Positions 1 through 64,000 of a DNA stretch of 64,000 nucleotides are shown here, piece after piece. Every line of letters starts with the position of its first letter. Positions within the stretch are counted from its first letter, which is position 1. The stretch is taken from the IMG/VR virus record IMGVR_UViG_3300026521_000003, positions 225,881-289,880 of that record; one strand, written 5' to 3'. The translations under genes and the position numbers were made by a program. A model generated the notes under the pieces. It saw only the letters and a list, made by a program, of their open reading frames with translations, was not told the origin of the DNA and did not search any database.

Positions 1-1
1 T

Positions 2-220
2 GCAGCACAATCATTAAATGCAGATCAACCCTTGCAAAAAACTACAAAAGGTAAGAAAAAACCATCTGCTAGTGATTTAAAAGGTAATTCGGGTGCAGTA
101 GTAAAATCGGATGATGAAGATGATGATTCTAGCACATCGGGTAAAAAAACCAAAGGTATTATTAAGGGACTTGGTGGTAAAAAGAAAAAAGGACTTAACA
201 GAGAAGTTAAGATGTTATAA
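2..220 (+). CDS. 3' part of a gene entering from the left edge; low-complexity Lys/Gly/Asp-rich tail
   Basis: Frame of track ORF 32..220 is open from base 2 (AAQSLNADQPLQKTT...); the 'start' at 32 is an internal TTG. Confidence 0.7.
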   Translation, partial: AAQSLNADQPLQKTTKGKKKPSASDLKGNSGAVVKSDDEDDDSSTSGKKTKGIIKGLGGKKKKGLNREVKML

Positions 221-222
221 AA

Positions 223-600
223 ATGCGAATAATATTCTATAATTATTTTGTACCTTACAGAAATTTACTTAAAAAAAATAATATTGAGCGATTTAATACT
301 TTTAAAGAATTTCATAATAATTGGATAAGGGATGAAGAATGTATTATAATACTCCCTGTGCAAGTATTTGATTTAGTTGGATTAGATATTCGATTCATAT
401 TACGAAATTATGGAAGAGATGATTCTAAGAGATTTTTATTTATTGGTGATAGAAAACAAATTGAATTTGCATTAAGTCAGAATGATAAATTTTTACAAAA
501 TATTATAGATGAGGTACATTTACCAATATTATCTAATACTCTAGAAGTAACAATATTAGAAAAAATTAAATTATTGGAAAAAAAAGGTAAGAAGGTTTAA
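223..600 (+). CDS. Hypothetical protein, possibly a degenerate CheY-like receiver fold
   Basis: 125 aa, 2 nt after the previous stop; IIILPVQVFDLVGLDIRFILR...FLFIG...DEVHLP loosely follows receiver beta3-alpha3-beta4-beta5 but has no phospho-Asp. Confidence 0.6.
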   Translation: MRIIFYNYFVPYRNLLKKNNIERFNTFKEFHNNWIRDEECIIILPVQVFDLVGLDIRFILRNYGRDDSKRFLFIGDRKQIEFALSQNDKFLQNIIDEVHLPILSNTLEVTILEKIKLLEKKGKKV

Positions 601-601
601 G

Positions 602-1765
602 ATGTATGGTGCAAATACAATAGTTAGAGTTTATATTGGGCCTAATGATAAATACACTTATGAACATTTGAGAAAATTTTATCATTTAGCCAAAAGACGT
701 TGGAAAGTTGCTGATGTATGGGGAGCCGATGAAGTTATGGTTTTAGAAAATAATAGACGACATGCAAATAAATATCAGCGCTCTCTTTCTATTTTAGGTT
801 GGATTACATCTAATAAAAAATATTTAAAAATTGAGAAGTATTATCAGGGCTTAGTAGGTGATCCATACTATGAATATTTTGCTAAATTCTCTAAATATGT
901 TTTGACTTGGTGGGGCTTAGGTTCTAGATTCGTAAAAAAATCATCAAAAAAAGATAGAAATATAAAATCGATACCTAATACACCAATGTTCGACCCATCA
1001 ATTCATTTTGATAAGAATTCCATTATGGAAAAAATCTATATGCAGGGTATGAGTTATGATGATGCTATGAAAACCACCTTTAAAGGTAAAGCTCAACTTG
1101 CAGATATTATTAATGGTTTAACAGATTATAATAAAAAAATTGGTATGTCTGATGAAGAAGCTTATGCTGATGCATTAAGAGTTTCGGAGATTGTGAGTAG
1201 AAACTTGGCATTAGATAAAAATGCTCCTATGGATAATCAGTATTCGTTTTTAATAAATTATTATAATAAATTCATTGATACAACTAGACGAATTATGATG
1301 CCCTTAGATATGAATTTATTTTTTATTAAAGAAGCTCTAAAATACAATCCTAATCTTTCATTATATGTTTTAAGTCCTGACAATAATATGCATAGAATCC
1401 AGGGTATTGTTGGGGAACGTTGTGAAAATATAATGATTGCTATTTCAGCTTTTAAAGATACAAAAAAATATGATTATGAGTTTGTTTATTCGTATGGGTC
1501 TCACACCTTATTTAATCATGCTGAAAATGGTTTTATTAAAGCTAAAGATTTAAAAAAGCTCACTACAAAAACCAATAATCTTATGTATGGTTCCAAAAAA
1601 TGTAAGATTGAACATAGATATGATTCAGAATATATGTTTGACCTTATTTTAGAAGGAACACCCGCGGGAAATTATTTTCCTTGGGTCGATGCATTTCATA
1701 ATGTTCAGTTATCCCCAGATTATTCAAAAATAATAAATCTTGAAGGGAAAGATATTATAGTATAA
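602..1765 (+). CDS. Hypothetical protein (387 aa)
   Basis: Long ORF in tight operon spacing; no recognised motif. Confidence 0.8.
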   Translation: MYGANTIVRVYIGPNDKYTYEHLRKFYHLAKRRWKVADVWGADEVMVLENNRRHANKYQRSLSILGWITSNKKYLKIEKYYQGLVGDPYYEYFAKFSKYVLTWWGLGSRFVKKSSKKDRNIKSIPNTPMFDPSIHFDKNSIMEKIYMQGMSYDDAMKTTFKGKAQLADIINGLTDYNKKIGMSDEEAYADALRVSEIVSRNLALDKNAPMDNQYSFLINYYNKFIDTTRRIMMPLDMNLFFIKEALKYNPNLSLYVLSPDNNMHRIQGIVGERCENIMIAISAFKDTKKYDYEFVYSYGSHTLFNHAENGFIKAKDLKKLTTKTNNLMYGSKKCKIEHRYDSEYMFDLILEGTPAGNYFPWVDAFHNVQLSPDYSKIINLEGKDIIV

Positions 1766-1768
1766 ATA
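1761..1768 (+). promoter_or_regulatory. T4-type late promoter (TATAAATA)
   Basis: TATAAATA followed by AAGGAAAAAAGGA and ATG at 1788; the same layout recurs many times in the window. Confidence 0.65.
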
Positions 1769-1787
1769 AAGGAAAAAAGGATTCTGT

Positions 1788-2189
1788 ATGTTACTTAAAA
1801 ATTTAAAAACCCTTATTGAAGTTGATGAAAATGTAGATACTAAACAACCGGAAAATAATAATGTTCCTGTTAAAACAGATAAACAACGAAAATTGGATAA
1901 AGAAACTACTGATGGTATTGCTAATGAAGAACAAAATACAGCAATTAAAGTAGCAGAATTTTTAGAACCTATTCTTTCTCAATCATATGGTGCAAAAGAT
2001 ATTAAAGCTGAAAAATCTATGGTTATTATTAAAGGTGTAAAAGATAAAGCGACAAACTCAGATTTTATCAATTCTGTTCAACAAGCTACTATTGCAGCTA
2101 TTGGTATGGATGGTAATAAAAAATTCGATATAACTGGTCCATTTCCATTTGGTGATGGAGTAGCTATGACTTTCACTAAAAAAGGTTAA
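1788..2189 (+). CDS. Putative virion/head-associated protein with N-terminal leader MLLKNLKTLIE
   Basis: Late promoter and AAGGA SD upstream; leader ends in Glu like T4 capsid-targeting propeptides. Confidence 0.6.
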   Translation: MLLKNLKTLIEVDENVDTKQPENNNVPVKTDKQRKLDKETTDGIANEEQNTAIKVAEFLEPILSQSYGAKDIKAEKSMVIIKGVKDKATNSDFINSVQQATIAAIGMDGNKKFDITGPFPFGDGVAMTFTKKG

Positions 2190-2204
2190 TTTAAGTTATT
2201 AAAA

Positions 2205-2212
2205 TGTATAAT
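2205..2212 (+). promoter_or_regulatory. Host sigma70-type -10 element (TGTATAAT), early promoter
   Basis: TGTATAAT 24 nt upstream of ATG 2237 with GGAG SD; same 8-mer at 4632, 6979, 49925, 54302, 58714. Confidence 0.6.
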
Positions 2213-2236
2213 TCACTCTAAATATGGAGTTTAATT

Positions 2237-2788
2237 ATGCAGCGTTTATCATCAGAACACAGATCTTTATTACAAACTAATCCACTATTTTCAAAAATGA
2301 TTTTTGAATTTCATGATGGGTGGTTTGAATTAATTTACGACTTGGGTATGAAAATCCTAGGTTATTGTAATGCTAAAAAAATTGAACTTCCTCAAATCCG
2401 CCAAATTAAAGAAAAATTTGGAACTCTCCGTTTTTATTATATTGATAAAACCAATGATGCACAGATTAGAGAGTGGGTTAGAGATGCTGAATCTCGATCA
2501 GAATTTATATGTGAAGAATGTGGTGAACGTGGCGAATTGAGAGTTGATAACGGCAGATGGGGAGTAGTTTGTAGTATTCATAGTTCCCCTACTTCATTAT
2601 CTCTATCAGAATATCAAGAAATGAGAACAAAAGCAGAGCATGAAGCAAGAAAATGTTCTAAATGTGGTATTGGTGGAGCAGAGATTTACTGGGATGGAGC
2701 TCAAACTATAAATTTATGTAATCAGCATAAAGAAAATTATTCTTTATTATCTCAATATTTATCAGAACAAAAGGTTGCGGATCTATGA
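2237..2788 (+). CDS. Conserved phage hypothetical protein (QIKEKFGTLRFY motif, CxxC zinc-binding motifs)
   Basis: GWFELI...QIKEKFGTLRFY...ESRSEFICEECG is a recurrent phage/bacterial motif; second CSKCG. Confidence 0.75.
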   Translation: MQRLSSEHRSLLQTNPLFSKMIFEFHDGWFELIYDLGMKILGYCNAKKIELPQIRQIKEKFGTLRFYYIDKTNDAQIREWVRDAESRSEFICEECGERGELRVDNGRWGVVCSIHSSPTSLSLSEYQEMRTKAEHEARKCSKCGIGGAEIYWDGAQTINLCNQHKENYSLLSQYLSEQKVADL

Positions 2789-3108
2789 CTGAGGCAGAAA
2801 GAAAGTTTTTATATAGTTTTAGTAATAGCATACGGGAAGCTATGTTGGAAGAACATTATATGTTGCATTTTGATGAAGAGAAAGAAGAATTTATATTTGT
2901 TTTAAGAACTGCAACAAATTGTAATACTCGGCATGCACTAACAAAAAAAGAAGTTTTAAGATGGTATTACTCGGAATTAAATAATGATGATTCTAACCTA
3001 CTTAGGAATTTTTCAAATTATTATGATTTAGAATATGATTATTTTTTATTTAAACTTAAAGAAATTATAAAAAAATATTTAAGAATATATCCGGAATATT
3101 TTGTTTAG
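2785..3108 (+). CDS. Hypothetical protein with C-terminal PExxx tag
   Basis: Ends IYPEYFV*; ATGA overlap with the previous gene. Confidence 0.8.
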   Translation: MTEAERKFLYSFSNSIREAMLEEHYMLHFDEEKEEFIFVLRTATNCNTRHALTKKEVLRWYYSELNNDDSNLLRNFSNYYDLEYDYFLFKLKEIIKKYLRIYPEYFV

Positions 3109-3114
3109 GAGTAA

Positions 3115-3453
3115 ATGGTGGAAGAACGGGTTACAGGAACTTTTAAAAATATGGAACAAACATATGGTTCGATTGTTACGGAACGAACTATCAATAATGA
3201 AGTCTTATGGTCTGATACTGATTCCATGAGAGAGTTAAGAGATCGATTAGCTACGATTCATAGTAACCAAATTGATCTTAATTTACTTGAAGAATTAAAA
3301 AGAGTATTGGCAGAACCAATTCAAAAAACAAAAGAAGAGAGAGTTATTGATATTGTTTGTGGTGGTTTTGAAAAACATTTTAATATGTCATTAGACGAAT
3401 TCAATGATATTTATAAAAAAATTTTAGAAAATAATCCAGAAAAATTGATATGA
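3115..3453 (+). CDS. Hypothetical protein with C-terminal PExxx tag
   Basis: Ends NNPEKLI*; AGGAG SD. Confidence 0.8.
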   Translation: MVEERVTGTFKNMEQTYGSIVTERTINNEVLWSDTDSMRELRDRLATIHSNQIDLNLLEELKRVLAEPIQKTKEERVIDIVCGGFEKHFNMSLDEFNDIYKKILENNPEKLI

Positions 3454-3599
3454 ATAGTTTAATAATACCCTTTGCTTTAATATATTTTATTTTTATAGTT
3501 TTAATTTATATTTCTGTTTTATTGAGTATTTTCGTAATTAACAGTTTGACTTATCTAATTTATTACTTTAAGGCACTATTAAGAAAATTAAAACTATAA
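3450..3599 (+). CDS. Small membrane protein (49 aa), not in ORF track
   Basis: ATGA overlap with previous stop; MNSLIIPFALIYFIFIVLIYISVLLSIFVINSLTYLIYYFKALLRKLKL*; fills the intergenic gap exactly. Confidence 0.6.
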   Translation: MNSLIIPFALIYFIFIVLIYISVLLSIFVINSLTYLIYYFKALLRKLKL

Positions 3600-3618
3600 T
3601 ATAATAAAAAGGTTTTTT

Positions 3619-4032
3619 ATGGCTAAATTTAAACGATTTATGTATTCACCATTTATTTTATTTTCTGTATCAATCAGTTTATTCATTATAGGATATTTGA
3701 CTCATCAAATCAATGCTGTAATTCTGTATATGTTAGAATTTACAGTTATTTTTGAACTTGTACGAGGATTTACACATTATTTAAAAGATGGTCAGCTTAA
3801 AGTTCGATATGGTATTGATGCAGCTATTTTTTATTCTATGAAAGAATTATATATAGGATTTGTTGAATTCAAAATTGATAGTGACCCTACACTTATTATG
3901 GTAAGTTTAGTCGTCTTTGTTGTTTTAATATTCGGACGATTTATTAATTCAAAAATGATAGAAGAGAAACGTAAATATTGTAAGTATAATGATGGTACTG
4001 GTAATTGTTCTAAAGATACGTTTAAGGTATAA
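3619..4032 (+). CDS. PsiE-family (phosphate-starvation-inducible) membrane protein
   Basis: Multiple TM segments; ILYMLEFTVIFELVRGFTHYLKDGQLKVRYGIDAAIFYSMKELYI fits the PsiE E..R..ID..RE pattern. Confidence 0.55.
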   Translation: MAKFKRFMYSPFILFSVSISLFIIGYLTHQINAVILYMLEFTVIFELVRGFTHYLKDGQLKVRYGIDAAIFYSMKELYIGFVEFKIDSDPTLIMVSLVVFVVLIFGRFINSKMIEEKRKYCKYNDGTGNCSKDTFKV

Positions 4033-4034
4033 TT

Positions 4035-4628
4035 ATGATTAGAGTTGATATTCAAATGGATAAAGAAGATGCCATCAGAGCTATGCTTGATGGCTATCAT
4101 ATAATTGAATCTACATTACAAAGTAAAAGCGAATATAATGGTGAATATTGTACTTATATAAAAGGTACTTTTAAGCGTATTTCACCAAAAGGTATATCAT
4201 TATTAAATCCGAATGATATGGTTAAAAAATATTGGACAATAGCTAAACCGGTCAAAACAATGTTTCCCAGAAAAATATATAAGACCAATTTAACTACTGG
4301 AGAAATTTTAGAATTAAATTTTGTTGATGTCTATGATAATAGATTAAATGATAAAACTATTGAGAGTATTCTAATTTATAAAACATCTAATAATATTAAT
4401 CCCGAGATTACTATTTGTGCAACAGTAGGAGATTATTTTCAAAATGGAAATAGATTAGTACATTTTAAAACTAAAGGTATTTATTATACTAGGACTAATG
4501 CTGTTTTTGAACTAAAATGTCATATTGATGATATTTTAAGATTGAAGAAACTTAATAAAAAGGTTCCAAAAGCCAAACTATTATTAGTTGAGAATCTTCT
4601 AGAACATTCACCAGAATTGTTTATTTAA
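4035..4628 (+). CDS. Hypothetical protein with C-terminal PExxx tag
   Basis: Ends HSPELFI*. Confidence 0.8.
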   Translation: MIRVDIQMDKEDAIRAMLDGYHIIESTLQSKSEYNGEYCTYIKGTFKRISPKGISLLNPNDMVKKYWTIAKPVKTMFPRKIYKTNLTTGEILELNFVDVYDNRLNDKTIESILIYKTSNNINPEITICATVGDYFQNGNRLVHFKTKGIYYTRTNAVFELKCHIDDILRLKKLNKKVPKAKLLLVENLLEHSPELFI

Positions 4629-4631
4629 AAA

Positions 4632-4639
4632 TGTATAAT
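4632..4639 (+). promoter_or_regulatory. sigma70-type -10 element (TGTATAAT)
   Basis: Immediately after a stop codon and 19 nt before ATG 4659. Confidence 0.55.
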
Positions 4640-4658
4640 TTAAATAAAAAGGGCTTTT

Positions 4659-4946
4659 ATGTATAATATATATGATATAGAAATGGAATTAAATAACCAA
4701 ACATTATATTCCGTTCCTCAATTAGATGGTTCTAAAGTTGAGGCAATTATTAGGATTCTTACTGAAGAGATACGAAATCTTCAGACGTTAAATTCGACTG
4801 TCGAAACATTACAAATGGAATTAAATGCTCTAAAATTTGAACACAAAGAATTAACAAATATTGTAGAAAATATTGGATATGATTACCCTGAAATAATTTT
4901 AAAATATCCCCAATTTTTCACACAAAAGGAAAGTATATGCGAATAG
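4659..4946 (+). CDS. Hypothetical coiled-coil protein
   Basis: 95 aa, heptad-like central region; YPE motif near but not at the C-terminus. Confidence 0.7.
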   Translation: MYNIYDIEMELNNQTLYSVPQLDGSKVEAIIRILTEEIRNLQTLNSTVETLQMELNALKFEHKELTNIVENIGYDYPEIILKYPQFFTQKESICE

Positions 4947-5161
4947 AAAGTAAGATACCATTAGTTGTACAAGGCATACAATGTGATAATCCCCAATGCA
5001 CTTTTAAGGAGGAAAATATTCCATTTGAAGATTATGCAGAGTGGCTAGAACGTCCATGTCCAGAATGTGGTGAAATTTTATTAACAGAAGAAGATTTTAA
5101 TACTCTTAAACTTCTAATGTCGATTTCTGCAATAGCAAATAATATCGATAAAAAAGAATAA
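4937..5161 (+). CDS. Small zinc-ribbon protein
   Basis: CDNPQC and CPECG motifs. Confidence 0.7.
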   Translation: MRIESKIPLVVQGIQCDNPQCTFKEENIPFEDYAEWLERPCPECGEILLTEEDFNTLKLLMSISAIANNIDKKE

Positions 5162-5167
5162 TATGCT

Positions 5168-5620
5168 ATGAAAATTTATACTTCGTATTATGCTAATATT
5201 AGACATATACCCGATGATTATTTTATAGTCGCTACAAGTGGAGCAATTTCTGATGAAATAGCCTCGGTAGTTGATAGTTGGGACAGAAAGTTAGCACCAT
5301 CAAAAGACATCTATTTTGAATATAAAGATAATCCTGATTGGGAAAAATATACCAGAAGATTCAAAGAAGAAAGACTTAAAAAAATCGATTGGTTAGAGTT
5401 GTTAGAAAAATGGGAAGAAATAGCAAATCAGAAGAATAAACCGTTAGAAAATATTGTATTGTGTTGTTATGAAAAACCGACCGAATTTTGCCATAGACAC
5501 ATTTTGAGCGAAGATCTCGAGAAATTATTTAAAACGGAGGTTAAAGAATTTGGATTGGATCGTCATGAGAGAGTAGACTATAAAATGCAACCAATGGCAT
5601 CCACAGATTTTTTATTTTAA
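5168..5620 (+). CDS. DUF488-family protein
   Basis: MKIYTSYY...LAPS...YTRRFKEE...VLCCYEKPTEFCHRHIL is the typical DUF488 signature. Confidence 0.8.
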   Translation: MKIYTSYYANIRHIPDDYFIVATSGAISDEIASVVDSWDRKLAPSKDIYFEYKDNPDWEKYTRRFKEERLKKIDWLELLEKWEEIANQKNKPLENIVLCCYEKPTEFCHRHILSEDLEKLFKTEVKEFGLDRHERVDYKMQPMASTDFLF

Positions 5621-5621
5621 T

Positions 5622-5861
5622 ATGAGTATTTTAGAAAAATCATTAGAAGAATTTATTTTTCCTTTTAGTAAATTGCGATTTGAGTTATTAACTTCACCAT
5701 CAAAAAATAATATAATTCAAGCAGTAGAAACGGTTAAAAGATATTTTTATTCTAATGATTATCCACACGACAAAGATTTATATTTGGATGATTTAATTGC
5801 AATAAAAAATTATATTGAAATTAATTATCCTATTAGTAAATTTCCAGAGTATTACATATGA
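5622..5861 (+). CDS. Hypothetical protein with C-terminal PExxx tag
   Basis: Ends KFPEYYI*. Confidence 0.75.
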   Translation: MSILEKSLEEFIFPFSKLRFELLTSPSKNNIIQAVETVKRYFYSNDYPHDKDLYLDDLIAIKNYIEINYPISKFPEYYI

Positions 5862-6226
5862 AATATTTATGGGTGCAAAAAGGTGGTGGTGATTTTAAAA
5901 TAGGTAAAGATATAACTGAATGCAATCTGAAATTTAATCCTATAAAAATTAATGTGTCGATTGATGAAGATTTTCATAGTAATATAGAATTGCTAAAGTA
6001 TTTACCTGCAGGTACTGATACGGGATCAGGTAACTTTATTATAATGTATGTTGATACTATTGAAAAAGTACGAGTAAAATGGTATAAGTTAATTATATCT
6101 CATTATAATCATTTATTATGTTTAGGAGATTTGATTAATTTATCATCTGACTGGAGTAGTAAGATAAAAGCTATAGAAGAAGAAATAATAAATCATAGAA
6201 AGGGGTATCCAGAATTATGGGTATAA
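5858..6226 (+). CDS. Hypothetical protein with C-terminal PExxx tag
   Basis: Ends GYPELWV*. Confidence 0.8.
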   Translation: MKYLWVQKGGGDFKIGKDITECNLKFNPIKINVSIDEDFHSNIELLKYLPAGTDTGSGNFIIMYVDTIEKVRVKWYKLIISHYNHLLCLGDLINLSSDWSSKIKAIEEEIINHRKGYPELWV

Positions 6227-6462
6227 TATATGATAGATGTAACCTTTTAGCCATGATCGATAGGGTTAAAAATAAAAAATCTATAAGTGAAATAGTTGAT
6301 AGATATGGTTTTTTTAATGTACGCAAAGAGCTATTACTTATGGATGAACTCCGAAAACTACCTAGTTTTAAGGAAGATAGAACATCAAAGCGTAGAAAAG
6401 CCCGTCTTAGTGAACTTACATCTTATTTTTCTAAAGAGGAGTATCCAGAATTATGGGTCTAA
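6217..6462 (+). CDS. Hypothetical protein with C-terminal PExxx tag
   Basis: Ends EYPELWV*; ATG lies inside the previous gene's tag (tta tgg); the start could alternatively be the later MIDRV. Confidence 0.75.
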   Translation: MGIIYDRCNLLAMIDRVKNKKSISEIVDRYGFFNVRKELLLMDELRKLPSFKEDRTSKRRKARLSELTSYFSKEEYPELWV

Positions 6463-6704
6463 ATGATGATTTAGCGAAAGAATTTAAGAATATTAGTTTT
6501 ATAAATCAACTATGTATGGAATGTATATCACCTAAAAGTATTATCGATGAATTTGAGTTGATGTTTGTTCTTCAATTTGTACGTCGTACTCTAGAATATA
6601 AAAATTTTCAATTAAGTGATAATCTTATAAAAAATTCAGAAATTGTTTATACTTATATAGTTCATTTATATCCTGTTGACCAATATCCAGAATTATGGAT
6701 TTGA
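6453..6704 (+). CDS. Hypothetical protein with C-terminal PExxx tag
   Basis: Ends QYPELWI*; ATG lies inside the previous tag. Confidence 0.75.
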   Translation: MGLNDDLAKEFKNISFINQLCMECISPKSIIDEFELMFVLQFVRRTLEYKNFQLSDNLIKNSEIVYTYIVHLYPVDQYPELWI

Positions 6705-6738
6705 TATAAATAATTATAACCCAACTAAGGTGATAATT

Positions 6739-6978
6739 ATGGAAGAATTTTACGCTAGAATATCTCAGATTCATAGTACTTTCCAACCTGATTTAAATTC
6801 TATTGCTAAGAGAGAATTATTTTTATCAACTATTCAATGTTGCTTAATTACAAAATTTCCACTAATAGCTCATTATGATGGATTGACTATAAATTATTAT
6901 GGTGATGATATTGAAATTTTAATCGATGAAGAATTAGAACAAGAGTTAAAGACTAAATACCCAGAATCATTTAAATAA
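6739..6978 (+). CDS. Hypothetical protein with C-terminal PExxx tag
   Basis: Ends KYPESFK*; start moved from track 6676 (TTG) to ATG 6739, which has an AAGGTGA SD. Confidence 0.7.
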   Translation: MEEFYARISQIHSTFQPDLNSIAKRELFLSTIQCCLITKFPLIAHYDGLTINYYGDDIEILIDEELEQELKTKYPESFK

Positions 6979-6986
6979 TGTATAAT
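6979..6986 (+). promoter_or_regulatory. sigma70-type -10 element (TGTATAAT)
   Basis: Directly after stop 6978, upstream of ATG 7016 (AAAGG SD). Confidence 0.55.
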
Positions 6987-7015
6987 TTTATATAAACTAC
7001 TCATAAAGGTTATAT

Positions 7016-9019
7016 ATGAAAACATTAATATCATCGAATGTTATAAACAAATTTAAAGCTACAATTTCTGAAGATGAATATTTAGAAAAATATGAAATAC
7101 TCAAAAATTATCAATCATCTAAAAATCAGATTCTAAAAATGAAAGAGACAGAATTTCAAAGTGAATTTTTATCAAGTATTTTTGGTGATGTATTGGGATA
7201 TATTCCTAGAAATAAATCTATTTCAAATCCAAATTTAATAGTTGAAAAGAAAATCGAGGAAGGGCAAAAGTATATTGACGGAGCTATAATTGATAAAAAT
7301 GGACGTTCGAGAATTGTTATTGAACTCAAAAGTACACATCACAAAGATTTATTAGTACAAAAAAATAGTAAAGGTGGATCTGGTTTGCATGGGTTAGCAC
7401 CTATTCAACAAGCATCAATATATTTGTTTTCTGAACCTCTTGCAGCATTAGCAGTAGTTTCTAATTTTGATTCATTAATAATTTTTGATAAAAAAGAATA
7501 CTTTCGTCAAGAGTTTTCATTGTTTGAAATGGATTATGAAGAATTTAAAGAATTTTATTTAATTTTGTCATCAAATAGTTTTTGGTCTGGACTAACAAAA
7601 CTCATGATTGATCAAACTTCTGAATCTGATAAAAAAATTGATGATGAGTTTTTTATTAAAACGACTGCATTATACAGAATGCTTATGAATCAAATGGATA
7701 AAAAATATGCTGAAGACCTTTTTAATAAATTTTTAGCCTTAGCAATACTAGAAGATAATGGTTCATTACCTACAAATTTAATTAATAGTGTTTATGATAA
7801 AAAAGTAGATTTTACTACAAAAGGTAGCTTTTGGGATTTATGGTCTAATTTTTTAAGAGCCATGAAAAATGATACTACATGGCAAAAATCCCAAGGTATT
7901 AATGAAAATATTGTAAAAATGGATGTGTGGCAAGATATATCATATTTTGGGAAAGTTAAAGTAAGTAAAGCTACTTTAGATTTACTATTAGAAATATCCA
8001 AATACGATTTATGGTCTATACCGTTGGATAGATTATTTTTTGAAATATCTAAAGATATTTTTAATCCTTACAATCTAGTTGGTGGTGAAAATTCATTTGA
8101 TTTATATAAAGATATAATGAATGAAAGTAATCATGTTGCTGGTTTCCAAACACTTTCATTTGTTTGTAAACAAATTATGCCAAATGATTTTTCACTAATT
8201 AAGTTGTTTAACGAAATTTCATCAGAAAAAATAGTTGTTATTGATTCATCTGAGAGCAAAATTATTATGGATCGAGTTTCATCATTACCAAATTATTTTT
8301 TAGTAGTTGATTTAGATACACTTGAAGATATAGACTTTTTAAATAGTATTAAAAATGATGTTTTCACAATATCTATAACTGAAGAATATGATGAAATATT
8401 AGTTTTTATCCAAATGTCAATTAAACCCGGTAATGATATATGTGTTCGCAGTATAGACAATAATGGAAATATCGATTATGAATATGAAATTAAAAGAGAA
8501 GAATTGGATAAATTTAAAGTTATGTCAATTAATGATAAAAAATGGTTAGATAAGTATAATGAAACTTCAACGTATAAGTTAAAAAATTTATTAGATGTAT
8601 CATCAGAAGATAAAGCTACAATTAGATTTAATTTTGACACCCAAATAGTTACATTATTTGACGCTGAATTAGGACTATGGGAACAATCTCTAGATGATTT
8701 TATTGATTCAGATAATTATATTTACTTTACACCTAAAGTTGATCATGCTCATTTAATTTTAAAATCATCGGATTTTAAAAAATATCTTAAATTGACGTAT
8801 GTTGATAAAACAAATATATTAGATATTCTAATCTCTGAAAAATTAATAAGTTCTGAGTTTTTAGAACGTGCTATAAAGCAAGAAGAATTAAGAAAACGAA
8901 TTGATTTATTTGAATTAAAATTAGATAAAATAAAACAAACCGATGATGAACTTAAAATTGTCGAATGCGAGTCTCAACTTGATAGATTGTATGAACTTGA
9001 AAATGAATACCGTGAATAG
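7016..9019 (+). CDS. Type IIG/Eco57I-like restriction enzyme-derived protein: PD-(D/E)xK nuclease N-domain, methyltransferase motifs not recognisable
   Basis: KETEFQSEFLSSIFGDVLGY...NLIVEKK...IDGAII...VIELKS...QQASIY...VVSNF...FSLFEMDYEEFKEFYLIL matches N-termini of Type IIG RM proteins; no DPACGSG or (N/D)PPY motif found. Confidence 0.6.
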   Translation: MKTLISSNVINKFKATISEDEYLEKYEILKNYQSSKNQILKMKETEFQSEFLSSIFGDVLGYIPRNKSISNPNLIVEKKIEEGQKYIDGAIIDKNGRSRIVIELKSTHHKDLLVQKNSKGGSGLHGLAPIQQASIYLFSEPLAALAVVSNFDSLIIFDKKEYFRQEFSLFEMDYEEFKEFYLILSSNSFWSGLTKLMIDQTSESDKKIDDEFFIKTTALYRMLMNQMDKKYAEDLFNKFLALAILEDNGSLPTNLINSVYDKKVDFTTKGSFWDLWSNFLRAMKNDTTWQKSQGINENIVKMDVWQDISYFGKVKVSKATLDLLLEISKYDLWSIPLDRLFFEISKDIFNPYNLVGGENSFDLYKDIMNESNHVAGFQTLSFVCKQIMPNDFSLIKLFNEISSEKIVVIDSSESKIIMDRVSSLPNYFLVVDLDTLEDIDFLNSIKNDVFTISITEEYDEILVFIQMSIKPGNDICVRSIDNNGNIDYEYEIKREELDKFKVMSINDKKWLDKYNETSTYKLKNLLDVSSEDKATIRFNFDTQIVTLFDAELGLWEQSLDDFIDSDNYIYFTPKVDHAHLILKSSDFKKYLKLTYVDKTNILDILISEKLISSEFLERAIKQEELRKRIDLFELKLDKIKQTDDELKIVECESQLDRLYELENEYRE

Positions 9020-9269
9020 TAATGGAAGAATATATTCCGAAGAAGTTATAGGAGATGCTATAACTTCTATGATTATACGTAAGAAAATAGGTGAAGGTAC
9101 TATAACTGTTGATAAACTCTATGAGGAATATTCATTTTTAGATATTGATTCAATAGTTGTTGATTTATTTAAAAAGGGTATTCAGGAAAATTATTCTGAG
9201 CAAACCAAAAAATTATTAGAAGAAATAAAAAATGATATTATTGAGCGGAGACCAGAAATTTGGATTTAG
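8943..9269 (+). CDS. Hypothetical protein with C-terminal PExxx tag
   Basis: Ends RRPEIWI*; true start probably ATG 8991 or 9003; contains NSNGRIYSEEV. Confidence 0.7.
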   Translation: MMNLKLSNASLNLIDCMNLKMNTVNSNGRIYSEEVIGDAITSMIIRKKIGEGTITVDKLYEEYSFLDIDSIVVDLFKKGIQENYSEQTKKLLEEIKNDIIERRPEIWI

Positions 9270-9859
9270 AAGAACAATTTAAAGATTATATTTATATTGA
9301 TGAAGCAGGTAGAGGTTGTGCTGCAGGTGAATTAGTTTTTACAGGGGTTAAAGTGATTGGTGATGTATCATTTGCTAATGATTCTAAAAAGACATCGTTT
9401 AAAGAAAGAGAAGAAATGCTTCAAAAAATACTTAATAATGTTGAACATTGTACAGTTATAACTACTGCTGAAGAAATCGATAAGATAGGCTTGTCATCTG
9501 CTATTAAAAAATCTTTAGAAACGATAATTTTATATTTTCCGAATAGTAATTATCTTTATGATGGTGATAAAACATTCGGTGTTGATGAACCTAATTTAAA
9601 AACCTTAGTTAAAGCTGATGCAAAAATTAAAGGTGTTGGTGCGGCTTCAATTATTGCTAAGTCAACTAAAGATAAGTTGATGTTGGAACATCATGAAGAA
9701 TATCCTCAATATAGTTGGAATACTAATTTTGGATATATTACTAAAAAGCATGTAGAAGCAATATTAGAATATGGATATACTTTGTATCATAGACAATCTT
9801 ATAAAATAAAAGAGATAGAATCTGTAAGAAATAAAGAGACTACTAATATTTTATTTTAG
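9260..9859 (+). CDS. rnhB: Ribonuclease HII
   Basis: IDEAGRG, DSKK, YLYDG, VKAD, AASIIAK, YPQYSWNTNFGY, HRQSY motifs. Confidence 0.93.
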   Translation: MDLEEQFKDYIYIDEAGRGCAAGELVFTGVKVIGDVSFANDSKKTSFKEREEMLQKILNNVEHCTVITTAEEIDKIGLSSAIKKSLETIILYFPNSNYLYDGDKTFGVDEPNLKTLVKADAKIKGVGAASIIAKSTKDKLMLEHHEEYPQYSWNTNFGYITKKHVEAILEYGYTLYHRQSYKIKEIESVRNKETTNILF

Positions 9860-10830
9860 TTTGTTTGATAGATATAATAATCAAAATCTTTTCCATTAAA
9901 TTTAAATGATATTTCCCATTCTTGTCCATCGTAAGAAGCTAATTCATCGCCTCTGTTAGTGTAGCCGTGATCAAACACCCATTTCGCAATTTTATCATTA
10001 TATAGTAAATTATGTCTTTTAACTATATCAGAAAGAGCTTCATCACCAAAGTGCTCTCTATACCATTCTATCGCAGAATCATATTGATTATTTAAAATTT
10101 CAATATAATCATCTTTATTTTGTTCACATTCTTGTAATGTTTCTTCGTATAATTGCATCATTTCTGATTGCCATTCACTCCACTCATCACTATCTTCATC
10201 TTCTGGTTCTTCAGGCCATTCTGGTTCATCCATTAAATTATTTTCAATTAATTCTTCATGTAGTCTATTGATTGGTTCATTAAATTGAGGTTGTTCATTT
10301 ACAGCTTCATTTTCAATCTCTTGTACATAATCATAATTATTATCTTGCATTATTGGTTCAAACCATGATCTATCAATTAGTGAATCTTCTGCTAAAATGC
10401 TTTCAACCATATTATCTGGAAATGCCTCAAATATACCAATATCATCTAATAAACTTTCAATGTGTTCTAATACTTTGGTATCAGCTTCTTCATCGGTTAA
10501 AACTAAAAATGTACCTTCTCCTTCATAATCGAATTCATCAATAGAATTATAAATTGAAGATAGATTATTAACATCTACTTCAGAATTTAGGTTGTCTTTA
10601 ACATGCATTATTACAGCGAATGCTCTGCTACTATTCCAATATTCATCATCAGCTAAAGCCATATATAGTTCAGACATTAATTCATCTGTTAAATCTTCTT
10701 CTTTGATAGTAGTTTCAGAACTAAAAAACATTAGTGCAGCATCAATATGATTTTTAATAAGTTTTCCAATTTCTCCACCAATCTCAATATCGTTCATATT
10801 GATAGTGCCTAAGGGTGTCTTGACAATCAT
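9856..10830 (-). CDS. Highly acidic hypothetical protein (324 aa)
   Basis: Converges on rnhB with overlapping stops; AAGGA SD and late promoter; very D/E-rich, FLVLTDEEAD motif. Confidence 0.85.
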   Translation of the reverse strand: MIVKTPLGTINMNDIEIGGEIGKLIKNHIDAALMFFSSETTIKEEDLTDELMSELYMALADDEYWNSSRAFAVIMHVKDNLNSEVDVNNLSSIYNSIDEFDYEGEGTFLVLTDEEADTKVLEHIESLLDDIGIFEAFPDNMVESILAEDSLIDRSWFEPIMQDNNYDYVQEIENEAVNEQPQFNEPINRLHEELIENNLMDEPEWPEEPEDEDSDEWSEWQSEMMQLYEETLQECEQNKDDYIEILNNQYDSAIEWYREHFGDEALSDIVKRHNLLYNDKIAKWVFDHGYTNRGDELASYDGQEWEISFKFNGKDFDYYIYQTN

Positions 10831-10850
10831 ATTATTTCCTTTTTTTCTTT

Positions 10851-10858
10851 TATTTATT
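10851..10858 (-). promoter_or_regulatory. T4-type late promoter (AATAAATA)
   Basis: Minus strand reads AATAAATAAAAGAAAAAAAGGAAATAAT-ATG(10830). Confidence 0.6.
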
Positions 10859-10872
10859 CTTAAACTTTCTTT

Positions 10873-10881
10873 TGATATAAT
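10873..10881 (+). promoter_or_regulatory. Extended -10 (TGATATAAT)
   Basis: TGn-TATAAT 6 nt before ATG 10888, with no SD, suggesting a leaderless transcript. Confidence 0.45.
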
Positions 10882-10887
10882 AAATCT

Positions 10888-11205
10888 ATGAAAAGAAAAT
10901 GTGATATTTGTAATACTGATTATTATGTTAAAAAATCTGATTTAGCTAGAGGATGGGGATTAACATGTAGTAAATCTTGTGCAGCTAAAAAAAGAGAAAG
11001 ATCTAGGAATAACTATGATGAAACAACAGTTAAAATCAATAACCTTAAAAGAAAATTATGGTTTAACAAATATAGAAGTATTGAATTAGAACTCAGAAAG
11101 AAAAATAAAAATATGACCGATATTGAAATTTGGGTTGAAATGTATAAGATTACAAATGATGAGATATTTTTATTTGATGAAATAAAAGATATTTTCATTT
11201 TTTAA
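10888..11205 (+). CDS. Zinc-binding protein with C-terminal DIFIF tag
   Basis: CDIC...RGWGLTCSKSCA; ends LFDEIKDIFIF*. Confidence 0.8.
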   Translation: MKRKCDICNTDYYVKKSDLARGWGLTCSKSCAAKKRERSRNNYDETTVKINNLKRKLWFNKYRSIELELRKKNKNMTDIEIWVEMYKITNDEIFLFDEIKDIFIF

Positions 11206-11211
11206 AGGATA

Positions 11212-11793
11212 TTGATGCATATAATATTAACAGATCATGTAAAAAATAGAAGAAAGAAAGGTAAGATCCCACCGCAAAGATTAATAGACTTTGCAACATA
11301 TCTTATAAAAGAACACGATTTAAAAAATAAAGAAGATGGCCGATATAAGTTCCGTAGGAAATCAACATCAGCGATTATTTCTAAGAAAAAAGAAAAATTC
11401 ACATTTATCACCTTTTTTGGTGGTACAGGATGGTTGATTGATTCTGATGATTTTTCCGGATTTAATTGCAAAAAACAAACGGCTGAACGAGTTAAACTTT
11501 CCATAAAAAGAAGTAAAGAGAAGAATAAAAATAAAATTATAAAAGAGATTAAACCATTACAAAACCTTAATGCTGAAATAAAAGATAAACTGAAAAGAGA
11601 CACTTTCAAAATTGATAAGTTGCGGGGCACTACAAAAGTAATTCTTAAAGCTATGTTTGGTAATAATCCTGAATTTTTATTTTTATCTAAATTCAAATCA
11701 TACAATTTAGTTTCAATTTTAAGAAGAGATGGTGGAATTATAAAAACGATTCACAAAAATAAACTTATAGAAATAGGAGTACTAGATGGATAG
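11212..11793 (+). CDS. Basic hypothetical protein
   Basis: 193 aa Lys/Arg-rich; AAGGA SD; start TTG 11212 or ATG 11215. Confidence 0.75.
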   Translation: MMHIILTDHVKNRRKKGKIPPQRLIDFATYLIKEHDLKNKEDGRYKFRRKSTSAIISKKKEKFTFITFFGGTGWLIDSDDFSGFNCKKQTAERVKLSIKRSKEKNKNKIIKEIKPLQNLNAEIKDKLKRDTFKIDKLRGTTKVILKAMFGNNPEFLFLSKFKSYNLVSILRRDGGIIKTIHKNKLIEIGVLDG

Positions 11794-12295
11794 TAATGGT
11801 TTTATAAAGATGATAGGTAAAATGCAAAATATGTGGCAACCTACATATATAGATGAAGAATATGTCAAGGTTTATAAAGATATTTGGTTTGTTGATTCTA
11901 GTTATCCTTTTGAAATAACCAGAGATTATGAAATGGTTTTAAAAAATGAAGATGAAATTTTATCTCAAATTGGTTTATTACCAAATGCTCAAAAAATGGT
12001 ACAAATGATGATGAATTCAACGTACGGTAGTTACGGAGTACCATCGTCAAGATTATATGGAAACCCTTCTCATTATTATGCTCGAACGATGTCTACCAAT
12101 AATTTTTTTAAAGAGTACAAATATGAAGAAGCAGCTAAAGTAGCACAAAATGAAAAATTGATTGCTCACTATAATCATAAAATTAAAAAAGCACCAAAGA
12201 AGAAAGAACAAGTTGAACGTCTTACAAAAATTATTGAAATGCTCGAACAAGAAAACGAAGATTTTATCACAGAATATCCAGAAAGGTTTATTTAA
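11786..12295 (+). CDS. Hypothetical protein with C-terminal PExxx tag
   Basis: Ends EYPERFI*; internal QKMVQMMMNSTYGSYG. Confidence 0.8.
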   Translation: MDSNGFIKMIGKMQNMWQPTYIDEEYVKVYKDIWFVDSSYPFEITRDYEMVLKNEDEILSQIGLLPNAQKMVQMMMNSTYGSYGVPSSRLYGNPSHYYARTMSTNNFFKEYKYEEAAKVAQNEKLIAHYNHKIKKAPKKKEQVERLTKIIEMLEQENEDFITEYPERFI

Positions 12296-12762
12296 TGAAT
12301 ACATCAACAAATCATGTACATACGATTAATACGATACCACTTTATCAAGCCCAACATCATCTAACACAAAAACACCAAAGTACTGGAAGAATCAAGCGTT
12401 CTTTTAATCTTGGTTCCTCTTTCCAAACCGGATATAAATATCGGGTATTAACACGATTTCCATTTAGTGTTTCTAGACATGAGGAACTTGATGAAGTAAC
12501 AGTTTTTGATTTTTTTGACCGTATTACTTATCATCTTTGTGAAACGAGATTGGAAGCTGAAAAAATAAGATTGGAAGCTTTAGAAGAACATTATGATGAA
12601 CAATATAAAAAATATTTAGCAGATACTTCTAAATTTAAGCGCAAATCGTATAAATTTAATGGGTATGTTTCAGTTGATGGTTTAAAGGCCAAAAGGTTAC
12701 TTAATAGATACAAAACTGAATTGAATAATTTGGAAAAGGATCATCCAGAATGGCTAATTTGA
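12295..12762 (+). CDS. Hypothetical protein with C-terminal PExxx tag
   Basis: Ends DHPEWLI*; TAATG overlap. Confidence 0.8.
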   Translation: MNTSTNHVHTINTIPLYQAQHHLTQKHQSTGRIKRSFNLGSSFQTGYKYRVLTRFPFSVSRHEELDEVTVFDFFDRITYHLCETRLEAEKIRLEALEEHYDEQYKKYLADTSKFKRKSYKFNGYVSVDGLKAKRLLNRYKTELNNLEKDHPEWLI

Positions 12763-13100
12763 ATCATATCTTATTGCCGGAACACCGAGGTAGAACATGG
12801 CTTAATAAATGGTGGAAAACTACTTCTTCCATTAATGAAGAAGCGTTCGATATTATACTTGAGCGAGTTAATATTTTAATAGAACGTTTTGAAATTCCTG
12901 TACAAAATCCATCAATGCTAACCTCTATAATGGATCGAATAATTAGGAACTACAATGCTATTGTTTATGAAGAAAATGGAGAAATTATGATAGTTGATTT
13001 ATTTAATTATCAAACGGAGGATACCTATGCTTTTGGCCTTGGTAACACACCAATATTCAATAAGTATATTTTCGATAATTACCCAGAGTTATTAGTATGA
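12750..13100 (+). CDS. Hypothetical protein with C-terminal PExxx tag
   Basis: Ends NYPELLV*; ATG inside the previous tag (gaa tgg). Confidence 0.8.
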   Translation: MANLNHILLPEHRGRTWLNKWWKTTSSINEEAFDIILERVNILIERFEIPVQNPSMLTSIMDRIIRNYNAIVYEENGEIMIVDLFNYQTEDTYAFGLGNTPIFNKYIFDNYPELLV

Positions 13101-13462
13101 TTGATGTAGAAGATATAAAACCAGGTACAGTTATTGAAATTCCATTAAACTTTAAATCGCATAATTTTAGTAATTTAGTTCCTGGTTCACTAGTACTTAT
13201 TTACTATGTGAATAAATTTTTGTGTTCTGGGATTGATATGAAACGTTCAAAGATGATGGGAATGGATATATCATGGGATGATTTAAAGCAGGGAGTAATT
13301 GTAGATTTTATCCCTGAACCAGAACCACTTTTTTATCATTGGGTTGGAGAAGGAAGAACTACTTCGAGTACTGATGCAGTAGAAATTATTTTAAAAAAAC
13401 AAGAATATCGAAAAAAATTAGGTTTATTAATAGCCGAATTTTATCCAGAATATACTTTATAA
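13097..13462 (+). CDS. Hypothetical protein with C-terminal PExxx tag
   Basis: Ends FYPEYTL*; ATGA overlap. Confidence 0.8.
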   Translation: MIDVEDIKPGTVIEIPLNFKSHNFSNLVPGSLVLIYYVNKFLCSGIDMKRSKMMGMDISWDDLKQGVIVDFIPEPEPLFYHWVGEGRTTSSTDAVEIILKKQEYRKKLGLLIAEFYPEYTL

Positions 13463-13474
13463 TAAGGTTTAAAT

Positions 13475-13933
13475 ATGAGTTTAAATTCACTTAATTCTAA
13501 AATCGTATCTAGTCTAGGAGTCCCACTTTCAAAGATTAGACCTTTGAATACAACAATCACATCAGCACCACCTACGGCATCATCGATGGTGATGGGAGTA
13601 GATGTAGCATCTATGTATCCAAGTAGTACTAGTTCTTATAATTCTGGTGGAAATTTAAATTTTGGCTCTTTAATAGATGTACCATATTTAGTTTCTAAAG
13701 ATTTTCCATTTAAAATAAAAGTTATTTCAAAATCGGATATTAAAACTATTCAAAATAGTTTTAGTGATATGATTGATCTTATGAGTAAGTATGATGGATA
13801 TGGCTCAAGATTAGAAGCTGAGAAACAGCGTATTAAAAAACTTATAGATGCCACCGTAGATATTAGTATAGTAAAAGAATTAGAAAAATCATTAGAAAAC
13901 ATTGAAGTAGATCATCCAGAGTGGCTAATTTAA
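13475..13933 (+). CDS. Hypothetical protein with C-terminal PExxx tag
   Basis: Ends DHPEWLI*; internal VMGVDVASMYPS. Confidence 0.8.
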   Translation: MSLNSLNSKIVSSLGVPLSKIRPLNTTITSAPPTASSMVMGVDVASMYPSSTSSYNSGGNLNFGSLIDVPYLVSKDFPFKIKVISKSDIKTIQNSFSDMIDLMSKYDGYGSRLEAEKQRIKKLIDATVDISIVKELEKSLENIEVDHPEWLI

Positions 13934-14001
13934 ATTAATTCATAAGTGATTTAAAGTATAAATAAGTTAAAATTCACTATTATAGTGTATTAGGAATTTT
14001 A

Positions 14002-14823
14002 ATGATTGATTTAGATTATATTTTTGATGATGTTAAAAATAAGACAATAACAAAAAAAGAAGCGTATGAGTTAGTAAAAAATATTGGTGATAGTATGACA
14101 TTTACTACGTCTAAACATACTAGTACTGATGTGTATGTTGAAATAGCAAAAAAAATCCCTGATGATGATTTGATTGAGACTATGATAAATTCTCAAATAG
14201 AAAATTATCGTAGTAGTCAAGGGATATATAGATTGTTAGATTTAGCTTCAAAAACTTTTTTTGAAAAAAAGTGGGATGAAGCTATCAATCAACCCGGTGG
14301 TTATTATTTAAACTATTATAAGTCAAAGCATACTGATGGAGAAAAACTGTATTATTTATGGACTCATATTTTAAAGAAAAAACCGGCAGCAAAGAATTGG
14401 AAAGAAAAACTTAAACAGGGTATTTTAAGTCATCCTAATTGTCCACCAAAGATTACAAATAGACAATTAAGGAATTTAGATAATATACATATTATAGCTT
14501 TAAATAAAAATTTAGCATCTAATCCAAAGGCTCTAAAAGCTGTAGGTGATTATGCAGCAGTATTTAGACATGATGGTATATTTGAAAATCTTACAAGAAA
14601 CAAATATGTTCCTTGGGAGAAAATTTCAGAAGTTGTTGATATGAAAAATCAAGTAAAAGCCATGATGACACCTTCTGTACCTGTAACGTTTAGAAGAAAA
14701 GCTGCAATATTAGAATTTTTTAGAAGAGAAGATACTCCTGATAAAGCGAGAGAGGTAATGTATAAAATTACTGGTGATGATGAATTTTTACCTAAAGAGG
14801 TACGAGACCTCTTTATTTTTTAA
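14002..14823 (+). CDS. DIFIF-tagged helical-repeat protein
   Basis: Ends MYKITGDDEFLPKEVRDLFIF*; LSHPNCPPKI and LNKNLASNP LRV/HEAT-like segments. Confidence 0.88.
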   Translation: MIDLDYIFDDVKNKTITKKEAYELVKNIGDSMTFTTSKHTSTDVYVEIAKKIPDDDLIETMINSQIENYRSSQGIYRLLDLASKTFFEKKWDEAINQPGGYYLNYYKSKHTDGEKLYYLWTHILKKKPAAKNWKEKLKQGILSHPNCPPKITNRQLRNLDNIHIIALNKNLASNPKALKAVGDYAAVFRHDGIFENLTRNKYVPWEKISEVVDMKNQVKAMMTPSVPVTFRRKAAILEFFRREDTPDKAREVMYKITGDDEFLPKEVRDLFIF

Positions 14824-14832
14824 GGATATATT

Positions 14833-16374
14833 ATGAGAAAAAATGCAATTCAAACTAAAGAAAATATACGAGAATGGGTAAAGAATCATTTAGATTCATT
14901 CCCTTTTAAAATGAGTATTGAAGAATATGATAATTTAACGGATGGATTAAAATCATTAATTGAAAATAAATTGATTTCTATTCATAATAAGCAATACCCT
15001 AATAAAACAAAAGATTCATGGAGACATGACTATAAATTTACTAAAACAGAATTAAATAAACTTAAAATTCCAGACCCGTTTTTACCTCCAAGTAGTTTAA
15101 AACGTATTGAAAGTGGGTTGATTAAAGCTAGACAAATAGCTGAAGATAATAAACCTATTAAGTGGGTTGATATTAATGAACGTTTAAAAAAGAATTTTAA
15201 AAAATGGGTAGATGAATACGCTGAAACATTTGATGAAGACTTTCTTGGAAGATATTTTGATGATTTACCTGAAGATATAAAATTAGAATGGATTACACTA
15301 ATGGGTAAAAAGTTTGGTTTAAAAACTCCAGGAGCATTAAAAAAAGGTTTTATTTCAGCAAAAGATATGATTGACCAAGTCCAACATATGAGAATTCCTA
15401 ATAATATTCATAATGCTATATTAGATGTATTGCCGGAATCAGCATTTTTACAAACTACTAATAAATCTGATATGAAAAACTGGGATGCAAAAGAACAAGT
15501 TGCTTTTACGAAATCATTATCTCAAGAAGAATTAAAAGCAGCACGAGAAAATAGAAAAATTGATAAAAAGCGAGTAAAACTACTAGCTAAAGCTAGAACT
15601 ATTAAAAGTTTAGAATCTTATCAAGAACTTCTTTCAGATCCTCTATTTGATAGAGATATGCTTGAAACGATTATTAAACGTATGGAGCGAAAAACAGCTT
15701 TTGATAATGGTTGGGGAGATCAAAATAAAAAAGAAATTCTGAAATTGATTGTTACTCATCCTTTCTTATCATATGAAGATTTAAAAAGAATAGAAAAAGT
15801 AAAAGCCCCAAATTATTATGCAGGTTCACAAAAAGAGTATGTTTCAAAAGAATTAAATACTGCTCTAGCATCTAAAAAAGATTTACCTGAAAGTGATCTA
15901 ATGAAGATGGTAAAAAAGCAGCAATTCGATATTAAAGTAATTGCATCTAAAAGAGATTTAAAAGAAGAAAATAGAGAAATCTTGATTACATATACTATAA
16001 AGCATCACTCACATATGCCAGCTCAATTAGAAGAAGTATTTTCTAATTTAAAGATTAAAAAAGATAAGTATAAAAAGGAAATTATAGAAGCATTATATTC
16101 AAAATATATAGAGAAAAATTGGTTAGCTAACGGAATCCGATTCTTAGAGGTTGTAGATAAATATAATTGGCTGTCTGAAATTGATGAAGAATTAAAATCA
16201 AAAATAGCAAGATCATTAGTTAAGAACTATAAAGATAATAGGATTAGTCAAGATAGATTAATAAAAATGCTAAACAAAATATCTGCAGGTGCGGATTATT
16301 TAATGAAACTATATGAAGAAACTGGCGATGACGCTTTCTTACCAACTGATGTTAAAGACATTTTTATATTTTAG
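14833..16374 (+). CDS. DIFIF-tagged protein (513 aa)
   Basis: Ends LYEETGDDAFLPTDVKDIFIF*. Confidence 0.9.
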   Translation: MRKNAIQTKENIREWVKNHLDSFPFKMSIEEYDNLTDGLKSLIENKLISIHNKQYPNKTKDSWRHDYKFTKTELNKLKIPDPFLPPSSLKRIESGLIKARQIAEDNKPIKWVDINERLKKNFKKWVDEYAETFDEDFLGRYFDDLPEDIKLEWITLMGKKFGLKTPGALKKGFISAKDMIDQVQHMRIPNNIHNAILDVLPESAFLQTTNKSDMKNWDAKEQVAFTKSLSQEELKAARENRKIDKKRVKLLAKARTIKSLESYQELLSDPLFDRDMLETIIKRMERKTAFDNGWGDQNKKEILKLIVTHPFLSYEDLKRIEKVKAPNYYAGSQKEYVSKELNTALASKKDLPESDLMKMVKKQQFDIKVIASKRDLKEENREILITYTIKHHSHMPAQLEEVFSNLKIKKDKYKKEIIEALYSKYIEKNWLANGIRFLEVVDKYNWLSEIDEELKSKIARSLVKNYKDNRISQDRLIKMLNKISAGADYLMKLYEETGDDAFLPTDVKDIFIF

Positions 16375-16382
16375 GTGATATT

Positions 16383-16856
16383 GTGGAAAATGATTACAAA
16401 ATTTTATTAAATGATATTAAACAAAGTGCTAAGGGTAAAATGGTTTTTAATTCAAAAGAGATTGTGAGTCAAGAAATGTTAAGTCCTCAATTAGCAAGAA
16501 TAGCTATTGATTTAGTTACATCAAGAAGAGGAAATGAAATCTATGAACTTGCTCCAGCTGTAGCCGTAGAGATCAATGACCCAATGGTTAAAGATCATAT
16601 TTTAGATGAAATTCTTAAAAACTATTTAAATAGGCAATCGGCACCAACAGCAATTATTGAATTTCTTATTAAAAATGCTAATAAATTAGACATTGGTCTA
16701 ATGGAAAAAATTTATGATACATCGGATGAAGATTTTAAACTTTTTTTAAGAAATATAGGACAAAAGTTTAGAGAAGATTTTAATATAAAAGTATATAATG
16801 AAACTGGCGACAAATCATATTTGCCAGAAGAAGTAGCAAGTATATTTATTTTTTAA
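16383..16856 (+). CDS. DIFIF-tagged protein
   Basis: GTG start; ends VYNETGDKSYLPEEVASIFIF*. Confidence 0.85.
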   Translation: MENDYKILLNDIKQSAKGKMVFNSKEIVSQEMLSPQLARIAIDLVTSRRGNEIYELAPAVAVEINDPMVKDHILDEILKNYLNRQSAPTAIIEFLIKNANKLDIGLMEKIYDTSDEDFKLFLRNIGQKFREDFNIKVYNETGDKSYLPEEVASIFIF

Positions 16857-16866
16857 AGGATAAAAA

Positions 16867-17751
16867 ATGTTTGAAATAGATGAAATGGTATATAAATTAA
16901 GAAGTATTATTGATTATGATACAGCGATAAAATATTATAACGATGAAATAAAAATAAAGTTAAATCATGACTTTCAATATGCAGAATTATTACGCAAATA
17001 TTTAGATAAAACAACAGCTTTAAAATATTGGCAAATTGGATTTGATATAGTATCTGATATAGATTCTGAATCACTTTGGTCTGATTTTGTATATCTATTA
17101 AATTCTAAATTAGCTTCTAAAAATAAAAATATCCCTTGGTTAGCATCAATGGTAAGTAATCTATCAAAAAAAATTAAAGTTGGGCATAATCTTGAAACAT
17201 TAATTATGTTATTTATTAATGTTAATTTGTTCCGATTTTATATAAAAGAAGTTCATCCAAAGTTAGACCAAGATGATTCCTATTGGGCAATATCTTCAGC
17301 AAGTAAAAATATGAATTTAAATAATATCGATGAATTAGTTGAAATAGCAGATTATAAGCTTTTTGAACGTATTTTAAACAATGATAAGGTAATGCCTGAA
17401 AATAAATTAAGATTATTAGAGTTGTTTTTAAGAAAAACTCAATTTGGTGTTAAAAATTTTAGTAGTCTGGATTTTTTATTTTTGCTTGAAAATCATCGTC
17501 GATGGTTTAATAATGTAAATGTTATGAATTCAACAACAGCAGCATATAGAAATTTATTACCTGATGAAAGTGTTGCAAAATTATTAACTGAAATTATAAT
17601 GGATGGAGATTTTACAGATGAATCTAAATACTTATGGCTATCAAGTATGTATCAATATAAATTAAATGATACAATGGGAGTAGCATTGTATGGATTAACT
17701 CAAGATGTTAAATATCTAACAGATGAAATTAAAGATATATTTGTATTTTAA
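16867..17751 (+). CDS. DIFIF-tagged protein
   Basis: Ends LYGLTQDVKYLTDEIKDIFVF*. Confidence 0.88.
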   Translation: MFEIDEMVYKLRSIIDYDTAIKYYNDEIKIKLNHDFQYAELLRKYLDKTTALKYWQIGFDIVSDIDSESLWSDFVYLLNSKLASKNKNIPWLASMVSNLSKKIKVGHNLETLIMLFINVNLFRFYIKEVHPKLDQDDSYWAISSASKNMNLNNIDELVEIADYKLFERILNNDKVMPENKLRLLELFLRKTQFGVKNFSSLDFLFLLENHRRWFNNVNVMNSTTAAYRNLLPDESVAKLLTEIIMDGDFTDESKYLWLSSMYQYKLNDTMGVALYGLTQDVKYLTDEIKDIFVF

Positions 17752-17762
17752 GGATGTAAATT

Positions 17763-18278
17763 ATGAGATATAAAATAAGTAGTAAATTATTGTCGGATAT
17801 TGTATCTAGTTATCAAGAGAGTATGAGATTGAGTGTTGGTCCAGAAATTAAATTTGTAGATGCAGAAATTGAACATCTTACATGGGATGTACTTTTAGAA
17901 GAACCTATTTTTCTAATTAATTATTATGGCTTTGATGAAGATATTTATGATTCTGATGGGTTTTTCTTTTGTCGGGATATTATTGGTTTTTCGATGGATG
18001 ATGAAAGTGAAAATGAATTAGAACGTAGATTTGGTGTAGATAATGAAAAAGTTGAAAAACTATTTATTGAACTTTTTAAAGAATTTATATCAAATAATAG
18101 TTTACCAACTATGGACATTATAGAAGAAATTTATTATTACAATTATAATTTAATTAAGATAATGAATGATATTGAATTTTTTAATAAGTTAGAAAATGAA
18201 GAAAAAGAGTACCTTTATAAAGTTACGAATGATACTTTATTTTTACCAAAAGACGTAACTGATATATTTGTATTTTAA
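17763..18278 (+). CDS. DIFIF-tagged acidic protein
   Basis: Ends LYKVTNDTLFLPKDVTDIFVF*. Confidence 0.85.
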   Translation: MRYKISSKLLSDIVSSYQESMRLSVGPEIKFVDAEIEHLTWDVLLEEPIFLINYYGFDEDIYDSDGFFFCRDIIGFSMDDESENELERRFGVDNEKVEKLFIELFKEFISNNSLPTMDIIEEIYYYNYNLIKIMNDIEFFNKLENEEKEYLYKVTNDTLFLPKDVTDIFVF

Positions 18279-18292
18279 TAAGAGGCTTAAAA

Positions 18293-19108
18293 ATGACTAG
18301 AAGAAAACCAAGAAGTTTGCGAGGTAGAGTAGCAAAGAGAGGATTTAGAGAATTATCATATGATGATAAATTAGATTATATAAATAATTCACATCAAGCA
18401 GTAAGTGAATTTAGATCATATCCTGAAGATTTTTATAATTTTCTTGATAAGATTGATTGGCATAATGTAGATTTTTGTAAAGCTTTACGGAGACCAAAGG
18501 AATTAAAACTTCTTTTAGATCAAAAACTTTTAGACCAAAAGGCTATCGATATAATATTTTTAAATACTCATTTCTTCCCTATCTTTAAAAATCTAATTAA
18601 ATTAACTAGTGAATCTAATAGTGTTATTACTAAACGTATGCTGGAATTTTTAAAGCGAGATTTTGAAAGTCAAGAACCAAAGCATAAGTTATTTAAAAAA
18701 TTAGATAAAGAGGGAATAATAGATTGGGATGTTTTGAATATGCATAGTTATTTCCAAAGTTATATGAGTTATATTTTTGGAAACTATGAGTCTTATACAG
18801 ATTTCGCCAATTATTTGCTAGATTCGGATAAAATTAGTTTAAATGGTGAAACTGAACGTAGTATTTGGCATACGTTTGATATTGATTTAATGATTAAATT
18901 ATTAAAAAAAGATAGAAAAATAGCAACTACCCCAAATGTCTTTTTAGATAATGGGAATATTGATGAATTTTTTGATAAATGGCCTAAAGATAAAGTACAG
19001 GAATTTATAAAACTAGTTAATGATAGACCGGAACTTCAAAACTGTATTATTGAAAATGCATACATATCATTATTACCAGAAGAAGTAGCAAATATATTTG
19101 TTTTTTAA
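18293..19108 (+). CDS. DIFIF-tagged protein
   Basis: Ends ISLLPEEVANIFVF*. Confidence 0.88.
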   Translation: MTRRKPRSLRGRVAKRGFRELSYDDKLDYINNSHQAVSEFRSYPEDFYNFLDKIDWHNVDFCKALRRPKELKLLLDQKLLDQKAIDIIFLNTHFFPIFKNLIKLTSESNSVITKRMLEFLKRDFESQEPKHKLFKKLDKEGIIDWDVLNMHSYFQSYMSYIFGNYESYTDFANYLLDSDKISLNGETERSIWHTFDIDLMIKLLKKDRKIATTPNVFLDNGNIDEFFDKWPKDKVQEFIKLVNDRPELQNCIIENAYISLLPEEVANIFVF

Positions 19109-19118
19109 AGGATAAAAA

Positions 19119-19757
19119 ATGTTTAAATGGGATAATTCAAAAGATTATGATGCAAATGTATTTGATTATATAGTCTATTCTGATCCAGAGAAATTGGTAC
19201 AAACTTTTTATAAAGATTTATCTCTAAGAGTTGAGTTTGAAACATCGGATCCAAATAGACATATGCCAATGGTTATTAGTACTAATTCAATAATTGAAAC
19301 TTTATTGCAAGAATTTCATGATGTTTTCACAGAACAAGAATTAATAAAGATGGTTAAATTATTATTTAAATTAGATTATGAAGATAAGTATTTTATTATC
19401 CGTACTTTAAATAGAAATTTTTTGCATAATGAACTAACTATTGATAATTATATGCTTTGTCGTATTATTGAAAAAGTAACACCTAGTAAAAATATATTTA
19501 CATCTGATATTGTTGATTTGATGCATAGGAGTAAGCAATTTATTATACCTTATTTAACAGCATTTAAATATCGATTGTCCAATCATGATAAACATTTTCT
19601 TTATACTGAATTTACTGAAGATTTTTCTGGTATGTTTGATAAAAAAATAACATACTGGATTATGGATAATATTGATGGTATTAGTAAAATGGTTATAGAT
19701 TCTGGAGAAGAACTCATTTATATACCAAAAGAAGTTAGAGAAATTTTTATTTTTTAA
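19119..19757 (+). CDS. DIFIF-tagged protein
   Basis: Ends LIYIPKEVREIFIF*. Confidence 0.85.
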   Translation: MFKWDNSKDYDANVFDYIVYSDPEKLVQTFYKDLSLRVEFETSDPNRHMPMVISTNSIIETLLQEFHDVFTEQELIKMVKLLFKLDYEDKYFIIRTLNRNFLHNELTIDNYMLCRIIEKVTPSKNIFTSDIVDLMHRSKQFIIPYLTAFKYRLSNHDKHFLYTEFTEDFSGMFDKKITYWIMDNIDGISKMVIDSGEELIYIPKEVREIFIF

Positions 19758-19805
19758 GAGAAATTAAGGATATATTTAATATAATTAAAAATAAGAGGAA
19801 TTAAA

Positions 19806-20513
19806 ATGAGAACGGAAATAGAAATACTTGCAGAAATTGAATCAGGTAAGATTACAATAACTGATGCATTAGAAGAAGTTCATGAAACCGGTGCATACTT
19901 ACTAATACAAAAAATTGCTAATATGGAATTGACTAAATCCGAAAGATTATTATTAATATCTCTTATACCACAAGTAGATGATGTCTTGAGTCTTAAAAAT
20001 TTCTTTTTAACTTTAAAAAGTCATGATGAAATAAAATTATTTTTAGAAGAATGTAATAAATCAAATATTAGTACAAGTATATATTATGCTCTTATGATAC
20101 GGAATGATATAGATAAAAAAATCTACTTTCGTCCTATAATTGATGCCCTTGCGGGAAGAAGCCAAGAATTTGTGGGGTTGATAAAGAAACTGATAAAAAA
20201 AATAGATAATATTTTATTATCTGATATTGAATATCTTTATAAAAATGCTGCAAGAAGGGATTTTGCTAATATTATCAACGAACATATATCAATTTTTTCA
20301 GAGGATATCATCAAGTACATTTTTGGAATTGTAAAGGATATGGAAGATAAAAATCCTCCAGTTTCAAGACTATTACTTCATGCTTTAGATGTTCAAATTA
20401 TGGACAATCCAAGAAAATATAGTTTTGAAGATGAATTTAAAATGTATATGTATGAATTTACTGGAAATGATGAATACTTGCCAGACGATATAAAAACGAT
20501 TTTTATATATTAA
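19806..20513 (+). CDS. DIFIF-tagged protein
   Basis: Ends MYEFTGNDEYLPDDIKTIFIY*. Confidence 0.85.
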   Translation: MRTEIEILAEIESGKITITDALEEVHETGAYLLIQKIANMELTKSERLLLISLIPQVDDVLSLKNFFLTLKSHDEIKLFLEECNKSNISTSIYYALMIRNDIDKKIYFRPIIDALAGRSQEFVGLIKKLIKKIDNILLSDIEYLYKNAARRDFANIINEHISIFSEDIIKYIFGIVKDMEDKNPPVSRLLLHALDVQIMDNPRKYSFEDEFKMYMYEFTGNDEYLPDDIKTIFIY

Positions 20514-20523
20514 AGGGGGTTTA

Positions 20524-21195
20524 GTGTTATCTAATAATAAAATTAAATTTTATAATGAAAACATACGTAAACCCCTAGAACTTCTTGGTTTTAACTCTAT
20601 TCCAAGAGGTGAAACTTACAATGAATTTTCTAAAGGTCGTAATTATAAATATAATGCGTTGATGCATATTTCTGTTCAAGTAGATTTTGAAAAATTATTA
20701 TTTAAATATCGTCTTAGCTTTCCGTGGTATAGTAATTTTTCAACTATTCCAATTGCATATAAAATACTACTTTTACCTAAAAGAGAAATAGTTGTAGAAT
20801 TATCAAAAGAGAATTATCAACAAGAATTAGAAAATATTTTTTCCGAAATTGTGGACCAATTAGAAAAAAATAAAAAAGAATTTGATATTATGATTCGAGA
20901 AAAATTAAATGAAGTAGATGAAAATAGTATAGCTAAATTATTTACACCTATCAATACACCAATACTACTAAATTATTTAGATTTAGAATATACAGATTAT
21001 ATCAAAATTATTTTTAGTTTAAGAAAAAGATTAAAGAATTATACTGAAAAAATAACTATTCTTTTTATGCATAACATGTCTAAAAAGGGATTGAGACTTT
21101 CAACTTCTGATTTAGAATTATTAGAAACTATTGAGTATAATAGTTCTATAAAATTTTCTCAACTTGAGGAACTTAAATCTATTTTTATATATTAA
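20524..21195 (+). CDS. DIFIF-tagged protein
   Basis: GTG start; ends QLEELKSIFIY*. Confidence 0.85.
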   Translation: MLSNNKIKFYNENIRKPLELLGFNSIPRGETYNEFSKGRNYKYNALMHISVQVDFEKLLFKYRLSFPWYSNFSTIPIAYKILLLPKREIVVELSKENYQQELENIFSEIVDQLEKNKKEFDIMIREKLNEVDENSIAKLFTPINTPILLNYLDLEYTDYIKIIFSLRKRLKNYTEKITILFMHNMSKKGLRLSTSDLELLETIEYNSSIKFSQLEELKSIFIY

Positions 21196-21204
21196 AGGTA
21201 CATT

Positions 21205-22713
21205 ATGATACTAAAATCAATGAAAGTTTATGATAAAAAATGTTTATTAGAAAATGATCAGTTAGAATCCAGTATTGTAGATAAACTGGCTAATGATAGA
21301 TCAATCACTATTCGATATTGGGCTGTTTCTCATAAAAATATTAGTAGTCAGAGTTTATCTAGAGCATTGTTATCAAAAAAGAATTTTGATAGAGAACAGA
21401 TTTTATCTTCAATTTTATATAATAAAAAATTAGATTTTGAAACAAGATTAACATTCGTAGAAAAATATCTTCATAATATTGAAGTAGTACTAGATTTTTA
21501 TGATATAGTTTATAATACCTCTTTAGAGGAACGAAATCAAATAATAGAAATCTTTGTTAATCGATTATTATTAAAGCAGACTTTAAAATATGAATATTTT
21601 AAATATATTCCAAGTTATATAAATTTAGCGTTAGATGAATATTCTAAGATTTATGAAATATTTTTAAAGCGTGCACCATCAATTTTGTTAGTTACGCAAA
21701 ATGGTTTTGAAAGGGACAATCAAACATTTTCTAAAACTCAAATTAAGCAAATTTTTAAAGCTGTCGTGGATAATAATAAAAATTATGGATGTTTAGTATA
21801 TGATTTAGGACCTACATATTTAAAATCAATCCCATCACATTTTTTAAATTATGTGATAAAGACAAAAAATATAACAAAAAAAGAAATTGAACTTTTTTTA
21901 ATGAATGAAAATTTTAACGAAAAAATGATAATGAAAATCATTAATACTGTTGATTATGATGTACTACTAGAAATTGCTAGATCATCTATTTTAACAGAAG
22001 ATATTGAACAACGGATTTATAATAAAATAAAAACTCATGATATTGACAGTACTTTGTTCTATGCATTATTATCGAATCCAACTCATAATTTTGAAAGGTC
22101 ATATGATTTTATGGTAATGCATCATACTTATTTTACGATATCTTCAATTATGAAGTCTATTATAAGTTCAAATTACCCTGTTACATTAATTGATAAAGTC
22201 ATTAATGAAATCAAAATAGTGCATCCTTTAACAGCACTAGGTTTATATATAGTAGAAAATAATACATCAGAAATATATTTAAATAAAATTTGGGATAAGT
22301 ATTGGGATGGTCAAATCATTAGTTATACACCCAGATATAGAGCTTATAATAGGTTTGATAATAGTATAAAAGATACTTCATATATTATTCAGTTGATGAT
22401 TACAGAATCATCACTAAGTTATAAATTTGCGTATAAATATTATAAAGAGACTAATGAAGTTAGATATTGTAGGAATATATCGGAGTATAATTCTGATGAA
22501 ATAGATAGTATATGGTCAAGTGTTAGAGACACTAATATTTTTGAATATTCTAAGAGTTATTATAATGATGCATATTATATTGAAGATGTAAAAGTTGCGT
22601 TATTAGAATATGCAAAAGAGAATAATTTATCAAAATATATAGTTGATGAATATCAGATGTTTAATAATACAAAATATATTGCTAAGGAAGCATTAGACTT
22701 ATTTGAATTTTAG
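21205..22713 (+). CDS. DIFIF-tagged LRV/HEAT-like repeat protein (502 aa)
   Basis: LANDRSITIRYWAVSHKNIS repeat-like start; ends NTKYIAKEALDLFEF*. Confidence 0.88.
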   Translation: MILKSMKVYDKKCLLENDQLESSIVDKLANDRSITIRYWAVSHKNISSQSLSRALLSKKNFDREQILSSILYNKKLDFETRLTFVEKYLHNIEVVLDFYDIVYNTSLEERNQIIEIFVNRLLLKQTLKYEYFKYIPSYINLALDEYSKIYEIFLKRAPSILLVTQNGFERDNQTFSKTQIKQIFKAVVDNNKNYGCLVYDLGPTYLKSIPSHFLNYVIKTKNITKKEIELFLMNENFNEKMIMKIINTVDYDVLLEIARSSILTEDIEQRIYNKIKTHDIDSTLFYALLSNPTHNFERSYDFMVMHHTYFTISSIMKSIISSNYPVTLIDKVINEIKIVHPLTALGLYIVENNTSEIYLNKIWDKYWDGQIISYTPRYRAYNRFDNSIKDTSYIIQLMITESSLSYKFAYKYYKETNEVRYCRNISEYNSDEIDSIWSSVRDTNIFEYSKSYYNDAYYIEDVKVALLEYAKENNLSKYIVDEYQMFNNTKYIAKEALDLFEF

Positions 22714-22723
22714 TGAGGATTAA

Positions 22724-23116
22724 ATGAAACTACATGAATTAAATGAAAAGGTTAAAATTGTTAATAAAAGTGATTTAGATATGTTTAGCAATTGGGATGC
22801 TAGATTTTGGATTGATATGGACGATTATATAGACACAGTAAAAAAAGAAGGTGTAGAAACGGCAATTACACTTGTATCAAAAACAATCAAGAAAATAGGT
22901 GAAGAAAATTATATCACCTTAAAAAATCTTGCAGATAAAGAGAAATTTGGTGTACCAGAGTTTAATAAAGCGATAGATACCAAACATTTAAAAAGTATTG
23001 ATGCTTCAAAAATAGTCATTCTTATGGATTTAGTTGATCGACGTGCTAAGATACGTAAAAGTAAATTGGAATCTGAACTTAAAAAGATTCAAAAACAAAT
23101 TGATATGCTGGGGTAA
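22724..23116 (+). CDS. Putative head-associated protein with leader MKLHELNE
   Basis: Untagged gene inside the array; CTS-like N-terminus. Confidence 0.75.
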   Translation: MKLHELNEKVKIVNKSDLDMFSNWDARFWIDMDDYIDTVKKEGVETAITLVSKTIKKIGEENYITLKNLADKEKFGVPEFNKAIDTKHLKSIDASKIVILMDLVDRRAKIRKSKLESELKKIQKQIDMLG

Positions 23117-23119
23117 AAA

Positions 23120-23311
23120 ATGAAAATAAAAGATTTAAATGAAATGTTTTTAAGTGGTAATCTAGACGCTGCTCTGGATTGGGATGAAACTCCTTCAGAT
23201 GTTAAGGATATGGATGGTAATCCAAGTAAATTACCTATTCAAATACCTAAAAAATTTAAAGTAAAATATAAGAAAAAACGAAACAAAAAAAATGACACAA
23301 AAGCAGTATGA
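23120..23311 (+). CDS. Small protein with leader MKIKDLNE
   Basis: 63 aa; CTS-like N-terminus, basic C-terminus. Confidence 0.7.
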   Translation: MKIKDLNEMFLSGNLDAALDWDETPSDVKDMDGNPSKLPIQIPKKFKVKYKKKRNKKNDTKAV

Positions 23312-23960
23312 TCGAATAGTTGAACGTTCTAAAAGTTCAAGGTATTCTACAAGACAAAAAGTAGCAAAAGATCCGGATACACCTATTGAAATTGTAAACA
23401 ATTTAATTCTTGATGATGATTCTAGAGTTTCATTAGTTGCCGCATTAAATGGTAACATTGATGAGAGTACATTAGGACTTCTTTTAGAATCATACGATAT
23501 ATCTTCAAATATTTTTATTGAGATATATAAAAATAGAAATTTTAAAGAAAAATGGATCCCAAATTTTATCCGTATTTTGAAATCGCATAATATTTCTCCA
23601 ATGTTTATAATTTATTCTAATCGCTTTTTACAAAATATGGATGATTGGTTGAAAACTTTTGATGAAGTAATTAAAGTTCAAGAGGAAGTTGGTAGTTTAA
23701 TTACTGTTTCTATCTCAAATAAATTTTTTGTTGTATTTGTAAGAAAAGTAGGATATAATAAAAACATTTTTAAGTCTAAGGCTATATTAAAGATTTTAGA
23801 TACGTTCGGCGAATTATTTCATAATGTTTCTGGTGGTATATTTAGTGCTATATTAGAAAATATTGATGATGATGATCAGGAAGTAAGAAAAAAGATTTAT
23901 GAAATTACTAATGATTCAAAATACTTACCACAAATATTACAAGATGTATTTATATTCTAG
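23292..23960 (+). CDS. DIFIF-tagged LRV/HEAT-like protein
   Basis: RQKVAKDPDTPIEIVNNLILDDDSRVSLVAALNGNI repeat; ends IYEITNDSKYLPQILQDVFIF*. Confidence 0.88.
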   Translation: MTQKQYDRIVERSKSSRYSTRQKVAKDPDTPIEIVNNLILDDDSRVSLVAALNGNIDESTLGLLLESYDISSNIFIEIYKNRNFKEKWIPNFIRILKSHNISPMFIIYSNRFLQNMDDWLKTFDEVIKVQEEVGSLITVSISNKFFVVFVRKVGYNKNIFKSKAILKILDTFGELFHNVSGGIFSAILENIDDDDQEVRKKIYEITNDSKYLPQILQDVFIF

Positions 23961-23969
23961 GAATTAATT

Positions 23970-24536
23970 ATGAAAATAAATCAAAAAGCAAAACAAAAAG
24001 AGAGAACGAGACTATTAAAATACATTAAAGATGATAATATTGATAGTGTAAAAGAGTTTTTATTGACCTATACTTATGATGACTTCGATAAGTTATTTAG
24101 GTATGCTTGTGAGAATGGTGAGAACGTTATAAAATATTTATTAGGTGAATTTGATGATTTTTATTCATCAGAAATTGATTCTGGATTAGTATTTTTAGTA
24201 CAAAAATTTCCAAAATTATTTTTAGAAATTCACAAAAAGTTCATAAATCAAAAAGGTTATAAAGATGCAGAAATAAGATTTATGAGAATTGCTGCTAGAT
24301 TTGGAAAAGAAGATTTATTCACTTATTTTATTAATGAACGAGGTATTGATCCGGCTCAACCAAAAAATGAATTATTATATAGTTTAATTAGAAAAACAAA
24401 AATATCTGCTTCAGGTAATAATATTCAAAGAATGATAGAAATACTTAAAAATGACCCTAGAGTTATAGAAGAAGCGGCAAAATGTAACCAAACTGATTTA
24501 TTGCCCGATGACATCAAAGATATGTTTGTATTTTAG
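23970..24536 (+). CDS. DIFIF-tagged ankyrin-like protein
   Basis: LFRYACENG..VIKYLL and MRIAARFGKEDLFTYFINERGID; ends TDLLPDDIKDMFVF*. Confidence 0.82.
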   Translation: MKINQKAKQKERTRLLKYIKDDNIDSVKEFLLTYTYDDFDKLFRYACENGENVIKYLLGEFDDFYSSEIDSGLVFLVQKFPKLFLEIHKKFINQKGYKDAEIRFMRIAARFGKEDLFTYFINERGIDPAQPKNELLYSLIRKTKISASGNNIQRMIEILKNDPRVIEEAAKCNQTDLLPDDIKDMFVF

Positions 24537-24545
24537 GGGATTTTT

Positions 24546-25571
24546 ATGAAGATTTATGATGAATTAATTTATGATGATATTAGTATTTATTTAACCTATG
24601 AGCCTTATGAACATATATATCGTCGTGCTAGAAAAAGATTAAAACAATATTTTTCTGAAGAAATGTCAGCTGAATATTTTAATGAATTAATATATGCAGA
24701 TTATATTGAAGTTCAATCAGATAAAAAAATATCTGAAGCTAAACTTAATAATTTTAAATCATTTATGATTGCTTATTTCTTTGATAATAAAAATATGACG
24801 TCTAAAACTTATTATAAATCATTTGAATATATAAAGACTATGGAAGATCCATTAGAACGATTTGATGATCTTTTAACTAGTTCATTTTGTACAGATGAAG
24901 TTTTCTTATATTGTTTAGATAATGAATATATGGGTAATGATGAAGCTACACCTAGAAACATTCCATATAATAACTTTAAAGATAAAACGATAACAGAATT
25001 TTTAAAAGCAATAGATTGGTCGTGGTTTCATAAAGCTCCGCAATACGTAACAGCTTTATTAGATCAAAGAAAATTGACACAAATTCAATATGAATTGATA
25101 TTTAATCAATTTAGTGACTATACAGATATAGTATTTCTTATTGTAGAAAAAGGTGGACGTATTCCCGATGATAAATTTATTGAGTTACTGGGTAAGTATG
25201 ATACATTTGATATTAGTTATGCTAAAGTTGGAAAGGCTATTAAAGCTAAAATTTTAGAAAATTATGATTTTATAAGAAAGTCAGAATACCTTTCAGTTAT
25301 CATGGACTTTTTAACTATGGATGCAAAAGATTTTGAAAGAGCTCAAATTTATGATGCAATATTGCGCTATAAGCTTTCTAATAATTATCTTCATAGTGAA
25401 TTTCAAAGCGACCTTATAAGACGTATAGCTTTTGATACAAATGCTATAGATATTTTAGCAGAGAAAGCAGATTTTTCTAAATATGAACCATCAACACTTA
25501 TGCTAATTTATGAACTAAATAAAAATGAATTTTTCTTACCATCAGAAATTAAAGAAATTTTTATATTTTAA
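24546..25571 (+). CDS. DIFIF-tagged protein
   Basis: Ends IYELNKNEFFLPSEIKEIFIF*. Confidence 0.88.
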   Translation: MKIYDELIYDDISIYLTYEPYEHIYRRARKRLKQYFSEEMSAEYFNELIYADYIEVQSDKKISEAKLNNFKSFMIAYFFDNKNMTSKTYYKSFEYIKTMEDPLERFDDLLTSSFCTDEVFLYCLDNEYMGNDEATPRNIPYNNFKDKTITEFLKAIDWSWFHKAPQYVTALLDQRKLTQIQYELIFNQFSDYTDIVFLIVEKGGRIPDDKFIELLGKYDTFDISYAKVGKAIKAKILENYDFIRKSEYLSVIMDFLTMDAKDFERAQIYDAILRYKLSNNYLHSEFQSDLIRRIAFDTNAIDILAEKADFSKYEPSTLMLIYELNKNEFFLPSEIKEIFIF

Positions 25572-25572
25572 A

Positions 25573-25580
25573 AATAAATA
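25573..25580 (+). promoter_or_regulatory. T4-type late promoter (AATAAATA)
   Basis: AATAAATAAAGGAAAAATAGGATTTTAT-ATG(25601). Confidence 0.55.
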
Positions 25581-25600
25581 AAGGAAAAATAGGATTTTAT

Positions 25601-26386
25601 ATGACTAGTGAAGAACGACAAGAGAAATTTGCTGAAGAAAATTACGCAGGATTAGATGAAACGGGACAAGCCATGCTTGATAAACTAGAAATTATAAAAG
25701 AATATTGGAATATCTACGCTTCAGAAAAAAATAGAGAATCAGAAAAGGCAGAAAAAGCATATCGACAAATGGAAGAGGTTGGTAAAACCTTAGAAAATGA
25801 TTATACCATTTTAAGTATAAAACTGTCAAATGTAGTAGGTCATGCTTTGAATTCAAGTTCAACTAAAATGATACGTAAAGTTATAAAGTTTTTAGATAAA
25901 CATTCTCTTAATGATAAAATGATTCATTATGGGTTAATGAAAATAGCATCCGCAAGAACTAGTGACGGATCACTTATGGAAATGGCGATGACTGTTGCTG
26001 CAAGAAAGGATGATGTTAAATTTGCATCTGAGCTAATGTCTTTCATTGAAAAAAATAAAGGACGAGAAAATATCTGGGAATTTCCAGGAATACCTTGGGA
26101 TTTAAGAAATGCTGGTGATATGGTTAATTTTACTCGAACTATTAGTAAAGAGCGTATTGCATTGGATGCTTTAGTTAGTGGGTCAAAACATATGTATCAA
26201 TTTTTAGTTGGTAGTGAAGGCTTAAATAAAGATACTATTGTTAATTATATAAAACAGCCATATAGTGCGTTTACTATAAAAGAAGCAAGAAATGTTATTG
26301 CTCTTGAACCGTGGACAGTTGAGAAGTTTTTAGAATATGCTCCAGATAGAGTTCCACCTGAAGTTTCAGATATATTTATATTTTAA
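25601..26386 (+). CDS. DIFIF-tagged protein
   Basis: Ends PDRVPPEVSDIFIF*. Confidence 0.88.
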   Translation: MTSEERQEKFAEENYAGLDETGQAMLDKLEIIKEYWNIYASEKNRESEKAEKAYRQMEEVGKTLENDYTILSIKLSNVVGHALNSSSTKMIRKVIKFLDKHSLNDKMIHYGLMKIASARTSDGSLMEMAMTVAARKDDVKFASELMSFIEKNKGRENIWEFPGIPWDLRNAGDMVNFTRTISKERIALDALVSGSKHMYQFLVGSEGLNKDTIVNYIKQPYSAFTIKEARNVIALEPWTVEKFLEYAPDRVPPEVSDIFIF

Positions 26387-26397
26387 GGATTACGGAT

Positions 26398-27198
26398 ATG
26401 AATATTAGACAAGCTATGAAGATTGAAGCCTCAGGACAAAGAGACGTTAAATTAACTAAAGCAGCAGAACTTATAAAAAATGGTGACCGTAATATTATTG
26501 AAAAGTCATTAAATAATTTAAAATTGAATGATTGGATTGGACTAGCATTAAATCCGAATTTGACGGGTGATGACATTGAATTGATGTATAAACTTTTAAA
26601 AGAAGATTATAATTTAGAACGTGAAAAAAATATTCCCAATTCAACAAAAACAAGAAATGCAGGAACTCGAGCTAAAATTCGTAATCTTCTTGCTGTACAC
26701 CCAAATATAAAATCTGAAACGATTGATAAAATCCTTAAAGGTGCAAGATTATCAATTCCAACGGTTTTGAATAATCCAAAAATTACTAGTACTCAAATAG
26801 ATAATTTTTTTAATACACAAGTATTATTACAACCTGAAAAAAATATGGGGTCGTATAGTTTTGTAGGATTAGATAAATTAATGCAAACATCACAGATAAC
26901 GAAATCATTAGTTCAAAAGTGGTTTGATACTTTGAAAGAATATGCCGATTGGACATATTCTGATAACCAATGGTATTCAGTTATTAAAGCATTTTTAGAA
27001 TTTGATGATTGTCCAGAAGAAATTATAAACCTAGCTGCTTCAGCACCACTTAAATCGGATAATTTTTGGTCTAATACACTTAGGAAAATGGCGGTGAATC
27101 ACAAAAATGCATCAAATGATACGATGGTACAAGCTTATAAAATTACTGAAGATGAGCAATTTTTACCAGATGATGTAAAAGATATTTTTGTCTTTTAA
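26398..27198 (+). CDS. DIFIF-tagged LRV/HEAT-like protein
   Basis: LALNPNL, LAVHPNI, VLNNPKI, NHKNASND repeats; ends AYKITEDEQFLPDDVKDIFVF*. Confidence 0.88.
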   Translation: MNIRQAMKIEASGQRDVKLTKAAELIKNGDRNIIEKSLNNLKLNDWIGLALNPNLTGDDIELMYKLLKEDYNLEREKNIPNSTKTRNAGTRAKIRNLLAVHPNIKSETIDKILKGARLSIPTVLNNPKITSTQIDNFFNTQVLLQPEKNMGSYSFVGLDKLMQTSQITKSLVQKWFDTLKEYADWTYSDNQWYSVIKAFLEFDDCPEEIINLAASAPLKSDNFWSNTLRKMAVNHKNASNDTMVQAYKITEDEQFLPDDVKDIFVF

Positions 27199-27232
27199 TT
27201 TAAATTAAAGCTCAAAAAGGTATAATAATAAT

Positions 27233-28192
27233 ATGAAAGTTTTAAAAAAAGATTTAGAAAAAATTGTTAAAAAAGAAACTATTACTATTGAAGATTTAGA
27301 GATATTTCTAAAAGGCAAAAGTAAAGATGCATTTACAAGCTTGGCTTTTAGAAATCAATTACCATTAAACGATGAAATAATAAGAGGATTTATAAAAAAA
27401 TATCCAGATTCTTATGGTCATTTAAGACGTAAACATGGTGATAAGTTTAGTAAAGAAATATTAGAAGAAATACTTCCTACTTTGAATAAAGCTCAAAGAG
27501 GATTATGGGCTAAAGTTAAAAATTTTCCAGAAGAATTTATAGATGATTTAAAAGATGATTGTTCATTTTGGTCATCAAGATTTGTTACTTATACCGATGC
27601 TAAAGAATTGCTCAAAGATTCTAAAAAGTTTAATAATACTTATAGTGGATTAGATAATAATGCTATGGTATGTCGAATTCAAGAATTAGCAAATAATAGA
27701 TTTTTAGATAAAGAAACTTTAGATTTAGTTTTTGAAACTATAATGGAAACAACTACACCCACTATGATTAAATATAAAGATGCTTTGAGTAGATTATTAT
27801 CAAATCCAAATATAGGGATAATTGAAGATAAGATTGTACCCAATTCACATATTATATCCATACATGCTCCTTTTTCAATGCTTAACGCCAATATAAATAA
27901 TGATACTTTTAAAAGTGCAGCAGTAAAAGGAATACTTAAAACTTTTATGTTTAAAGACACATTTATAAAATTTATTGATGCAGGTTATAAGTTACCTCCT
28001 AAAGCAGCTAGAACATTGTATCTTGGGCTTGTGGATAAATCAACACAATCAACGAATAAATCTTTAGAATCATTAATTGAAAAAGTTGTTAAAACTCAAC
28101 CGGTTGATATTAAAATTAAGGAACGTTATTATAATAAAACTGGTGATGAAACATTTTTACCTGAAGAAGTACGCTCTATTTTTATATTTTAA
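27233..28192 (+). CDS. DIFIF-tagged protein
   Basis: Ends YYNKTGDETFLPEEVRSIFIF*; TATAAT at 27221. Confidence 0.88.
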   Translation: MKVLKKDLEKIVKKETITIEDLEIFLKGKSKDAFTSLAFRNQLPLNDEIIRGFIKKYPDSYGHLRRKHGDKFSKEILEEILPTLNKAQRGLWAKVKNFPEEFIDDLKDDCSFWSSRFVTYTDAKELLKDSKKFNNTYSGLDNNAMVCRIQELANNRFLDKETLDLVFETIMETTTPTMIKYKDALSRLLSNPNIGIIEDKIVPNSHIISIHAPFSMLNANINNDTFKSAAVKGILKTFMFKDTFIKFIDAGYKLPPKAARTLYLGLVDKSTQSTNKSLESLIEKVVKTQPVDIKIKERYYNKTGDETFLPEEVRSIFIF

Positions 28193-28205
28193 TTGAAGGA
28201 ATAAA

Positions 28206-28814
28206 TTGGATTTAATAACGATTTTAGATATTATTGGTACTATAGCATTTGCTTTATCAGGTTATATTTTAGCAGCAAGGGCAAACTTAGATTTTTTAGG
28301 AATTCTTATTTTATCGTATATAAGTGCATTTGGTGGTGGAGTAATAAGAGATTTATTAGTTGATAGAATGCCTTTTATATTTTCTGAAACTTATCCTATT
28401 GCTGTAGTTTTTATTACAATTATAGTATCATTTGTATTCAAATTACATCGACATAAATCATTGAGTAATAATTTAATTTTTAAATTAAGTGATTCAATTG
28501 GTTTGAGTATATTTGCTTATACTGGTGCAAGTATTGCTATACATTATGACTTTAATTTTGGAGGTGTAATATTTATGGCTCTCCTTACATCGATTGGTGG
28601 TGGTATTATTAGTTCTATGATGATAAATAAAACTCCTCATATTCTTAAAAATGAATTTTATGGTGCGGTATCAATCATTATAGGTATTTTAGTATGGGTA
28701 ATATATACTATAAATATAATATCGATATATACCACCTTTTCAATTATTGGTTTAGGTGTAATTTTACGTATGCTTGCTATACAGAATGATTGGAGACTTC
28801 CAAAATTAGTATAA
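28206..28814 (+). CDS. TRIC (trimeric intracellular cation channel)/UPF0126-family membrane protein
   Basis: Internally duplicated membrane protein: IIGTIAFALSG, AFGGGVIRDLL, DSIGLSIF, SIGGGII; TTG start with AAGGA SD. Confidence 0.85.
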   Translation: MDLITILDIIGTIAFALSGYILAARANLDFLGILILSYISAFGGGVIRDLLVDRMPFIFSETYPIAVVFITIIVSFVFKLHRHKSLSNNLIFKLSDSIGLSIFAYTGASIAIHYDFNFGGVIFMALLTSIGGGIISSMMINKTPHILKNEFYGAVSIIIGILVWVIYTINIISIYTTFSIIGLGVILRMLAIQNDWRLPKLV

Positions 28815-28817
28815 ATA
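28810..28817 (+). promoter_or_regulatory. T4-type late promoter (TATAAATA)
   Basis: AGTATAAATAAAAGAAAACAGGATTTATTTC-ATG(28839). Confidence 0.62.
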
Positions 28818-28838
28818 AAAGAAAACAGGATTTATTTC

Positions 28839-29291
28839 ATGAGTGATATATTTGAGGCGTCCATACCCCCAGACTTTTATAACCTTAGTAGAATTATGAA
28901 ATATCTTATGAGTCAAGATAAAGATACTCTTAATAGGTCATATTTCTACAAGTATAAGGATAGTTTGTTAATAGCACTTAAAGATAATATTCATAAAAGT
29001 GAGATATTAGAATATATAATTTTTTTAATAGAAAATGAGTTATTGACTACATATGATATTAATGAATTATTTGTATCTGCTGTTGGACAAGGGATGACGG
29101 ATATAGTTAAATTATTATTAAAACATGGAGCAGATGTTTCATATAATAATCATATGGCTATACAGATTGTTGCTGAAAATAAAGATGTATTTGATATACT
29201 GATAAGTTATCAGAATGTTGTTGAATTTTTAATTAATAATGGGCATTATGATTTATTGCCTAAAAATGTACAAGAAATATTTGTATTTTAA
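28839..29291 (+). CDS. DIFIF-tagged ankyrin-repeat protein
   Basis: LFVSAVGQGMTDIVKLLLKHGADVS; ends YDLLPKNVQEIFVF*. Confidence 0.85.
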   Translation: MSDIFEASIPPDFYNLSRIMKYLMSQDKDTLNRSYFYKYKDSLLIALKDNIHKSEILEYIIFLIENELLTTYDINELFVSAVGQGMTDIVKLLLKHGADVSYNNHMAIQIVAENKDVFDILISYQNVVEFLINNGHYDLLPKNVQEIFVF

Positions 29292-29302
29292 GAGAGAGTA
29301 GA

Positions 29303-30787
29303 ATGAATATATTATTAGATGATGCTTTTACTAATTGGGGAAAAAGTTTTGAACGTAATCCTAATTGGACAACTAAACAGAATAGATTATTGAAAAAGAA
29401 TGATATAACTTATGACGATTTAATAGAACTTTTTATATATTTTGATAAAGAAGGAAAATTTAAAAATGCGGGTGATATAGGGAAAGTACTATATTATTTT
29501 TATAGAACTAAAGAAATAACCGACAAAGTTGAATTTATAGATCGATCGGCAATATTTGTAGATGCTGAATTTGGAGAGGAATTTTACCTAAAGTTATGGA
29601 ACTCTTTATCGGCTGATAGCAAAAAATATCTATTACCTTTTATTCCTGGTTCATATCAAACACCAGAAATGCTTAAAATCTATTTTAATAAAAATTTTGA
29701 AGCTTCATTTGATAATTATAAAGGTGAGCAACCTTCAGAACAGTTACTTTTAGAATTACTAGACGTAGCATTTATTCAGGTTGTACGTACTATGAAAAAA
29801 GAATGGTGGACTAAAAAATTAAAAGATAAAGCATTATCAAAAGATAAGCTTTCAATTATTTTTATGTCTAAAGAAGTAATTACAAAAAACGAGATTATGG
29901 AATTTTTAGATGATTATTCAAAAACGGATTCACTTTATAATATGTTATTTCGATCGAAGAGTGTATTGGATAAAGAATTTAGAGAGGATCAAGAAATAAG
30001 GGCATTATTTGCATCAAAGTTGAGATATTTGACTGATGTAAGTCAAGATTTTTATAATGAATGTAATTGTGATTTTTATAATTATTATTTAGATATTATC
30101 CGACCATCTTTTAATACAAAAGGGTTGTTAAAATTAATTCCGTCTTCTTGTTTATCGGAGGATGTAAAAGATAAAATTTTGGAAAAACTTCCAGCTGAAT
30201 TATTAATAGAAATGGATAAGTTAAGTGATGCTCAGTTATTATTCCTTTATGATAAAGCAAAAGAAATGAGATCGGTAGGACGTAGTAGAATTGTTAGAAT
30301 GCTCTATGAATTATTTAAACGTAAGTTGTTTAAAGTTGAAATGTTAAAAGACTTTGCAGGAGTTACGTTTGAAGATTTAGAGTATTCTATGGATTCTAAA
30401 TCTCTTAAAGAATTTATGACATCAGAAGTTATTGATTATTTTTTTCAAGTAGAAGATAAAGATTTATTTAAGAATCAAAAAAATATGAAATATGCTGGAA
30501 CTTTAGATAAAGAAAAATTTTTCATTCTTATGAAAAATCTGCCATATAATAATTTAAAGGCTAGGCTTAATTTTAGAGTAACAGAAGATGATTTCGCTTA
30601 TTTTTATTTCAAAACTAAACATTTAGAAGATAAAAAATTAGCAGATAAAATTTTTGTATTGTTACTACGATTAGAACAGGACAACTATATACAAATCTCA
30701 GAAGAATTTAAGAAATTATTAAATTCATTGCCTGATGAAGTAACATATGACAACTATAAAGATGTTCAAGATATTTTTATTTTTTAG
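29303..30787 (+). CDS. DIFIF-tagged protein (494 aa)
   Basis: Ends YDNYKDVQDIFIF*. Confidence 0.9.
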   Translation: MNILLDDAFTNWGKSFERNPNWTTKQNRLLKKNDITYDDLIELFIYFDKEGKFKNAGDIGKVLYYFYRTKEITDKVEFIDRSAIFVDAEFGEEFYLKLWNSLSADSKKYLLPFIPGSYQTPEMLKIYFNKNFEASFDNYKGEQPSEQLLLELLDVAFIQVVRTMKKEWWTKKLKDKALSKDKLSIIFMSKEVITKNEIMEFLDDYSKTDSLYNMLFRSKSVLDKEFREDQEIRALFASKLRYLTDVSQDFYNECNCDFYNYYLDIIRPSFNTKGLLKLIPSSCLSEDVKDKILEKLPAELLIEMDKLSDAQLLFLYDKAKEMRSVGRSRIVRMLYELFKRKLFKVEMLKDFAGVTFEDLEYSMDSKSLKEFMTSEVIDYFFQVEDKDLFKNQKNMKYAGTLDKEKFFILMKNLPYNNLKARLNFRVTEDDFAYFYFKTKHLEDKKLADKIFVLLLRLEQDNYIQISEEFKKLLNSLPDEVTYDNYKDVQDIFIF

Positions 30788-30796
30788 GAGAATTTT

Positions 30797-31429
30797 ATGA
30801 GTATATCAAAAGAGGAAGTTATAGCTGATGTTTTTTCAAGTTATAATAATATCGTATCAAAAATACCTTCATTTGAATTTTTAGATGAGACTGTTGAAAG
30901 TAACCACATGTCAGGGTGGGCTGTGTACTATATCCCATCAACTATTATTAGATTTTATATTTATGTTGAATTTTATGAAGAAGAAACATTAACTATGAAT
31001 ATTGAAATAAGTATAGAAATAGATCCGGATTTTTCTGAAGACCAAAAATATAGAAAATATAGAAAAAGTTCATTTATAAGTACAATCGAAGATATTGATG
31101 TTGCAGAATATATTGGTAGTGATGGTGTATTTGATACCTCTTTAGCAATGGAAACGTATAAAAAAATTGAGACTTCAGTTGAAAAGCAAATAGATGATGT
31201 ACAAGTAATGTTACAATCAATTTTTAAAGATATTGAAGAAGAATTAATTGATGGTGAGGATATTAAAAAGACTCATAAATGGATAGCGGAGGATTGGATT
31301 GAAGTTGATAAGATGATTAAATTATCTAGATTGACAGTTGGAGATATTTTACATACTCTTGAATACTTTGATTTACTTTCAGATTCTAGATTCGTGCCAC
31401 CTGAAGTTAAAGATATATTTTTATTCTAG
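30797..31429 (+). CDS. DIFIF-tagged acidic protein
   Basis: Ends SRFVPPEVKDIFLF*. Confidence 0.85.
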   Translation: MSISKEEVIADVFSSYNNIVSKIPSFEFLDETVESNHMSGWAVYYIPSTIIRFYIYVEFYEEETLTMNIEISIEIDPDFSEDQKYRKYRKSSFISTIEDIDVAEYIGSDGVFDTSLAMETYKKIETSVEKQIDDVQVMLQSIFKDIEEELIDGEDIKKTHKWIAEDWIEVDKMIKLSRLTVGDILHTLEYFDLLSDSRFVPPEVKDIFLF

Positions 31430-31438
31430 GAGATACTT

Positions 31439-31882
31439 ATGGTAGAAATTGGATTACATGGCAATTATTGGAAAAATTTAAAAGAATATTATGAAACAGA
31501 GTATGATGGTTTAGCACCAGGAAAGTATGCAACACAGTATGCTCAAGAAATGGAAAGGGGTGAAGCTGATGTATTAAGTACTGATGACTACTACACACCA
31601 GAAGCTATTGAATATTGGATTGAAGATACAATGGATAAAATAGCCGATGATGAAAATCCAGATATTGAATACAATAATGAAACTATTAATGATTTTCCAA
31701 ATATAGAAGAGTATCAAGGGTATGAAGATCAAATTGCAGCATATTTTTTATTAAGAGATTTAGATGATTTTGTACAAGAATTAAAAAAGAATAATAAAGA
31801 CTACGTGGAAGAAGCAATTAGATTAAACTGGATTGATATGTTAGAACAAGTTCCAGAAATAAGCGACCTTTTTATTTTTTAA
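31439..31882 (+). CDS. DIFIF-tagged highly acidic protein
   Basis: Ends LEQVPEISDLFIF*. Confidence 0.85.
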   Translation: MVEIGLHGNYWKNLKEYYETEYDGLAPGKYATQYAQEMERGEADVLSTDDYYTPEAIEYWIEDTMDKIADDENPDIEYNNETINDFPNIEEYQGYEDQIAAYFLLRDLDDFVQELKKNNKDYVEEAIRLNWIDMLEQVPEISDLFIF

Positions 31883-32121
31883 GGTGAATAGCCAAAAAAG
31901 GTCATATAATAGAAATTATAAGAAAAATAAAGGCTTAAAAAAGCAAAGAGCCCACTTATAAGAAACAAGTCATTATCACTTACATAATTATCATCATTTA
32001 ATTTTTTATTTTTATTAATTTCGTGTTTTATTTTTTGATGTTGTGTTATCATGACTGTAGCTAATAAAAAGAAATAAAACATAAAATACAAATTGATAGT
32101 ATTTAAAACTATTATACTCAT
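31879..32121 (-). CDS. Small two-TM membrane protein
   Basis: Fills an intergenic gap, AGGA SD on the minus strand, two hydrophobic segments, stop overlaps the convergent gene. Confidence 0.65.
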   Translation of the reverse strand: MSIIVLNTINLYFMFYFFLLATVMITQHQKIKHEINKNKKLNDDNYVSDNDLFLISGLFAFLSLYFSYNFYYMTFFGYSP

Positions 32122-32149
32122 TTAACTTTCCTAAAAACATATTGAAATG

Positions 32150-32157
32150 TATAAATA
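32150..32157 (+). promoter_or_regulatory. T4-type late promoter (TATAAATA)
   Basis: Upstream of 32186 (MKLKYLLE leader). Confidence 0.55.
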
Positions 32158-32185
32158 CTAATATAATTATACAAAAGGTTTTATT

Positions 32186-32548
32186 ATGAAATTAAAATAT
32201 CTATTAGAAAATAAAAAAATCTCAGAGGATGAAATATTTAATATGTCTGATGATGAAATTATGGCAATAGCTAAAAAAGACGGTCGAAACTACTTCAATA
32301 AAATTAAAAAAGTGATTGTAAATGGTTTAAAAAAAGATAATTATTCACATCCAATTTTTAAATATATTAACTATTCATCAGTAAATGGTATAGATCCAGA
32401 TCATAATATCAATGATGCATTAGAAAGTGTTCTTGATTTAGTTACGGAGAAATATAAGAATGAAAATAAAACCAAATTTAGTAAAATGTCTAGAATGACT
32501 CGATCAATGATTATAGATGTATTACTTGCAAGTAAATTTAAACTTTAA
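32186..32548 (+). CDS. Putative head-associated protein with leader MKLKYLLE
   Basis: CTS-like N-terminus and late promoter. Confidence 0.75.
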   Translation: MKLKYLLENKKISEDEIFNMSDDEIMAIAKKDGRNYFNKIKKVIVNGLKKDNYSHPIFKYINYSSVNGIDPDHNINDALESVLDLVTEKYKNENKTKFSKMSRMTRSMIIDVLLASKFKL

Positions 32549-32559
32549 AGGTTAAAAAG

Positions 32560-32910
32560 ATGGAAAAACATTTGGAAGAATTTTGTAAAGCTATTATAAA
32601 TGATAATAGTGAGAAAGGCTTGGGTTATTACAACCTTCTTGATGAAATATTATCGGATAAACTTGGAGATAGGGATGAAATCCTAAGTTTTATAAAAGAT
32701 AATATAGAAAGCGAACCTAATAATGAACAACTTAATGAGTTAGTCTATATTGTCGGTGGTGATTTTGAAGAAGCTGCAGAATTATTGGGTATTGACACCA
32801 ATTCAATAACAGATATAGAGGATAATCGTAGTAAATGGGAAGAAACTGATTTTGCCGATGAATTTATAGAACGTATAGAAGAATTGACTGATGATGAAGA
32901 TGAATGGTAA
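32560..32910 (+). CDS. Small highly acidic protein
   Basis: 116 aa, ends EELTDDEDEW*; untagged. Confidence 0.8.
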   Translation: MEKHLEEFCKAIINDNSEKGLGYYNLLDEILSDKLGDRDEILSFIKDNIESEPNNEQLNELVYIVGGDFEEAAELLGIDTNSITDIEDNRSKWEETDFADEFIERIEELTDDEDEW

Positions 32911-32920
32911 AGGATGAAAT

Positions 32921-33925
32921 ATGAGTTATACTGATGATTTTTTAAATAGTGTTATAGAAAAGAGAGATTTGCATTCTGTTGAAATGGGTTGGTTTGCAGA
33001 GGTTATGAATGGTGAATATAGTAATGAATCATATCAAGATGCTTTAGATTTTTTAGATGGAAAATTAGATTTACAAGATGTTGAATTTGTATCTGCAATT
33101 TTAACTGAAGTTTTTCCATCTCAAGGCTGGAACTCAAATTGGAGTGCAGATGAAGTACTTTTTAAATTGTTTGATTTTGGTTATGATGATGAGGAAATCT
33201 ATAAAAATGCAAAATTATTAATGCAATATAATGATACGATTGGTCTTCCAGATGATTGGGATGAAAAATTAGAAAAAGCTACGTATTTGGATGATTTTGA
33301 ACATAATTATAAAAAAATAAAGCCTTCGGAAGATGCACGATTACTATCAAATGATAAAGTAGAAGAAATTATAAAGAATATAGAATATGATCCAATGGAT
33401 ACAGATCAAGTTGAGGTATTAGCAAATTTAGTTTATTATATGTTTAATGATGAGCGAACTGGATTGGGTACTGTAGCTAAATATGATGCTACCGAGTTAT
33501 GGAATCAACTAGCCCTTAATGCTGAATTAGATAATGATGTACTTGATGCTATTGAATCAGGAGCAATAGGATGGTATGCTGAAAATGTCGAAGAACAATT
33601 AGATAAGGTAGATATGTATTATAATGTTATGGATCAAAAAAGAGCTATGGCTCAATTCAAAGCTAATAATCGTTTAACTGAAGAAGATGTTGAACGTTGG
33701 AGAAATGAATATAAAGGTGTGCTTGAATTTAGTTTTAGTAAAGGTTTTGTAGGCTTAGAAGATCAAAGAAATGATTCAATTATAATTACATTTAATGGTG
33801 AAGAAATTTATAAAGATGAAGGTTCTGGAAATTCATTTGGTGATACCAGTCTATTAAAAACACCAATAGAAGAATTATTAAAGAAAAATGATTATAAAAC
33901 AGCTGCAAATGTATTTGTTTTTTAG
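32921..33925 (+). CDS. Acidic protein with short DIFIF-type tag
   Basis: Ends DYKTAANVFVF*. Confidence 0.88.
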   Translation: MSYTDDFLNSVIEKRDLHSVEMGWFAEVMNGEYSNESYQDALDFLDGKLDLQDVEFVSAILTEVFPSQGWNSNWSADEVLFKLFDFGYDDEEIYKNAKLLMQYNDTIGLPDDWDEKLEKATYLDDFEHNYKKIKPSEDARLLSNDKVEEIIKNIEYDPMDTDQVEVLANLVYYMFNDERTGLGTVAKYDATELWNQLALNAELDNDVLDAIESGAIGWYAENVEEQLDKVDMYYNVMDQKRAMAQFKANNRLTEEDVERWRNEYKGVLEFSFSKGFVGLEDQRNDSIIITFNGEEIYKDEGSGNSFGDTSLLKTPIEELLKKNDYKTAANVFVF

Positions 33926-33936
33926 GAGAAAATAAT

Positions 33937-34479
33937 ATGATTGACAATCACAAAAAATTTATAGAAGTATTTAATGACCATATAAGTAGAGATAAAAACT
34001 CTATGATTTCTCATGAAAATGCAATAAGTACAGATTATAAAGTCACGGATATAAACTTAATAAATGTAAGTTCATCAGCAGAAGCTTCTCTTGAAACCTT
34101 TTGGGCTACATTTTTACTTGACTTGCAAATGGTAGATGAATATGGTGTGATCGTAAAGTCGATTGATACTAAATATTATTTACGTACTAGGAGTTCCGAT
34201 ATTGAGTTTATCCATTCTAGTATGGATGAACCATACAGTTATGTTTGGAATCTCCCAAAGGAAGTTGAAAAGTCACTAGTTATTGCTATACTAGCTGATA
34301 TGATTGATATGGATGAGTTATGTCTAATGTTTTTAACCCCAGAAATAATTGAATTTATGATTGAAAAAAAATATATACTATTTGATATGTTTAGTGATGA
34401 AGCAAAAATTAAATATTATGAGAAATTTAATGATGTTATATTTCTACCTAAAAATGTCCAAGACATTTTTATTTTTTAA
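33937..34479 (+). CDS. DIFIF-tagged protein
   Basis: Ends VIFLPKNVQDIFIF*. Confidence 0.85.
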   Translation: MIDNHKKFIEVFNDHISRDKNSMISHENAISTDYKVTDINLINVSSSAEASLETFWATFLLDLQMVDEYGVIVKSIDTKYYLRTRSSDIEFIHSSMDEPYSYVWNLPKEVEKSLVIAILADMIDMDELCLMFLTPEIIEFMIEKKYILFDMFSDEAKIKYYEKFNDVIFLPKNVQDIFIF

Positions 34480-34527
34480 ATCTAAATTAAGAGATTCTAG
34501 GTTATAATTTTAAAAAGAGGATATATT

Positions 34528-35508
34528 GTGGATTTAATTAATATTATAAAAGTGGATGATTTAGAAAAATTTAAAAATGAGTATAATACGTATAAACGTA
34601 AAGTTTCATTTATGTCACAAAAACTAAACCCGCAAAAAGATACTCCTCTACATTTGATATGTAACTTCGGATCAGAAAAAATATTTGAATGGTATTTTCC
34701 TCTTTTAACGGATTTAAGAATAAATGCATACAATAAAATAAAAACTACACCTTATCATTATGCAATATTAGGTCCTTCTAAAAATATTTTTGAAATTATG
34801 ACGTTGGATAAACGTGTTAATTTAGTAAGATGGGAAGATAACCAACCTTATGGTCGACTATCCAGACAAAAAGGGTATCCTATTTTTCAATTAATTAATA
34901 AGCCTGAATTAAAAGATAGAGTTATATTTTACTTTAATAAAACTGCTATTAAAGAAACTGGTTGGAGAGAATGGTATCTTTATACTATGTGGCAGAATCA
35001 AGAATGGGGTTTAGATTTAGTATTAGACGGACCTATTACTAAGCTTGATAAATATACTATACAATTAGGACTTGCAGAAGCTATAAGTTTTGGTAATATG
35101 AAATTAGTTAAAAAAGTTTTTGATTATGACGATAATATATTTTTAATATATAATGATTATACACCTCTTACACGTTCACTAAATTATGGCGATCGATTTT
35201 TTCAAATTATAGATTGGATTGATGATTTATCACATAGTGAAGATATGGATACTCTATTTGAAGCTGTAGCAAGATTTAATTATGATGCTGCATTACCAGT
35301 AGCTTTAGAGTTAAATAAGCGAAATGCTCCTATTTCTAATAAATATTTAGAAAGGATATTAACGACTGGGTACGGTAATGAAGCTTTCTTTGATACGGCG
35401 ATACACCGCAAAGATTATAATGATCGCATCTATCCTAAAATTGAAGCAAACCCCGAAGCATTTGAAAGATTTCTTCCTAAAGAAATCAAAGATATTTTCG
35501 TATTTTAA
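34528..35508 (+). CDS. DIFIF-tagged ankyrin-repeat protein
   Basis: DTPLHLICNFG, TTPYHYAILG, YTPLTRSLNYG; GTG start; ends ERFLPKEIKDIFVF*. Confidence 0.87.
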   Translation: MDLINIIKVDDLEKFKNEYNTYKRKVSFMSQKLNPQKDTPLHLICNFGSEKIFEWYFPLLTDLRINAYNKIKTTPYHYAILGPSKNIFEIMTLDKRVNLVRWEDNQPYGRLSRQKGYPIFQLINKPELKDRVIFYFNKTAIKETGWREWYLYTMWQNQEWGLDLVLDGPITKLDKYTIQLGLAEAISFGNMKLVKKVFDYDDNIFLIYNDYTPLTRSLNYGDRFFQIIDWIDDLSHSEDMDTLFEAVARFNYDAALPVALELNKRNAPISNKYLERILTTGYGNEAFFDTAIHRKDYNDRIYPKIEANPEAFERFLPKEIKDIFVF

Positions 35509-35522
35509 AAAAAGGCAGTTAT

Positions 35523-36173
35523 ATGAAATTGACAATTGAACAAAAAAAAGAATTAAATGATATATTTAAAAAAATAGCTAGAGAGAATGATAGTGAAGCT
35601 CGAAAGGAATTATTTTTTGGTAAGAAAAACATAGCTGCAATACGTTTGTGGTTTGAGAATTTTCCACTTGTTGATTTAAGTAAAGATGAAGTAGATGAAA
35701 TCATTAAACGTTATAATGATTGGTTTGTATTTAAAGTTTTAATAAATACTGGAAAAAATATATCAACAGAACAAGCAAAAAAAATGGTCAAAAAATTAAA
35801 AAATATGGCCTCACATCTCTACATACCCATTATTAATTCATTGACTTTAAATAATGATTTTAGAATGGAAATTTTTAAGCGTTTTTTAAAGGAAACTAAA
35901 AACCCAAATTTAATCCCTAATTTATTACAGGTTGTTAATATGGGTAATTCAAATGCTATTGACGATTTTTGGAAGGATGCAACTAGAGAACTTATTGATT
36001 TTATTAATGCTAATCAAATAGGTCAATTATATGCTGATATTTGGGCAGGTGAGGATTTACATGCATTAAGATTTAGGATGAGTGAACTAAGACTATATTC
36101 GGCTAAGATATATGAAGCTACGGAAGATCAGCGATATTTACCGCCGGAAGTTAAAGATATTTTTATATTTTAG
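35523..36173 (+). CDS. DIFIF-tagged protein
   Basis: Ends IYEATEDQRYLPPEVKDIFIF*. Confidence 0.88.
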   Translation: MKLTIEQKKELNDIFKKIARENDSEARKELFFGKKNIAAIRLWFENFPLVDLSKDEVDEIIKRYNDWFVFKVLINTGKNISTEQAKKMVKKLKNMASHLYIPIINSLTLNNDFRMEIFKRFLKETKNPNLIPNLLQVVNMGNSNAIDDFWKDATRELIDFINANQIGQLYADIWAGEDLHALRFRMSELRLYSAKIYEATEDQRYLPPEVKDIFIF

Positions 36174-36182
36174 GGAATAATT

Positions 36183-36800
36183 ATGCAAGAAATAAAAATA
36201 CCAGAAACAGAGTTAAAAAATAGACATGAAATTTATAGTGCTATCAATCAATATCATAAATTCACAGTTGGAGATATAATCGATATAATAAATTATCATC
36301 CTATGATGCATTTTGGTTCTAAAAATATTTCTAGTGAGTTATGTAGTATAATTATGTATGCTTATTCAAAACATTCTATTTTGGGAACATATTTAGCTAA
36401 AGAATATCATGAAGAGATAGATATTTCACAACTAATTTATTTTGGTTTAAAATTTGAGTTAGAGCCAGAATACTTCCTTGATTTTATCGAATTTTATGAT
36501 GATAAAGGGGCTTTTAAGGTAGAAATTATTAAAATTGTAATGCGTAACTATTCTGATAATGATTATTTAGATATGATATTAGAATTAGATAAGTTGATAT
36601 GTTCTATATCTGAGAAGGATATTATTAAACATTTTAATCGATTTAACAGAAAGTTTCTTATTGCTCCTAATTCTAAGAAAGTTATTATGGCAATTAATGA
36701 CAAATATGAGTGTTTTAGAAATCGATTTTTAAAAGTTTTTGAGAACCAGCCAGAAATATTGTCGGAATTATATCCTGACTTAAATATATTTATTTTTTAA
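36183..36800 (+). CDS. DIFIF-tagged protein
   Basis: Ends ELYPDLNIFIF*. Confidence 0.85.
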   Translation: MQEIKIPETELKNRHEIYSAINQYHKFTVGDIIDIINYHPMMHFGSKNISSELCSIIMYAYSKHSILGTYLAKEYHEEIDISQLIYFGLKFELEPEYFLDFIEFYDDKGAFKVEIIKIVMRNYSDNDYLDMILELDKLICSISEKDIIKHFNRFNRKFLIAPNSKKVIMAINDKYECFRNRFLKVFENQPEILSELYPDLNIFIF

Positions 36801-36810
36801 AGGTTATAAA

Positions 36811-37383
36811 TTGAGAGCAGGAAAAATAACATATATAAAAGCATTTGAAAAAAAATTCTTATTGTTGGATAAAGAATATTATAAAAGTGTACCCAAGTCT
36901 AAAAGTGGAATGGCTACAGAACAAACTGCAATAAGAATAAACCCTCTTATAGATATTGTATTCAATTATTACCCATATGATAAACATTTAATTTCTATAA
37001 GTCTTTCTGATAATTTTGATATTGATGTTCCCGATTTTTTAAGATATGCTTTAATAGACTCTGAAGTATTTTATGACGAGTTACATGCATTTCATCCTCA
37101 ACGTAACTTTGATAGTAAAGATGATTTTAATAAAGTTATCGAATCCTCTATAAATAAATTAAATAAGAAGATTAAAAAACGTTTAATTTTTATGGAAGTA
37201 TCTATATTAGAACGTATCCAAACTAGAAATATCAAAGAATTAGAAGAATTCCTCAATGATAAAAAAGCTATAGAGTATGTGAAAACATTAGAATTATCAG
37301 AAAGTGATTATCGATGGTTGTATGAGGTTACTGGTAAATCAGAGTATTTACCACAAATTCTTCAAGATGTATTTATATTTTAA
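36811..37383 (+). CDS. DIFIF-tagged protein
   Basis: TTG start; ends LYEVTGKSEYLPQILQDVFIF*. Confidence 0.85.
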   Translation: MRAGKITYIKAFEKKFLLLDKEYYKSVPKSKSGMATEQTAIRINPLIDIVFNYYPYDKHLISISLSDNFDIDVPDFLRYALIDSEVFYDELHAFHPQRNFDSKDDFNKVIESSINKLNKKIKKRLIFMEVSILERIQTRNIKELEEFLNDKKAIEYVKTLELSESDYRWLYEVTGKSEYLPQILQDVFIF

Positions 37384-37393
37384 AGGACAATAA

Positions 37394-38182
37394 ATGCCAA
37401 AAGTAAAAATGGGACAAATTAAGTATGAGAATGTTAAAAGAGTATTTAGACGTACATTAGATAGCCGTACTGAATCTTGGCTTTCAAAAATTGAATTTAG
37501 TGAATCGGAGATGTTAGAGATACTAGATTTATCTGAAAATGTTGAATATCATAGAGATAAACGATATTTTTACCAGCGTTTAATTCGTTCTCAAAAGAAA
37601 TTTTCAGGAAAAGTGTTTGCGGCATACGTTGATAAACTTTTTGAAGCAGATGCGTTATTAAATTTGGGTGAAAATTCTGAAGGTGTTTCTGAATATAGTA
37701 AGATTAAGTTTATAGATTATACGTTGGTTACATCAGCAAATTGGTTTGTATTTAATTATTATTCAAAAAATAATGGTAATCCCGTTGGGTTAGATGTAAC
37801 TGCTCAACCATATAATGTTACTTATGCAAATGATATAACTAGATATATGGATAAGTCTGGTAGAGGAAATACACCAAAAGAATATTTTGAAGAATTAAAT
37901 CGCATATTCGACACTTTTAGTAAAAATGATTTTGATGTATGGTTTGATGAAACACAAACATTATATCAAAGTAAAGTTGTAGATATTATTATGTCTTATA
38001 ATAAAATGCCGAGGTATTTAATCGATCAATATTTTAACAGAAAGAATAAACCTGATTACGATTTAAGATTAAGATTAGCAACACATCCAAATGCATCAAA
38101 TGATATAAAAATGTGGGCATACGAAGAAACTAAAGATGAGATTTATTTACCATCAGAAGTTAAAGATATATTTGTATTTTGA
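37394..38182 (+). CDS. DIFIF-tagged protein
   Basis: Ends LATHPNASNDIKMWAYEETKDEIYLPSEVKDIFVF*. Confidence 0.88.
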   Translation: MPKVKMGQIKYENVKRVFRRTLDSRTESWLSKIEFSESEMLEILDLSENVEYHRDKRYFYQRLIRSQKKFSGKVFAAYVDKLFEADALLNLGENSEGVSEYSKIKFIDYTLVTSANWFVFNYYSKNNGNPVGLDVTAQPYNVTYANDITRYMDKSGRGNTPKEYFEELNRIFDTFSKNDFDVWFDETQTLYQSKVVDIIMSYNKMPRYLIDQYFNRKNKPDYDLRLRLATHPNASNDIKMWAYEETKDEIYLPSEVKDIFVF

Positions 38183-38194
38183 TAGGAGATTAAT

Positions 38195-38500
38195 TTGAAA
38201 ACTTATACGGGCAATGCTATTATTAAAGAAATTCATGAAATTAATAAAGATTTACCTCAAAATGAACTATATGGTTTTTTGGAAGTAATAAATGGTAATA
38301 GTTTTCATTTTGTTATTTCAAAAGAAAAAGTTAAAAGTGATATAGTATCTGGTTCTATTGTATCATTTAAAGGGGAATTAAATATTGTTGATAAACAGTT
38401 ATGGGATACAATTAGATTTTTTGATAAACAACCACCAACAGTTATTCTATTGACTGAAATGACTCATCTTCCAGAAGTAGAAAATATATTTATTTTTTAG
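38195..38500 (+). CDS. Small DIFIF-tagged protein (possible OB-like beta domain)
   Basis: TTG start after AGGAG; ends THLPEVENIFIF*. Confidence 0.8.
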   Translation: MKTYTGNAIIKEIHEINKDLPQNELYGFLEVINGNSFHFVISKEKVKSDIVSGSIVSFKGELNIVDKQLWDTIRFFDKQPPTVILLTEMTHLPEVENIFIF

Positions 38501-38508
38501 GGAATTTT

Positions 38509-38997
38509 ATGAAATATCGAGAAGAAAAATCTAAAAATTTTGCAGCATATTGTAGAGATGGCAAAATAAAGTTGGTTCAAAGATGGATTGATAATCCGAA
38601 CGTAGATTTAAACTGGAATTATAATGCACCATTAAGAAATGCAGTATATAAAGAGCACTTTGAAATAATAGAATTGCTGTTAAGTAAGCCATCTTTACGG
38701 ACGGATTATGAAAATACTAGAGAGTTAAAAGGTGAATATAATGGTGTTAAAATGGTATTTAATCCTTTTACAGAATCATTTAAATCGGATGGTTTGAAGA
38801 TGGTTAAATATTTGATTGATACTGGGAAATTTAAATTGGATAGAAAAGAAAATTTAGACGCTTTAATAGGGTTAGGGAGACAAGATATTATAAATTTGTT
38901 TTCAGCAAAAAAAGAAGTAGTTGATTTAGCTACAAAATTAGGTAATGAATATAATATTTTTATTCCTAAAGAATTAAGAGATATATTCATATTTTAA
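38509..38997 (+). CDS. DIFIF-tagged ankyrin-like protein
   Basis: YCRDGKIKLVQRWIDNPNVDLNWNYNAPLRNAVYKEHFEIIELLL; ends IFIPKELRDIFIF*. Confidence 0.85.
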   Translation: MKYREEKSKNFAAYCRDGKIKLVQRWIDNPNVDLNWNYNAPLRNAVYKEHFEIIELLLSKPSLRTDYENTRELKGEYNGVKMVFNPFTESFKSDGLKMVKYLIDTGKFKLDRKENLDALIGLGRQDIINLFSAKKEVVDLATKLGNEYNIFIPKELRDIFIF

Positions 38998-39009
38998 AAG
39001 GAGATTGAT

Positions 39010-39639
39010 ATGGCTGAAGAACGATTAGAGTATAATAGTGATTTTACCGATTTAATTGAAGAACTTAATAAGGAATTAAGGATTTCAATTAGAAATGATT
39101 ATAATTGGGTATCAATTATGAATGGCTACACAACTAATAAAAATAATGAGTATTTTAATTCATATCGTAAGAACGGTAAAAGTTTTCCTATGATGTTTAG
39201 AATATCAATATTTAATAATTGGAAATTTCATTCTTGGTCTGGTGATGTTTTTGATGCAAAAGATATAGCTAAAGCTAAAGGTGGTGGTAGAGTAATATTT
39301 GATGATACAATCCGTATCACAATTGCTCCAGAATTAGATAGATTGGATGTTAATGATTTTAATGGATTACACCCCGAAGCACTAGAGTTTGAATCTATAA
39401 AACCTATAAGACTTTCGTATCTTTTAAAACAGAGTACACCAGAAAGAAGAAATATCACAGCAAAAGATAGATCTAATATTATCGGCATGATTTATGATCA
39501 TTTAGATTTATTTTTAAAAGAAATGGAAATAGCAGCATCTAAACAAATATCTAGAAGATTTCAAGAATTTTTATCAGTAGATGAAGAATTTGCATTAAAT
39601 CATGCCCCTGATGATATTAAAGATATATTTATATTTTAA
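39010..39639 (+). CDS. DIFIF-tagged protein
   Basis: Ends NHAPDDIKDIFIF*. Confidence 0.87.
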   Translation: MAEERLEYNSDFTDLIEELNKELRISIRNDYNWVSIMNGYTTNKNNEYFNSYRKNGKSFPMMFRISIFNNWKFHSWSGDVFDAKDIAKAKGGGRVIFDDTIRITIAPELDRLDVNDFNGLHPEALEFESIKPIRLSYLLKQSTPERRNITAKDRSNIIGMIYDHLDLFLKEMEIAASKQISRRFQEFLSVDEEFALNHAPDDIKDIFIF

Positions 39640-39797
39640 ATACCGTACAGTAACTCATCATTAATATGCTTTAATATTTTTTGAAGAGTTTCTTTCTCTT
39701 TTCCTTCTACTTTTTTAATTAATTTCTCTACTATTTCTTTATCTTGTTTTGTGTATGGGTTTTTGTGTTCACTTTCTTTTAAATTTTTAAATTTCAT
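39636..39797 (-). CDS. Small protein (53 aa) with leader MKFKNLKE, not in ORF track
   Basis: MKFKNLKESEHKNPYTKQDKEIVEKLIKKVEGKEKETLQKILKHINDELLYGI*; AAAGGAG SD; CATAAATA late promoter at 39816-39823 (minus). Confidence 0.7.
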   Translation of the reverse strand: MKFKNLKESEHKNPYTKQDKEIVEKLIKKVEGKEKETLQKILKHINDELLYGI

Positions 39798-39814
39798 TTT
39801 AACTCCTTTTAATA

Positions 39815-39990
39815 GTATTTATGATATAATAGTGTGAACTACCCAACCGCTAAAGACGATTGGGCTTCTAAGGGAGTGCCGAGAGGCACTCCAATCATCG
39901 AACTTCAGAATTAACTGACATTCTCGATACAAAGATTCTGATTGATCTGGTCAATCAAGGTTATCTGTTCCAGAGACCATTTTTGATAAT
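39815..39990 (-). ncRNA. Predicted TnpB omegaRNA/reRNA (scaffold in the element right end, guide from flanking phage DNA)
   Basis: Strong hairpin GGAGTGCC-GAGA-GGCACTCC (39873-39892) plus right-end hairpin; position inferred from known TnpB biology; 5' end not determinable. Confidence 0.45.
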
Positions 39991-41221
39991 CTAAAAGATT
40001 ATCACTAGCATTCAAGTCTGCATGAGTAGTGTATCCACAGTTTTCACAATTAAAATCGCTTTGCGATTTTCTATTGTTCTTACTGATATGACCACATTTG
40101 AAGCATCTCTGACTGCTGAAAGCAGGATTTAATTCTCTAATCAATTTGTTCTTTTGTTCTTGTTTGTATTTGATTTTTTGTATCAACGAACCCCAACTGA
40201 CATCGGAAATCAGACGATTGAGTCGATTTGATTTCGATTCTTTCATCTTTTTGATTTCCAATTTTTCGATTGTGATTCTATCATATTGATTAGTCAATTG
40301 ATGACTCAATTTGTGAAAAAAATCCTCTTTTTTATTTTTGATTTTCTTGTACATTCGATTTGATTTCTTTTGGAGTTTCTTCGTATTTTTGGAAAAGTTC
40401 TTTTCTTTGTATCTTTTACTTAACTTCCGTTGGAGTTTCAAAAAGTTCTTTGAATATTTACTTTTTGAAAAATCCTCCAATTTAATCAATCTTCGATTTC
40501 CATTCGAATCTGAAATAGCTATATTTTCTACATTCAAATCAAGAGCACATTCTGTTCCTGTTTTTGGATATTGATTTTTGTCATTAATGATCAAATTAGC
40601 AATAAAATAATAGTTTCCATCTGACTCTCTTTTTACAATACCACCAGTAAATTTAGATTCCAAAGGAATTTCTCGATGGAATTTAGTTCTGATTTTCTTT
40701 TTGAAGATCTTTAATTTCCGTTCATCCCAAGAAGTTGCTTGATTACGAATGATGATTGATTGTTCGATGTTCTTACTTGATTTGAATTTAGGAAAACCTC
40801 CGGTTTTCCTGTGGAATCGGGAGAATGTATCATCTAATTTTCTTAGTTCATCCTGAACTACACCGGAATTGTATTTAATTCCTCGTTCTTTAAGGTGTTC
40901 TTTTGTAAGAGAATAAATATCTTTGAACTTTAAGTATTTCCTATCTGCCTCTGGCAGAGAAGAATTGGCAGAAAGGTCTTTGATTTTTAAACTCAAAGCA
41001 AAGTTCCAGGCTTGATTTGCAGTAAAGAAATAATGATTAAGGAAATCGGATTGTTCATTATTTGGTCGTAATCTGAATTTGTAATTGCGATTTAATTTCA
41101 ACTCAATCCTCCTTAAACTCTATATCCATATACTTATTTTACAATAAATTAATGTAAAATGTCAAATAATTGCTGATTCATCCCAATGGCTAAAGACCAT
41201 TGGGTTTTCTCAGCGACGTGT
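39834..41221 (-). mobile_element. IS200/IS605-family element carrying only tnpB (non-autonomous, IS1341-like)
   Basis: Related subterminal hairpins CCCAA.CG-CTAAAGA-CG.TTGGG (39842-39864) and CCCAATGG-CTAAAGA-CCATTGGG (41182-41204); minus-strand right end ...GGGTAGTTCAC; exact left boundary is +/- a few nt. Confidence 0.8.
39911..41101 (-). CDS. tnpB: RNA-guided endonuclease TnpB
   Basis: N-terminal YKFRLRPNNEQ HTH, GFPKFKS, RuvC-I ALDLN, RuvC-II ITIEKL, zinc finger CFKC/CENC, RuvC-III HADLNAS; GGAG SD. Confidence 0.93.
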   Translation of the reverse strand: MKLNRNYKFRLRPNNEQSDFLNHYFFTANQAWNFALSLKIKDLSANSSLPEADRKYLKFKDIYSLTKEHLKERGIKYNSGVVQDELRKLDDTFSRFHRKTGGFPKFKSSKNIEQSIIIRNQATSWDERKLKIFKKKIRTKFHREIPLESKFTGGIVKRESDGNYYFIANLIINDKNQYPKTGTECALDLNVENIAISDSNGNRRLIKLEDFSKSKYSKNFLKLQRKLSKRYKEKNFSKNTKKLQKKSNRMYKKIKNKKEDFFHKLSHQLTNQYDRITIEKLEIKKMKESKSNRLNRLISDVSWGSLIQKIKYKQEQKNKLIRELNPAFSSQRCFKCGHISKNNRKSQSDFNCENCGYTTHADLNASDNLLDYQKWSLEQITLIDQINQNLCIENVS

Positions 41222-41228
41222 ATAAATA
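41221..41228 (+). promoter_or_regulatory. T4-type late promoter (TATAAATA) at the IS junction
   Basis: TATAAATAAAAGAAAG...GAGG...ATG(41254). Confidence 0.6.
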
Positions 41229-41253
41229 AAAGAAAGTATGAGGTGTAATTTTT

Positions 41254-41979
41254 ATGGCTAGTAAATTATCTAAAAAGGAATTATCAGTACGGGATTTTAT
41301 ATTAAAAATTTTTAGAAAAGAAATAAAGATAACGACTCCAATTTTTAAAAAGTTTGTAAAAATTATGTCTGATGGTGATAATACAAGTATTATTGAAAAA
41401 TATGGTGAACGTTTATATTCATCTTTACTATCAGAATATAAATTTAAGAATCAAGACGATTTTAATGAAAAAATGTTATTATTTAAACAAAATGAATATT
41501 TAGGATCTGGCCTAACACAGTTTGCCTCAGCTTCTTCTATAATTTTAAAAAAATTATTTGATTCTAAATATGTTGAAACTGACTGGATTATTGAAGATTT
41601 AGGTACAACTTCAACGTATGCGACAAGAGCAACTATAAATTATATTTTTACAAAAGAAAAAGATAATTTAGAAACTGTTTTAAATACTGTTCTTCAGATA
41701 ACTCAATATACTAAAAATGAACAATTAGTTGCCACTTTAATTGTTGAAAGACTATGTACAGGGAAAAATACAAAACTTATTGATCTTATGAAAGATATTT
41801 TAGAAAGAGAATTAAAGCCTACTAAAGTAGATAGACCATCTACACAAAGTTTAAAAAATGTATATATGGCTGATAATTGTAATAAGAAATATTTACCGAT
41901 TCTTGGTAAGTGGCTGTATGATATTACAGAGGATGTTCGATATTTGCCCCAAGAAGCAAAAGATATATTTATATTTTAG
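41254..41979 (+). CDS. DIFIF-tagged protein
   Basis: Ends LYDITEDVRYLPQEAKDIFIF*. Confidence 0.88.
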   Translation: MASKLSKKELSVRDFILKIFRKEIKITTPIFKKFVKIMSDGDNTSIIEKYGERLYSSLLSEYKFKNQDDFNEKMLLFKQNEYLGSGLTQFASASSIILKKLFDSKYVETDWIIEDLGTTSTYATRATINYIFTKEKDNLETVLNTVLQITQYTKNEQLVATLIVERLCTGKNTKLIDLMKDILERELKPTKVDRPSTQSLKNVYMADNCNKKYLPILGKWLYDITEDVRYLPQEAKDIFIF

Positions 41980-41991
41980 GAGAATTAGAAA

Positions 41992-42825
41992 TTGAAATTA
42001 GAAGAATTAATAAAAGATATAGCATTAAATTTAAATAGTACAAATTATAATGATTATAAAGAAAAGGCTATGATTCATTTATTGAAATCAAAACCTGATT
42101 TTACTGGAGACGAAGCATCTATAATTTTAAATGCTGGCTATCGTAATTATGAACATATGATGGAAATTATTGGCACTAAAACATTATTAAAAAAATTATT
42201 GAAAAAAATGATGAAAGAAACAGATTATCCATTTTTATTAGTTACTAAAACTATGAAAGAACTCCCAGAAATTTATTCATTTTTAAATGAAAAAACAAAA
42301 AAAGAATTTTTTTCTACATTAACAGATTTTACTAATATAGATAAAAAACAGTTTAAAGATTTTTTAGATAACTATGACCAAATTTGGTTTGAATCTAATA
42401 TGACTAATAGACTCGGCTTGATTATTAGATCGGGTGGAAAACCTTGGATGATAAGTATGGTTGTAAACCATCCAAGATTTAAAAGTTTTCCATCACAATA
42501 TAAAACTCGGGAAGTACTGATTGATTATCCAGAATTGATTGAGAATAGAACTATATTTAAAAAACTATTAAATAGAAATATGGCAATCATTGATGAAAGT
42601 CGTGGATGGAATACTGATTTTAGTGATGAACTAGCCCCTATAATTACTAATAAATATTTTGAAGAAGATGATTTATCTATATTTACGGAAGCGCAACAAA
42701 AGGCGATGTTGAAATATACAAAAGAAAATGCAGGTGTTAATCATCAAGCATTAGTAGCGTTGTATAATAAATTTAATGATTCAACGATATTACCTGATGA
42801 ATTAAAATCAGTATTTATTTTTTAG
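41992..42825 (+). CDS. DIFIF-tagged protein
   Basis: TTG start MKLEELIKD; ends LYNKFNDSTILPDELKSVFIF*. Confidence 0.88.
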   Translation: MKLEELIKDIALNLNSTNYNDYKEKAMIHLLKSKPDFTGDEASIILNAGYRNYEHMMEIIGTKTLLKKLLKKMMKETDYPFLLVTKTMKELPEIYSFLNEKTKKEFFSTLTDFTNIDKKQFKDFLDNYDQIWFESNMTNRLGLIIRSGGKPWMISMVVNHPRFKSFPSQYKTREVLIDYPELIENRTIFKKLLNRNMAIIDESRGWNTDFSDELAPIITNKYFEEDDLSIFTEAQQKAMLKYTKENAGVNHQALVALYNKFNDSTILPDELKSVFIF

Positions 42826-42833
42826 GATATAAA

Positions 42834-43742
42834 ATGAAAATAGCAACTGACCATAGATTTTATGCCCCTGTATGGAATCAATTAGCAGAGATTTTAGATA
42901 AAGATTATGTTATGAATAATGACTCAACTGATAGTGCTTTGGATAATAGTATAACAGTAACTAATAAAAAATACCCATCACACGGATTACACATTAGTAC
43001 TTATTTAGGTGATAATCCTGAATGGTCGATAACCGCTTATTATACTTTACCGGTTGATTTAAATTATTTAAAAAAATATAAATTTATACCTTCACGAGAT
43101 AATGAAAATTTTCCTATATTAATGGATAGTCAACTTAGGAAGATTAAAGAAAAAATTAAAGAGATTGATAATTCAGTTATAGAATCATTAGAAGAAATGA
43201 AAGATGATTTAGAAAATGGTTCAATTGCATTCGGTGGAAGAAATATGGTATTTTTTCTAGAAGGTGGATTGGATTTAAGACCGTTTAAAACATATGGTAT
43301 TAGTATCGATTATAGAAGATTTTTAATAGTCCCAGATAAATCTATGAAAAATAATTATATGAAATTAGTTGCTATTACAAAAGCTAAAGACCCTACTATA
43401 CTTAAACTAACTAATGAATTTATTGATGTGTATTTAGATGAATTAAAATATTTGAATATTGATCAACTATTTAAATGGATGAATAAATTAAATTCAGATA
43501 TAAAGTCGAAATTTAGTAAAGAAAATTTTAATAAATATATCGATTTGATTAAGAGTCAATATAATTTTGCTGATGGATATGAATTCGTTCCTGATTTAGA
43601 TGGGTGGCAAGTAAAACAGCTTATTAATATGTTTGAAGATAATGATGATTATGTATCCACAGAACTTATTAATTATTTTTATGAAAATACAAAAGATGAA
43701 CAATTTTTACCTTCAGAAGTAAAAGATTTATTTTTATTTTAA
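42834..43742 (+). CDS. DIFIF-tagged protein
   Basis: Ends FYENTKDEQFLPSEVKDLFLF*. Confidence 0.88.
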   Translation: MKIATDHRFYAPVWNQLAEILDKDYVMNNDSTDSALDNSITVTNKKYPSHGLHISTYLGDNPEWSITAYYTLPVDLNYLKKYKFIPSRDNENFPILMDSQLRKIKEKIKEIDNSVIESLEEMKDDLENGSIAFGGRNMVFFLEGGLDLRPFKTYGISIDYRRFLIVPDKSMKNNYMKLVAITKAKDPTILKLTNEFIDVYLDELKYLNIDQLFKWMNKLNSDIKSKFSKENFNKYIDLIKSQYNFADGYEFVPDLDGWQVKQLINMFEDNDDYVSTELINYFYENTKDEQFLPSEVKDLFLF

Positions 43743-43748
43743 AAGAGA

Positions 43749-44450
43749 GTGATTATGATACCAAATAATATTGCACGAATACTTAATCTAGATGATGTTG
43801 AAGCGTTTAAAAAAGAGTGGGATAATCTCAAAGATGCTATCTTTTCTATACGAGGTTCACGTACAAATATTCTACATGAAGCGTGTTCACGGGAAGCAGA
43901 ACAAATTACTATTTTTATACTTCGACAGAATCATATAGATATTAATGCTACAACAAATTTTAATAAAACTCCTCTCATGTTATTAATGATAGAATTTAGT
44001 AAGGCTGTTGAAGAAATATTAGAAGAATTATTTAAATATCCAAATTTAGATTGTGATATTGTTGATAATAATGGTGAAACAGCGTTAATGAAAGGGTTAG
44101 ATAGTGGTATTGCAGAAAGATACAATTTGCTATGTTTAGAAAGAATGAAAAATCTTAATTTGAAAAATTCGAGTGGTGAGACTATATTAGATATTTGTCT
44201 TAGACATCATGAAATGTATCGATTACATTCCACCTTAGTTTATGAATTGATTGAAAGAGATGCTTATGTCTCTGATGATAATTTATTATCAATAATGAGA
44301 TTTATTAAAGATAATTTAAATGTAAGCATAACTTGGAAACTAATCCAAACAAAAGATAGATTGAAAAATAAAGTTTATGAAATAGCTGTAAAAGATGATA
44401 CATTTGTTAATTTTTTACCAGATGATGTAAAAGATATGTTTTTATTTTAA
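43749..44450 (+). CDS. DIFIF-tagged ankyrin-repeat protein
   Basis: TNILHEACSRE, KTPLMLLM, NGETALMKGL, SGETILDICL; ends VNFLPDDVKDMFLF*. Confidence 0.88.
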   Translation: MIMIPNNIARILNLDDVEAFKKEWDNLKDAIFSIRGSRTNILHEACSREAEQITIFILRQNHIDINATTNFNKTPLMLLMIEFSKAVEEILEELFKYPNLDCDIVDNNGETALMKGLDSGIAERYNLLCLERMKNLNLKNSSGETILDICLRHHEMYRLHSTLVYELIERDAYVSDDNLLSIMRFIKDNLNVSITWKLIQTKDRLKNKVYEIAVKDDTFVNFLPDDVKDMFLF

Positions 44451-44464
44451 AAAAGGGTTAAAAT

Positions 44465-45220
44465 ATGATATTAAAAGTATATGATGAAGAATATGAACTT
44501 AAAGATAATGATAAAATACTTAGTGTTATTATCGATGCAATTGAAGAATTAAGTATTGAAGTTTATAAATTCAAAGGTATTGAAATTACTAATAATGAGA
44601 TAACTGCAATTATTTTAGGCAAAGAATTTACTCCTATTTCGGGTCCAACAGTTGAAGAAATGGTGTTTTATTTTGATGTAAAGAATCAATATTTTAATAA
44701 TGGTGGAGATGAATTTGATGTGTCATTGATTGATTGGAAATCTCTTAAAGAATTTTATAATCATTATGCTTATAATTATGATCAAATAATTGATGCTATG
44801 GATCAGGGGGATTTAGAAAAACTTAAAAAATTAACCTATGAATATCCTGAAATACCATTAAGTATGAATGATTCATTTTATGCTAGACGTTTGATCAAAC
44901 ATAAAAACATTGAATTATTAGAATGGGCAATACAAGTAGATCCTAATATAGATTTCTCTTCAGATAATTTTCATTCAAATACTTTAAAGTTGGCTATTAA
45001 ATATGATTGGGAAGATGGGGCGATATGGTTACTTGAAAACTTTAAAATTAATTGTATAGAATCTTTTGATGCATTAGGGATTATAAAGTTAATTAATAAA
45101 GGCAATATGTTTAGATTGCTTAAAATTTGTATAAATAATAAAAATGTATTAGATACAATTATTAATAAACAAGAATTTGATTTATTGCCAAAAGAAATTC
45201 GCTCTATGTTTATATTTTAG
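44465..45220 (+). CDS. DIFIF-tagged ankyrin-like protein
   Basis: AMDQGDLEKLKKL, TLKLAIKYDWEDGAIWLLE; ends FDLLPKEIRSMFIF*. Confidence 0.85.
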   Translation: MILKVYDEEYELKDNDKILSVIIDAIEELSIEVYKFKGIEITNNEITAIILGKEFTPISGPTVEEMVFYFDVKNQYFNNGGDEFDVSLIDWKSLKEFYNHYAYNYDQIIDAMDQGDLEKLKKLTYEYPEIPLSMNDSFYARRLIKHKNIELLEWAIQVDPNIDFSSDNFHSNTLKLAIKYDWEDGAIWLLENFKINCIESFDALGIIKLINKGNMFRLLKICINNKNVLDTIINKQEFDLLPKEIRSMFIF

Positions 45221-45234
45221 GAAGGAAAGTTTAA

Positions 45235-46566
45235 ATGCGATTAAGTCAATTAATAAAAAAAATAGATGAATTAAATTTAGAATATCAATTATTGGATGAT
45301 CCCAATTTAATTATTAATGTTTGGACACCATATAATGATCGAGGCATAAAACTAGAAGACGGAAAATATTATTCAAATGATACTTTAACTTCAGATGATA
45401 TAACTTCAATCCGAGGTAAATATTTAGAATTAGCACAACTTGCATTTGATAATGATTTAAAAATTAAAAATATTAACTACATAGAATTTAATTTGATAGC
45501 TAATATGCAGATAGAATTAGGTCGTTATTTAACAACTGACTCTATTAAGAATAATGATATTGAGTTGGAACCGACTGAAGCTCATGGATTAGATATTAAA
45601 GTTGCAGATTTATCATATGATGGATTACATCCTCAGAAAATTTTTAATACTAAATTAAGAAAACATGAAAAAGAAAAAGTTTTAAATAATATTTTAGATT
45701 TATTGAGTTATCATAATGATTATGGTAGAGCGATAATTTTATTAAATTTGGTTGAATATAGTAGTTTCATTGAACCCCTTAAAGTTGCTTTAGATGAACA
45801 GTATATAGATATTTCTTTTATGATAGAAGAAACACATAAAAGAGATGTTGTTTATTATGAAGATTTCAAAAAGCTATTTGCTACTTTGTCAACTTATAAA
45901 TCAACATACCCCATAGACCTATCTTATAACAGAGGTTATCTTTCAGATTCTGCTGTTGAAAGTCCTAAAACAATGAAGCAAATTTGTGAGAATTGGGAAT
46001 TTACTAATGAAACTGCTCATAGAGTTTTAACTTTTTTAATTCAAAACGAACAAACAAAAGCACTAGGTATTTTTTTAAAAAATTATCAACCGTTTGAAAT
46101 AACGGATTATTTAGATATTATTGAACAGGGGTTATTAACTATTGTTGAAAGTAGAATTTTTAAATTATTCCTAGATGATTGGGTTGATCTTAGTAAATTT
46201 AAGGTCGAAATTTTAAATGACTTAGATACGTTTACTATAAGATTGTATGATGAGCCTATAAAATTATTAGTAGAGGGTTTACTTAATATAGGTGTTGAGC
46301 CAAACTATTTATTCAAAAAATTATTAGATAGTTATGCCAATTCAAATTTATATAATCCTTTTGCATCTGGAAAAAAAGCTATGAAACTTTTTATAAATTT
46401 AGATGTGGATTTTACTCATAGAGATGGATATGTTTTGAATTTTTTTATTGATAATCAAAAATTGATTGATAAGATTATTAAAGATCCAAAAGTAGTAGAA
46501 GTGTTAGTAGCTAGTAATAATTTTACGTTTTTACCAGAAGAAATTAAATCTATATTTGTGTTTTGA
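45235..46566 (+). CDS. DIFIF-tagged protein (443 aa)
   Basis: Starts MRLSQLIKKIDE; ends FTFLPEEIKSIFVF*. Confidence 0.88.
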   Translation: MRLSQLIKKIDELNLEYQLLDDPNLIINVWTPYNDRGIKLEDGKYYSNDTLTSDDITSIRGKYLELAQLAFDNDLKIKNINYIEFNLIANMQIELGRYLTTDSIKNNDIELEPTEAHGLDIKVADLSYDGLHPQKIFNTKLRKHEKEKVLNNILDLLSYHNDYGRAIILLNLVEYSSFIEPLKVALDEQYIDISFMIEETHKRDVVYYEDFKKLFATLSTYKSTYPIDLSYNRGYLSDSAVESPKTMKQICENWEFTNETAHRVLTFLIQNEQTKALGIFLKNYQPFEITDYLDIIEQGLLTIVESRIFKLFLDDWVDLSKFKVEILNDLDTFTIRLYDEPIKLLVEGLLNIGVEPNYLFKKLLDSYANSNLYNPFASGKKAMKLFINLDVDFTHRDGYVLNFFIDNQKLIDKIIKDPKVVEVLVASNNFTFLPEEIKSIFVF

Positions 46567-47156
46567 TGATGGATTATAAAACTTTTAAACATATAATCAT
46601 AACTGCTGGGGATGCTAAAAGAGCCGACTTATCTTTTATGTTGGACAGAACTATTTTTAATAGTAAACTTAATAAACAATTATCACTTGACCCTAATTTA
46701 ACCGATGATAATATTATTTCTATTATGGTATTAGCTAATAGTTACTTGGTTTATAATTTATTCGATAATATTATGAAAAATACTATAATGGGGTATGAAG
46801 TACTTGAATTTTGGATCAAACATAGAAATGAATTAAATGGTGATCATATACGTTTAAGTTTTTATAAAGGTATTCTAAGATACCATAAGAAATTAATTAC
46901 AAAAGAATTTGTTGAGTTGGCATTTCAAGTTTATTCAATTTCATTAAAAGTTGATATTTTAACTAATCCCATTGCATGTGGTTTTTTAGATGAAGAAACA
47001 ATTGCTTTTGAACTGCAATTTAATAGAGACGACCCTTATTTTGTTAAAGGTGTTCGAGGCTTTGAACATTTAAATGATGCTTACTTGAAAGTTTATAATG
47101 ATTATGATAATACCATATATTTAGCAGATGAAGTTAAAGCTTTATTTGTTTTTTAG
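46563..47156 (+). CDS. DIFIF-tagged protein
   Basis: Ends VYNDYDNTIYLADEVKALFVF*. Confidence 0.85.
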   Translation: MMMDYKTFKHIIITAGDAKRADLSFMLDRTIFNSKLNKQLSLDPNLTDDNIISIMVLANSYLVYNLFDNIMKNTIMGYEVLEFWIKHRNELNGDHIRLSFYKGILRYHKKLITKEFVELAFQVYSISLKVDILTNPIACGFLDEETIAFELQFNRDDPYFVKGVRGFEHLNDAYLKVYNDYDNTIYLADEVKALFVF

Positions 47157-47164
47157 GAGATTTC

Positions 47165-47920
47165 ATGAGTTTAGTTAATGGCGTTATAACAAATGATTTA
47201 GAAGAAGTTAAAAAATCATTAAAACGTAATAAAAAAAGCTTAAAAGTTATTAGTAAAAGACACCAAAAAACACCATTAGAGTTAGCTGTTGTAAATGATA
47301 ATGTAGAAATAGTAAAATATATGCTTGATTTTTCAAAAGAAAAAAAGTTTGATTATTATATGAAAAGTAATTATGCAAAATCAACACTTAAGCCCTTAAT
47401 GGATTTAACAAAAAGTGTTGAAATGTCTAATTTATTAATAGAATATGGTTTTGAATTAGAAGATGAATTTTCATCATATTTAGATGCTAAAGCATCTAAT
47501 CCTTTACTAGAAAATAGATTTGAACTATTTAAGTGGGGTGTCGATCATGGAGCTGATGTAAATAAAATAATTAATGATTGGCCTCCACTATATGCTACAA
47601 TACTATCCCATAATATACCCAATCAAGAAAAAGATCAGTATATTGAATTATTAGTAAATAATGGTGCCGATATTTATTATGAGTGGAAAGAAACTAATAT
47701 ATTTTTATTACTTTTAAGATATTCATGGGATAAAGAATTAGTTAAAACGATACTTAAATATTTTGATACATTAGATTATAGAACTATTGAAATGTTATAT
47801 AGAACTGATAAAGAATTATTAAGAGGGTATAAAAATATCTCTAAGATTGTAGATATTTTAGTGGATAACAATATGATGGATGTTCTGCCACAAGATGTGA
47901 CAGAAATTTTTGTTTTTTAA
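47165..47920 (+). CDS. DIFIF-tagged ankyrin-repeat protein
   Basis: KTPLELAVVNDNVEIVKYML, GVDHGADVN, WPPLYATI, LVNNGADI; ends MDVLPQDVTEIFVF*. Confidence 0.88.
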   Translation: MSLVNGVITNDLEEVKKSLKRNKKSLKVISKRHQKTPLELAVVNDNVEIVKYMLDFSKEKKFDYYMKSNYAKSTLKPLMDLTKSVEMSNLLIEYGFELEDEFSSYLDAKASNPLLENRFELFKWGVDHGADVNKIINDWPPLYATILSHNIPNQEKDQYIELLVNNGADIYYEWKETNIFLLLLRYSWDKELVKTILKYFDTLDYRTIEMLYRTDKELLRGYKNISKIVDILVDNNMMDVLPQDVTEIFVF

Positions 47921-48423
47921 TCTTTTAAAGCGGCTTGTAATTCTTTCTTTTTAGCTTGTAACTCTTTAATTTTTTCAGCATTTCTTTTCTTTCTAGTAGG
48001 AGTATTATTAGGTTTAGCCTTAATATCTCTAATTTGCTGATTTAGTTTTTTAATTTTTGCTTTTGTTCTTTTTACAAAATCTCTATTAGTATTTTTTGGT
48101 GCAGGTTTATCATCTAAAAGTTGCCCCATAGTTTGTTGTGTTCTAACTTTATAATTGAATTTAGCTTTACCACCATCCATAAGTTTTTTCTTAGTAACAC
48201 CTTTTAATGATGTAACAGCTTTTTTGAATGCTCCCATAATTGCAAAGTAATTAGTACCTTTCCCTTCTGCTGCTTTTTCCCATACGTTATGTAGTTCATC
48301 ATAACTCATATCTAGTTTCTTTGCCCAAGCAGCAACTGTATTATTTTTACCTTCTTTCTTTTCAAATAGTATTTTAGATATTTCTAAAATTTCTACTTCA
48401 AATAATAAATCATCAATAACCAA
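47917..48423 (-). CDS. Basic hypothetical protein, possible virion component
   Basis: TTG start with AAGGA SD; LLFEVEILE N-terminus; Lys-rich coiled-coil tail. Confidence 0.75.
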   Translation of the reverse strand: MVIDDLLFEVEILEISKILFEKKEGKNNTVAAWAKKLDMSYDELHNVWEKAAEGKGTNYFAIMGAFKKAVTSLKGVTKKKLMDGGKAKFNYKVRTQQTMGQLLDDKPAPKNTNRDFVKRTKAKIKKLNQQIRDIKAKPNNTPTRKKRNAEKIKELQAKKKELQAALKD

Positions 48424-48432
48424 TTTTAATCC

Positions 48433-48777
48433 TTAAATTTTAATTTCGATTTCTGATGGTAATTTCTCTTCCCCATCAAACAATTTATCAAGTTCTTTTT
48501 CTACTGCAAGAGCAGCTTTCTTTTCTATTTGTTTCATATCCAAATCACCTAATTCACCTTCATCAATAGTAAATTTTGATAATTTAATATAGTTATTTTT
48601 ATCAAAAGAAATTAATGCTGAAATTATTAAATCATCTGAATTTAAGATAATGAAATTAATTTCTTCTCCATCATTTTCTTCTATAACTTTTTGCATAAAA
48701 GCATTATCCGCTTCCTCTTTTTTATTAAAATCTGCATCAGCCGGTTCCATCTCTAATAAAATATCTTTTAATTTCAT
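48433..48777 (-). CDS. Acidic protein with leader MKLKDILLE, putative head-associated
   Basis: CTS-like leader; late promoter CATAAATA at 48798-48805 (minus). Confidence 0.78.
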   Translation of the reverse strand: MKLKDILLEMEPADADFNKKEEADNAFMQKVIEENDGEEINFIILNSDDLIISALISFDKNNYIKLSKFTIDEGELGDLDMKQIEKKAALAVEKELDKLFDGEEKLPSEIEIKI

Positions 48778-48797
48778 TAATAATCCTTTTTTTCTTT

Positions 48798-48823
48798 TAT
48801 TTATGTTTTTAAATAGATAAATA
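48798..48823. promoter_or_regulatory. Divergent pair of late-type promoters
   Basis: Minus: CATAAATAAAAGAAAAAAAGGA; plus: GATAAATA (48816-48823) upstream of ATG 48843 and the terminase. Confidence 0.5.
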
Positions 48824-48842
48824 AAAATAAAAAGAATAAGAA

Positions 48843-49283
48843 ATGTTTAGAATACCTATTATAGAACCATTATTAATTACATCTATTTGTGGTGATTGGA
48901 TTCATCCTCATATTGAATTATTAACATTAAATTATGATATGGAAGATGATAATACCATTTACGGTAATCTTCTAAAATTGGAAATCGAATTTAAGTCAGG
49001 AAAAAAGTTTCGATTGATAGTTAAGACGGATGCTGAGGGAATGCATGATTTAATGATTGATGCATTAGATGATGAAGAAATACTTCAAGATTATATAGAA
49101 ATGTTATTTGTAGCACTTAAAGAAAATGTATGGAAACCCAATAATTTTGTTCCTTTTTCAGATACAAAATATGGACGTAATTTTAACGACTATTATAATT
49201 TGTATGATGAGCCATATAAAGTATATTTAGAAGGTGATATAGGTTTAAAACAAGATGAAAATGATTGGTGGTGGGTATCATGA
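48843..49283 (+). CDS. Acidic hypothetical protein upstream of terminase
   Basis: 146 aa ORF. Confidence 0.75.
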   Translation: MFRIPIIEPLLITSICGDWIHPHIELLTLNYDMEDDNTIYGNLLKLEIEFKSGKKFRLIVKTDAEGMHDLMIDALDDEEILQDYIEMLFVALKENVWKPNNFVPFSDTKYGRNFNDYYNLYDEPYKVYLEGDIGLKQDENDWWWVS

Positions 49284-49313
49284 AAAATAAAAAATTAGTA
49301 AATAGGAGAACCA

Positions 49314-49922
49314 ATGGCTGATTATATTAGAAAGGCAGACCAAGAAATACCATTAACTCAAGAACAAGTTATGGAGATGGCTAGGTTAATGAAACGACCA
49401 ACAGGTTTAATGAGATTTATCCATTATATCGATATTGATACGGCTGATGGTCCTATAAATTTTGGTAAAGTTATTAAAGATTTTCAGTTTGATATGTTAA
49501 AAACCTTTCAAAATTATGATCGATCAATTATTTTGGCATCTCGTCAGATGTCGAAGACTACACTTGCAGCTGTATATCTTCTTTACGAGGCTACCTTTCC
49601 AAAATCAAAAGGGGATATTCTTATAGTTGCACACAAACAAGGTCACTCTATGGAAGTTCTAAAAAGATTAAGAGATATGTATTTCTCTATGCCAATGTGG
49701 ATGAAAGCTGGAATGGTGAAAAATAACGAAACATCTATAACTTTTGATAATGGTATGAGAGTTATTGCTGAAGCTACGACTGCTAATGCTGCTAGGGGTA
49801 AATCTCTAAAAATTGTATATTGTGTAGATGGAGAAACAAAGATAACAGTTAGAAATAAAATAACAAAAGAAATAAGAGAAATTGATATTCAGGATTTATA
49901 TTTAAATGATGAATACAAGTAA
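49314..49922 (+). CDS. terL: Large terminase (T4 gp17-like) fragment 1: ATPase N-part fused to split-intein IntN-1
   Basis: Q motif (KDFQ), Walker A ILASRQMSKTT, NETSITFDNGMRV, ARGKSLKIVY, then CVDGETKITV... (intein block A) at 49821, 33 aa to stop. Confidence 0.9.
   Translation: MADYIRKADQEIPLTQEQVMEMARLMKRPTGLMRFIHYIDIDTADGPINFGKVIKDFQFDMLKTFQNYDRSIILASRQMSKTTLAAVYLLYEATFPKSKGDILIVAHKQGHSMEVLKRLRDMYFSMPMWMKAGMVKNNETSITFDNGMRVIAEATTANAARGKSLKIVYCVDGETKITVRNKITKEIREIDIQDLYLNDEYK
49821..49922 (+). mobile_element. Split intein N-fragment 1 (33 aa)
   Basis: CVDGETKITVRNKITKEIREIDIQDLY resembles short IntN fragments of atypically split terminase inteins (C-x-x-G-(D/E)-T...I-x-D-L-Y). Confidence 0.85.
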
Positions 49923-49924
49923 TT

Positions 49925-49932
49925 TGTATAAT
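49925..49932 (+). promoter_or_regulatory. sigma70-type -10 element driving the homing endonuclease
   Basis: TGTATAAT 2 nt after the terL-1 stop; AAAGGA SD before ATG 49958. Confidence 0.55.
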
Positions 49933-49957
49933 TATATTTAAAAAAGGATTTATTTGT

Positions 49958-52093
49958 ATGATTGAATTGATAGATTATAAGTCAAATCCTGAAAAAATTA
50001 GAGTAGAACTCTTAAATAAAATCAATAAAAAAATTTCTATACAGACTAAAATATTTTCAAATGATTTAAAAAATCAAATTTGTATTGATTATGATGAAAT
50101 TGAATTTAAAAAAGCTTTAGCTAGATTCATCCACAATGATAAAATTAAACAATGTCCATACAATGAATGTGGATTAGAAAGAAAATTTTTAAGTGTTGCT
50201 AATGGTTTTGCTAAGGGGTGTGGGAAAAATCATTCTACTAAACTCACCAATTTAGAAAAGTACGGTGTTGAAAATCCTCAGCAGAATAAAGAGATTAAAA
50301 ATAAAACTAAAGCAACAAATTTAAAAAAATATGGTGTAGATAATCCTGCTAAATCAGAAATCATTAAAGAAAAAACTAAAGAAACATATTTAGCTAAAAC
50401 GGGCTATAATTCACCTTTAGAAAATCCAGACGTTGTTGAGAAAATTAAAAAAACTAATTTAGAAAAGTACGGTGTTGAAAATCCACTAGAATCTACTAAG
50501 GTAAGAGAAAAATACAAGAGTACTATGCTTGAGAGATATGGTGATTCTATACCTATGCGATCAGAATCTATAAAAGATAAGTACAAGGAAAATATGCAAA
50601 AGAATTTTGGTGTAGATCATTACAACCAAACATCAGAATTTAAGAATGATAAAAAAAGAAAATATTATTATAGAAAATTAATGTCTGATAGCTATCCTGT
50701 AAAACCATTATTTACCGTAGATGATTATATCAATTTAAGTGATAGTTTTGATAAGCTTAAATGGCAATGCAAAACATGTAATAGTGTATTTGATGCACAT
50801 AATCATAATAAAGTTATACCTCGATGTTTAACATGCTATCCCTTAATATTTGATGGTGTATCATTATTAGAAAATGAAGTAGTAACTTTTATTCAGAGTT
50901 TCCAAACTGATATTTTGATGAATGATAGGATATTGATTGCTCCGTATGAACTAGATATTTTAATACCCTCAAAAAATCTAGCTATTGAATTTAATGGTTT
51001 GTACTGGCATTCAGAATTAAATGGTAAAGATAAAAATTATCATATTAAAAAAACAATTAAATGTACAGAAAAAGGTGTGCAACTACTTCATATCTTTGAA
51101 GATGAATGGGTTTTTAAAAAGGAAATAGTAAAATCAATAATTAAAGCTAAATTGGGTTTATTCACTAATAGAATATATGCTAGAAAATGTATTATTGAGG
51201 AAATCGATAATAACACTAAGGATATTTTTTTAGAAGAAAATCATATTCAGGGAACTGATATTTCAAAAGTCAAACTAGGGTTATTTTATAATAATGAGTT
51301 AATCCAAGTTATGACATTTGGTCATAGTAGATATAATAAGAATTTTCAATATGAGATGCATAGATTTGCATCAAAACAAGGTTATCAGATTATAGGTGGT
51401 GCAAGTAAATTATGGAAATATTTTATTAGAAATTATAATCCTGAATCGGTAATTACTTATGCTGATAGAAGATATTCTAATGGGGTCACTTATGAAAAAA
51501 TAGGTTTTAGGAAAGCAAGAGAATCAAACCCTAATTTTTTTATAATTAATAAAGGTGTAAGAGAGTCACGATTGAATTGGCAGAAGCATAAACAGAAAGA
51601 TAAATTAGAAAAATTCAATCCTGAACTAACAGCATGGGAAAATATGCAGATTAATGGGTATGATAGAATTTGGGATTGTGGTAATTATGTTTTTGAATGG
51701 AAAAATCAAAAGGTGATTACAAAAATGAATAAAGAAGAGAAAAAATATTTTGATTTAGTTAGAATAAATTTAACTGATGATTTGATACCTTCACATTATA
51801 AAGATGGGAAACTAGATAATCCTATGTATGGCCATTGTCATCATGCTTCACTAGCATTATATGATTTATTAGGTGGAAAAGAAGCGGGTTATAAATTAAG
51901 AAAAGCAATAGACGATGACAATATCATCCATTATTGGTTAGAAACACAAGATGGTATTATAATAGATCCAACAGTAGAACAATATACTGATTTAGGAAGA
52001 AAGCCACCGTATGATAAGCAAGTTAAGAAAGGGATTAGTTATAGAAGAACAAATTCATCGAAGCTATTAGTCTCTAAAATAAAACAGTTATAA
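49958..52093 (+). CDS. Free-standing Vsr/Hef-like (PD-(D/E)xK) homing endonuclease with 23-aa repeats and a C-terminal transglutaminase/papain-like domain
   Basis: TNLEKYGVENP repeats; CKTC/CLTC zinc motif; YELDILIPSKNLAIEFNGLYWHS and LLHIFEDEW; IYARKC...IWDCGNYVFEW; tail NPMYGHCHHAS...HYWL...IIDPT. Confidence 0.8.
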   Translation: MIELIDYKSNPEKIRVELLNKINKKISIQTKIFSNDLKNQICIDYDEIEFKKALARFIHNDKIKQCPYNECGLERKFLSVANGFAKGCGKNHSTKLTNLEKYGVENPQQNKEIKNKTKATNLKKYGVDNPAKSEIIKEKTKETYLAKTGYNSPLENPDVVEKIKKTNLEKYGVENPLESTKVREKYKSTMLERYGDSIPMRSESIKDKYKENMQKNFGVDHYNQTSEFKNDKKRKYYYRKLMSDSYPVKPLFTVDDYINLSDSFDKLKWQCKTCNSVFDAHNHNKVIPRCLTCYPLIFDGVSLLENEVVTFIQSFQTDILMNDRILIAPYELDILIPSKNLAIEFNGLYWHSELNGKDKNYHIKKTIKCTEKGVQLLHIFEDEWVFKKEIVKSIIKAKLGLFTNRIYARKCIIEEIDNNTKDIFLEENHIQGTDISKVKLGLFYNNELIQVMTFGHSRYNKNFQYEMHRFASKQGYQIIGGASKLWKYFIRNYNPESVITYADRRYSNGVTYEKIGFRKARESNPNFFIINKGVRESRLNWQKHKQKDKLEKFNPELTAWENMQINGYDRIWDCGNYVFEWKNQKVITKMNKEEKKYFDLVRINLTDDLIPSHYKDGKLDNPMYGHCHHASLALYDLLGGKEAGYKLRKAIDDDNIIHYWLETQDGIIIDPTVEQYTDLGRKPPYDKQVKKGISYRRTNSSKLLVSKIKQL
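50246..50650 (+). repeat. About 6 tandem 23-aa repeats (TNLEKYGVENP-type) in the homing endonuclease
   Basis: Near-identical DNA copies a(c)(c/t)aatttagaaaagtacggtgttgaaaatcc at 50246 and 50453. Confidence 0.85.
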
Positions 52094-52109
52094 AGGTTTT
52101 ATAAATTAT

Positions 52110-52117
52110 AATAAATA
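52110..52117 (+). promoter_or_regulatory. T4-type late promoter (AATAAATA)
   Basis: AATAAATAAAAGAAAAAGGATTAAAACT-ATG(52138). Confidence 0.6.
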
Positions 52118-52137
52118 AAAGAAAAAGGATTAAAACT

Positions 52138-53445
52138 ATGAGAATTAAAGATCTTATAAATGAAGTTAATATCGATGATTATGAAGATTTAGCACATTAT
52201 AAAAGTCCATTCGTAGATAATAAGGGAGATTATAGCATTCCATTTCAATGGCACCGCAAAAAAGCAACTCCAGATGAACACGAGATGACAAGACTTAGAA
52301 ACTTAGCTAAACTTGCTTTTAATAATTCATTTAAAAGTAGATTAAATAAACTTAAAAAGGCATTAAAAGAGAAAAATTTCTTAAAAATGCAAGAACAATT
52401 AGAGTACTTATACACATATAAATATGATTTAACGGAGTTGATGATTGATGGAAAATTAACTAGTGAATATAAAAAAGATTTTGATTATATGAAAATGATA
52501 ATCGATAAAAAAATTAATAAAATCAATAAAATACTTGAGTATAATCAAAAATTATTCAATGATGTATTTGGTAAAAAAAGTTATAAGAGAACTGCTAATT
52601 TTTATTCTAAAACGGATACATTTACTATAACAACATATAAAAAGCAGACAGAAAGATTCCATGAAATACTCAAACGTTTAAAACGTATTCCTCATGAGTT
52701 AGCTATATTGGATAAAAAATTTAATTCGGTTGATAATAAAGAAAAATTAGAATTATTAAAAAAAGAAAAAGAAAATCTTGTTAAATGGATTGAAAAATAT
52801 AATGATATACTTAAAGCTATGGTTGTTAGAATTGAAGTTCAAAAGCATAGCAAAGGTAAAACAAAAATATTTAATTATGATGATCCTTATACGTTTTTTA
52901 ATGCAATTGATGAAGAAATGCCATTATTTTATGATTCTGAAAGAAAAAAGAAAATACCATTAAAAAATTTGGATTTAGTTGATGAAGTATTTCATGAATT
53001 AAGATCAATAAAAACTATAGCATTAGGTAAGAAAAGCTTAAAAAGCTTAATCCCTCTTTCAAAAAGACCAAGTAGTTTAGATAGTTTAGATCCTAAAAAA
53101 CGAAAAACACGTACGATGAAAATTAAAGATTTAACGTATGAAAAACAGAAAAAAGAAATGGATTCCAAAAAAGAATCAGAGAAAGATTTAGACGGATTAT
53201 CTAAAATATTCGATAAAGGTACTAAGATTATAGATAAGAAATTAAAAGTAGGTATAGAAAGTTTGGGTGATGGTAAGATAAAATTAATTGATAAGGATGG
53301 TAAGCAACTTAAACCATTTGATCTAAATATTCAATATATTAAATGGCTTACAGAGGATGAAAAAATGTCAGGAATTATCGATATTAAAAACACTACACAA
53401 AAAATAGCATCAATTATAGATGATCTAGAAATTATTAAAAAATAA
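52138..53445 (+). CDS. Basic hypothetical protein with leader MRIKDLINE, putative virion-associated
   Basis: 435 aa Lys-rich; CTS-like leader; own late promoter. Confidence 0.8.
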   Translation: MRIKDLINEVNIDDYEDLAHYKSPFVDNKGDYSIPFQWHRKKATPDEHEMTRLRNLAKLAFNNSFKSRLNKLKKALKEKNFLKMQEQLEYLYTYKYDLTELMIDGKLTSEYKKDFDYMKMIIDKKINKINKILEYNQKLFNDVFGKKSYKRTANFYSKTDTFTITTYKKQTERFHEILKRLKRIPHELAILDKKFNSVDNKEKLELLKKEKENLVKWIEKYNDILKAMVVRIEVQKHSKGKTKIFNYDDPYTFFNAIDEEMPLFYDSERKKKIPLKNLDLVDEVFHELRSIKTIALGKKSLKSLIPLSKRPSSLDSLDPKKRKTRTMKIKDLTYEKQKKEMDSKKESEKDLDGLSKIFDKGTKIIDKKLKVGIESLGDGKIKLIDKDGKQLKPFDLNIQYIKWLTEDEKMSGIIDIKNTTQKIASIIDDLEIIKK

Positions 53446-53473
53446 CTTAGAATCTGTCTAAGGTTTTTTATTT
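53446..53473 (+). terminator. Possible weak intrinsic terminator
   Basis: CTTAGA-ATCTG-TCTAAG hairpin followed by GTTTTTTATTTT right after the stop; AT-rich stem. Confidence 0.35.
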
Positions 53474-53504
53474 TAGATAGGATTAGAGAATAAATAAAAA
53501 TAAA

Positions 53505-53840
53505 ATGGGGTTTTTAATGAAGGAAATTTTAGAGTGGGAAGTACTTACTCCAGATGGATGGAGTGACTTTTCAGGTATTATTGAATTAGAGAAGAAAGTA
53601 TTAACAGTTAAATTTCAATCTGGTAAAGAATTGACTGGAAGTGAGACTCATAGACTTTTATTAAAAAAGAATGAATTTATTGAATTGCAGTATTTAATGC
53701 CTAACGATACAATCATTTCAGAAGATGGAACAGAAATAGTTGAAACGATTGAAGAGGGTTCGATACAAAAAGTTTACGATCTGGTTGAAGTTGAATCTGA
53801 ATATCATAGATACTTCACTAATGGACTTATTTCACACAAC
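53505..53840 (+). mobile_element. Split intein C-fragment 1 (about 108-112 aa)
   Basis: Ends in canonical His-Asn followed by Cys(+1); contains blocks B, F, G. Confidence 0.88.
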
Positions 53841-54290
53841 TGCGATGAAATGGCATTTATACCAAATAGGATTCAAGATGAATTTATGGCTGGTACTGCT
53901 CCTGCTCTTTCAGCAACTCGAGGTAAAATGATTGTTACTTCTACACCAAATGGTTCAAGAGATTTATTTGCAAAGATTTGGCAAAACTCTGGTATGGAAT
54001 GGGATAAGAAGGAAATGACATATCTTAGAAAAAACAAACCAAAAAATGAGTTTGAACCTCTTTTTGTACCTTATTGGATAGACCCAACTAAAAATACCCC
54101 TGAATGGATTGAACGAGAAAAGAAAACATTGGATGATCCAGTTAAATTTAAAGTTGAGTTTGAATGTCTTGACGAAGAAACTAAGGTTGATGTTTATGAT
54201 GAGATAACTAATGAATATAAAACTTTAACCCTGAAAGAAATAAAAGATATTTTAGACAAGGATTTACTAAGTAAAAATCTATTAGTTTAA
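53505..54290 (+). CDS. terL: Large terminase fragment 2: IntC-1 + ATPase C-part (Walker B) + IntN-2
   Basis: WEVLTPDGWSDFSGI...SETH (block B)...VYDLVEV (block F)...YFTNGLISHN|CDEMAF (C at 53841); GKMIVTSTPNG (motif C); KVEFE|CLDEETKV (C at 54165). Start may be ATG 53517. Confidence 0.9.
   Translation: MGFLMKEILEWEVLTPDGWSDFSGIIELEKKVLTVKFQSGKELTGSETHRLLLKKNEFIELQYLMPNDTIISEDGTEIVETIEEGSIQKVYDLVEVESEYHRYFTNGLISHNCDEMAFIPNRIQDEFMAGTAPALSATRGKMIVTSTPNGSRDLFAKIWQNSGMEWDKKEMTYLRKNKPKNEFEPLFVPYWIDPTKNTPEWIEREKKTLDDPVKFKVEFECLDEETKVDVYDEITNEYKTLTLKEIKDILDKDLLSKNLLV
54165..54290 (+). mobile_element. Split intein N-fragment 2 (41 aa)
   Basis: CLDEETKVDVYDEITNEYKTLTLKEI follows EFE, then stop; partner IntC not in window. 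Confidence 0.8.
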
Positions 54291-54301
54291 AAAGGTATTT
54301 T

Positions 54302-54309
54302 TGTATAAT
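54302..54309 (+). promoter_or_regulatory. sigma70-type -10 element (TGTATAAT)
   Basis: 7 nt before ATG 54317, no SD (possible leaderless mRNA). Confidence 0.5.
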
Positions 54310-54316
54310 TTAGTGT

Positions 54317-55180
54317 ATGAAACTTAGTACACACCCTCATTTAATTAATAAACCTACTTTAGAAAAAACAGATAAGCATCTTATAATGATGCAATCTGTT
54401 AAACACTTTGATAGACATAATATTGAAACATTAGAAGAATTATATGAAATAGTTTCTAGAAACGTAGTTTATGCTCCTATTTATTGGAAAAGAAATTATA
54501 GAAAAATTGATAATGCAATACTTTCTAAGATTGATTTATTGATATATGATTCTGATGAAGGTGATACTGCTGATGAAATTATAGACATGCTTGGTGAAGT
54601 TGAAACAATGGTGTTACAAACATCAGGCTGGACAGAAGAAAAAGAGAAATATCGTATTTTTATACCGTTAGAAAAACCAATAACCTTTGAAAGTCCTGAA
54701 GAATATACATATTTTTATAGATGGTTGGGTGATATTATTGGTTTGAATTATGATACTAGTACTACCGAATGTGGGAGAGGTTATATAGGATTAGCTGGAA
54801 AGAGAGGTTTTAAAATAGAAGGTGAGCGTCTGAATCCTTTGCCAGCTTGGAAAAAAGAAAAATACAATTATAAGAAAAAAGCAAAAAGAGAACGTCTTAG
54901 AAACTATATAAGATCTATAACCCAACGAGAAATGTTAGAAGATAGTGGTTATACAGTTCCATCACCCCACGATTTAAGATTTAATGATAGAAAATTTAAT
55001 GAATTGGCATTAGAATGTGGGGCTGGTAAAAACTATAAAGCTGTTTTTAAAATTTTAGGATATTGTAAATTTCGTGGTTTAACAGCCTCCGAAGCCGCAC
55101 AGGCTGTAATGTTGTTAAATTTAGGTAATGAATATAATAATGAAAAAGAACTTATTAGAAGATATGAAAAATTGGGATAA
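54317..55180 (+). CDS. AEP-superfamily primase/prim-pol-like protein
   Basis: LLIYDSD (DxD), LQTSGWTEEKEKYRIFIPL (like YTTxSH...YRxxIPL), YD...GRG; C-terminal PriCT-like helical domain. Confidence 0.5.
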   Translation: MKLSTHPHLINKPTLEKTDKHLIMMQSVKHFDRHNIETLEELYEIVSRNVVYAPIYWKRNYRKIDNAILSKIDLLIYDSDEGDTADEIIDMLGEVETMVLQTSGWTEEKEKYRIFIPLEKPITFESPEEYTYFYRWLGDIIGLNYDTSTTECGRGYIGLAGKRGFKIEGERLNPLPAWKKEKYNYKKKAKRERLRNYIRSITQREMLEDSGYTVPSPHDLRFNDRKFNELALECGAGKNYKAVFKILGYCKFRGLTASEAAQAVMLLNLGNEYNNEKELIRRYEKLG

Positions 55181-55208
55181 ATAAGATAAATTAATTAGGA
55201 GACAATTC

Positions 55209-55769
55209 ATGACATCATTTAAAGATTATTATCATGATCCTTTTAGTATCCCTAGTACGGAAGATAAAAAATTTATTATTGGTCCTATAAAGCCAATGTA
55301 TGCATTACTAATAGATTCAATGGGATATAATAATATTGATGTTGATGAACTGTATGACCCTACTAATTTTAAAAAAGAGTACGAACAAGCTAAAAAAAAT
55401 CTTGAAGTGTATATGAAAGATTTGCTTATTAAATCTCAATTAATGGGTTTTTCAAAAAATGCACTTACAATAATTGTTGCCCAAAATAATGATTCTGTGT
55501 ATGTATTGAAAGGTGAGTTTGTATTACGGGTGATAAATGACTTTAAACTGAATAAAATTAAATTAGCTGATAAAACTTTTAAAGAATTTAAAGACTTTGT
55601 AGAAAATAATACAGATTACTGGTCTAATTCATTAATTGAAATAGATAAAATAACTATTAATATTGGAAATTCGCTTGAGGATTATCTGTTTTTAATGGAT
55701 CGATATGAGATTTATGATGAAACATTTAAGGAACGTTTAAAAACTGCACAGGATATTTTTATATTTTAG
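55209..55769 (+). CDS. DIFIF-tagged protein
   Basis: Ends ERLKTAQDIFIF*. Confidence 0.85.
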   Translation: MTSFKDYYHDPFSIPSTEDKKFIIGPIKPMYALLIDSMGYNNIDVDELYDPTNFKKEYEQAKKNLEVYMKDLLIKSQLMGFSKNALTIIVAQNNDSVYVLKGEFVLRVINDFKLNKIKLADKTFKEFKDFVENNTDYWSNSLIEIDKITINIGNSLEDYLFLMDRYEIYDETFKERLKTAQDIFIF

Positions 55770-55777
55770 GAGATAAA

Positions 55778-55987
55778 ATGAATGAATTGAAAGAGATTAT
55801 ACGAGTTCAAAAAGAGATAGAACGATTGGATGAAACCCGAAAAAAGCTTATTGATTATGCTATAAAAAATAAAGAGAAAGAGCTTATGAAACTATCACAA
55901 AAGAATAAACAATTAGAAGAAGAGAATAGACGACTTAAATCTGATATAGCAAATCTAAATCAAAAAATTAAAAATTTAACACACTAA
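55778..55987 (+). CDS. Small coiled-coil protein
   Basis: 69 aa; AGGAG SD; heptad pattern. Confidence 0.75.
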   Translation: MNELKEIIRVQKEIERLDETRKKLIDYAIKNKEKELMKLSQKNKQLEEENRRLKSDIANLNQKIKNLTH

Positions 55988-56003
55988 TAAATGAGAGGGA
56001 ATT

Positions 56004-56681
56004 ATGAGCGGCTGGTTTGATTCTTATAATAATAAAATTGATAGAACAATCGATAATGACAATATTTCATATACTAGTACTTCATTTGAAACTAAAGGAG
56101 AATATACTACTAGTACCACTATTAAAATGCCCACCGTAGAAGTGTTTTTAAAAGCATTAGATGCTTCTAATAAAAAGCTTACAATTCCTCTTAAACAAAT
56201 TATTGATGACTTAACAACACAAGAATTAAATTCTGTTATAGGGCTTTCATCATACAATGCTACAACTCCATTGGGTCATGCAATCAATGCTATGAATGTA
56301 GAAGCTGTTGAGTATTTATTATCATTGTGTGTTGACACTAACTTACATGGACCTAACCAAAAACATATATTGCAAGAATTATTAAATTCAAATGCAACAG
56401 AAAAAAGAATAAGAATTTTAGAAAAGGTTCTTAAAGAGTTTTCTGGCTTTATACCATTAGAACCAAATTATGATGGTCGTTTTTATAGTACGAAGTATTT
56501 AATTGTATTAATCAATAATCGTGCAGTTATGAGAGATACCATTTTTAATATTTATGATAGTTTTCCTCCAAAGCAACGGAAGGAATTAGTTAAGAATTGT
56601 AAAGCGATGCAAGAAATAGCTATAGAGAAAAAAGATTTTGAAATTCTTCCAGATGAAGTAAAGAATATTTTTCTTTTTTAG
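56004..56681 (+). CDS. DIFIF-tagged ankyrin-like protein
   Basis: TTPLGHAINAMNVEAVEYLLSLCVDTN; ends FEILPDEVKNIFLF*. Confidence 0.85.
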   Translation: MSGWFDSYNNKIDRTIDNDNISYTSTSFETKGEYTTSTTIKMPTVEVFLKALDASNKKLTIPLKQIIDDLTTQELNSVIGLSSYNATTPLGHAINAMNVEAVEYLLSLCVDTNLHGPNQKHILQELLNSNATEKRIRILEKVLKEFSGFIPLEPNYDGRFYSTKYLIVLINNRAVMRDTIFNIYDSFPPKQRKELVKNCKAMQEIAIEKKDFEILPDEVKNIFLF

Positions 56682-57685
56682 AATATAAAAATTTCTCTAA
56701 CTTCAGGAAGTAATTTTAAAACATCTTCATAATATTCCCAATCAGTTTCTTTGGTTAAGACCTCTTTAAATTTATCACTTTTTTCCATTAGTGCAATAAC
56801 TAGATCTTCCCACATACCTAAACCTCGATTATCAACTCTTTTGACTAAGCCTTTAGCTAGTTCTTCCCATTCGTTATCGATAAATGTTATATTATCTAAA
56901 AATATATCTTTTTTATCTGGGAAAAACGATGCCAATTCTCCTATTAAAGAGTCACCGGTTGTATCTTCAGAGAATCCTATATATCTAACTAATTTTTTTA
57001 TGATTTTATCATTATTTTCAGCTATAATCCAAACCGGCGGAATTGTTTGGTGTTCGGCTATGTTTGAAGGCCTTATAATTGCATACTTCATATAAAGATC
57101 CAATATTTCTTCATTAATAATTTTTTCATCTAAATTATCATATAATATCTTTTGTACAATTCTTCCTTTGAATCCTCCGTCTTCAAAAGTATTCCAAGGA
57201 TAATTGTCTGCTCCATATTTTTTTATAAGCCATTCCATTGCGGGTATATTTCTAAACTTTCCAAATTCTTCAAAAATTTTAATATGGTCAAAATTTTCTA
57301 ATTTCCCTTCTTTATCCAGTTGAGTTAATTTACCTACCGTAAATGGACTTGAAAAAGATATTTCATTTAAGTCTTCGTCAATTGCCCACTCTTTAAGTTC
57401 ATCACTAAAATGCTCAGGTTTCACTTTTTTTAATTTTGCTGCTGAAATGGCATATCTTCCTGTTGGAGTTGATGAAATAGATTGTCCAGAATTACGAATC
57501 GCATCTATAATCATTTCGCTAGTTTTATTAAATAATTCTTTTCGAGCAATAGATTTATAATTATTTCCTTGGTCAAAAAACGATATAGCACTTTGTTTGA
57601 TACCAATCCCATCTTCTCTTAATTTTTCCAACCATTTCATAATATTCTTTCTTGCACTTAATGAGAGATTTAATGATAAAGCCAT
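56678..57685 (-). CDS. DIFIF-tagged protein (minus strand)
   Basis: Ends LKLLPEVREIFIF*; late promoter AATAAATA at 57705-57712 and AAGGA SD. Confidence 0.88.
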   Translation of the reverse strand: MALSLNLSLSARKNIMKWLEKLREDGIGIKQSAISFFDQGNNYKSIARKELFNKTSEMIIDAIRNSGQSISSTPTGRYAISAAKLKKVKPEHFSDELKEWAIDEDLNEISFSSPFTVGKLTQLDKEGKLENFDHIKIFEEFGKFRNIPAMEWLIKKYGADNYPWNTFEDGGFKGRIVQKILYDNLDEKIINEEILDLYMKYAIIRPSNIAEHQTIPPVWIIAENNDKIIKKLVRYIGFSEDTTGDSLIGELASFFPDKKDIFLDNITFIDNEWEELAKGLVKRVDNRGLGMWEDLVIALMEKSDKFKEVLTKETDWEYYEDVLKLLPEVREIFIF

Positions 57686-57796
57686 AGATAGTCCTTTTTT
57701 CTTTTATTTATTAAAAAATAATCTTTTAAAATCAAATAAATAATATTGCTGGATATTTTTTAAAATTGAAAGCACTTTTATTTACAGGAGATTCTT

Positions 57797-57934
57797 ATGC
57801 TAGTTGATTTAAAAAAGAAATTCGTTATTGGTATTATTTTAGGGTTGTTTGGGGCGGCTTATATTTTATTTTGTGATCCTATGTTAGGTGAACAAATTAT
57901 TGATTTTGTAACTCAAATAGGAACTACTGTTTAA
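57797..57934 (+). CDS. Small single-TM protein (45 aa), not in ORF track
   Basis: AGGAG SD; MLVDLKKKFVIGIILGLFGAAYILFCDPMLGEQIIDFVTQIGTTV*. Confidence 0.7.
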   Translation: MLVDLKKKFVIGIILGLFGAAYILFCDPMLGEQIIDFVTQIGTTV

Positions 57935-57943
57935 AAAAGGAGG

Positions 57944-57966
57944 AGGGAGTTTAAACTCCCTTTATT
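57944..57966 (+). terminator. Intrinsic terminator-like hairpin
   Basis: AGGGAGTT-TA-AACTCCCT stem followed by TTATT. Confidence 0.55.
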
Positions 57967-57981
57967 TAAAAGGATTTAGAT

Positions 57982-58149
57982 ATGCCAACAGATTCACTCA
58001 AAAAATATGAAAAAAGAACCAAAGAGAAAAAAGAAGTTAAAGTGCCAAAGCCTAAAAAAGATATTATTGGGATTTTGATTAATTTCTTATTTGCTATAAT
58101 TATTATAAGCGGTTTAATCTTCACAATTACTTATTTTTGGAGCAAATGA
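57982..58149 (+). CDS. Small membrane protein (55 aa) with basic N-terminus, not in ORF track
   Basis: AAGGA SD; MPTDSLKKYEKRTKEKKEVKVPKPKKDIIGILINFLFAIIIISGLIFTITYFWSK*. Confidence 0.7.
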   Translation: MPTDSLKKYEKRTKEKKEVKVPKPKKDIIGILINFLFAIIIISGLIFTITYFWSK

Positions 58150-58235
58150 GATACCAAAGAGCATATGAAGCCACAGCCAAAGTAATACAAACAGCTGATG
58201 AAATATTACAAACTACTTTAGATTTAAAAAGATAG
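58146..58235 (+). CDS. Very small protein (29 aa)
   Basis: ATGA overlap; MRYQRAYEATAKVIQTADEILQTTLDLKR*. Confidence 0.45.
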   Translation: MRYQRAYEATAKVIQTADEILQTTLDLKR

Positions 58236-58246
58236 GAGGAAGAATT

Positions 58247-58366
58247 ATGAATGATTTAATAAAATGGCTATTAATAGGATTATTGAGCTTAGGGATTATT
58301 AGTGGTATGGTTTATAAAGCTACACATCCCACACCTTATAAACATCCACTTTATCAGAAAAAATAG
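58247..58366 (+). CDS. Small single-TM protein (39 aa), not in ORF track
   Basis: GGAGGA SD; MNDLIKWLLIGLLSLGIISGMVYKATHPTPYKHPLYQKK*. Confidence 0.7.
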   Translation: MNDLIKWLLIGLLSLGIISGMVYKATHPTPYKHPLYQKK

Positions 58367-58671
58367 TTACCAAGTAAGAGGATTGATTTGTAATTGATTA
58401 AATTCTTGTTGGTATTTTTTTTCAAAATATTCTCGACCTAGCACCGTATCTATAATATTCTTTGCTGTACTTTTAATCTTAGATAATGGGTTCATTAAAA
58501 AAGCTTTTTGATAATCGACAGTTGCATTAGGATGACGAGGTTTAAAAGTTTTTTCTAAGTATTTTTTAAATTTTTGATCACGAATTAAAACCTTAAAAAC
58601 ACTTCCATATCAGTCATAGTAATACGTCCTCTAGCCTCAAGAATAGGTTTATTTAACTCTTTCAATGTCAT
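58367..58671 (-). pseudogene. Frameshifted gene with leader MTLKELNKPILE (about 101 aa if -1 shifted)
   Basis: AAGGAG SD and TATAAATA (58691-58698); frame 0 stops at 58585; the -1 frame stays open to TAA 58367 with no nearby start. Confidence 0.55.
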
Positions 58672-58749
58672 ATTTAACTCCTTATTTTCTTATTTATATT
58701 TATGATTAAATTTTGTATAATGTATAATATAATAAAAAAGGAAAAAAAT

Positions 58750-59076
58750 ATGAGTTTAAGAATTTTACCAATAGCGGCATTAGGTGCTGTAGCATTAGGT
58801 GCATTGACTATCGTTACAAGTCTATTAGAAGAAGATACAACACCTAAAAAAGTTGACAGTCCTGATTATCTTAAAAATAAGATGAAAAGAATTAATGATG
58901 AATTAGCCAGATTATCAGATATTAAAATGTTGAATGACAAAAGAGAATCAACAAAGCAAGTTTCTAAGGTTGATTTAATGATTGATGGGGTTGAAATAAA
59001 TGAATTAATTCAAATGTTGGAAGAAGAATTATCTAAAGTTGTTAAAGAATATAATAGTATGTATAAAAAAGTTTAA
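58750..59076 (+). CDS. Membrane-anchored coiled-coil protein
   Basis: Start moved to ATG 58750 (AAGGA SD, TGTATAAT at 58714); N-terminal hydrophobic ILPIAALGAVALGALTIV. Confidence 0.75.
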   Translation: MSLRILPIAALGAVALGALTIVTSLLEEDTTPKKVDSPDYLKNKMKRINDELARLSDIKMLNDKRESTKQVSKVDLMIDGVEINELIQMLEEELSKVVKEYNSMYKKV

Positions 59077-59086
59077 AAGTGTACAA

Positions 59087-59299
59087 ATGGATGATACCCA
59101 ATTCAATAAACTTATGAGTATATTTGAAAATGAATACCCTGATATTTATTTAAAATTGATTAATTATCCTCGTTCTGTACTTGAAGGAACGTTTATAGAT
59201 TTATTAACTAGTAAAATTAATATATCTGATAATGAGCAGGTCCAGAATTTTTTTAAATTTCGTAGTGCATTAACACCGTACTTAGATAATTTTGTATAA
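59087..59299 (+). CDS. Hypothetical protein
   Basis: Track ORF 59039..59299; ATG 59087 avoids overlap. Confidence 0.65.
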   Translation: MDDTQFNKLMSIFENEYPDIYLKLINYPRSVLEGTFIDLLTSKINISDNEQVQNFFKFRSALTPYLDNFV

Positions 59300-59321
59300 A
59301 AAATAAAAATAAAGTGAAACA

Positions 59322-60200
59322 ATGGAATTTATTTCTTTAAGTCATGTGCATAATAATGTATTAAAACAATATGGGAAGCATAAGCATTTAAAATCAAAAA
59401 TAAACGATTATTTTAATAGTTTTGTAGATCAACACCAAGATTTAAAATATTTGTGGTATGATGGTAAAGCTTATGTACCATCACAGTTTGGTTTTCAACT
59501 TAAAAAAGAGATTGAGAAGAAAATTAATAAATCTATAAGACCAATTCATGCCAAAATTTTTAATAAAACTGATGAATTATTATTAAAAGATAATATTTAT
59601 ATTAAGCAAAAATTAGCTGAAAAAAAGCAACAAGTTAAAGATTTAGCTAGTGCTAAAAGAGAATCAAATATTTTAAAGTTAAAAGATTGTGTGAGAAAGA
59701 TAAAATCTGGAGAAATACAATTTATCGGTTCGTTTGATTTAGAATTTTGGGAACGAGATATGAATCGTATTTTAGAATTCGGTTGGTCTATAATGGATTA
59801 TAATGGCAGTACCACAACTACTCATATTGTAGTCCAAGATAATCTCAATTATGAAAATGGAATTTTTTCTAAAAATAATAGGTATGCAAGAAAAGATTCA
59901 AAAACAAAACCACTTAAACTAGCTATAAAAGAATTTAAAGAAAAATTTATTAATAAAGTTGATCTATTTATTGGACATGGTTTAACAAATGACTTTAAGG
60001 TCTTAAAAGCTAACGGAGTAAATTTAGATATTGAATATTTAGATACTGCAGAAATCGGTGCAGCATTAATGGGTGAAGATGATAATGTTAGTATTGAAAG
60101 ACTATTAAAATTTTTAAATATAGAGAGTTCTAACTTACATAATGCAGCAAATGATGCAGAATACGTCCTAGAAGCATTTAAAGTTATGGGGGAGATATAA
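59322..60200 (+). CDS. DEDDh-family 3'-5' exonuclease
   Basis: FDLEFWE (ExoI), FIGHGLTNDFKVL (ExoII), LDTA, LHNAANDA (ExoIII). Confidence 0.85.
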   Translation: MEFISLSHVHNNVLKQYGKHKHLKSKINDYFNSFVDQHQDLKYLWYDGKAYVPSQFGFQLKKEIEKKINKSIRPIHAKIFNKTDELLLKDNIYIKQKLAEKKQQVKDLASAKRESNILKLKDCVRKIKSGEIQFIGSFDLEFWERDMNRILEFGWSIMDYNGSTTTTHIVVQDNLNYENGIFSKNNRYARKDSKTKPLKLAIKEFKEKFINKVDLFIGHGLTNDFKVLKANGVNLDIEYLDTAEIGAALMGEDDNVSIERLLKFLNIESSNLHNAANDAEYVLEAFKVMGEI

Positions 60201-60670
60201 TGGAAATTACAACTTTAGAACAATTGCAAGTTATTGCTAATGACACACCTTTATTTGTTATACCTCAAATTTCATTTCGTGCAACACCTAATAATTATTG
60301 GACATCAATATCTGCAACATTTAAACGTTATCATCCTGTACAAAGAATAGTAAAAATAGAGCCTGAAGATATTTATGATATAAGTTATGTTAATGAACCA
60401 GGTGAAATTGAAAGAGCATATCACCTAGATCCTGAAGCATTAGCAGAGTATTTTATAGAAAATCGATATGGTGATGATCATGCTATCGGTGACCCTATTT
60501 TAGTATTTACTGAAGAACAAGAAGCATTTAAACGTTTTTATATAGATTTTAAAAAATCCTTAGAAAGTGAAAATAGATTGCATAAAACCTTAGAAAGAAT
60601 GAATGAAGATTTAGAAAATTCTTCATTTTTAAAAGAAGATATGAATAAATACCCTGAGAGATGGGTTTAA
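60200..60670 (+). CDS. Hypothetical protein with C-terminal PExxx tag
   Basis: Ends KYPERWV*. Confidence 0.8.
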   Translation: MEITTLEQLQVIANDTPLFVIPQISFRATPNNYWTSISATFKRYHPVQRIVKIEPEDIYDISYVNEPGEIERAYHLDPEALAEYFIENRYGDDHAIGDPILVFTEEQEAFKRFYIDFKKSLESENRLHKTLERMNEDLENSSFLKEDMNKYPERWV

Positions 60671-60680
60671 AGGAGATTAA

Positions 60681-61361
60681 ATGGATATTAGAGATTATGC
60701 TCAATATTCAATTTCAGATTTCAGGGTAAAATACATACCTGAAAAATTAGAAATTAATTATGAATTAGTAGATGATAAAACAATAAAGCTTAAGGTACCA
60801 AAAGATGCTTTTAATGATGTTGTTATGAATTTGGAGAAAGATAGTTTGGATTTTGAAGTTATACCTTCAGAACGAAAATTAGATATGAAATATCCTAGAC
60901 ATAACGGTAAAAAACAATTAAAAACACAACCATTTAAAATGGTAATTTATTTTGTAGAAAATGCTGCATTGAAAACGGTAGAAAATTTAAAAAATAATGA
61001 AGATATTCATATTAAAAATTGGGGTGAATTTTTTGAAATTATTGATCCAGAATATAGAAATTTATTTAAAAAAATCATAGATAATATTATTATTGCTTTG
61101 CATAAAGATGAATATAATAAAGTAATTTCAAAAAAAACTTATTGGTTAGATCCGAACGACGGGTTATATGAAAAGAAAGAAAAATTTGTAAATGGTGAGT
61201 GGAGAATAAGTTATCAACCAGTTACTAGTAATTTATATCAGGTTTTTAGAATGTTTTTTAAATTTTTTGATCAAGTACCTTTAGAGGAACTAGCAGACTT
61301 TAACAAGTTTAAGGAAATCATCGCCAATACAAAATACAAAATACATTTATATAATAAATAA
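60681..61361 (+). CDS. Hypothetical protein
   Basis: 226 aa; AAGGAG SD. Confidence 0.8.
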   Translation: MDIRDYAQYSISDFRVKYIPEKLEINYELVDDKTIKLKVPKDAFNDVVMNLEKDSLDFEVIPSERKLDMKYPRHNGKKQLKTQPFKMVIYFVENAALKTVENLKNNEDIHIKNWGEFFEIIDPEYRNLFKKIIDNIIIALHKDEYNKVISKKTYWLDPNDGLYEKKEKFVNGEWRISYQPVTSNLYQVFRMFFKFFDQVPLEELADFNKFKEIIANTKYKIHLYNK

Positions 61362-61385
61362 TAGAAAAACAAAGGGTATGAGTTA

Positions 61386-62921
61386 ATGGCATATAATGAA
61401 AAAGATTACAAATACTATGCAAGTAATCCTAAAAAAATTTCTGCTGATTTAGATGAAGAATTATTACTTGCATTAGTTGATATTAATTCTTCATGGCTTG
61501 GGTATATGAAGCCATATGATTTAGATTTTGTTAAAAAAGTTATCGAGGTGGATCCAACAACGTTTGAATTTGTTGATAGAAATATACTAACTATATCATT
61601 TTTAGAAGAAATTATTAGCCAATACCCTTTTTTAATTCAGTATGTTTATGAACCAAATGAAGCATTAATAAAACTAGCTTTATCAACAGATCTAAATACA
61701 ATTCAATATTTTACAAAGTTATCAGACGACTTAAAAATTTGGGTTCTAAATCAAAATGGTATGTTATTAAAGTACATACCACCATCAGAACAAACAGAAA
61801 CAATAGTAGAGGTTGCTATTAAACAAAATATTGAAGCATATGAAAATGCAGCTATTAAAAATTTATATTTGGATAAAATTGTTTTGAATATAGATGCAAG
61901 AAGAGTTGATTTGATTTCTGATTATCATCCAGAGTTAATAGAATATATTGTAGAATATGAACCAAAAATGATAAGTAAATTTATAGATGATCCAGTTCTT
62001 ACTGATGAAATATTATATAGGACAATAGAAAAAAATCCTCAAGTTTTTAGATTTATAAAAAATCCTAGTTATGAATTAATAGAATTTGCTACAAAATTAG
62101 ATATAACTTTATTAGATTATTTACCGTATGATAAAAAGTTGATAGAGTCATTAATACCTACAAATGGACTCGCTTTAGAGTATTTAAGAAAAAAGGACTT
62201 GAGGAATATAAAAATTGCTGTAGAACAAAATATTTTAGCTTTAAAATTTATACCTTATCCTAGAGCATTTTTAATAGACTACGCCTTTAAGGTTGATGGT
62301 ATTGCACTTCAATTTATAGAGAATCCAACAGATGAACAATATTTAGATGCTGTTCAAAGAAATGGGTATGCTATTGAATTTGTTCCTTCTGATAAACAAA
62401 CAAAAACAATACAAACCTCAGCATTATCTTCAATAGGTACTAAAGCCATACCATTTATAACAGAGCCATATGATAATGATATTATTTTGGAGATAATTAC
62501 TCAGGAGCCAGGATATATATTTAAGATTGATGAACCAACAGACGAACAATTTATAACATCATTTACATTATCCGGTCAATTAATGTTATTTTATGACGGA
62601 TGGGAAGAAAAATTTAGTACCGAAGTTAAAGTAGCAGCACTAACTTCAGATGGTTCAATTTTAGAGTATTTTAAAACACTCACAAAAACTTATATTATGG
62701 CTGCTTTGGAATCATTTGCTCCAGCATTACAATGGGTAGAAAGACAAGATATTGAAATGGCTAAAGCGGCAATTGAAACTGATATTAGAGCTATATTCTT
62801 TGTTGATCCAACAATTATGGATGAGGAATTGTTAAATTTAGCATATGAGTTAGACCCAGATTTTTTCACTAGAACGGAAGGTGAATTAACATTTGAACAA
62901 TGGACAGAATTAATAAAGTAA
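61386..62921 (+). CDS. DUF4116-like tandem-repeat protein
   Basis: About 24-aa repeats such as VLNQNGMLLKYIP, AVQRNGYAIEFVP, AVEQNILALKFIP; AATAAATA at 61353. Confidence 0.75.
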   Translation: MAYNEKDYKYYASNPKKISADLDEELLLALVDINSSWLGYMKPYDLDFVKKVIEVDPTTFEFVDRNILTISFLEEIISQYPFLIQYVYEPNEALIKLALSTDLNTIQYFTKLSDDLKIWVLNQNGMLLKYIPPSEQTETIVEVAIKQNIEAYENAAIKNLYLDKIVLNIDARRVDLISDYHPELIEYIVEYEPKMISKFIDDPVLTDEILYRTIEKNPQVFRFIKNPSYELIEFATKLDITLLDYLPYDKKLIESLIPTNGLALEYLRKKDLRNIKIAVEQNILALKFIPYPRAFLIDYAFKVDGIALQFIENPTDEQYLDAVQRNGYAIEFVPSDKQTKTIQTSALSSIGTKAIPFITEPYDNDIILEIITQEPGYIFKIDEPTDEQFITSFTLSGQLMLFYDGWEEKFSTEVKVAALTSDGSILEYFKTLTKTYIMAALESFAPALQWVERQDIEMAKAAIETDIRAIFFVDPTIMDEELLNLAYELDPDFFTRTEGELTFEQWTELIK

Positions 62922-62932
62922 AGAGGTAAATA

Positions 62933-63463
62933 ATGAATTTAAGAAAATTACAAGATAAATTAGTAACTAATAATAGCGGGTTTTTAAGCAAGTATCAGAA
63001 TACAAACTTAAATGAGTGTAAAACAGTAGATGAAGCTATCAATAATGTTAAAAATATTTTAAAAGAAGCTGATGAATATGCTAAAATAAATAAGCTAGAG
63101 TATAAATATTTACAAATGGCAAAAAACCTATTATGGGAAGATATTAAGGTTAAGCCTGAACCATTTATTTATCAAGGTTTTGATGCTCAGGTAGAAGTAG
63201 ATTTATCTGAAAATATAGATGATATTAAATTATTTGTAACAGTTCAGAATAATAATGTTTCTGCTTTAAAAGAAGGGCAACGTATAGAAATTACTGATGA
63301 ATTTGTAAATGGAATGAATGATCTTCAAAAGAGTATTTTTGAAGAAGCATATCAATTAGTTCAACAAAGAACACTAAAAACAATAAATTCTGTTTGGAAG
63401 TATGAACAAGCTAGAATTGATAAATGGGTTAAAACCTGTGGTATTAAATTAAAAGGAAATTAG
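62933..63463 (+). CDS. Hypothetical protein, possible structural
   Basis: 176 aa; GAGG SD; in operon with flanking genes. Confidence 0.8.
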   Translation: MNLRKLQDKLVTNNSGFLSKYQNTNLNECKTVDEAINNVKNILKEADEYAKINKLEYKYLQMAKNLLWEDIKVKPEPFIYQGFDAQVEVDLSENIDDIKLFVTVQNNNVSALKEGQRIEITDEFVNGMNDLQKSIFEEAYQLVQQRTLKTINSVWKYEQARIDKWVKTCGIKLKGN

Positions 63464-63466
63464 ATT

Positions 63467-64000
63467 ATGGCTAAATTAAGAAACATTTTTAGTAAACTTA
63501 ATACGTTTGAAGATAATAAAGCAGAATATTTTGCTGAACAACTAATTAGAAGTACTTCCTTAATGGAAAGTAGTTTTCCAATAGAAATTGTCGAGGATAA
63601 ATTATTTGAAACTGCAATGAGTTATGAAACTAAAAAAGAAGCTTTGCTATTTTTATCAATGGTTGATGAAAAGTTAGAAGAAGGGTTTGTTGATAGTATT
63701 AAAAAAGCAGGAAAAGCTGCATGGGATGGTGCTAAAAAGGTTGTTAAAAAAGTAGTAGATAAAGTTAAAGATTTATGGAATGGTCCCGTTGTTTCGTCTA
63801 TTAAAAAATGGAATATAGCCGTTAATAAAATTGCTGACAAATATGAAGGGTTAGAAGAATCAACAATACCTATGCTAACACAAGAATATTTAATTGAGGC
63901 TGAAGAACCAAAAGAAGAACCAAAAGAAGAACCAAAAGAAGAACCAAAAGAAGAACCAAAAGAAGAACCAAAAGAAGAACCAAAAGAAGAACCAAAAGAA
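63467..64000 (+). CDS. 5' part of a gene running off the right edge (not in ORF track)
   Basis: MAKLRNIFSKLNTFEDNKAEY...LEEGFVDSIKKAGK...LIEA then EEPK repeats; frame open to 64000. Confidence 0.8.
   Translation, partial: MAKLRNIFSKLNTFEDNKAEYFAEQLIRSTSLMESSFPIEIVEDKLFETAMSYETKKEALLFLSMVDEKLEEGFVDSIKKAGKAAWDGAKKVVKKVVDKVKDLWNGPVVSSIKKWNIAVNKIADKYEGLEESTIPMLTQEYLIEAEEPKEEPKEEPKEEPKEEPKEEPKEEPKEEPKE
63902..64000 (+). repeat. Perfect 12-bp tandem repeat (GAAGAACCAAAA; EEPK), at least 8 copies
   Basis: Read directly; continues beyond the window. Confidence 0.95.

Follow-up and report, generated by a model that had tools for sequence, protein, structure and literature searches.

A shared Pro-Glu C-terminal tail on small proteins of an uncultured deep-sea-vent giant phage

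Genes of the tagged block and their relatives

The stretch of DNA analysed here, referred to as the window, comprises the last 64 kb of a 290-kb IMG/VR phage contig from hydrothermal-vent samples, and one block of it is occupied by small ORFs of which about forty percent, mostly unrelated to each other, end in a common six-residue tail (aromatic-Pro-Glu-x-hydrophobic-hydrophobic-stop). The original prediction listed 15 ORFs with Pro-Glu (PE) at exactly positions -5/-4 from the end of the protein, and all 15 exist at the stated coordinates on the + strand and end as described (Table 1). The observation is thus confirmed, and is stronger than first claimed. The block also holds counter-defence and nucleic-acid enzymes, including Apyc1, Tpt1, CYTH, RNase HII and DUF488, and in one relative an Acb2/Tad1-like gene. 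The statement that 14 of the 15 ORFs lie between 2.8 and 13.9 kb is true for the window, but the block continues about 6.5 kb upstream of it with 7 more tagged ORFs. Six other related phage contigs (anchor protein 36-87% identical) carry 68 more tagged ORFs in the same syntenic block, and the tail is kept in all relatives found; relatives are denoted here by L and P numbers.

Table 1. Tagged and related ORFs of the window, with the tails of their homologs
Position (strand)	Product	C-terminus	Observations
2785..3108 (+)	107 aa	IYPEYFV	L005 ortholog ends HPEYFV; no Pfam or PHROG hit
3115..3453 (+)	112 aa	NNPEKLI	Family present in L005, L006, L009 (three close copies plus two distant ones) and P0043; P, E, K and L invariant in the 9-sequence alignment; AF2 model of low confidence
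4035..4628 (+)	197 aa	HSPELFI	L005 ortholog ends SPELLI; followed by a 30-nt gap with a TGTATAAT box
4659..4946 (+)	95 aa, related ORF	Tag-like DYPEIIL 14 residues before the end	Same internal motif kept in L006:5763-6062 and in two L009 paralogs; looks like a tag followed by an extension
5622..5861 (+)	79 aa	KFPEYYI	L005 ortholog has the same tail; stop overlaps the next start (ATGA); Glu coded GAG
5858..6226 (+)	122 aa	GYPELWV	Orthologs in L005, L006, L008 and L010 keep the tag; next gene starts at the ATG formed by the Leu-Trp codons of the tail
6217..6462 (+)	81 aa	EYPELWV	L005 ortholog ends FPELWV; same 10-nt overlap junction as the previous gene
6453..6704 (+)	83 aa	QYPELWI	Only a weak link to L006:8620-8970 (E 0.001); third of three consecutive YPELW genes sharing the 15-nt string TATCCAGAATTATGG
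6739..6978 (+)	79 aa	KYPESFK; atypical, possibly decaying tag	ATG start inside a longer TTG ORF that begins at 6676; 79-aa version matches the gene called in the relative; orthologs end YPEALL (L007), HPEALI (L008) and YPEALI (L010); L005 ortholog reads YLESFN
8943..9269 (+)	Up to 108 aa, start uncertain	RRPEIWI	L005 ortholog has the same tail; the RNase HII ORF starts (TTG) inside the tail codons
10888-11205	DIFIF-type gene		Lies inside the PE block
11786..12295 (+)	169 aa	EYPERFI	Orthologs end YPEKFI (L005) and YPERYL (L006)
12295..12762 (+)	155 aa	HPEWLI family	Paralog of 13475 (E 6e-5); family has 68 metagenomic cluster representatives that all end [HY]PEWx[IV]
12750..13100 (+)	116 aa	NYPELLV	Orthologs in L005 and L006 keep YPELL[VI]
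13097..13462 (+)	121 aa	FYPEYTL	L005 ortholog has the same tail
13475..13933 (+)	152 aa	HPEWLI family	Last gene before the DIFIF array; in the AF2 model residues 65-152 have pLDDT of about 90, the tail block 87, and PEW forms a short helical turn after a break at His; Foldseek found nothing in PDB or BFVD
60200..60670 (+)	156 aa	KYPERWV	Outside the block, next to a DEDDh exonuclease gene; P0002 is 85% identical with the same tail; homolog in L006 (5259-5720, ends YPEDWI) sits inside the PE block

Enrichment and position of the motif

Among + strand ORFs of at least 40 aa, PE sits at -5/-4 in 15 of 113, compared with 0 of 84 on the - strand. In a set of 89 non-overlapping + strand ORFs the PE dipeptide frequency is 0.0037, and 0.33 occurrences are therefore expected at any fixed position, whereas 15 are observed (binomial p about 1e-20). 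PE counts at offsets from -2 to -30 are 0-1, with the exception of -5 (15) and of -9/-10 (9, contributed by the LPxE of the DIFIF family), and in unrelated bacterial loci used as a control only 3 of 2046 ORFs (0.15%) carry PE at -5/-4. Chance, or a composition artefact of an AT-rich genome, has nothing in its favor beyond the short length of the motif, and is refuted by these counts and by conservation of the motif in all seven related contigs and in 68 metagenomic clusters.

Residue -6 of the 15 ORFs is Y or H in 11, F in one, and N, S and R in one each, and the last residue is I, V or L in 14 of 15, the exception being 6739, whose ortholog in the closest relative has lost the Pro. Over the wider set, the logo of 74 tags reads [YHFN]-P-E-x-[LWF]-[IVL], and the last residue is I, V or L in 74 of 75 tabulated tags. 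The motif pattern matches 69 C-termini and 9 internal sites, of which 5 lie within 22 residues of the end, and one family keeps the motif 13-22 residues away from its end. In the HPEWLI family, all 68 full-length cluster representatives (clustered at 50% identity) end exactly three residues after Glu, with no extension. The helix preceding the tag, which had been described as amphipathic, is only modestly more so than controls (0.31 versus 0.26, p 0.005-0.02). The tails are acidic plus hydrophobic, and no signal peptide, membrane segment or hydrophobic stretch of 18 aa or more occurs in the PE proteins.

Selection on the protein rather than on the nucleotide sequence

All four Pro codons, both Glu codons and both Tyr codons occur in tags across relatives, and stop codons vary, so selection acts on the protein. 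A nucleotide-level signal at gene ends, acting in translational coupling, as a Shine-Dalgarno substitute or as a recombination linker, could in principle have produced the amino-acid pattern as a by-product. Consistent with this possibility, 35 of 68 tagged genes overlap the next start, the Trp codon supplies the next ATG in 15 junctions, Glu is GAG in 13 of 19 junctions of the -4/-1 type versus 11 of 49 elsewhere (p 6e-4), and CCA is over-used in this phage (13 of 15 against a 44% background). However, PE is fixed relative to its own stop codon and not to the next start, which lies anywhere from -13 to more than +60 nt away, 19 tags are followed by a gap of more than 15 nt, CCN is not Shine-Dalgarno-like, and the substitutions seen are conservative at the amino-acid level. 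This reading is already largely refuted, and is very unlikely.

Relatedness of the tagged proteins

Within the window, the tagged bodies are unrelated by BLASTP, except for the paralogs 12295 and 13475. When the tail is trimmed, the 89 tagged ORFs from 8 loci fall into 49 BLAST families with no significant profile-profile links, family HMMs giving only weak cross-hits (best PE-to-PE E 2e-4) and tail-trimmed hhalign probabilities reaching at most 24%. Eight tagged ORFs in L006 and L007 have no homolog in the window. The tail is also more conserved than the body, as homologs from different phages are 34% identical in the body, 69% in the three residues after PE and 62% at -6, and the gene that moved out of the block, 60200, kept the tag.

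The main competing explanation is that the tail is a structural cap inherited by descent, whereby the tagged genes would represent one old, tandemly duplicated superfamily of small helical proteins whose bodies have diverged beyond recognition, and the tail (a Pro helix stop plus a hydrophobic clasp folding back on the last helix) would survive because each protein needs it to fold, with no shared partner. The tandem arrangement of the genes, the shared 10-nt overlap junction in runs of YPELW genes, the string TATCCAGAATTATGG common to three neighbors, and weak profile links among the HPEWLI, NPELWI and YPERFI families are all in line with this view. Moreover, Tyr, His, Asn and Phe are common helix C-cap residues, Pro commonly follows a cap, and residues -3 and -2 are family-specific (W in all HPEW members, K in all NPEK members, A in YPEA members), suggesting contacts with each protein's own body. 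In the one confident AF2 model the tail, with high pLDDT, continues the helical domain rather than forming a floppy linker plus peptide, and the family with an internal motif also fits a structural role. Yet most family pairs show no detectable relation once the tail is removed, and lengths range from 60 to 197 aa with different predicted architectures. A cap needed only for folding should tolerate extensions, whereas 68 of 68 HPEWLI-family ends and 69 of 78 motif matches are exactly terminal, and an invariant Glu across 49 families is not a general requirement of helix caps. The tagged genes lie in tandem, sometimes with identical junctions, so common descent can explain part of the sharing, and very old common descent cannot be excluded for short, fast-evolving proteins, but the structural cap remains only a tentative alternative.

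Two adjacent tail classes, and a third

The interpretation offered in the original prediction, that two tag classes segregated by genome block and possibly by expression time imply two receptors or two destinations, is partly supported. The PE tail is a real class of C-terminal motif, distinct from the DIFIF tail ([FYL]LPxE[VI]KDIF[IV]F) found on the same strand in the adjacent block, and the two classes occupy adjacent, syntenically conserved blocks in every relative that shows both. The last HPEWLI gene is followed by the ortholog of 14002 in L005 and L006, and a few untagged genes later in L007 and L008. The segregation is not absolute, because a DIFIF-type gene lies inside the PE block and the PE gene 60200 lies beyond the DIFIF array. 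The claim that the tagged genes lie mostly behind TGTATAAT promoters is not supported, as TGTATAAT is not enriched in the window (12 found, 9.5 expected), and only three copies lie in the block, each at the head of a tightly coupled operon. The same box also precedes DIFIF operons and the terminase-region genes, so promoter type does not separate the classes. The claim about expression time is likewise not supported; timing could not be read from the two metatranscriptomes that hold fragments of the phage. Two receptors or two destinations remain an inference, with no receptor found and with a purely structural reading, or one based on common descent, not excluded. A third tail class, [ST]T[DN][FIL]LF on RNase HII and DUF488, was missed by the original prediction.

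Like the PE proteins, members of the DIFIF family have a variable N-terminal body and a constant C-terminal end, and one member has ankyrin repeats, which fits an adaptor-plus-docking-tail design. The conserved end of the DIFIF family is longer, however, its consensus differs, and the proteins are larger (100-513 aa).

Comparison with characterized C-terminal signals

No known family fits the PE tail. The closest analogy for how it may work is the PTS1 peroxisomal targeting signal, a C-terminal SKL-type tripeptide read by the Pex5 TPR domain, which is likewise a very short motif at the extreme C-terminus of many unrelated proteins, needs the free end and acts as an address. PTS1 is eukaryotic, has a different consensus, and both its receptor and its destination organelle have been identified. 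The clamp-binding tails of T4/RB69 gp43, gp33 and gp55, and the bacterial QL[SD]LF motifs, are acidic-plus-hydrophobic C-terminal tails by which several different phage proteins dock on one hub. The PE tail has no Gln and no terminal Phe, no PE protein has a Pfam or PHROG domain, including any for replication or transcription, and no clamp gene was seen in the DNA examined; the tail in this genome that resembles the clamp-binding type is the [ST]T[DN][FIL]LF / DIFIF type.

The ssrA tag with its SspB adaptor, and other C-terminal degrons, are also end-anchored, with an acidic or aromatic upstream part followed by non-polar last residues, read in two parts by an adaptor and an unfoldase. In the PE tags the last two residues are hydrophobic in nearly all cases, but there is no Ala-Ala, and an invariant Glu sits at -4 with acidic residues upstream; the ssrA tag, moreover, is added by tmRNA rather than encoded in the gene, ends in Ala-Ala and has no Pro-Glu core. 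The terminal position and the last residue (Val, Ile or Leu) agree with ligands of PDZ domains and tail-specific proteases. No PDZ domain was found in the proteins scanned or in Pfam tables covering about 100 kb, a search that leaves out the remaining roughly 210 kb of the genome and the host, and most bacterial PDZ proteases are periplasmic, whereas PE proteins lack a signal peptide. The PEP-CTERM/exosortase sorting signal (Pro-Glu-Pro, then a transmembrane helix and a basic cluster) does not fit, as only three residues follow Pro-Glu.

Encapsulin cargo-loading peptides and the T4 capsid-targeting sequence are short terminal peptides that load unrelated cargo into an HK97-fold shell, but their consensus is different (Gly/Ser/Leu-rich), cargo genes sit next to shell genes, and the T4 signal is N-terminal, while PE genes sit in a non-structural accessory block. 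Another possibility is that the tail is a processing site, cut after the Glu as T4 and phiKZ prohead proteases cut after Glu, and losing its last three residues, for example during loading into the capsid. The invariant Glu at a fixed distance from the end agrees with this, and one sub-threshold Pfam hit of 13475 to phiKZ internal head proteins (phiKZ_IP) was found (E 1.7e-4), but this hit was seen in only 1 of 69 family members, and so is a chance hit. The residues before Glu ([YHF]-P) do not fit the known L/I-x-E or S/A/G-x-E sites, the block lies next to counter-defence genes, and removing three residues has no obvious purpose, making processing an unlikely explanation.

A putative docking motif

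The reading favored here, with a probability of about 0.5, is that the tail is a protein-level, end-anchored docking or address motif. In this view, a C-terminal helix stops at an aromatic, His or Asn cap residue (-6), Pro (-5) breaks the helix, and Glu (-4) and two hydrophobic residues (-2 and -1, the last almost always Ile, Val or Leu) then end in the free carboxylate, which would plug into a pocket on one shared partner, either a phage protein or a conserved host protein that reads free C-termini. Each small acidic protein would then be a variable body, with its own target or activity, joined to a constant plug specifying a common place, machine or fate. Given the accessory block in which their genes sit, the tagged proteins are probably host-takeover or counter-defence factors, and recruitment to a common site and timed removal are the two most likely outcomes of docking. 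What the analysis itself establishes is the motif, its strict end position, selection at the protein level, conservation across a phage clade, and presence on bodies with no detectable relatedness; that the tail binds anything, the identity of a partner, and the outcome of binding, including any degradation, are inferred. No partner was identified, and no PDZ, TPR or other peptide-binding domain was seen in the roughly 100 kb examined.

A more speculative and rather doubtful extension is that this clade of vent jumbo phages runs its own protein-sorting code, in which at least two, perhaps three, genetically encoded C-terminal address labels (the PE tail, the DIFIF tail and the [ST]TD[FIL]LF tail) would route dozens of otherwise unrelated accessory proteins to distinct readers or destinations inside the infected cell, a viral analogue of organelle targeting signals in a bacterial host.

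Short C-terminal docking tails have been described for single hubs such as clamps, SSB and unfoldases. A single encoded end-tag on about 40% of the genes of a phage accessory block, spread over some 49 families with no detectable relatedness and held for the whole depth of a phage clade, has not been described as far as could be found, and searches for the motif strings in 8.4 million papers returned nothing. If the tail is instead a folding cap inherited by descent, it would be a clear case of tandem gene birth in which only a terminal motif survives, useful for recognizing hidden paralogy in phage genomes. If the tail is an address or recruitment signal, it would provide a six-residue tag that could be moved onto reporters, and would give a handle on the function of a large set of phage 'dark matter' ORFs at once, as finding the reader would reveal where all of them act.

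Identification and extent of the tagged block

The window comprises the last 64 kb of the 289,880-bp viral contig IMGVR_UViG_3300026521_000003, window position 1 corresponding to contig position 225,881, and it has a G+C content of about 27% with nearly all genes lying on the + strand; no tRNA genes were found in it. Public sequencing runs that hold the sequence are hydrothermal-vent and epibiont metagenomes. Megablast and tblastn searches against GenBank phages found no relative at the DNA or protein level, apart from one weak partial hit of a 667-aa protein in the middle of the block to a Synechococcus phage.

The observation made in the original prediction, namely that 15 ORFs share a Pro-Glu (PE) dipeptide at exactly -5/-4 from their C-terminus, was confirmed, as all 15 ORFs are present and end as had been listed. 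Pro-Glu sits at this position in 15 of 113 + strand ORFs of at least 40 aa, and in none of 84 on the - strand. In a non-overlapping, gene-like set of 89 + strand ORFs, the PE dipeptide frequency (0.0037) predicts 0.33 cases at any fixed position, whereas 15 are seen (p about 1e-20). Scanning of offsets -2 to -30 gave 0-1 cases everywhere except at -5 (15) and at -9/-10 (9), the latter stemming from the LPxE of the DIFIF family, and in about 600 kb of unrelated bacterial DNA the rate is 3 in 2046 ORFs. A chance origin of the pattern is essentially excluded. The claim that the protein bodies are unrelated also held by BLASTP, except for the pair of ORFs starting at 12295 and 13475 (ORFs are named here by their first window position).

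The block is larger than could be seen from the window alone. The 6 kb upstream of the window (L002) holds six more ORFs with PE at -5/-4, ending YPEEFI, FPEGVL, FPELWV, FPELNV, YPEHII and HPEYKI, and one with a three-residue extension (YPELIVKGI). A further walk, using the same phage assembled from another sample (L011), showed that the + strand unit starts at a strand switch about 4 kb before the first tagged ORF (which ends EFPEKIL), and that the stretch between the switch and the block encodes a class II aminoacyl-tRNA-synthetase-like protein, an Apyc1 anti-Pycsar nuclease and Tpt1. From that first tagged ORF to window position 13,933 is about 20.5 kb, and about 21 of roughly 55 genes in the unit carry the tag, in addition to the one at 60,200. 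The DNA string for YPELW[IV]-stop occurs nowhere else in the 290-kb contig. Other features of the window and of related DNA are collected in the table below.

Features of the window and of related loci (positions are those of the window unless a locus is named)
Feature	Position	Strand	Description
Conserved basic protein	602-1765		387 aa, pI 9.2; among the tagged genes in most relatives
Internal-motif family	4659-4946; L006:5763-6062; L009:5554-5889 and 5900-6223		Tag-like DYPE[IL][IV][LI] 13-22 residues before the C-terminus, in three phages
DUF488	5168-5620		Third tail class, [ST]T[DN][FIL]LF-stop
Tail/start junctions	6217-6226, 6453-6462, 9260-9269, 12750-12762		Tail codons double as the start region of the next gene; same junctions in L006, L007 and L008
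Anchor protein	7016-9019		667 aa; matches only the N-terminal 40% or so of MmeI-type IIG restriction-modification enzymes, with no methyltransferase part
RNase HII	9260-9859		Third tail class, [ST]T[DN][FIL]LF-stop
Acidic protein	9856-10830	-	324 aa, net charge -64, possibly a DNA mimic; among the tagged genes in most relatives
Conserved basic protein	11212-11793		pI 10.2; among the tagged genes in most relatives
DIFIF-type genes	14002-47920, 55209-55769, 56004-56681, 10888-11205; 56678-57685	+; - (56678-57685)	About 50 genes ending [FYL]LPxE[VI]KDIF[IV]F; one member inside the PE block, one on the minus strand
DIFIF member with ankyrin repeats	28839-29291		Ank_2, 5.7e-9
Terminase region	49314-54290		Appears split: 202-aa Terminase_6N fragment, then a 711-aa protein with DUF7487, YunG, Mom-like and REase-like hits, then a 435-aa ORF, then a 261-aa ORF with an intein-splicing remnant
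Extended -10-like boxes	Intergenic gaps at 2205, 4632, 6979, about 27215, about 34500, 49925, 54302		TGTATAAT or GGTATAAT, 20-30 nt before start codons at operon heads, no clear -35
Accessory genes of related DNA	L011:5398-10561, L009:14160-14384, L003:7244-8371		Class II aaRS-like gene, Apyc1 (anti-Pycsar), Tpt1, Acb2/Tad1-hairpin-like gene, flagellar FlgK-like gene, RecA gene with an intein
Tandem HPEWLI-family pair	L061 (QMNM01000219.1)		Two genes on a 3.7-kb Guaymas contig binned as Candidatus Cloacimonadota

Conservation in related phage

The anchor protein found 26 full-length metagenomic homologs with 33-87% identity. DNA around five of them was examined, and a sixth relative (L003/L004) came from the search with the 60200 protein. 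Among the related loci, listed by identity of the anchor, L005 (87%) carries 14 tagged ORFs, L006 (53%) carries 16, L007 (47%) carries 4 plus the near-variants FSEKWI, YSEDFI and NPQWQI, L008 (41%) carries 15, L010 (41%) carries 10, one of which (EPETEV) is a chance match, and L009 (36%, with a G+C content of 38.6%) carries 9. The block order is syntenic, with the ortholog of 14002, the first DIFIF gene, directly following the last HPEWLI-type gene in L005 and L006, and coming a few untagged genes later in L007 and L008.

At the level of BLASTP, every tagged ORF of L006 or L007 that has a detectable window homolog hits a tagged window ORF, and untagged ORFs hit untagged ones, whereas eight tagged ORFs there have no window homolog at all. 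Family HMMs did, however, find a few orthologs whose tag has changed or been lost. The homolog of 60200 lies inside the block in L006, so that gene kept its tag after moving.

The 387-aa basic protein is more conserved than the anchor and has no known fold; an ESM Atlas lead to transglutaminase-like clusters (score 0.77) was dropped, because five orthologs have no invariant Cys and the family has no PDB match. The accessory genes found in related DNA form an unusual set for a phage of vent bacteria.

Selection on the protein rather than the DNA

In the window the Pro codon of the tag is CCA in 13 of 15 cases, against a 44% background. Across relatives, however, all four Pro codons, both Glu codons and both Tyr codons are used, as in L006 (8 CCA, 3 CCT, 4 CCG, 1 CCC) and L009 (5 CCC, 4 CCA). 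Stop codons vary, and the start of the next gene lies anywhere from 13 nt inside the tagged gene to more than 60 nt beyond it, while PE never moves relative to its own stop. The constraint is therefore on the protein.

There is nonetheless a secondary use at the DNA level. Of 68 tagged genes, 35 overlap the next start, and in 15 junctions the Trp codon of the tail (TTA-TGG or GAA-TGG) supplies the next ATG. In junctions of the -4/-1 type, where the stop overlaps the next start (ATGA or TAATG), Glu is GAG in 13 of 19 cases against 11 of 49 elsewhere (p 6e-4), which fits a small Shine-Dalgarno-like role for that codon. None of this explains the invariant Pro, or the 19 tags that are followed by a gap of more than 15 nt, and a reading of the tail as a DNA signal is essentially excluded.

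Anatomy of the motif

A logo was built from the non-redundant tags (75 tabulated, one of them the chance match EPETEV). Position -6 is Y in 38, H in 13, F in 11 and N in 7; -5 is P and -4 is E; -3 is variable (L, K, Y, W, A, I, R); -2 is L in 23, W in 22 and F in 8; and -1 is I in 46, V in 17 and L in 11. Positions -8 and -7 are acidic or polar, and hydrophobic residues recur at -13 and -10, but the helical hydrophobic moment of residues -20 to -6 is only modestly above controls (0.31 vs 0.26, p 0.005-0.02). The proteins are small (60-197 aa, median 113) and acidic (median pI 5.2), they have no membrane segments, and their last 20 residues carry a mean net charge of -1.35.

The motif regex matches 69 C-termini and 9 internal sites. 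Five of those 9 lie within 22 residues of the end, and four of the five belong to the one family (4659-4946 and its orthologs) that keeps the motif before a short extension, which is either a tag that acquired an extension or evidence that the motif can work away from the end.

Two other tail classes are encoded nearby. Nine of ten DIFIF members tested have no Pfam domain, while the ankyrin-repeat member suggests variable binding modules on a constant docking tail. The [ST]T[DN][FIL]LF class is found on the two recognisable nucleic-acid enzymes of the block and, in the forms TTNILF, STDFLF, TTDILF, TTDLLF, QADILF, NMDILF and KTDILF, is conserved with their orthologs in L006, L007, L008, L009 and L010; it resembles both the clamp-binding tails of the T4/RB69 type and the DIFIF end.

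Relatedness of the protein bodies

With the last eight residues removed, the 89 tagged ORFs form 49 single-linkage BLAST families. Family HMMs give only weak cross-hits between tagged families (best E 2e-4), and hhalign between the 20 multi-member families peaks at 24% probability, within a weak trio of HPEWLI, NPELWI and YPERFI. Pfam and PHROGs scans of 35 PE proteins found nothing significant. So most bodies are unrelated as far as sequence methods can see, although very old common descent of short, fast-evolving proteins cannot be excluded, and the tandem arrangement with repeated junctions (three neighbouring genes share TATCCAGAATTATGG) points to duplication for at least the YPELW runs. 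The tail variant is family-specific (HPEWLI, NPEKLI, YPEALI, YPEYVL, YPERFI, YPELLV), and between phages homologs are 34% identical in the body, 69% in the three residues after PE and 62% at -6.

The depth of one family was explored by searching a profile of ten HPEWLI-family members against 1.84 billion cluster representatives (50% identity clustering), which found 76 proteins at E up to 0.001. Of these, 68 end in [HY]PEWx[IV] exactly at the C-terminus, with lengths of 67-227 aa, and none of the 68 carries an extension past the tail. The eight exceptions were five long proteins matched only through the low-complexity N-terminal part of the profile, one fragment that lacks the C-terminal part, and two variants, HPQWII and NPDLLI. 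In the 69-sequence alignment the only invariant or nearly invariant positions are M1, P78, A115, E116 and the tail residues H, P, E, W and I. A lead from 13475 to phiKZ internal head proteins (E 1.7e-4) was dropped because only 1 of 69 family members shows it, and four members gave weak Ribonuc_red_lgC hits.

Natural variants seen in orthologs of other families are P to S (YSEDFI), E to D (FPDKLI), E to C (NPCAWI) and E to Q (NPQWVI). The tag has been lost outright in the window ortholog of L010:144-383, and it has decayed in the L005 ortholog of 6739.

Searches of IMG/VR with degenerate DNA patterns for EHPEWxI-stop and YPELW[IV]-stop returned, apart from the contig of the window and its close relative, only chance matches. 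The same kind of pattern in GTDB genomes gave 75 loci, of which only one is real, the Guaymas contig L061. Although this contig lies inside a bacterial MAG, it is most likely a mis-binned phage fragment, and so gives no evidence about the host.

Predicted structure

The AF2 model of 13475, made with ten homologs, shows a disordered Ser/Thr-rich N-terminus (residues 1-64) and a confident alpha/beta domain (65-152, pLDDT about 90), in which the last long helix breaks at His147, PEW forms a short helical turn, and the tail block has a pLDDT of 87. The model of 3115, made with nine homologs, is of low confidence (mean 52), but it shows the same break before Pro and a short terminal turn. Foldseek searches of the HPEWLI model against PDB and BFVD, and a profile search (profile A2) against PDB sequences, found nothing, and ESM Atlas look-alikes were uninformative.

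Promoters and expression

The interpretation offered in the original prediction was partly supported. That there are two distinct tail classes in adjacent, syntenically conserved blocks is real, but the accompanying claims, that the tagged genes lie mostly behind sigma70-like promoters and that the classes may be separated by expression time, are not supported. Both a sigma-70 consensus scan and the count of TGTATAAT (12 found, 9.5 expected) are at chance level in this AT-rich DNA. Three copies of TGTATAAT do sit in intergenic gaps at operon heads within the block (2205, 4632, 6979), but the same or a near-identical box precedes DIFIF operons and the terminase-region genes. Metatranscriptome contigs cover only fragments of about 150-280 nt outside the PE genes, and so give no expression evidence. 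That the block is early is plausible from its position after a strand switch and from its counter-defence genes (Apyc1, and an Acb2/Tad1-like gene in L009), but this remains to be shown, and the proposal of two receptors or two destinations remains a hypothesis.

Comparison with known systems and interpretation

In how the PE tail may work, the closest analogues are C-terminal addresses of the PTS1 type, the clamp-binding tails shared by several T4 proteins, the ssrA/SspB two-part degron and encapsulin cargo peptides. In membership, none of these clearly fits. The consensus features of the clamp motif, of encapsulin cargo peptides and of PEP-CTERM signals were looked for and are absent, whereas the features of PDZ ligands (a strictly terminal motif with V, I or L as the last residue) are present, but no receptor was found among the proteins scanned. 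As in degrons of the ssrA type, the last two residues are hydrophobic in nearly all tags and the motif is strictly terminal, but there is no Ala-Ala, and an invariant Glu sits at -4 with acidic residues upstream. Full-text searches for HPEWLI, YPELWV, YPELWI and KDIFIF returned no paper, and keyword searches found nothing relevant.

The most likely reading, to which a probability of about 0.5 is given, is that the tail is an end-anchored docking or address motif. The strict terminal position, the invariant Pro-Glu across bodies with no detectable relatedness, tail conservation well above body conservation, retention after gene relocation, and the acidic-plus-hydrophobic chemistry typical of tails that dock on hubs all argue for this view. 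The main alternative, a structural cap inherited by descent, is the less likely of the two but remains possible, given the confident, helix-continuing tail in the one good model, the family-specific residues at -3 and -2, the one family with an internal copy of the motif, and the signature of tandem duplication. A reading of the tail as a cleavage site rests on little and is improbable. What the analysis establishes is a robust, clade-wide, protein-level C-terminal motif on many small phage proteins with no detectable relatedness; that the motif is bound by a reader, or marks a destination, is inferred. C-terminal tags are as such a known kind of signal, but no known system clearly fits this tag. 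The two leading readings are partly compatible, because descent can explain the origin of the tag and docking can explain its retention.

What the first reader, a model, noticed from the sequence alone, without database searches (positions are those of the whole stretch)
10888..57685. 42 unrelated proteins share one C-terminal 'LPxEVKDIFIF' tag: candidate new phage docking/addressing system
Seen: 42 ORFs (38 in 14002-47920, plus 10888, 55209, 56004 and minus-strand 56678) of 101-513 aa, with largely dissimilar bodies, all end in [ILVM]-F-x-[FY]-stop. Phe is invariant at -3 and the terminal residue is Phe in 40 and Tyr in 2. Most have Glu/Asp at -8, Pro at -10 or -9, and often an upstream (Y)ExTGD cap. 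Codons and stop codons vary synonymously (TAA, TAG and TGA all used), so selection acts on the peptide, and it must be the free C-terminus. Inference: about half of the window encodes clients or adaptors of one shared receptor. Candidates are a virion-loading or ejection signal, an F-box-like docking peptide linking variable binding domains to one phage or host machine (protease, chaperone, scaffold), or a degron. I know of no described phage family with this architecture, but I cannot search.
Basis: partly seen in the sequence, partly recalled or inferred. Interest (0 to 1): 0.95.

Follow-up and report, generated by a model that had tools for sequence, protein, structure and literature searches.

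The report
Shared C-terminal tag on phage proteins
Half of this 64-kb stretch of an uncultured giant phage encodes 42 otherwise dissimilar proteins that all end in the same short peptide, which looks like an address or docking tag for one still-unknown partner.

Summary
42 ORFs (101-513 aa) end in [ILVM]-F-x-[FY]-stop, where 0.10 are expected by chance (P about 6e-99).

- **Selection is on the peptide.** Synonymous codons in the tail follow body usage.
- **Bodies are dissimilar.** Without the tail, no BLASTP pair reaches E<1e-3 and no hhalign pair exceeds 54%. Bodies include ankyrin repeats (4-6 members), a zinc ribbon and an all-alpha fold.
- **The genes are real.** Omega is 0.17 against a syntenic relative.
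- **The family is rare and phage-restricted.** About 141 distinct members sit in a few AT-rich jumbo-phage contigs of the T4 superfamily, usually in arrays. None was found in 185,579 cellular genomes.
- **The core is strictly terminal.** It is terminal 120 times and internal 4 times.
- **The tail outlasts the body.** Distant orthologs keep 58% identity in the tail and 31% in the body.
- **One lineage shifted its consensus in many paralogs at once.** It moved from EVKDIFIF to EAKD[LM]FLF, through different codons.
- **AF2 leaves the last residues unpacked** in two unrelated bodies.

This supports a trans-acting docking or addressing peptide for one shared partner (about 0.8). The partner is unidentified. 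I favour prohead loading, a C-terminal counterpart of the T4 capsid-targeting sequence (about 0.35), over a hub or adaptor role. F-box/PRANC membership was tested and not met. A second C-terminal tag family ([YF]PExΦ[IV]) was also found.

The parts
10888..11205 (+). Isolated tail gene, 105 aa: zinc-ribbon module plus tail
   Evidence: Tail found. Residues 4-41 match five PHROG families, including an HNH-endonuclease family; in three of them the match lies at or near the end of the profile, where no tail is modelled.
14002..22713 (+). Array block 1: 10 consecutive tail genes starting at 14002, 14833, 16383, 16867, 17763, 18293, 19119, 19806, 20524, 21205
   Evidence: Spacers of 8-14 nt carry a Shine-Dalgarno sequence. 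No Pfam family. TATAAATA lies 45 nt upstream of 14002.
23292..28192 (+). Array block 2: 6 tail genes starting at 23292, 23970, 24546, 25601, 26398, 27233
   Evidence: 23970 is a weak ankyrin match. From 25601 onwards there are orthologs in L012.
28839..31882 (+). Array block 3: 4 tail genes starting at 28839, 29303, 30797, 31439
   Evidence: 28839 passes the Pfam ankyrin thresholds, and the tail follows directly after the last repeat. Its L012 ortholog is only 47% identical, with omega 0.73.
32921..39639 (+). Array block 4: 10 tail genes starting at 32921, 33937, 34528, 35523, 36183, 36811, 37394, 38195, 38509, 39010
   Evidence: 37394 was modelled by AF2 as an all-alpha protein, pLDDT 85, with the terminal residues at about 49. 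38509 is ankyrin and 34528 a weak ankyrin match. Orthologs occur in L012, L016, L019 and L020.
41254..47920 (+). Array block 5: 8 tail genes starting at 41254, 41992, 42834, 43749, 44465, 45235, 46563, 47165
   Evidence: 43749 and 47165 are ankyrin. The AF2 model of 43749 matches ankyrin folds by Foldseek. TATAAATA upstream of 41254 is conserved in L012 and L016. 43749 has no partner in L012.
55209..55769 (+). Isolated tail gene, 186 aa, next to a primase/helicase-like gene
   Evidence: It has no similarity to T4 gp55, which is of equal length.
56004..56681 (+). Isolated tail gene, 225 aa
   Evidence: It converges on the next gene and overlaps it by 4 nt.
56678..57685 (-). Isolated tail gene on the minus strand, 335 aa; its tail has a one-residue deletion (LP-EV)
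   Evidence: Its ortholog in L014 is 35% identical in the body and 83% in the last 12 residues.

Best explanation
The last 11 residues, [FY]-L-P-x-E-V-K-D-I-F-I-F-COOH, are often preceded by a Y-x-x-T-x-D cap. I read them as a trans-acting docking or addressing peptide. It sits on a large, diversified set of soluble, mostly acidic proteins that look mainly alpha-helical, from an uncultured clade of AT-rich jumbo phages of the T4 superfamily.

**Shown**
- The peptide is selected as a peptide.
- It must be at the free C-terminus.
- It is the slowest-evolving part of each protein over long distances.
- It changes in concert across paralogs within a lineage.
- AF2 predicts a short N-capped helix followed by an unpacked Φ-F-Φ-F end.

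**Inferred**
- All members plug this end into one hydrophobic pocket of a single partner (about 0.8).

**Committed guess for the partner (about 0.35)**
- The partner is the interior of the prohead (scaffold, core or capsid inner surface). The tag would then be a C-terminal counterpart of the T4 capsid-targeting sequence.
- It would load a payload of some 40 different binder or inhibitor proteins, delivered with the DNA to act on host proteins such as defence systems at the first moment of infection.
- Helical-repeat bodies would suit passage through the tail, because they unfold and refold easily. This last point is an inference.
For: **Peptide-level selection and terminal position**
-. The core is terminal 120 times and non-terminal 4 times in 407 distinct ORFs.

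**Real genes with individually constrained, mutually dissimilar bodies**
- Omega is 0.17 at dS 0.5 in 24 ortholog pairs.
- No BLASTP pair among bodies reaches E<1e-3. No hhalign pair exceeds 54%.
- 126 proteins fall into 56 body clusters that are orthologous groups.
- Different body types: ankyrin, zinc ribbon, a 16-helix all-alpha protein.

**The tail outlasts the body**
- 58% against 31% identity in 24 distant ortholog pairs.

**Concerted shift**
- Ile at -4 is 30/42 in the window and 29/30 in L016+L019, but 1/19 in L020 (Fisher 1e-6).
- Leu at -2 is 4/42 against 14/19. Ala at -7 is 4/42 against 13/19.
- The codons at -4 in L020 are ATG, TTG, TTA, GTA, CTA and ATA, so these are independent substitutions and not gene conversion.
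- Body ILMV composition is nearly unchanged.

**Exposed terminus**
- pLDDT is about 49-51 for the last residues after helices at 85-95, in two unrelated bodies.

**The tail is dispensable for the fold**
- Distant orthologs P0046 (8-residue extension) and P0047 (degenerate tail) keep the body.

**For the capsid reading specifically**
- Jumbo-phage heads carry about 50 proteins and more than 40 MDa of ejection proteins (PMC7411985).
- The array abuts the large terminase gene.
- TATAAATA, the T4 late-promoter consensus as I recall it, lies 33-45 nt upstream of three sub-operons and is conserved in L012 and L016.
- The gene just upstream of the array has a weak phiKZ internal-head-protein match (E 1.7e-4, below the cut-off).
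- Members have no signal peptides or membrane segments.
Against: - No partner has been identified, and no virion data exist.
- The T4 targeting sequence and the jumbo-phage propeptides are N-terminal and are cut off at a Glu. Here Glu at -8 is present in only 62% of window tails and in 47% or fewer in L016 and L020, where S/T/A replace it. An obligatory Glu-specific processing site is therefore unlikely.
- A strictly terminal position is more typical of carboxylate-reading pockets (PDZ-like domains, ClpX, clamp or SSB-tip pockets) than of known capsid-targeting peptides.
- The neighbourhood upstream is an accessory, counter-defence region (Apyc1, Tpt1, CYTH). Three short gaps inside the array carry TATAAT-type elements. 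Both features fit early, intracellular action equally well.
- TATAAATA is not significantly enriched overall (3 intergenic of 16, with 1.4 expected) and is absent from L020.
- Single tail genes also sit inside replication modules (L018, L027).
Confidence: 0.35

Rival explanations
1. Hub-and-adaptor system acting inside the infected cell. The variable bodies bind different host targets, and the common tail plugs each of them into one phage or host machine such as a protease, unfoldase or chaperone. This would be a bacterial-virus analogue of F-box or poxvirus ANK/PRANC substrate receptors, or of SspB-type adaptors.
For: - All the evidence for one shared partner applies.
- Ankyrin bodies are joined to a short C-terminal motif beginning L-P-x-E, as in F-box helix 1 (the F-box consensus is from memory).
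- The top structural neighbour of the ankyrin member is an enzyme-inhibiting ankyrin immunity protein.
- The neighbourhood is accessory and counter-defence.
- TATAAT-type elements lie inside the array.
- The strictly terminal position suits carboxylate-reading pockets.
Against: - No F-box or PRANC signal appears in any member or tail.
- Bacteria have no SCF ligase (established knowledge).
- No candidate hub is encoded in the window or the fetched loci. The non-tail genes inside the array are no better conserved than the tail genes.
Confidence: 0.25
2. The tail is a sliding-clamp-binding motif of the T4 type. The 42 proteins would be tethered to the phage clamp (the 'toolbelt'), as T4 gp43, gp55 and gp33 are through their interchangeable hydrophobic-acidic C-termini.
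For: - The phage belongs to the T4 superfamily: T4-type terminase, and UvsX, RNase H and family-B polymerase in relatives.
- PMC2988020 describes the precedent.
- The real T4 tails (gp43 and gp55, read) share the pattern of an acidic residue followed by alternating aromatic and aliphatic residues.
- Single tail genes sit in replication modules.
Against: - The motif differs from SLDFL[FY]. The T4 motif is not strictly terminal.
- More than 40 competitors for three clamp sites would interfere with replication (inference).
- No tail-bearing protein resembles gp55 or gp43.
- I could not reach the clade's own polymerase, gp55 or gp45.
Confidence: 0.07
3. The tail is a C-terminal degron that gives all members a short, timed half-life through a host or phage protease such as ClpXP or Lon.
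For: - The position is strictly terminal, the end is very hydrophobic, and the terminus is predicted to be exposed.
- A concerted shift could follow a change of protease or host.
Against: - Known C-terminal degrons need only 2-5 residues. Here P(-10), L(-11), E(-8), K(-6) and D(-5) are also conserved.
- Maintaining about 32 kb of genes under purifying selection only to destroy the products is costly (inference).
Confidence: 0.08
4. An ordinary, very old paralog family of helical-repeat proteins. The last repeat and cap happen to be the best conserved part for intramolecular folding reasons, and there is no shared partner.
For: - The genes lie in a tandem array.
- About half share the upstream YxxTxD cap, and some pairs align over 50-140 C-terminal residues.
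- In the ankyrin subgroup the tail follows the last repeat.
- Both modelled bodies are all-alpha.
Against: - A lineage-wide parallel change at three tail positions in bodies that share no detectable similarity is not expected for independent intramolecular caps.
- The terminal residues are the least confident part of both models.
- The tail is attached to a zinc ribbon that occurs without it in other phages.
- Distant orthologs keep the body with a decayed or extended tail.
- Strict terminal placement of two invariant Phe is unusual for a helix cap.
Confidence: 0.1
5. The signal is read by something other than a protein pocket for folded proteins. Either it is a nascent-chain or termination-context signal read by the ribosome, or it is a C-terminal secretion signal for a host export system.
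For: - The conserved length of 12-20 residues would fit the ribosomal exit tunnel, and the genes are tightly coupled in operons.
- Ankyrin 'eukaryote-like' bodies and a Gram-negative host hint fit effector secretion.
Against: - The tail is present whatever lies downstream: the last genes of blocks, a convergent pair, and genes followed by 300-nt gaps.
- All three stop codons are used.
- Known C-terminal secretion signals are loose in sequence, not an 11-residue motif (from memory).
- These appear to be lytic T4-like phages.
Confidence: 0.04

Closest known systems
T4 capsid-targeting sequence (CTS) on the internal proteins IPI-III and Alt
   Same: - In T4-family phages, otherwise highly diverse, fast-evolving, often counter-defence proteins share only one short terminal peptide. 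That peptide addresses them to one place, the prohead core (PMC3012670, PMC7411985).
- The genes lie in plastic regions.
   Different: - The CTS is N-terminal, 10-20 residues long, and is removed by the prohead protease after a Glu.
- The tag here is strictly C-terminal, has no sequence similarity to the CTS, and has no obligatory Glu.
- The scale differs: 42 genes here against 4 in T4.
T4-type sliding-clamp-binding C-termini of gp43, gp55 and gp33
   Same: - Unrelated proteins of one phage carry an interchangeable short hydrophobic-acidic C-terminal peptide on a flexible link. It docks into one hydrophobic patch of a hub (PMC2988020).
- The chemical character is similar.
   Different: - The motif is different: SLDFL[FY] against KDIFIF.
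- The T4 motif tolerates 1-4 residues after it.
- There are three clients in T4 against dozens here.
- No tail-bearing protein here is a replication or transcription factor as far as can be detected.
F-box proteins and poxvirus ANK/PRANC proteins
   Same: - These are large virus or host families in which variable binding domains (ankyrin, LRR) are joined to one conserved adaptor motif beginning L-P-x-E.
- In poxviruses the motif is at the C-terminus and the genes lie in arrays.
   Different: - There is no profile match.
- The tag is 11-20 residues with one short helix, not a three-helix domain.
- The hydrophobic spacing is different.
- The partner of F-box and PRANC domains, Skp1, does not exist in bacteria.
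Encapsulin cargo-loading peptides and microcompartment encapsulation peptides
   Same: Short C-terminal peptides on unrelated cargo enzymes dock into a pocket on the inner face of a protein shell. For encapsulins the shell has the same HK97 fold as phage capsids (from memory).
   Different: - The consensus is different.
- Those peptides are not strictly terminal.
- They belong to cellular compartments, not virions.
- Nothing here was tested against them.

Membership tests
F-box / PRANC | Sequence match to the F-box, F-box-like or PRANC profiles | tested here: not met
   Pfam on all 42 full-length proteins at E<=0.01 and on the 32-residue tails at E<=10 returned neither family.
F-box / PRANC | A domain of about 40-50 residues forming three helices | tested here: not met
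   Conservation spans 11-20 residues. AF2 shows one helix of 4-6 residues followed by coil.
F-box / PRANC | Binds Skp1 of an SCF ubiquitin ligase | not testable with these tools
   Shine-Dalgarno-led genes indicate a bacterial host. Bacteria lack SCF ligases (established knowledge).
T4 capsid-targeting sequence | One short conserved peptide on otherwise diverse proteins | tested here: met
T4 capsid-targeting sequence | N-terminal position | tested here: not met
   The tag is at the exact C-terminus.
T4 capsid-targeting sequence | Bounded by a prohead-protease site with Glu at P1 and removed on maturation | tested here: inconclusive
   L-P-x-E precedes the hydrophobic end, but Glu at -8 is 26/42 in the window, 9/19 in L016 and 8/19 in L020. 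Cleavage itself cannot be tested here.
T4 capsid-targeting sequence | The proteins are present in the prohead or virion | not testable with these tools
   No isolate or proteome is available. The only pointers are context (adjacent terminase) and TATAAATA motifs.
T4-type clamp-binding C-terminus | [quoted passage not shown] | tested here: met
   description in PMC2988020.
T4-type clamp-binding C-terminus | Motif S-L-D-F-L-[FY] | tested here: not met
   The T4 gp43 and gp55 ends, read from NC_000866, differ from the tail consensus.
T4-type clamp-binding C-terminus | Carried by the phage's own polymerase, gp55 and gp33 | not tested
   These genes are not in the window or in any tail-bearing locus I could reach.
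Ankyrin-repeat proteins (bodies of a subgroup) | Match to ankyrin profiles above the curated threshold, and an ankyrin fold | tested here: met
   28839, 38509, 43749 and 47165 pass. 23970 and 34528 are weak. The AF2 model of 43749 matches ankyrin structures. The other 36 members show no ankyrin signal.
C-terminal degron (ssrA-like) | Non-polar residues at a free C-terminus that are sufficient for proteolysis | not testable with these tools
   The form is compatible. Turnover cannot be measured here.

The most novel reading that the evidence does not exclude
These phages run a programmable 'plug-in' system. Dozens of fast-turning-over binder proteins (ankyrin, helical repeat, zinc ribbon) each recognise a different host target. 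All use one 11-residue C-terminal plug to engage a single phage or host machine. A second, different plug ([YF]PExΦ[IV]) on more than 20 small proteins addresses another site. This would be a previously undescribed addressing code in bacterial viruses, functionally parallel to the F-box/PRANC families of eukaryotes and their viruses, or to cargo loading of protein shells.
Probability: 0.3. Interest if true: 0.9.

Novelty: new variant of a known kind. Interest (0 to 1): 0.8.

Why it matters
- **Scale.** A short, transferable C-terminal tag shared by about 40 proteins per genome would be the largest addressing or docking family described in a bacteriophage.
- **A route to the unknown machine.** The tag gives direct experimental handles: peptide pull-down, complex prediction, and the lineage-specific consensus shift as a built-in co-variation test.
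- **If the tag loads the capsid.** It would reveal a large co-injected payload of candidate host-takeover and counter-defence proteins. It could also serve as a tool for packaging foreign proteins into phage heads.
- **If the tag recruits a hub.** It would be a bacterial-virus parallel to F-box-type substrate receptors.
- **Dark matter.** Either way it assigns a common logic to about 32 kb of otherwise unannotatable genes, and a second tag family may extend that logic.

Tried and rejected
**Explanations rejected**
- **Chance.** P = 6e-99.
- **A DNA-level repeat or recombination signal.** Synonymous codons vary as in the bodies.
- **Gene conversion as the cause of the concerted shift.** Six different codons encode four residues at -4 in L020.
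- **Compositional drift.** Body ILMV fractions are nearly equal, while Ile at -4 falls from 71% to 5%.
- **Secretion or membrane anchoring.** No signal peptides were seen by eye in the N-termini, and only one weak hydrophobic segment was found.
- **An obligatory Glu-specific protease site.** Glu at -8 is not conserved in relatives.
- **An embedded conserved partner gene within the array.** The non-tail genes there are no better conserved than the tail genes.

**Tests that were negative or not confirmed**
- F-box/PRANC membership.
- Similarity of the tail to any solved structure.
- My by-eye reading of P0030 as a leucine-rich-repeat protein. Pfam did not confirm it, and I do not rely on it.

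**Searches that led nowhere**
- Megablast and tblastn of seven proteins or regions against 50,697 phage records found no hits for the tail genes.
- Host identification through the TnpB failed, and there are no tRNAs.
- The generic promoter scan found 161 sites where 155 were expected.
- The hunt for the clade's polymerase and clamp found only the N-terminal polymerase part, in a relative.
- The fold search of the first AF2 model failed because the job and then the model were lost remotely.
- Six single pattern hits in other viral contigs, plus L048 and L049, were chance.

Full report
**1. What is in the window**

The window is 26.8% G+C. It is the last 64 kb of a 289,880-bp viral contig, IMGVR_UViG_3300026521_000003, which is the same record as Ga0256828_1000001.

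The genes are tightly packed on the plus strand. A Shine-Dalgarno sequence and a start codon follow 5-12 nt after each stop, so the host is a bacterium.

Recognisable genes are phage-like:
- a T4-type large terminase split by a homing endonuclease;
- a primase/helicase-like protein, a DEDDh exonuclease, RNase HII, and an inserted TnpB.

The nearest cultured phages are only distant relatives. The UvsX-like protein of a relative is at most 33% identical to those of Rak2-like jumbo phages. Nothing in 50,697 phage records resembles the tail genes.

**2.

The right-anchored profile is Y(-20)-x-x-T-x-D-x-x-[FY]-L-P-x-E-V-K-D-I-F-I-F. Phe is invariant at -3, position -1 has 40 Phe and 2 Tyr, and there is little information beyond -20.

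The four-residue pattern occurs internally 24 times in 19,069 windows. That predicts 0.10 terminal cases among 82 proteins, and 42 are seen (P = 6e-99).

Synonymous codon choice inside the tail equals that of the bodies, and all three stop codons occur. Selection is therefore on the peptide, not on the DNA.

**3. The bodies**

With the last 30 residues removed, no pair reaches E<1e-3 by BLASTP. Full-length pairs match almost only through the last 20-70 residues. Single-sequence profile-profile comparison of all 861 pairs gives one pair at 53% probability and the rest below 17%.

Pfam recognises ankyrin repeats in six members, four of them above the curated thresholds, and essentially nothing else.

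Three body types are documented:
- **Ankyrin.** The AF2 model of 43749 (pLDDT 72.5) matches ankyrin structures, including an enzyme-inhibiting ankyrin immunity protein.
- **All-alpha.** AF2 models 37394 as a 16-helix protein (pLDDT 85).
- **Zinc ribbon.** 10888 is a zinc-ribbon module known from five PHROG families, in three of which it aligns at or near the end of the profile without any tail, plus the tail.

The family is soluble and mostly acidic (median pI 5.4), without membrane segments.

The bodies are therefore heterogeneous. About half share the upstream cap, and there is an ankyrin subgroup in which the tail follows the last repeat. Deep common ancestry of many helical members cannot be excluded.

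**4. Relatives**

A profile of the 32 C-terminal residues was searched against 1.84 billion representative proteins. It found 31 hits at E<=0.001, and 29 of them end exactly at the protein's C-terminus. Most are new proteins.

Tracing them gives further AT-rich phage contigs with tandem arrays:

| Locus | Source contig | Tail genes |
|---|---|---|
| L012 and sister loci | syntenic 110-kb contig | 39 |
| L016 | 23-kb contig | 19 |
| L019 | 10.6-kb contig | 11 |
| L020 | 151-kb contig | 19 in 21 kb |
| L014 | 6.5-kb contig | 3 |
| L018, L027 | replication modules | single genes |
| L050 | 306-kb phage | at least 1 |

In all, 141 distinct tail-bearing ORFs were seen. A strict DNA pattern found none in 185,579 cellular genomes and only these phage contigs in metagenomes.

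Pooled proteins fall into 56 body clusters. These are orthologous groups in conserved order, and paralogs do not cluster together. The array is therefore old, and each member is individually maintained.

**5. Evolutionary signals**

Against the close relative L012, the 24 ortholog pairs have omega 0.17 at dS 0.5, in bodies and tails alike. These are functional genes. Two pairs evolve much faster (omega 0.73 and 0.40), and one gene is present in only one of the two genomes.

Against distant relatives, bodies are 31% identical and the last 12 residues 58%.

The five-residue core is terminal 120 times and non-terminal 4 times in 407 distinct ORFs.

The most telling result is a concerted shift:

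| Tail position | Residue | Window | L016 + L019 | L020 |
|---|---|---|---|---|
| -4 | Ile | 30/42 | 29/30 | 1/19 |
| -2 | Leu | 4/42 | 12/30 | 14/19 |
| -7 | Ala | 4/42 | 10/30 | 13/19 |

- The window against L020 gives Fisher P between 1e-6 and 6e-6 at each position.
- The L020 codons at -4 are ATG, TTG, TTA, GTA, CTA and ATA.
- In 13 of 14 ortholog pairs the L020 residue at -4 is not Ile. Nine of these changed from Ile in the window, three differ between two non-Ile residues, and one is Leu in both.
- These are parallel independent substitutions, not gene conversion.
- Body composition hardly differs between the genomes.

Many dissimilar proteins changing the same three tail positions together is what co-evolution with one common binding site predicts. 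Independent intramolecular caps would not predict it.

**6. Structure of the tail**

In both AF2 models, L-P-x-E starts a short helix: residues 254-259 of 262 in one, and 225-228 of 233 in the other. The final three to five residues are coil with pLDDT of about 50, after helices at 85-95. No coordinates were available, so contacts could not be inspected.

Distant orthologs of 37394 keep the body while the tail is either extended by eight residues or degenerate. The tail is therefore not needed for the fold.

**7. What it most likely is**

I am fairly confident (about 0.8) that the tail is a trans-acting docking or addressing peptide read at the free C-terminus by one partner. The partner is not identified.

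*Prohead loading.* I rank this first (about 0.35), for these reasons:
- T4-type phages already use a short shared peptide to load very diverse internal counter-defence proteins (PMC3012670, PMC7411985).
- Jumbo heads carry dozens of proteins (PMC7411985).
- The array abuts the terminase gene.
- TATAAATA motifs lie upstream of three sub-operons and are conserved in two relatives.
- Across biology, shared terminal tags on many unrelated proteins are most often localisation signals (general knowledge).

The points against are the opposite terminus, the lack of an obligatory Glu, the accessory and counter-defence neighbourhood, and internal TATAAT-type elements.

*Intracellular hub or adaptor.* This is nearly as likely (about 0.25).

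*Sliding clamp.* This is a concrete candidate hub, given the T4 precedent (PMC2988020). However, the real T4 tails have a different motif and are not strictly terminal, and I could not reach this clade's polymerase, gp55 or clamp.

*Other readings.* A degron, an ordinary paralog cap, and ribosomal or secretion readings are less likely, for the reasons given under the rivals.

**8. Comparison with what is known**

F-box/PRANC membership was tested and not met (tail length). The tail matches no Pfam family and no solved structure. Literature searches for the motif and for the architecture found nothing.

In working principle it resembles four known systems: the T4 capsid-targeting sequence, the T4 clamp-binding tails, PRANC-type adaptors, and cargo-loading peptides of protein shells. 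It belongs to none of them. I therefore class it as a new variant of a known kind, a terminal addressing or docking tag, at a scale not previously described for a phage.

**9. A second tag**

At least 14 further small ORFs in the window end in [YFH]-P-E-x-[WFL]-[ILV]-stop. Ten match a strict pattern for which 0.009 terminal matches are expected, and only one pair of bodies is related. More occur upstream in a near-identical phage and in other relatives. This suggests that C-terminal tagging is a general habit of this phage clade.

**10. Limits**

- There is no isolate, no host, no expression data and no virion data.
- Only two structure models were made, both from shallow alignments.
- Most of the genome outside the window could not be read.
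- Promoter inferences rest on short motifs in very AT-rich DNA.

Noticed in passing
window 2785-6978, 11786-13933, 60200-60670 (14 ORFs); also L042 1-10000, L044, L018, L050: A second C-terminal tag family. Small proteins (63-197 aa) with mostly dissimilar bodies end in [YFH]-P-E-x-[WFL]-[ILV]-stop. Ten match the strict pattern in the window, where 0.009 are expected. The tag recurs in related phages.
   Followed up: partly
window 49314-54290: The large terminase gene is split. The N-terminal part is at 49314-49922, followed by a 711-aa HNH/DUF7487 homing endonuclease at 49958-52093 and an unassigned 435-aa ORF at 52138-53445. The C-terminal part is at 53505-54290.
   Followed up: partly
window 39640-41253: A TnpB (IS605 OrfB-type, 396 aa, minus strand, 39911-41101) is inserted inside the array. 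The syntenic relative L012 lacks it. No close relative was found in 185,579 cellular genomes.
   Followed up: partly
window 28206-28814: A membrane protein of the Gly_transporter family (PF03458, E 9e-36) is embedded in the array. It is conserved in L012 (67% identity). It looks like an auxiliary gene of cellular origin.
   Followed up: no
window 32186-32910: Two small non-tail genes lie inside the array and are conserved in L012, L016 and L020. The second ends in a very acidic stretch with a terminal Trp. They have their own upstream TATAAATA.
   Followed up: partly
window 19758-19805, 27199-27232, 34480-34527: The three medium-sized gaps in the array share the arrangement AAATTAA[AG]-N11-12-TATAAT. 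These may be internal promoters.
   Followed up: partly
window 56004-57685: Two tail genes converge and overlap by 4 nt at their stop codons, so each tail's coding DNA is followed by the reverse complement of the other's.
   Followed up: no
L016 8382-8585, L017 62-265, L020 14073-14267: HicA-toxin-like ORFs of 64-67 aa sit directly upstream of tail genes in three relatives, in front of different orthologs. There is none in the window.
   Followed up: no
L042 1429-2319 and neighbours (10 kb upstream of the window in a near-identical phage): This is an accessory and counter-defence neighbourhood: Anti-Pycsar Apyc1, a Tpt1-type RNA 2'-phosphotransferase, a nucleotidyltransferase and a CYTH-domain protein.
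   Followed up: no
L044 14426-16210 and 481-2730: A related phage contig from the same sample carries a TonB-dependent-receptor beta-barrel gene, which hints at a Gram-negative host. Its RecA/UvsX gene is interrupted by an intein or homing endonuclease.
   Followed up: no
window 28839-29291 and 41254-41979 versus L012: Two tail genes diverge far faster than their neighbours: 47% and 58% identity with omega 0.73 and 0.40, against 85-92% identity and omega of about 0.1-0.2. Gene 43749 is missing from L012. These are local hot spots of change.
   Followed up: partly
L020 16296-18281: Two genes without the tail interrupt the array of the 151-kb relative. They carry Fibrinogen_C and Laminin_G_3 domains.
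   Followed up: no

What the first reader, a model, noticed from the sequence alone, without database searches (positions are those of the whole stretch)
16821..19124. Near-identical 52-bp junction cassette (tag + stop + SD + next start) between unrelated genes
Seen: 16821-16872 and 19073-19124 match at 49 of 52 nt (ttRccagaagaagtagcaaRtatatttRttttttaaaggataaaaaatgttt). The match spans the tag, stop, AAGGA SD, ATG and the next codon, while the flanking genes are dissimilar. Inference: tag-coding junctions act as homology islands for recombination, so a new gene can be dropped in and gain both a tag and a translation start. This would explain the expansion of the array.
Basis: partly seen in the sequence, partly recalled or inferred. 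Interest (0 to 1): 0.6.

Follow-up and report, generated by a model that had tools for sequence, protein, structure and literature searches.

The report
Gene-conversion patch between phage tag genes
Two gene boundaries in a giant hydrothermal-vent phage share an almost identical 59-base stretch because one boundary was recently overwritten by the other; this happens because more than forty otherwise unrelated neighbouring genes all end in the same short protein tail, and exchanges at these tails also add, remove and reorder whole genes.

Summary
Window 16821-16872 and 19073-19124 match at 49 of 52, and in register at 54 of 59 over 16814-16872. Flanking identity is 38-39%. It is the strongest direct repeat in the window and an outlier among 820 junction pairs (mean 29 of 52, next best 40).

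The window is the end of a 289,880-bp metagenomic jumbo phage. Forty-three of its ORFs (11% of the genome) end in one C-terminal motif, Leu-Pro-x-Glu-Val-Lys-Asp-Ile-Phe-Ile-Phe. Their bodies are unrelated or are repeat proteins (ankyrin, HEAT/LRV, LRR).

An 86%-identical relative has the same genes at both junctions, but the junctions there are unlike (32 of 52). The pair is therefore a short gene-conversion tract specific to this lineage, not an insertion scar.

Recombination at tails is real. There is a one-gene indel with breakpoints in the last tail codons, and a divergent segment that ends at a tail. Distant relatives show whole-gene shuffling. Near-identical tails between unrelated genes recur in at least two other lineages. 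One lineage has shifted its whole tail consensus.

The tail is conserved as a peptide and is modelled as exposed. Its partner is unknown. A phage-encoded ClpS-ClpA-ClpP set is only a lead. The claim that new genes gain a tag this way is not shown.

The parts
16814..16872 (+). Copy 1 (junction J1), the likely recipient of the conversion. It holds the last codons of gene 16383-16856, the stop, the Shine-Dalgarno, and the start plus one codon of gene 16867-17751.
   Evidence: 54 of 59 to copy 2. Its 36-nt tail is only 24 of 36 to its own orthologue in the relative, but 31 of 36 to copy 2. See also alignment A3.
19066..19124 (+). Copy 2 (junction J2), the likely donor. It holds the end of gene 18293-19108, the stop, the Shine-Dalgarno, and the start of gene 19119-19757.
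   Evidence: Its tail is 31 of 36 to its orthologue in the relative, so it is stable in both lineages.
16383..16856 (+). 157-aa tail-bearing gene upstream of copy 1.
   Evidence: ORF list. The body is 87% identical to the relative's orthologue while the tail is discordant. It shares only the tail with gene 18293-19108.
16867..17751 (+). 294-aa tail-bearing gene downstream of copy 1.
   Evidence: 23% identity over 150 aa to gene 19119-19757. A 33%-identical orthologue sits elsewhere in the array in contig L018.
18293..19108 (+). 271-aa tail-bearing gene upstream of copy 2.
19119..19757 (+). 212-aa tail-bearing gene downstream of copy 2.
10888..47920 (+). Main array: 39 of the window's 41 plus-strand ORFs that end in the shared C-terminal motif. 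Most are separated by 6-14 nt holding only a Shine-Dalgarno.
   Evidence: The 4-residue end pattern is expected at 0.34 of 574 ORF ends and is seen at 43.
55209..57685 (.). Three outlying members: 55209-55769 (+), 56004-56681 (+), and 56678-57685 (-), which is convergent with the second.
43749..44450 (+). 233-aa tail-bearing gene, present here and absent from the relative. The indel is one exact gene unit with breakpoints in the tails.
   Evidence: It is also absent from the order in contig L091.
44412..44450 (+). Tail of gene 43749-44450. It is 36 of 39 identical (26 bases exact) to the tail of gene 26398-27198 at 27160-27198.
14759..14824 (+). Tail of gene 14002-14823. In the relative, the orthologue of this tail is 51 of 56 identical to the tail of the relative's 157-aa gene.
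37321..37383 (+). Tail of gene 36811-37383. It is closer to the tail of gene 23292-23960 (35 of 36 to that gene's orthologue) than to its own orthologue (32 of 36).
41458..41940 (+). Segment of gene 41254-41979 that is only 50-70% identical to the relative. Identity returns to 85-97% about 40 nt before the stop, where the tail begins.

Best explanation
The two copies are the product of a short, non-reciprocal recombination event (a gene-conversion tract of about 50-60 bp). The junction between genes 18293-19108 and 19119-19757 served as template. It overwrote the junction between genes 16383-16856 and 16867-17751 in this phage lineage. Repair of a break by copying from an ectopic template is the likeliest route; that step is inferred.

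The event was possible because 43 genes of this jumbo phage end in the same C-terminal peptide, Leu-Pro-x-Glu-Val-Lys-Asp-Ile-Phe-Ile-Phe. In many members it is preceded by Tyr-x-x-Thr-x-Asp. The peptide is conserved at the protein level. With AT-rich codon usage and a similar Shine-Dalgarno spacer, this scatters islands of imperfect DNA homology at every gene end.

Exchanges between these islands have three outcomes, all shown by comparison:
- tails are overwritten;
- whole genes are occasionally deleted, inserted or reordered as units that keep tail, stop, ribosome site and start intact;
- tail variants spread through an array, so that a lineage can change its whole tail consensus.

The tail itself most likely works as an exposed C-terminal docking or degradation peptide. 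It would link very different binder bodies (ankyrin, HEAT/LRV, LRR and other helical proteins) to one shared partner. This is inferred. The partner is unknown, and the phage's own ClpS-ClpA-ClpP set is my first candidate.
For: The conversion:
- 49 of 52 (54 of 59) identity with flanks at 38-39%.
- Outlier among 820 junction pairs and the top direct repeat in the window.
- The relative (86% identical, colinear) has the same genes at both junctions, but its junctions match at only 32 of 52.
- The window's copy-1 tail is 24 of 36 to its orthologue. Most of the other orthologous tails score 29-35 of 36, and one other (gene 17763-18278) scores 25.
- Copy 2 resembles its orthologue.

The process recurs:
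- In the relative, the 157-aa gene's tail is 51 of 56 to another gene's tail.
- In L028, two paralogues that are 44% identical share 60 of 63 nt at the tail.
- In L091, three unrelated genes share an identical 33-nt tail, and two junctions match at 47 of 52 with identical post-stop bases.

Whole-gene flux at tails:
- The 708-bp one-gene indel.
- A mosaic boundary at a tail.
- Shuffled orders and single-gene gains and losses in L018, L019, L033 and L091.

Peptide-level selection: synonymous codons in the tail follow genome usage, and replacements are conservative.

Concerted change: in L033 the tails end Asp-Met/Leu-Phe-Leu-Phe. Leu at position -2 occurs in 12 of 15 tails there against 4 of 41 here (Fisher p about 1e-6).

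Exposed tail: in the AlphaFold2 model of the 37394-38182 family (mean pLDDT 88), the last 11 residues fall to pLDDT 72 and then 43, after a confident final helix.

Binder bodies: ankyrin in 6 of 41; HEAT/LRV-like fold for 26398-27198; LRR-like repeats, read by eye, in P0023.

Clp set.
Against: - No closer outgroup exists for the 157-aa gene: only three clusters were found. The direction (copy 2 to copy 1) rests on copy 2 being stable in both lineages.
- A double crossover with an unseen co-infecting relative cannot be told apart from intragenomic conversion.
- Three mismatches remain within the tract.
- No RecA-family recombinase was detected, and the contig is about 87% complete.
- The public runs are held only as contigs. 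They show no hybrid junction or 2,252-bp deletion, so ongoing exchange is not observed directly.
- Tail function: there is no direct evidence for any partner. The Clp link is co-residence in one genome only. ClpA is also annotated in other jumbo phages, and the one array protein I searched there had no relative.
Confidence: 0.8

Rival explanations
1. The junction is a landing pad, new genes are dropped in between tails, and they thereby gain a tag and a translation start. This would be the main driver of array expansion, and the pair would mark such an insertion.
For: A one-gene indel has its breakpoints in tails. That gene is absent from two other lineages, which by parsimony hints at a gain. 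Whole-gene shuffling is seen among relatives. The PeSL model in T4-type phages gives a precedent.
Against: The three genes between the two copies are all present in the same order in the relative, whose junctions are unlike. So this pair is not an insertion scar. An exchange between tails needs a tail on the incoming gene, so it does not tag new genes. The only expansion seen directly is a tandem triplication. Most gene families are old, with 23-55% identical orthologues in distant contigs.
Confidence: 0.25
2. The pair is a remnant of a recent segmental duplication whose flanks have since diverged or been replaced.
For: The two downstream genes show weak similarity (23% over 150 aa), and both start Met-Phe.
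Against: Identity falls to background within a few bases on both sides. The upstream genes are unrelated outside the tail. The relative has both downstream genes with unlike junctions. Any duplication therefore long predates the near-identity.
Confidence: 0.03
3. Independent convergence under selection on the nucleotide sequence, for example an optimal ribosome site with a terminator-like or coupling signal in the tail.
For: A very similar post-stop spacer appears at two junctions in an unrelated lineage. One tail contains a terminator-like hairpin.
Against: Synonymous sites inside the tract are identical too, while across the array they vary with genome codon usage. Post-stop spacers are only 36% alike on average. 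Tails are kept on genes with no coupled downstream gene, such as the convergent pair at 56004-57685 and the array end at 47920. The orthologous junctions differ.
Confidence: 0.03
4. Assembly or consensus artefact, such as a collapsed repeat or a chimeric contig.
For: Logan contigs break at the repeats, which shows that assemblers do struggle there.
Against: Both copies are exact and correctly spaced in two independent assemblies, and bridging contigs from other studies carry them without differences.
Confidence: 0.01
5. Site-specific recombination sites or mobile-element ends (integron-like cassettes, target-site duplication).
For: The arrangement is a direct repeat flanking a 2.2-kb, three-gene segment. 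A TnpB-like element is present elsewhere in the array.
Against: The repeat is coding and variable across 41 junctions. No RNA family reached threshold in the window, and I saw no integrase ORF beside the pair. The relative carries the same segment without the repeat.
Confidence: 0.02

Closest known systems
PeSL-mediated modular shuffling in T4-type phages (Arbiol et al. 2010, PMC2839356; Comeau et al. 2014, PMC4122927)
   Same: Short conserved sequences repeated at gene boundaries of a variable region in large T4-related phages. A gene flanked by two copies in one phage corresponds to a single chimeric copy in a close relative. The moved unit carries its own expression signals.
   Different: PeSLs are non-coding units of about 100 bp, made of an early promoter and a terminator stem-loop. 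Here the homology is the coding sequence of a C-terminal peptide plus a 6-14 nt ribosome-site spacer. No promoter or stem-loop is needed. Mini-circles were not looked for with raw reads.
Concerted evolution and gene conversion among paralogues with a conserved 3' end, for example trypanosome VSG switching that uses conserved 3' sequences (from general knowledge)
   Same: Conserved C-terminal-coding ends give the downstream homology for copying between otherwise dissimilar genes. Tracts are short and non-reciprocal.
   Different: No silent archive and no expression site. There is no evidence that the exchange is programmed or selected.
Poxvirus ankyrin-repeat proteins with a C-terminal PRANC / F-box-like domain; bacterial adaptors with a C-terminal tethering peptide such as SspB; the ssrA degron (from general knowledge)
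   Same: The architecture: many variable binder domains, each followed by one constant C-terminal element that would connect them to a shared machine.
   Different: The element here is 11-21 residues, not a folded F-box. No Pfam family covers it. The partner and any link to proteolysis are untested.
Clamp-binding C-terminal peptides of T4/RB69-type replication and late-transcription proteins (from memory, not verified here)
   Same: An acidic residue followed by alternating hydrophobic and Phe residues at the very C-terminus. The phage has a T4-type clamp loader and an RB69-like polymerase thumb.
   Different: The phage's own polymerase fragment ends in a different peptide. No clamp gene was found. 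Forty-three repeat proteins on a clamp has no precedent.

Membership tests
Gene-conversion tract between paralogous sequences | A patch of near-identity bounded on both sides by background divergence. | tested here: met
   54 of 59 inside, 39% and 38% outside.
Gene-conversion tract between paralogous sequences | Phylogenetic discordance: the patch is closer to a paralogue in the same genome than to its orthologue. | tested here: met
   24 of 36 to the orthologue against 31 of 36 to the paralogue. The relative's two junctions match at 32 of 52.
Gene-conversion tract between paralogous sequences | Direction and non-reciprocity shown with an outgroup. | tested here: inconclusive
   Only one diverged lineage carries this gene. 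The direction is inferred from the stability of copy 2.
PeSL regulatory cassettes of T4-type phages | An intergenic unit with a sigma-70-like early promoter and a terminator stem-loop. | tested here: not met
   Junction spacers are mostly 6-14 nt. Promoter-like sites are no more frequent than in shuffles, and there are only 6 terminator-like sites in 20 kb.
PeSL regulatory cassettes of T4-type phages | Indels between close relatives are flanked by two copies in one genome and one chimeric copy in the other. | tested here: met
   Gene 43749-44450. This shows the same mechanism, not membership.
PeSL regulatory cassettes of T4-type phages | Excised mini-circles. | not testable with these tools
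   Only contigs of the runs are held.
Integron-type gene cassettes | An attC-like imperfect inverted repeat at each cassette end and an integrase. | not tested
   No dedicated scan for attC-type inverted repeats or for an integrase was run. Indirectly, the repeat lies in coding sequence and no Rfam family reached threshold.
Ankyrin/PRANC (F-box-like) proteins | A C-terminal F-box-like domain detectable by Pfam. | tested here: not met
   The Pfam scan of all 41 members found ankyrin repeats in 6 and no family on the tail.
C-terminal short linear docking or degron motif | At the extreme C-terminus, conserved as a peptide, on unrelated bodies. | tested here: met
   In the profile search, 28 of 29 hits lie at the very C-terminus of diverse proteins.
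C-terminal short linear docking or degron motif | Exposed and flexible in the folded protein. | tested here: met
   One confident AlphaFold2 model, with the tail's pLDDT falling to 72 and then 43. A second model was too poor to use.
C-terminal short linear docking or degron motif | A defined binding partner or protease. | tested here: inconclusive
   The complex prediction with the ClpA N-domain gave no verdict.

The most novel reading that the evidence does not exclude
The array is a phage-encoded arsenal of more than forty adaptor or effector proteins. Their variable repeat bodies would bind different host targets. Their common exposed C-terminal tail would plug them into one machine, possibly the phage's own ClpS-ClpA-ClpP protease. 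The tail co-evolves with that receptor lineage by lineage. Conversion between tail-coding ends would be both the means that keeps all tails matched to the receptor and the engine that shuffles the arsenal. A second, independent tag family (Tyr-Pro-Glu-Leu-Trp-Ile/Val) in the same genome would mark a second such hub.
Probability: 0.2. Interest if true: 0.85.

Novelty: new variant of a known kind. Interest (0 to 1): 0.62.

Why it matters
Phage variable regions are known to shuffle at short conserved boundary sequences, but the known case is a non-coding promoter-terminator cassette. Here the recombining sequence is the coding region of a shared protein tail. A functional constraint on a peptide therefore creates the homology that moves, deletes and homogenises the genes carrying it.

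This gives a concrete, datable example of concerted evolution in a virus. There is one fresh tract, several others in sister lineages, and one lineage-wide change of the tail.

It also points to a large uncharacterised protein system: 11% of a 290-kb genome, with no relatives among cultured phages for the one member tested. Its organising principle, many binders with one tail, can be tested directly with a peptide.

Tried and rejected
Relatives:
- Megablast and tblastn against cultured phages found nothing for the array.
- IMG/VR scans with one array protein and with a tail alignment found nothing.
- A scan of 185,579 species genomes with the tail pattern gave 101 pattern matches, none confirmed. 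The first attempt failed because the alignment had no conserved stretch.
- The genome search on the relative's record failed because the record is not held.

Reads: only contigs of the runs are kept. The joints listed had short sides and none links the two copies, so this says nothing about rare variants.

Tail function:
- The Pfam clamp families, SSB and RecA were all negative in this 87%-complete contig.
- The ESM Atlas search with the tail alone gave no usable hit.
- Foldseek of the good model against the PDB gave no match at E <= 0.001.
- The first AlphaFold2 model, of an ankyrin member, was too poor to use (pLDDT 60).
- The complex prediction of the ClpA N-domain with a tail gave no verdict (score 0.01). 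It is not evidence either way.
- Literature searches for the motif and for tagged paralogue arrays found nothing relevant.
- My recollection of the RB69 polymerase C-terminal peptide could not be verified.

Other:
- The promoter scan is uninformative in this AT-rich DNA: 159 sites against 153 in shuffles. One call over the size limit was corrected.
- Read laying was given 5,001 letters.
- The large profile search was used once. The word search and the family scans had left the tail unexplained.
Full report
WHAT THE WINDOW IS

The window is the last 64 kb of a single 289,880-bp virus record (27% G+C, CheckV completeness 87%). The sequencing runs that hold it come from hydrothermal-vent and epibiont metagenomes.

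The genome has the parts of a large T4-related phage:
- a clamp loader;
- an RB69-like family-B polymerase, split into pieces;
- an NAD-dependent ligase;
- a hef-like endonuclease shared with RaK2-type jumbo phages.

All three stop codons follow the conserved tail, so the standard code applies.

THE OBSERVATION

Positions 16821-16872 and 19073-19124 agree at 49 of 52. In the same register the match runs over 16814-16872 at 54 of 59. On either side it drops to 39% and 38%.

The stretch covers the last codons of the upstream gene, TAA, AAGGA, ATG and one further codon.

I compared all 41 junctions of this kind in the window over the same 52 positions. The 820 pairs have a mean of 29.2 (sd 3.8), and the second-best pair scores 40. 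The 16 bases after the stop are all identical in this pair, against a mean of 5.7. A self-comparison ranks this pair as the strongest direct repeat in the window.

The two upstream genes share nothing but the tail. The two downstream genes align at 23% over 150 residues. They may be ancient paralogues, but they are not recent duplicates.

Both copies are found letter for letter and correctly spaced in two other assemblies; two shorter contigs hold copy 1 only. Contigs from other studies bridge each copy.

THE SETTING: A TAGGED GENE ARRAY

Forty-three ORFs of the genome (33 kb, 11%) end in one motif: Leu-Pro-x-Glu-Val-Lys-Asp-Ile-Phe-Ile-Phe. It is often preceded by Tyr-x-x-Thr-x-Asp. Forty-one of them lie on the plus strand of the window, and one more lies on its minus strand. 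The four-residue end pattern would be expected at 0.34 ORF ends by chance.

With the last 24 residues removed, the proteins show no BLASTP similarity to each other, apart from two marginal pairs.

The bodies are varied:
- Pfam finds ankyrin repeats in six.
- One body has a HEAT/LRV-like fold in the ESM Atlas.
- A metagenomic member, P0023, shows LRR-like repeats by eye.
- A well-modelled member is an all-helical protein with no close structural relative.

The tail is conserved as a peptide. Synonymous codons for Phe, Ile, Asp, Pro and Val inside the tail follow genome-wide usage, and replacements are conservative.

At the DNA level, typical tail pairs are about 64% identical over 33 nt, with a median longest exact run of 8 bases.

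A profile of the 30 C-terminal residues was searched against 1.84 billion representative proteins. It found 29 hits at E <= 0.001, and 28 of them lie at the very C-terminus of diverse proteins.

No relative was found in cultured phages for the one array protein tested, nor in IMG/VR or 185,579 species genomes for the tail pattern.

WHAT THE PAIR IS

A relative, JGI contig Ga0256837_1000041, is colinear with window 6830-48261 at about 86% identity. It has the same five genes in the same order around both junctions, but its two junctions match at only 32 of 52.

Most orthologous tails of the 36 compared agree at 29-35 of 36. The tail of the 157-aa gene (copy 1) agrees at only 24 of 36 with its orthologue, and at 31 of 36 with copy 2. 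One other tail, that of gene 17763-18278, is also discordant at 25 of 36. Copy 2 resembles its own orthologue.

Copy 1 was therefore overwritten from copy 2 in the window's lineage. The tract is about 50-60 bp and ends right after the shared Met-Phe start of the downstream genes.

The relative's version of the same tail is itself 51 of 56 identical to the tail of another gene, the orthologue of 14002-14823. This gene end has thus been a recipient, or was one earlier, in the other lineage too.

RECOMBINATION AT TAILS MORE GENERALLY

(a) Gene 43749-44450 is absent from the relative. The difference is exactly one gene unit of 708 bp. The relative's sequence follows the left tail up to the last codons and the right junction after the stop. 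This is the same picture as the PeSL example in T4-type phages. The gene is also missing from the corresponding place in a fourth lineage, which hints at a gain here. Its tail shares 36 of 39 bases (26 exact) with the tail of gene 26398-27198.

(b) In gene 41254-41979, a segment that is 50-70% identical to the relative ends about 40 nt before the stop, where the tail starts.

(c) More distant contigs (L018, L019, L033, L091) carry orthologues at 23-55% identity, but in other orders. They differ by whole-gene moves and clean single-gene gains and losses.

(d) Near-identical tails on diverged or unrelated genes recur:
- In L028, two tandem paralogues that are 44% identical share 60 of 63 nt at the tail.
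- In L091, three unrelated genes share an identical 33-nt tail, and two junctions match at 47 of 52 with the same 16 post-stop bases.

(e) In L033 the tails of orthologous genes end Asp-Met/Leu-Phe-Leu-Phe instead of Asp-Ile-Phe-Ile/Val-Phe. Leu at -2 occurs in 12 of 15 tails there against 4 of 41 here (p about 1e-6). In L091 the middle of the motif has its own consensus.

Such array-wide shifts are what conversion between tails would produce. They are also what co-evolution with one receptor would require.

WHAT IS NOT SHOWN

- The pair is not an insertion footprint.
- Nothing shows an untagged gene acquiring a tail by this route.
- No read-level variant was seen, because only contigs of the runs are held.
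- The direction of the tract lacks an outgroup.

THE TAIL'S FUNCTION

The AlphaFold2 model of the 37394-38182 family has mean pLDDT 88. It places the Tyr-x-x-Thr-x-Asp part in the last confident helix. The final 11 residues fall to pLDDT 72 and then 43. That fits an exposed C-terminal peptide.

Tails are kept on genes without a coupled downstream gene, which argues against a purely translational role.

The phage encodes clpS, next to a ClpA-type unfoldase with a Val-Gly-Phe loop, and a full-length ClpP elsewhere in the genome. This makes a docking or degradation role attractive, but the support is co-residence only. ClpA also occurs in other jumbo phages. The one complex prediction gave no verdict.

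A clamp-binding role is less likely, because the polymerase fragment ends in a different peptide and no clamp gene was found. A capsid-targeting role cannot be tested here.

VERDICT

The stretch is a fresh, short gene-conversion tract between two members of a large family of tail-sharing genes.

The specific ideas, that this pair marks a drop-in and that new genes gain tags this way, are not.

The mechanism is a variant of the boundary-sequence shuffling known from T4-type phages, with a coding tag in place of a regulatory cassette. The tagged array itself is the more novel object, and its partner remains to be found.

Noticed in passing
window 2785-13933 and 60200-60670 (genome-wide 22 ORFs): A second family of mostly small ORFs ends in another C-terminal motif, Tyr-Pro-Glu-Leu-Trp-Ile/Val. 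In 5 of the 15 window cases the listed start of the next ORF (ATG, or TTG in one case) overlaps the tag's Trp codon, so the genes overlap by 10-13 nt.
   Followed up: partly
window 39830-41221 (ORF 39911-41101, minus strand): A 1.4-kb insertion absent from the 86%-identical relative. It carries a 396-aa ORF that looks like TnpB (zinc-finger and RuvC-like end), with GC-rich, structured-looking flanks, and sits inside the tail-gene array. No Rfam family reached threshold.
   Followed up: partly
genome 159554-162132 and about 61081-61716 (outside the window; loci L123, L031, L029): The phage encodes ClpS, a 767-aa ClpA-type unfoldase with a Val-Gly-Phe loop, and a full-length ClpP (210 bits). A second weak ClpP-like gene lies at genome 18285-19112. 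The ClpA is 27-30% identical to Helicobacteraceae ClpA over its N-terminal region, which hints at a Campylobacterota host.
   Followed up: partly
genome 4449-5252, 24475-25428 and 25479-26633 (loci L005, L006): The RB69-like family-B DNA polymerase is split into separate ORFs that lie far apart. A tail-bearing gene with no family match sits directly upstream of the C-terminal (thumb) piece.
   Followed up: partly
window 63902-64000: The contig ends in a perfect 12-nt tandem repeat of 8.2 copies, which probably stopped the assembly.
   Followed up: no
window 49958-52093: A 711-aa ORF is 35% identical to the hef-type putative homing endonucleases of RaK2-like jumbo phages. It contains a 29-nt exact internal repeat at 50249-50277 and 50456-50484.
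   Followed up: no
window 14793-14815: A 9-bp perfect hairpin followed by a T-run, which looks like a terminator, lies inside the tail codons of gene 14002-14823. It is weaker in the relative, so it may be chance.
   Followed up: no
window 10837-10857 and 48784-48804: An identical 21-nt T-rich stretch occurs just upstream of the first tail gene and upstream of gene 48843-49283. It could be a shared leader or promoter element.
   Followed up: no
window 28698-29066: The N-terminal part of ankyrin gene 28839-29291 (150 aa) is not alignable with the relative's 220-aa version, while the C-terminal 75 residues are. The body has changed upstream of a kept tail.
   Followed up: partly
locus L027 (2.3-kb contig) and genome 33590-33964: A tail-bearing protein with LRR-like repeats lies next to an OmpR-type response regulator on a small contig. 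The phage genome itself holds a CheY-like receiver ORF.
   Followed up: no
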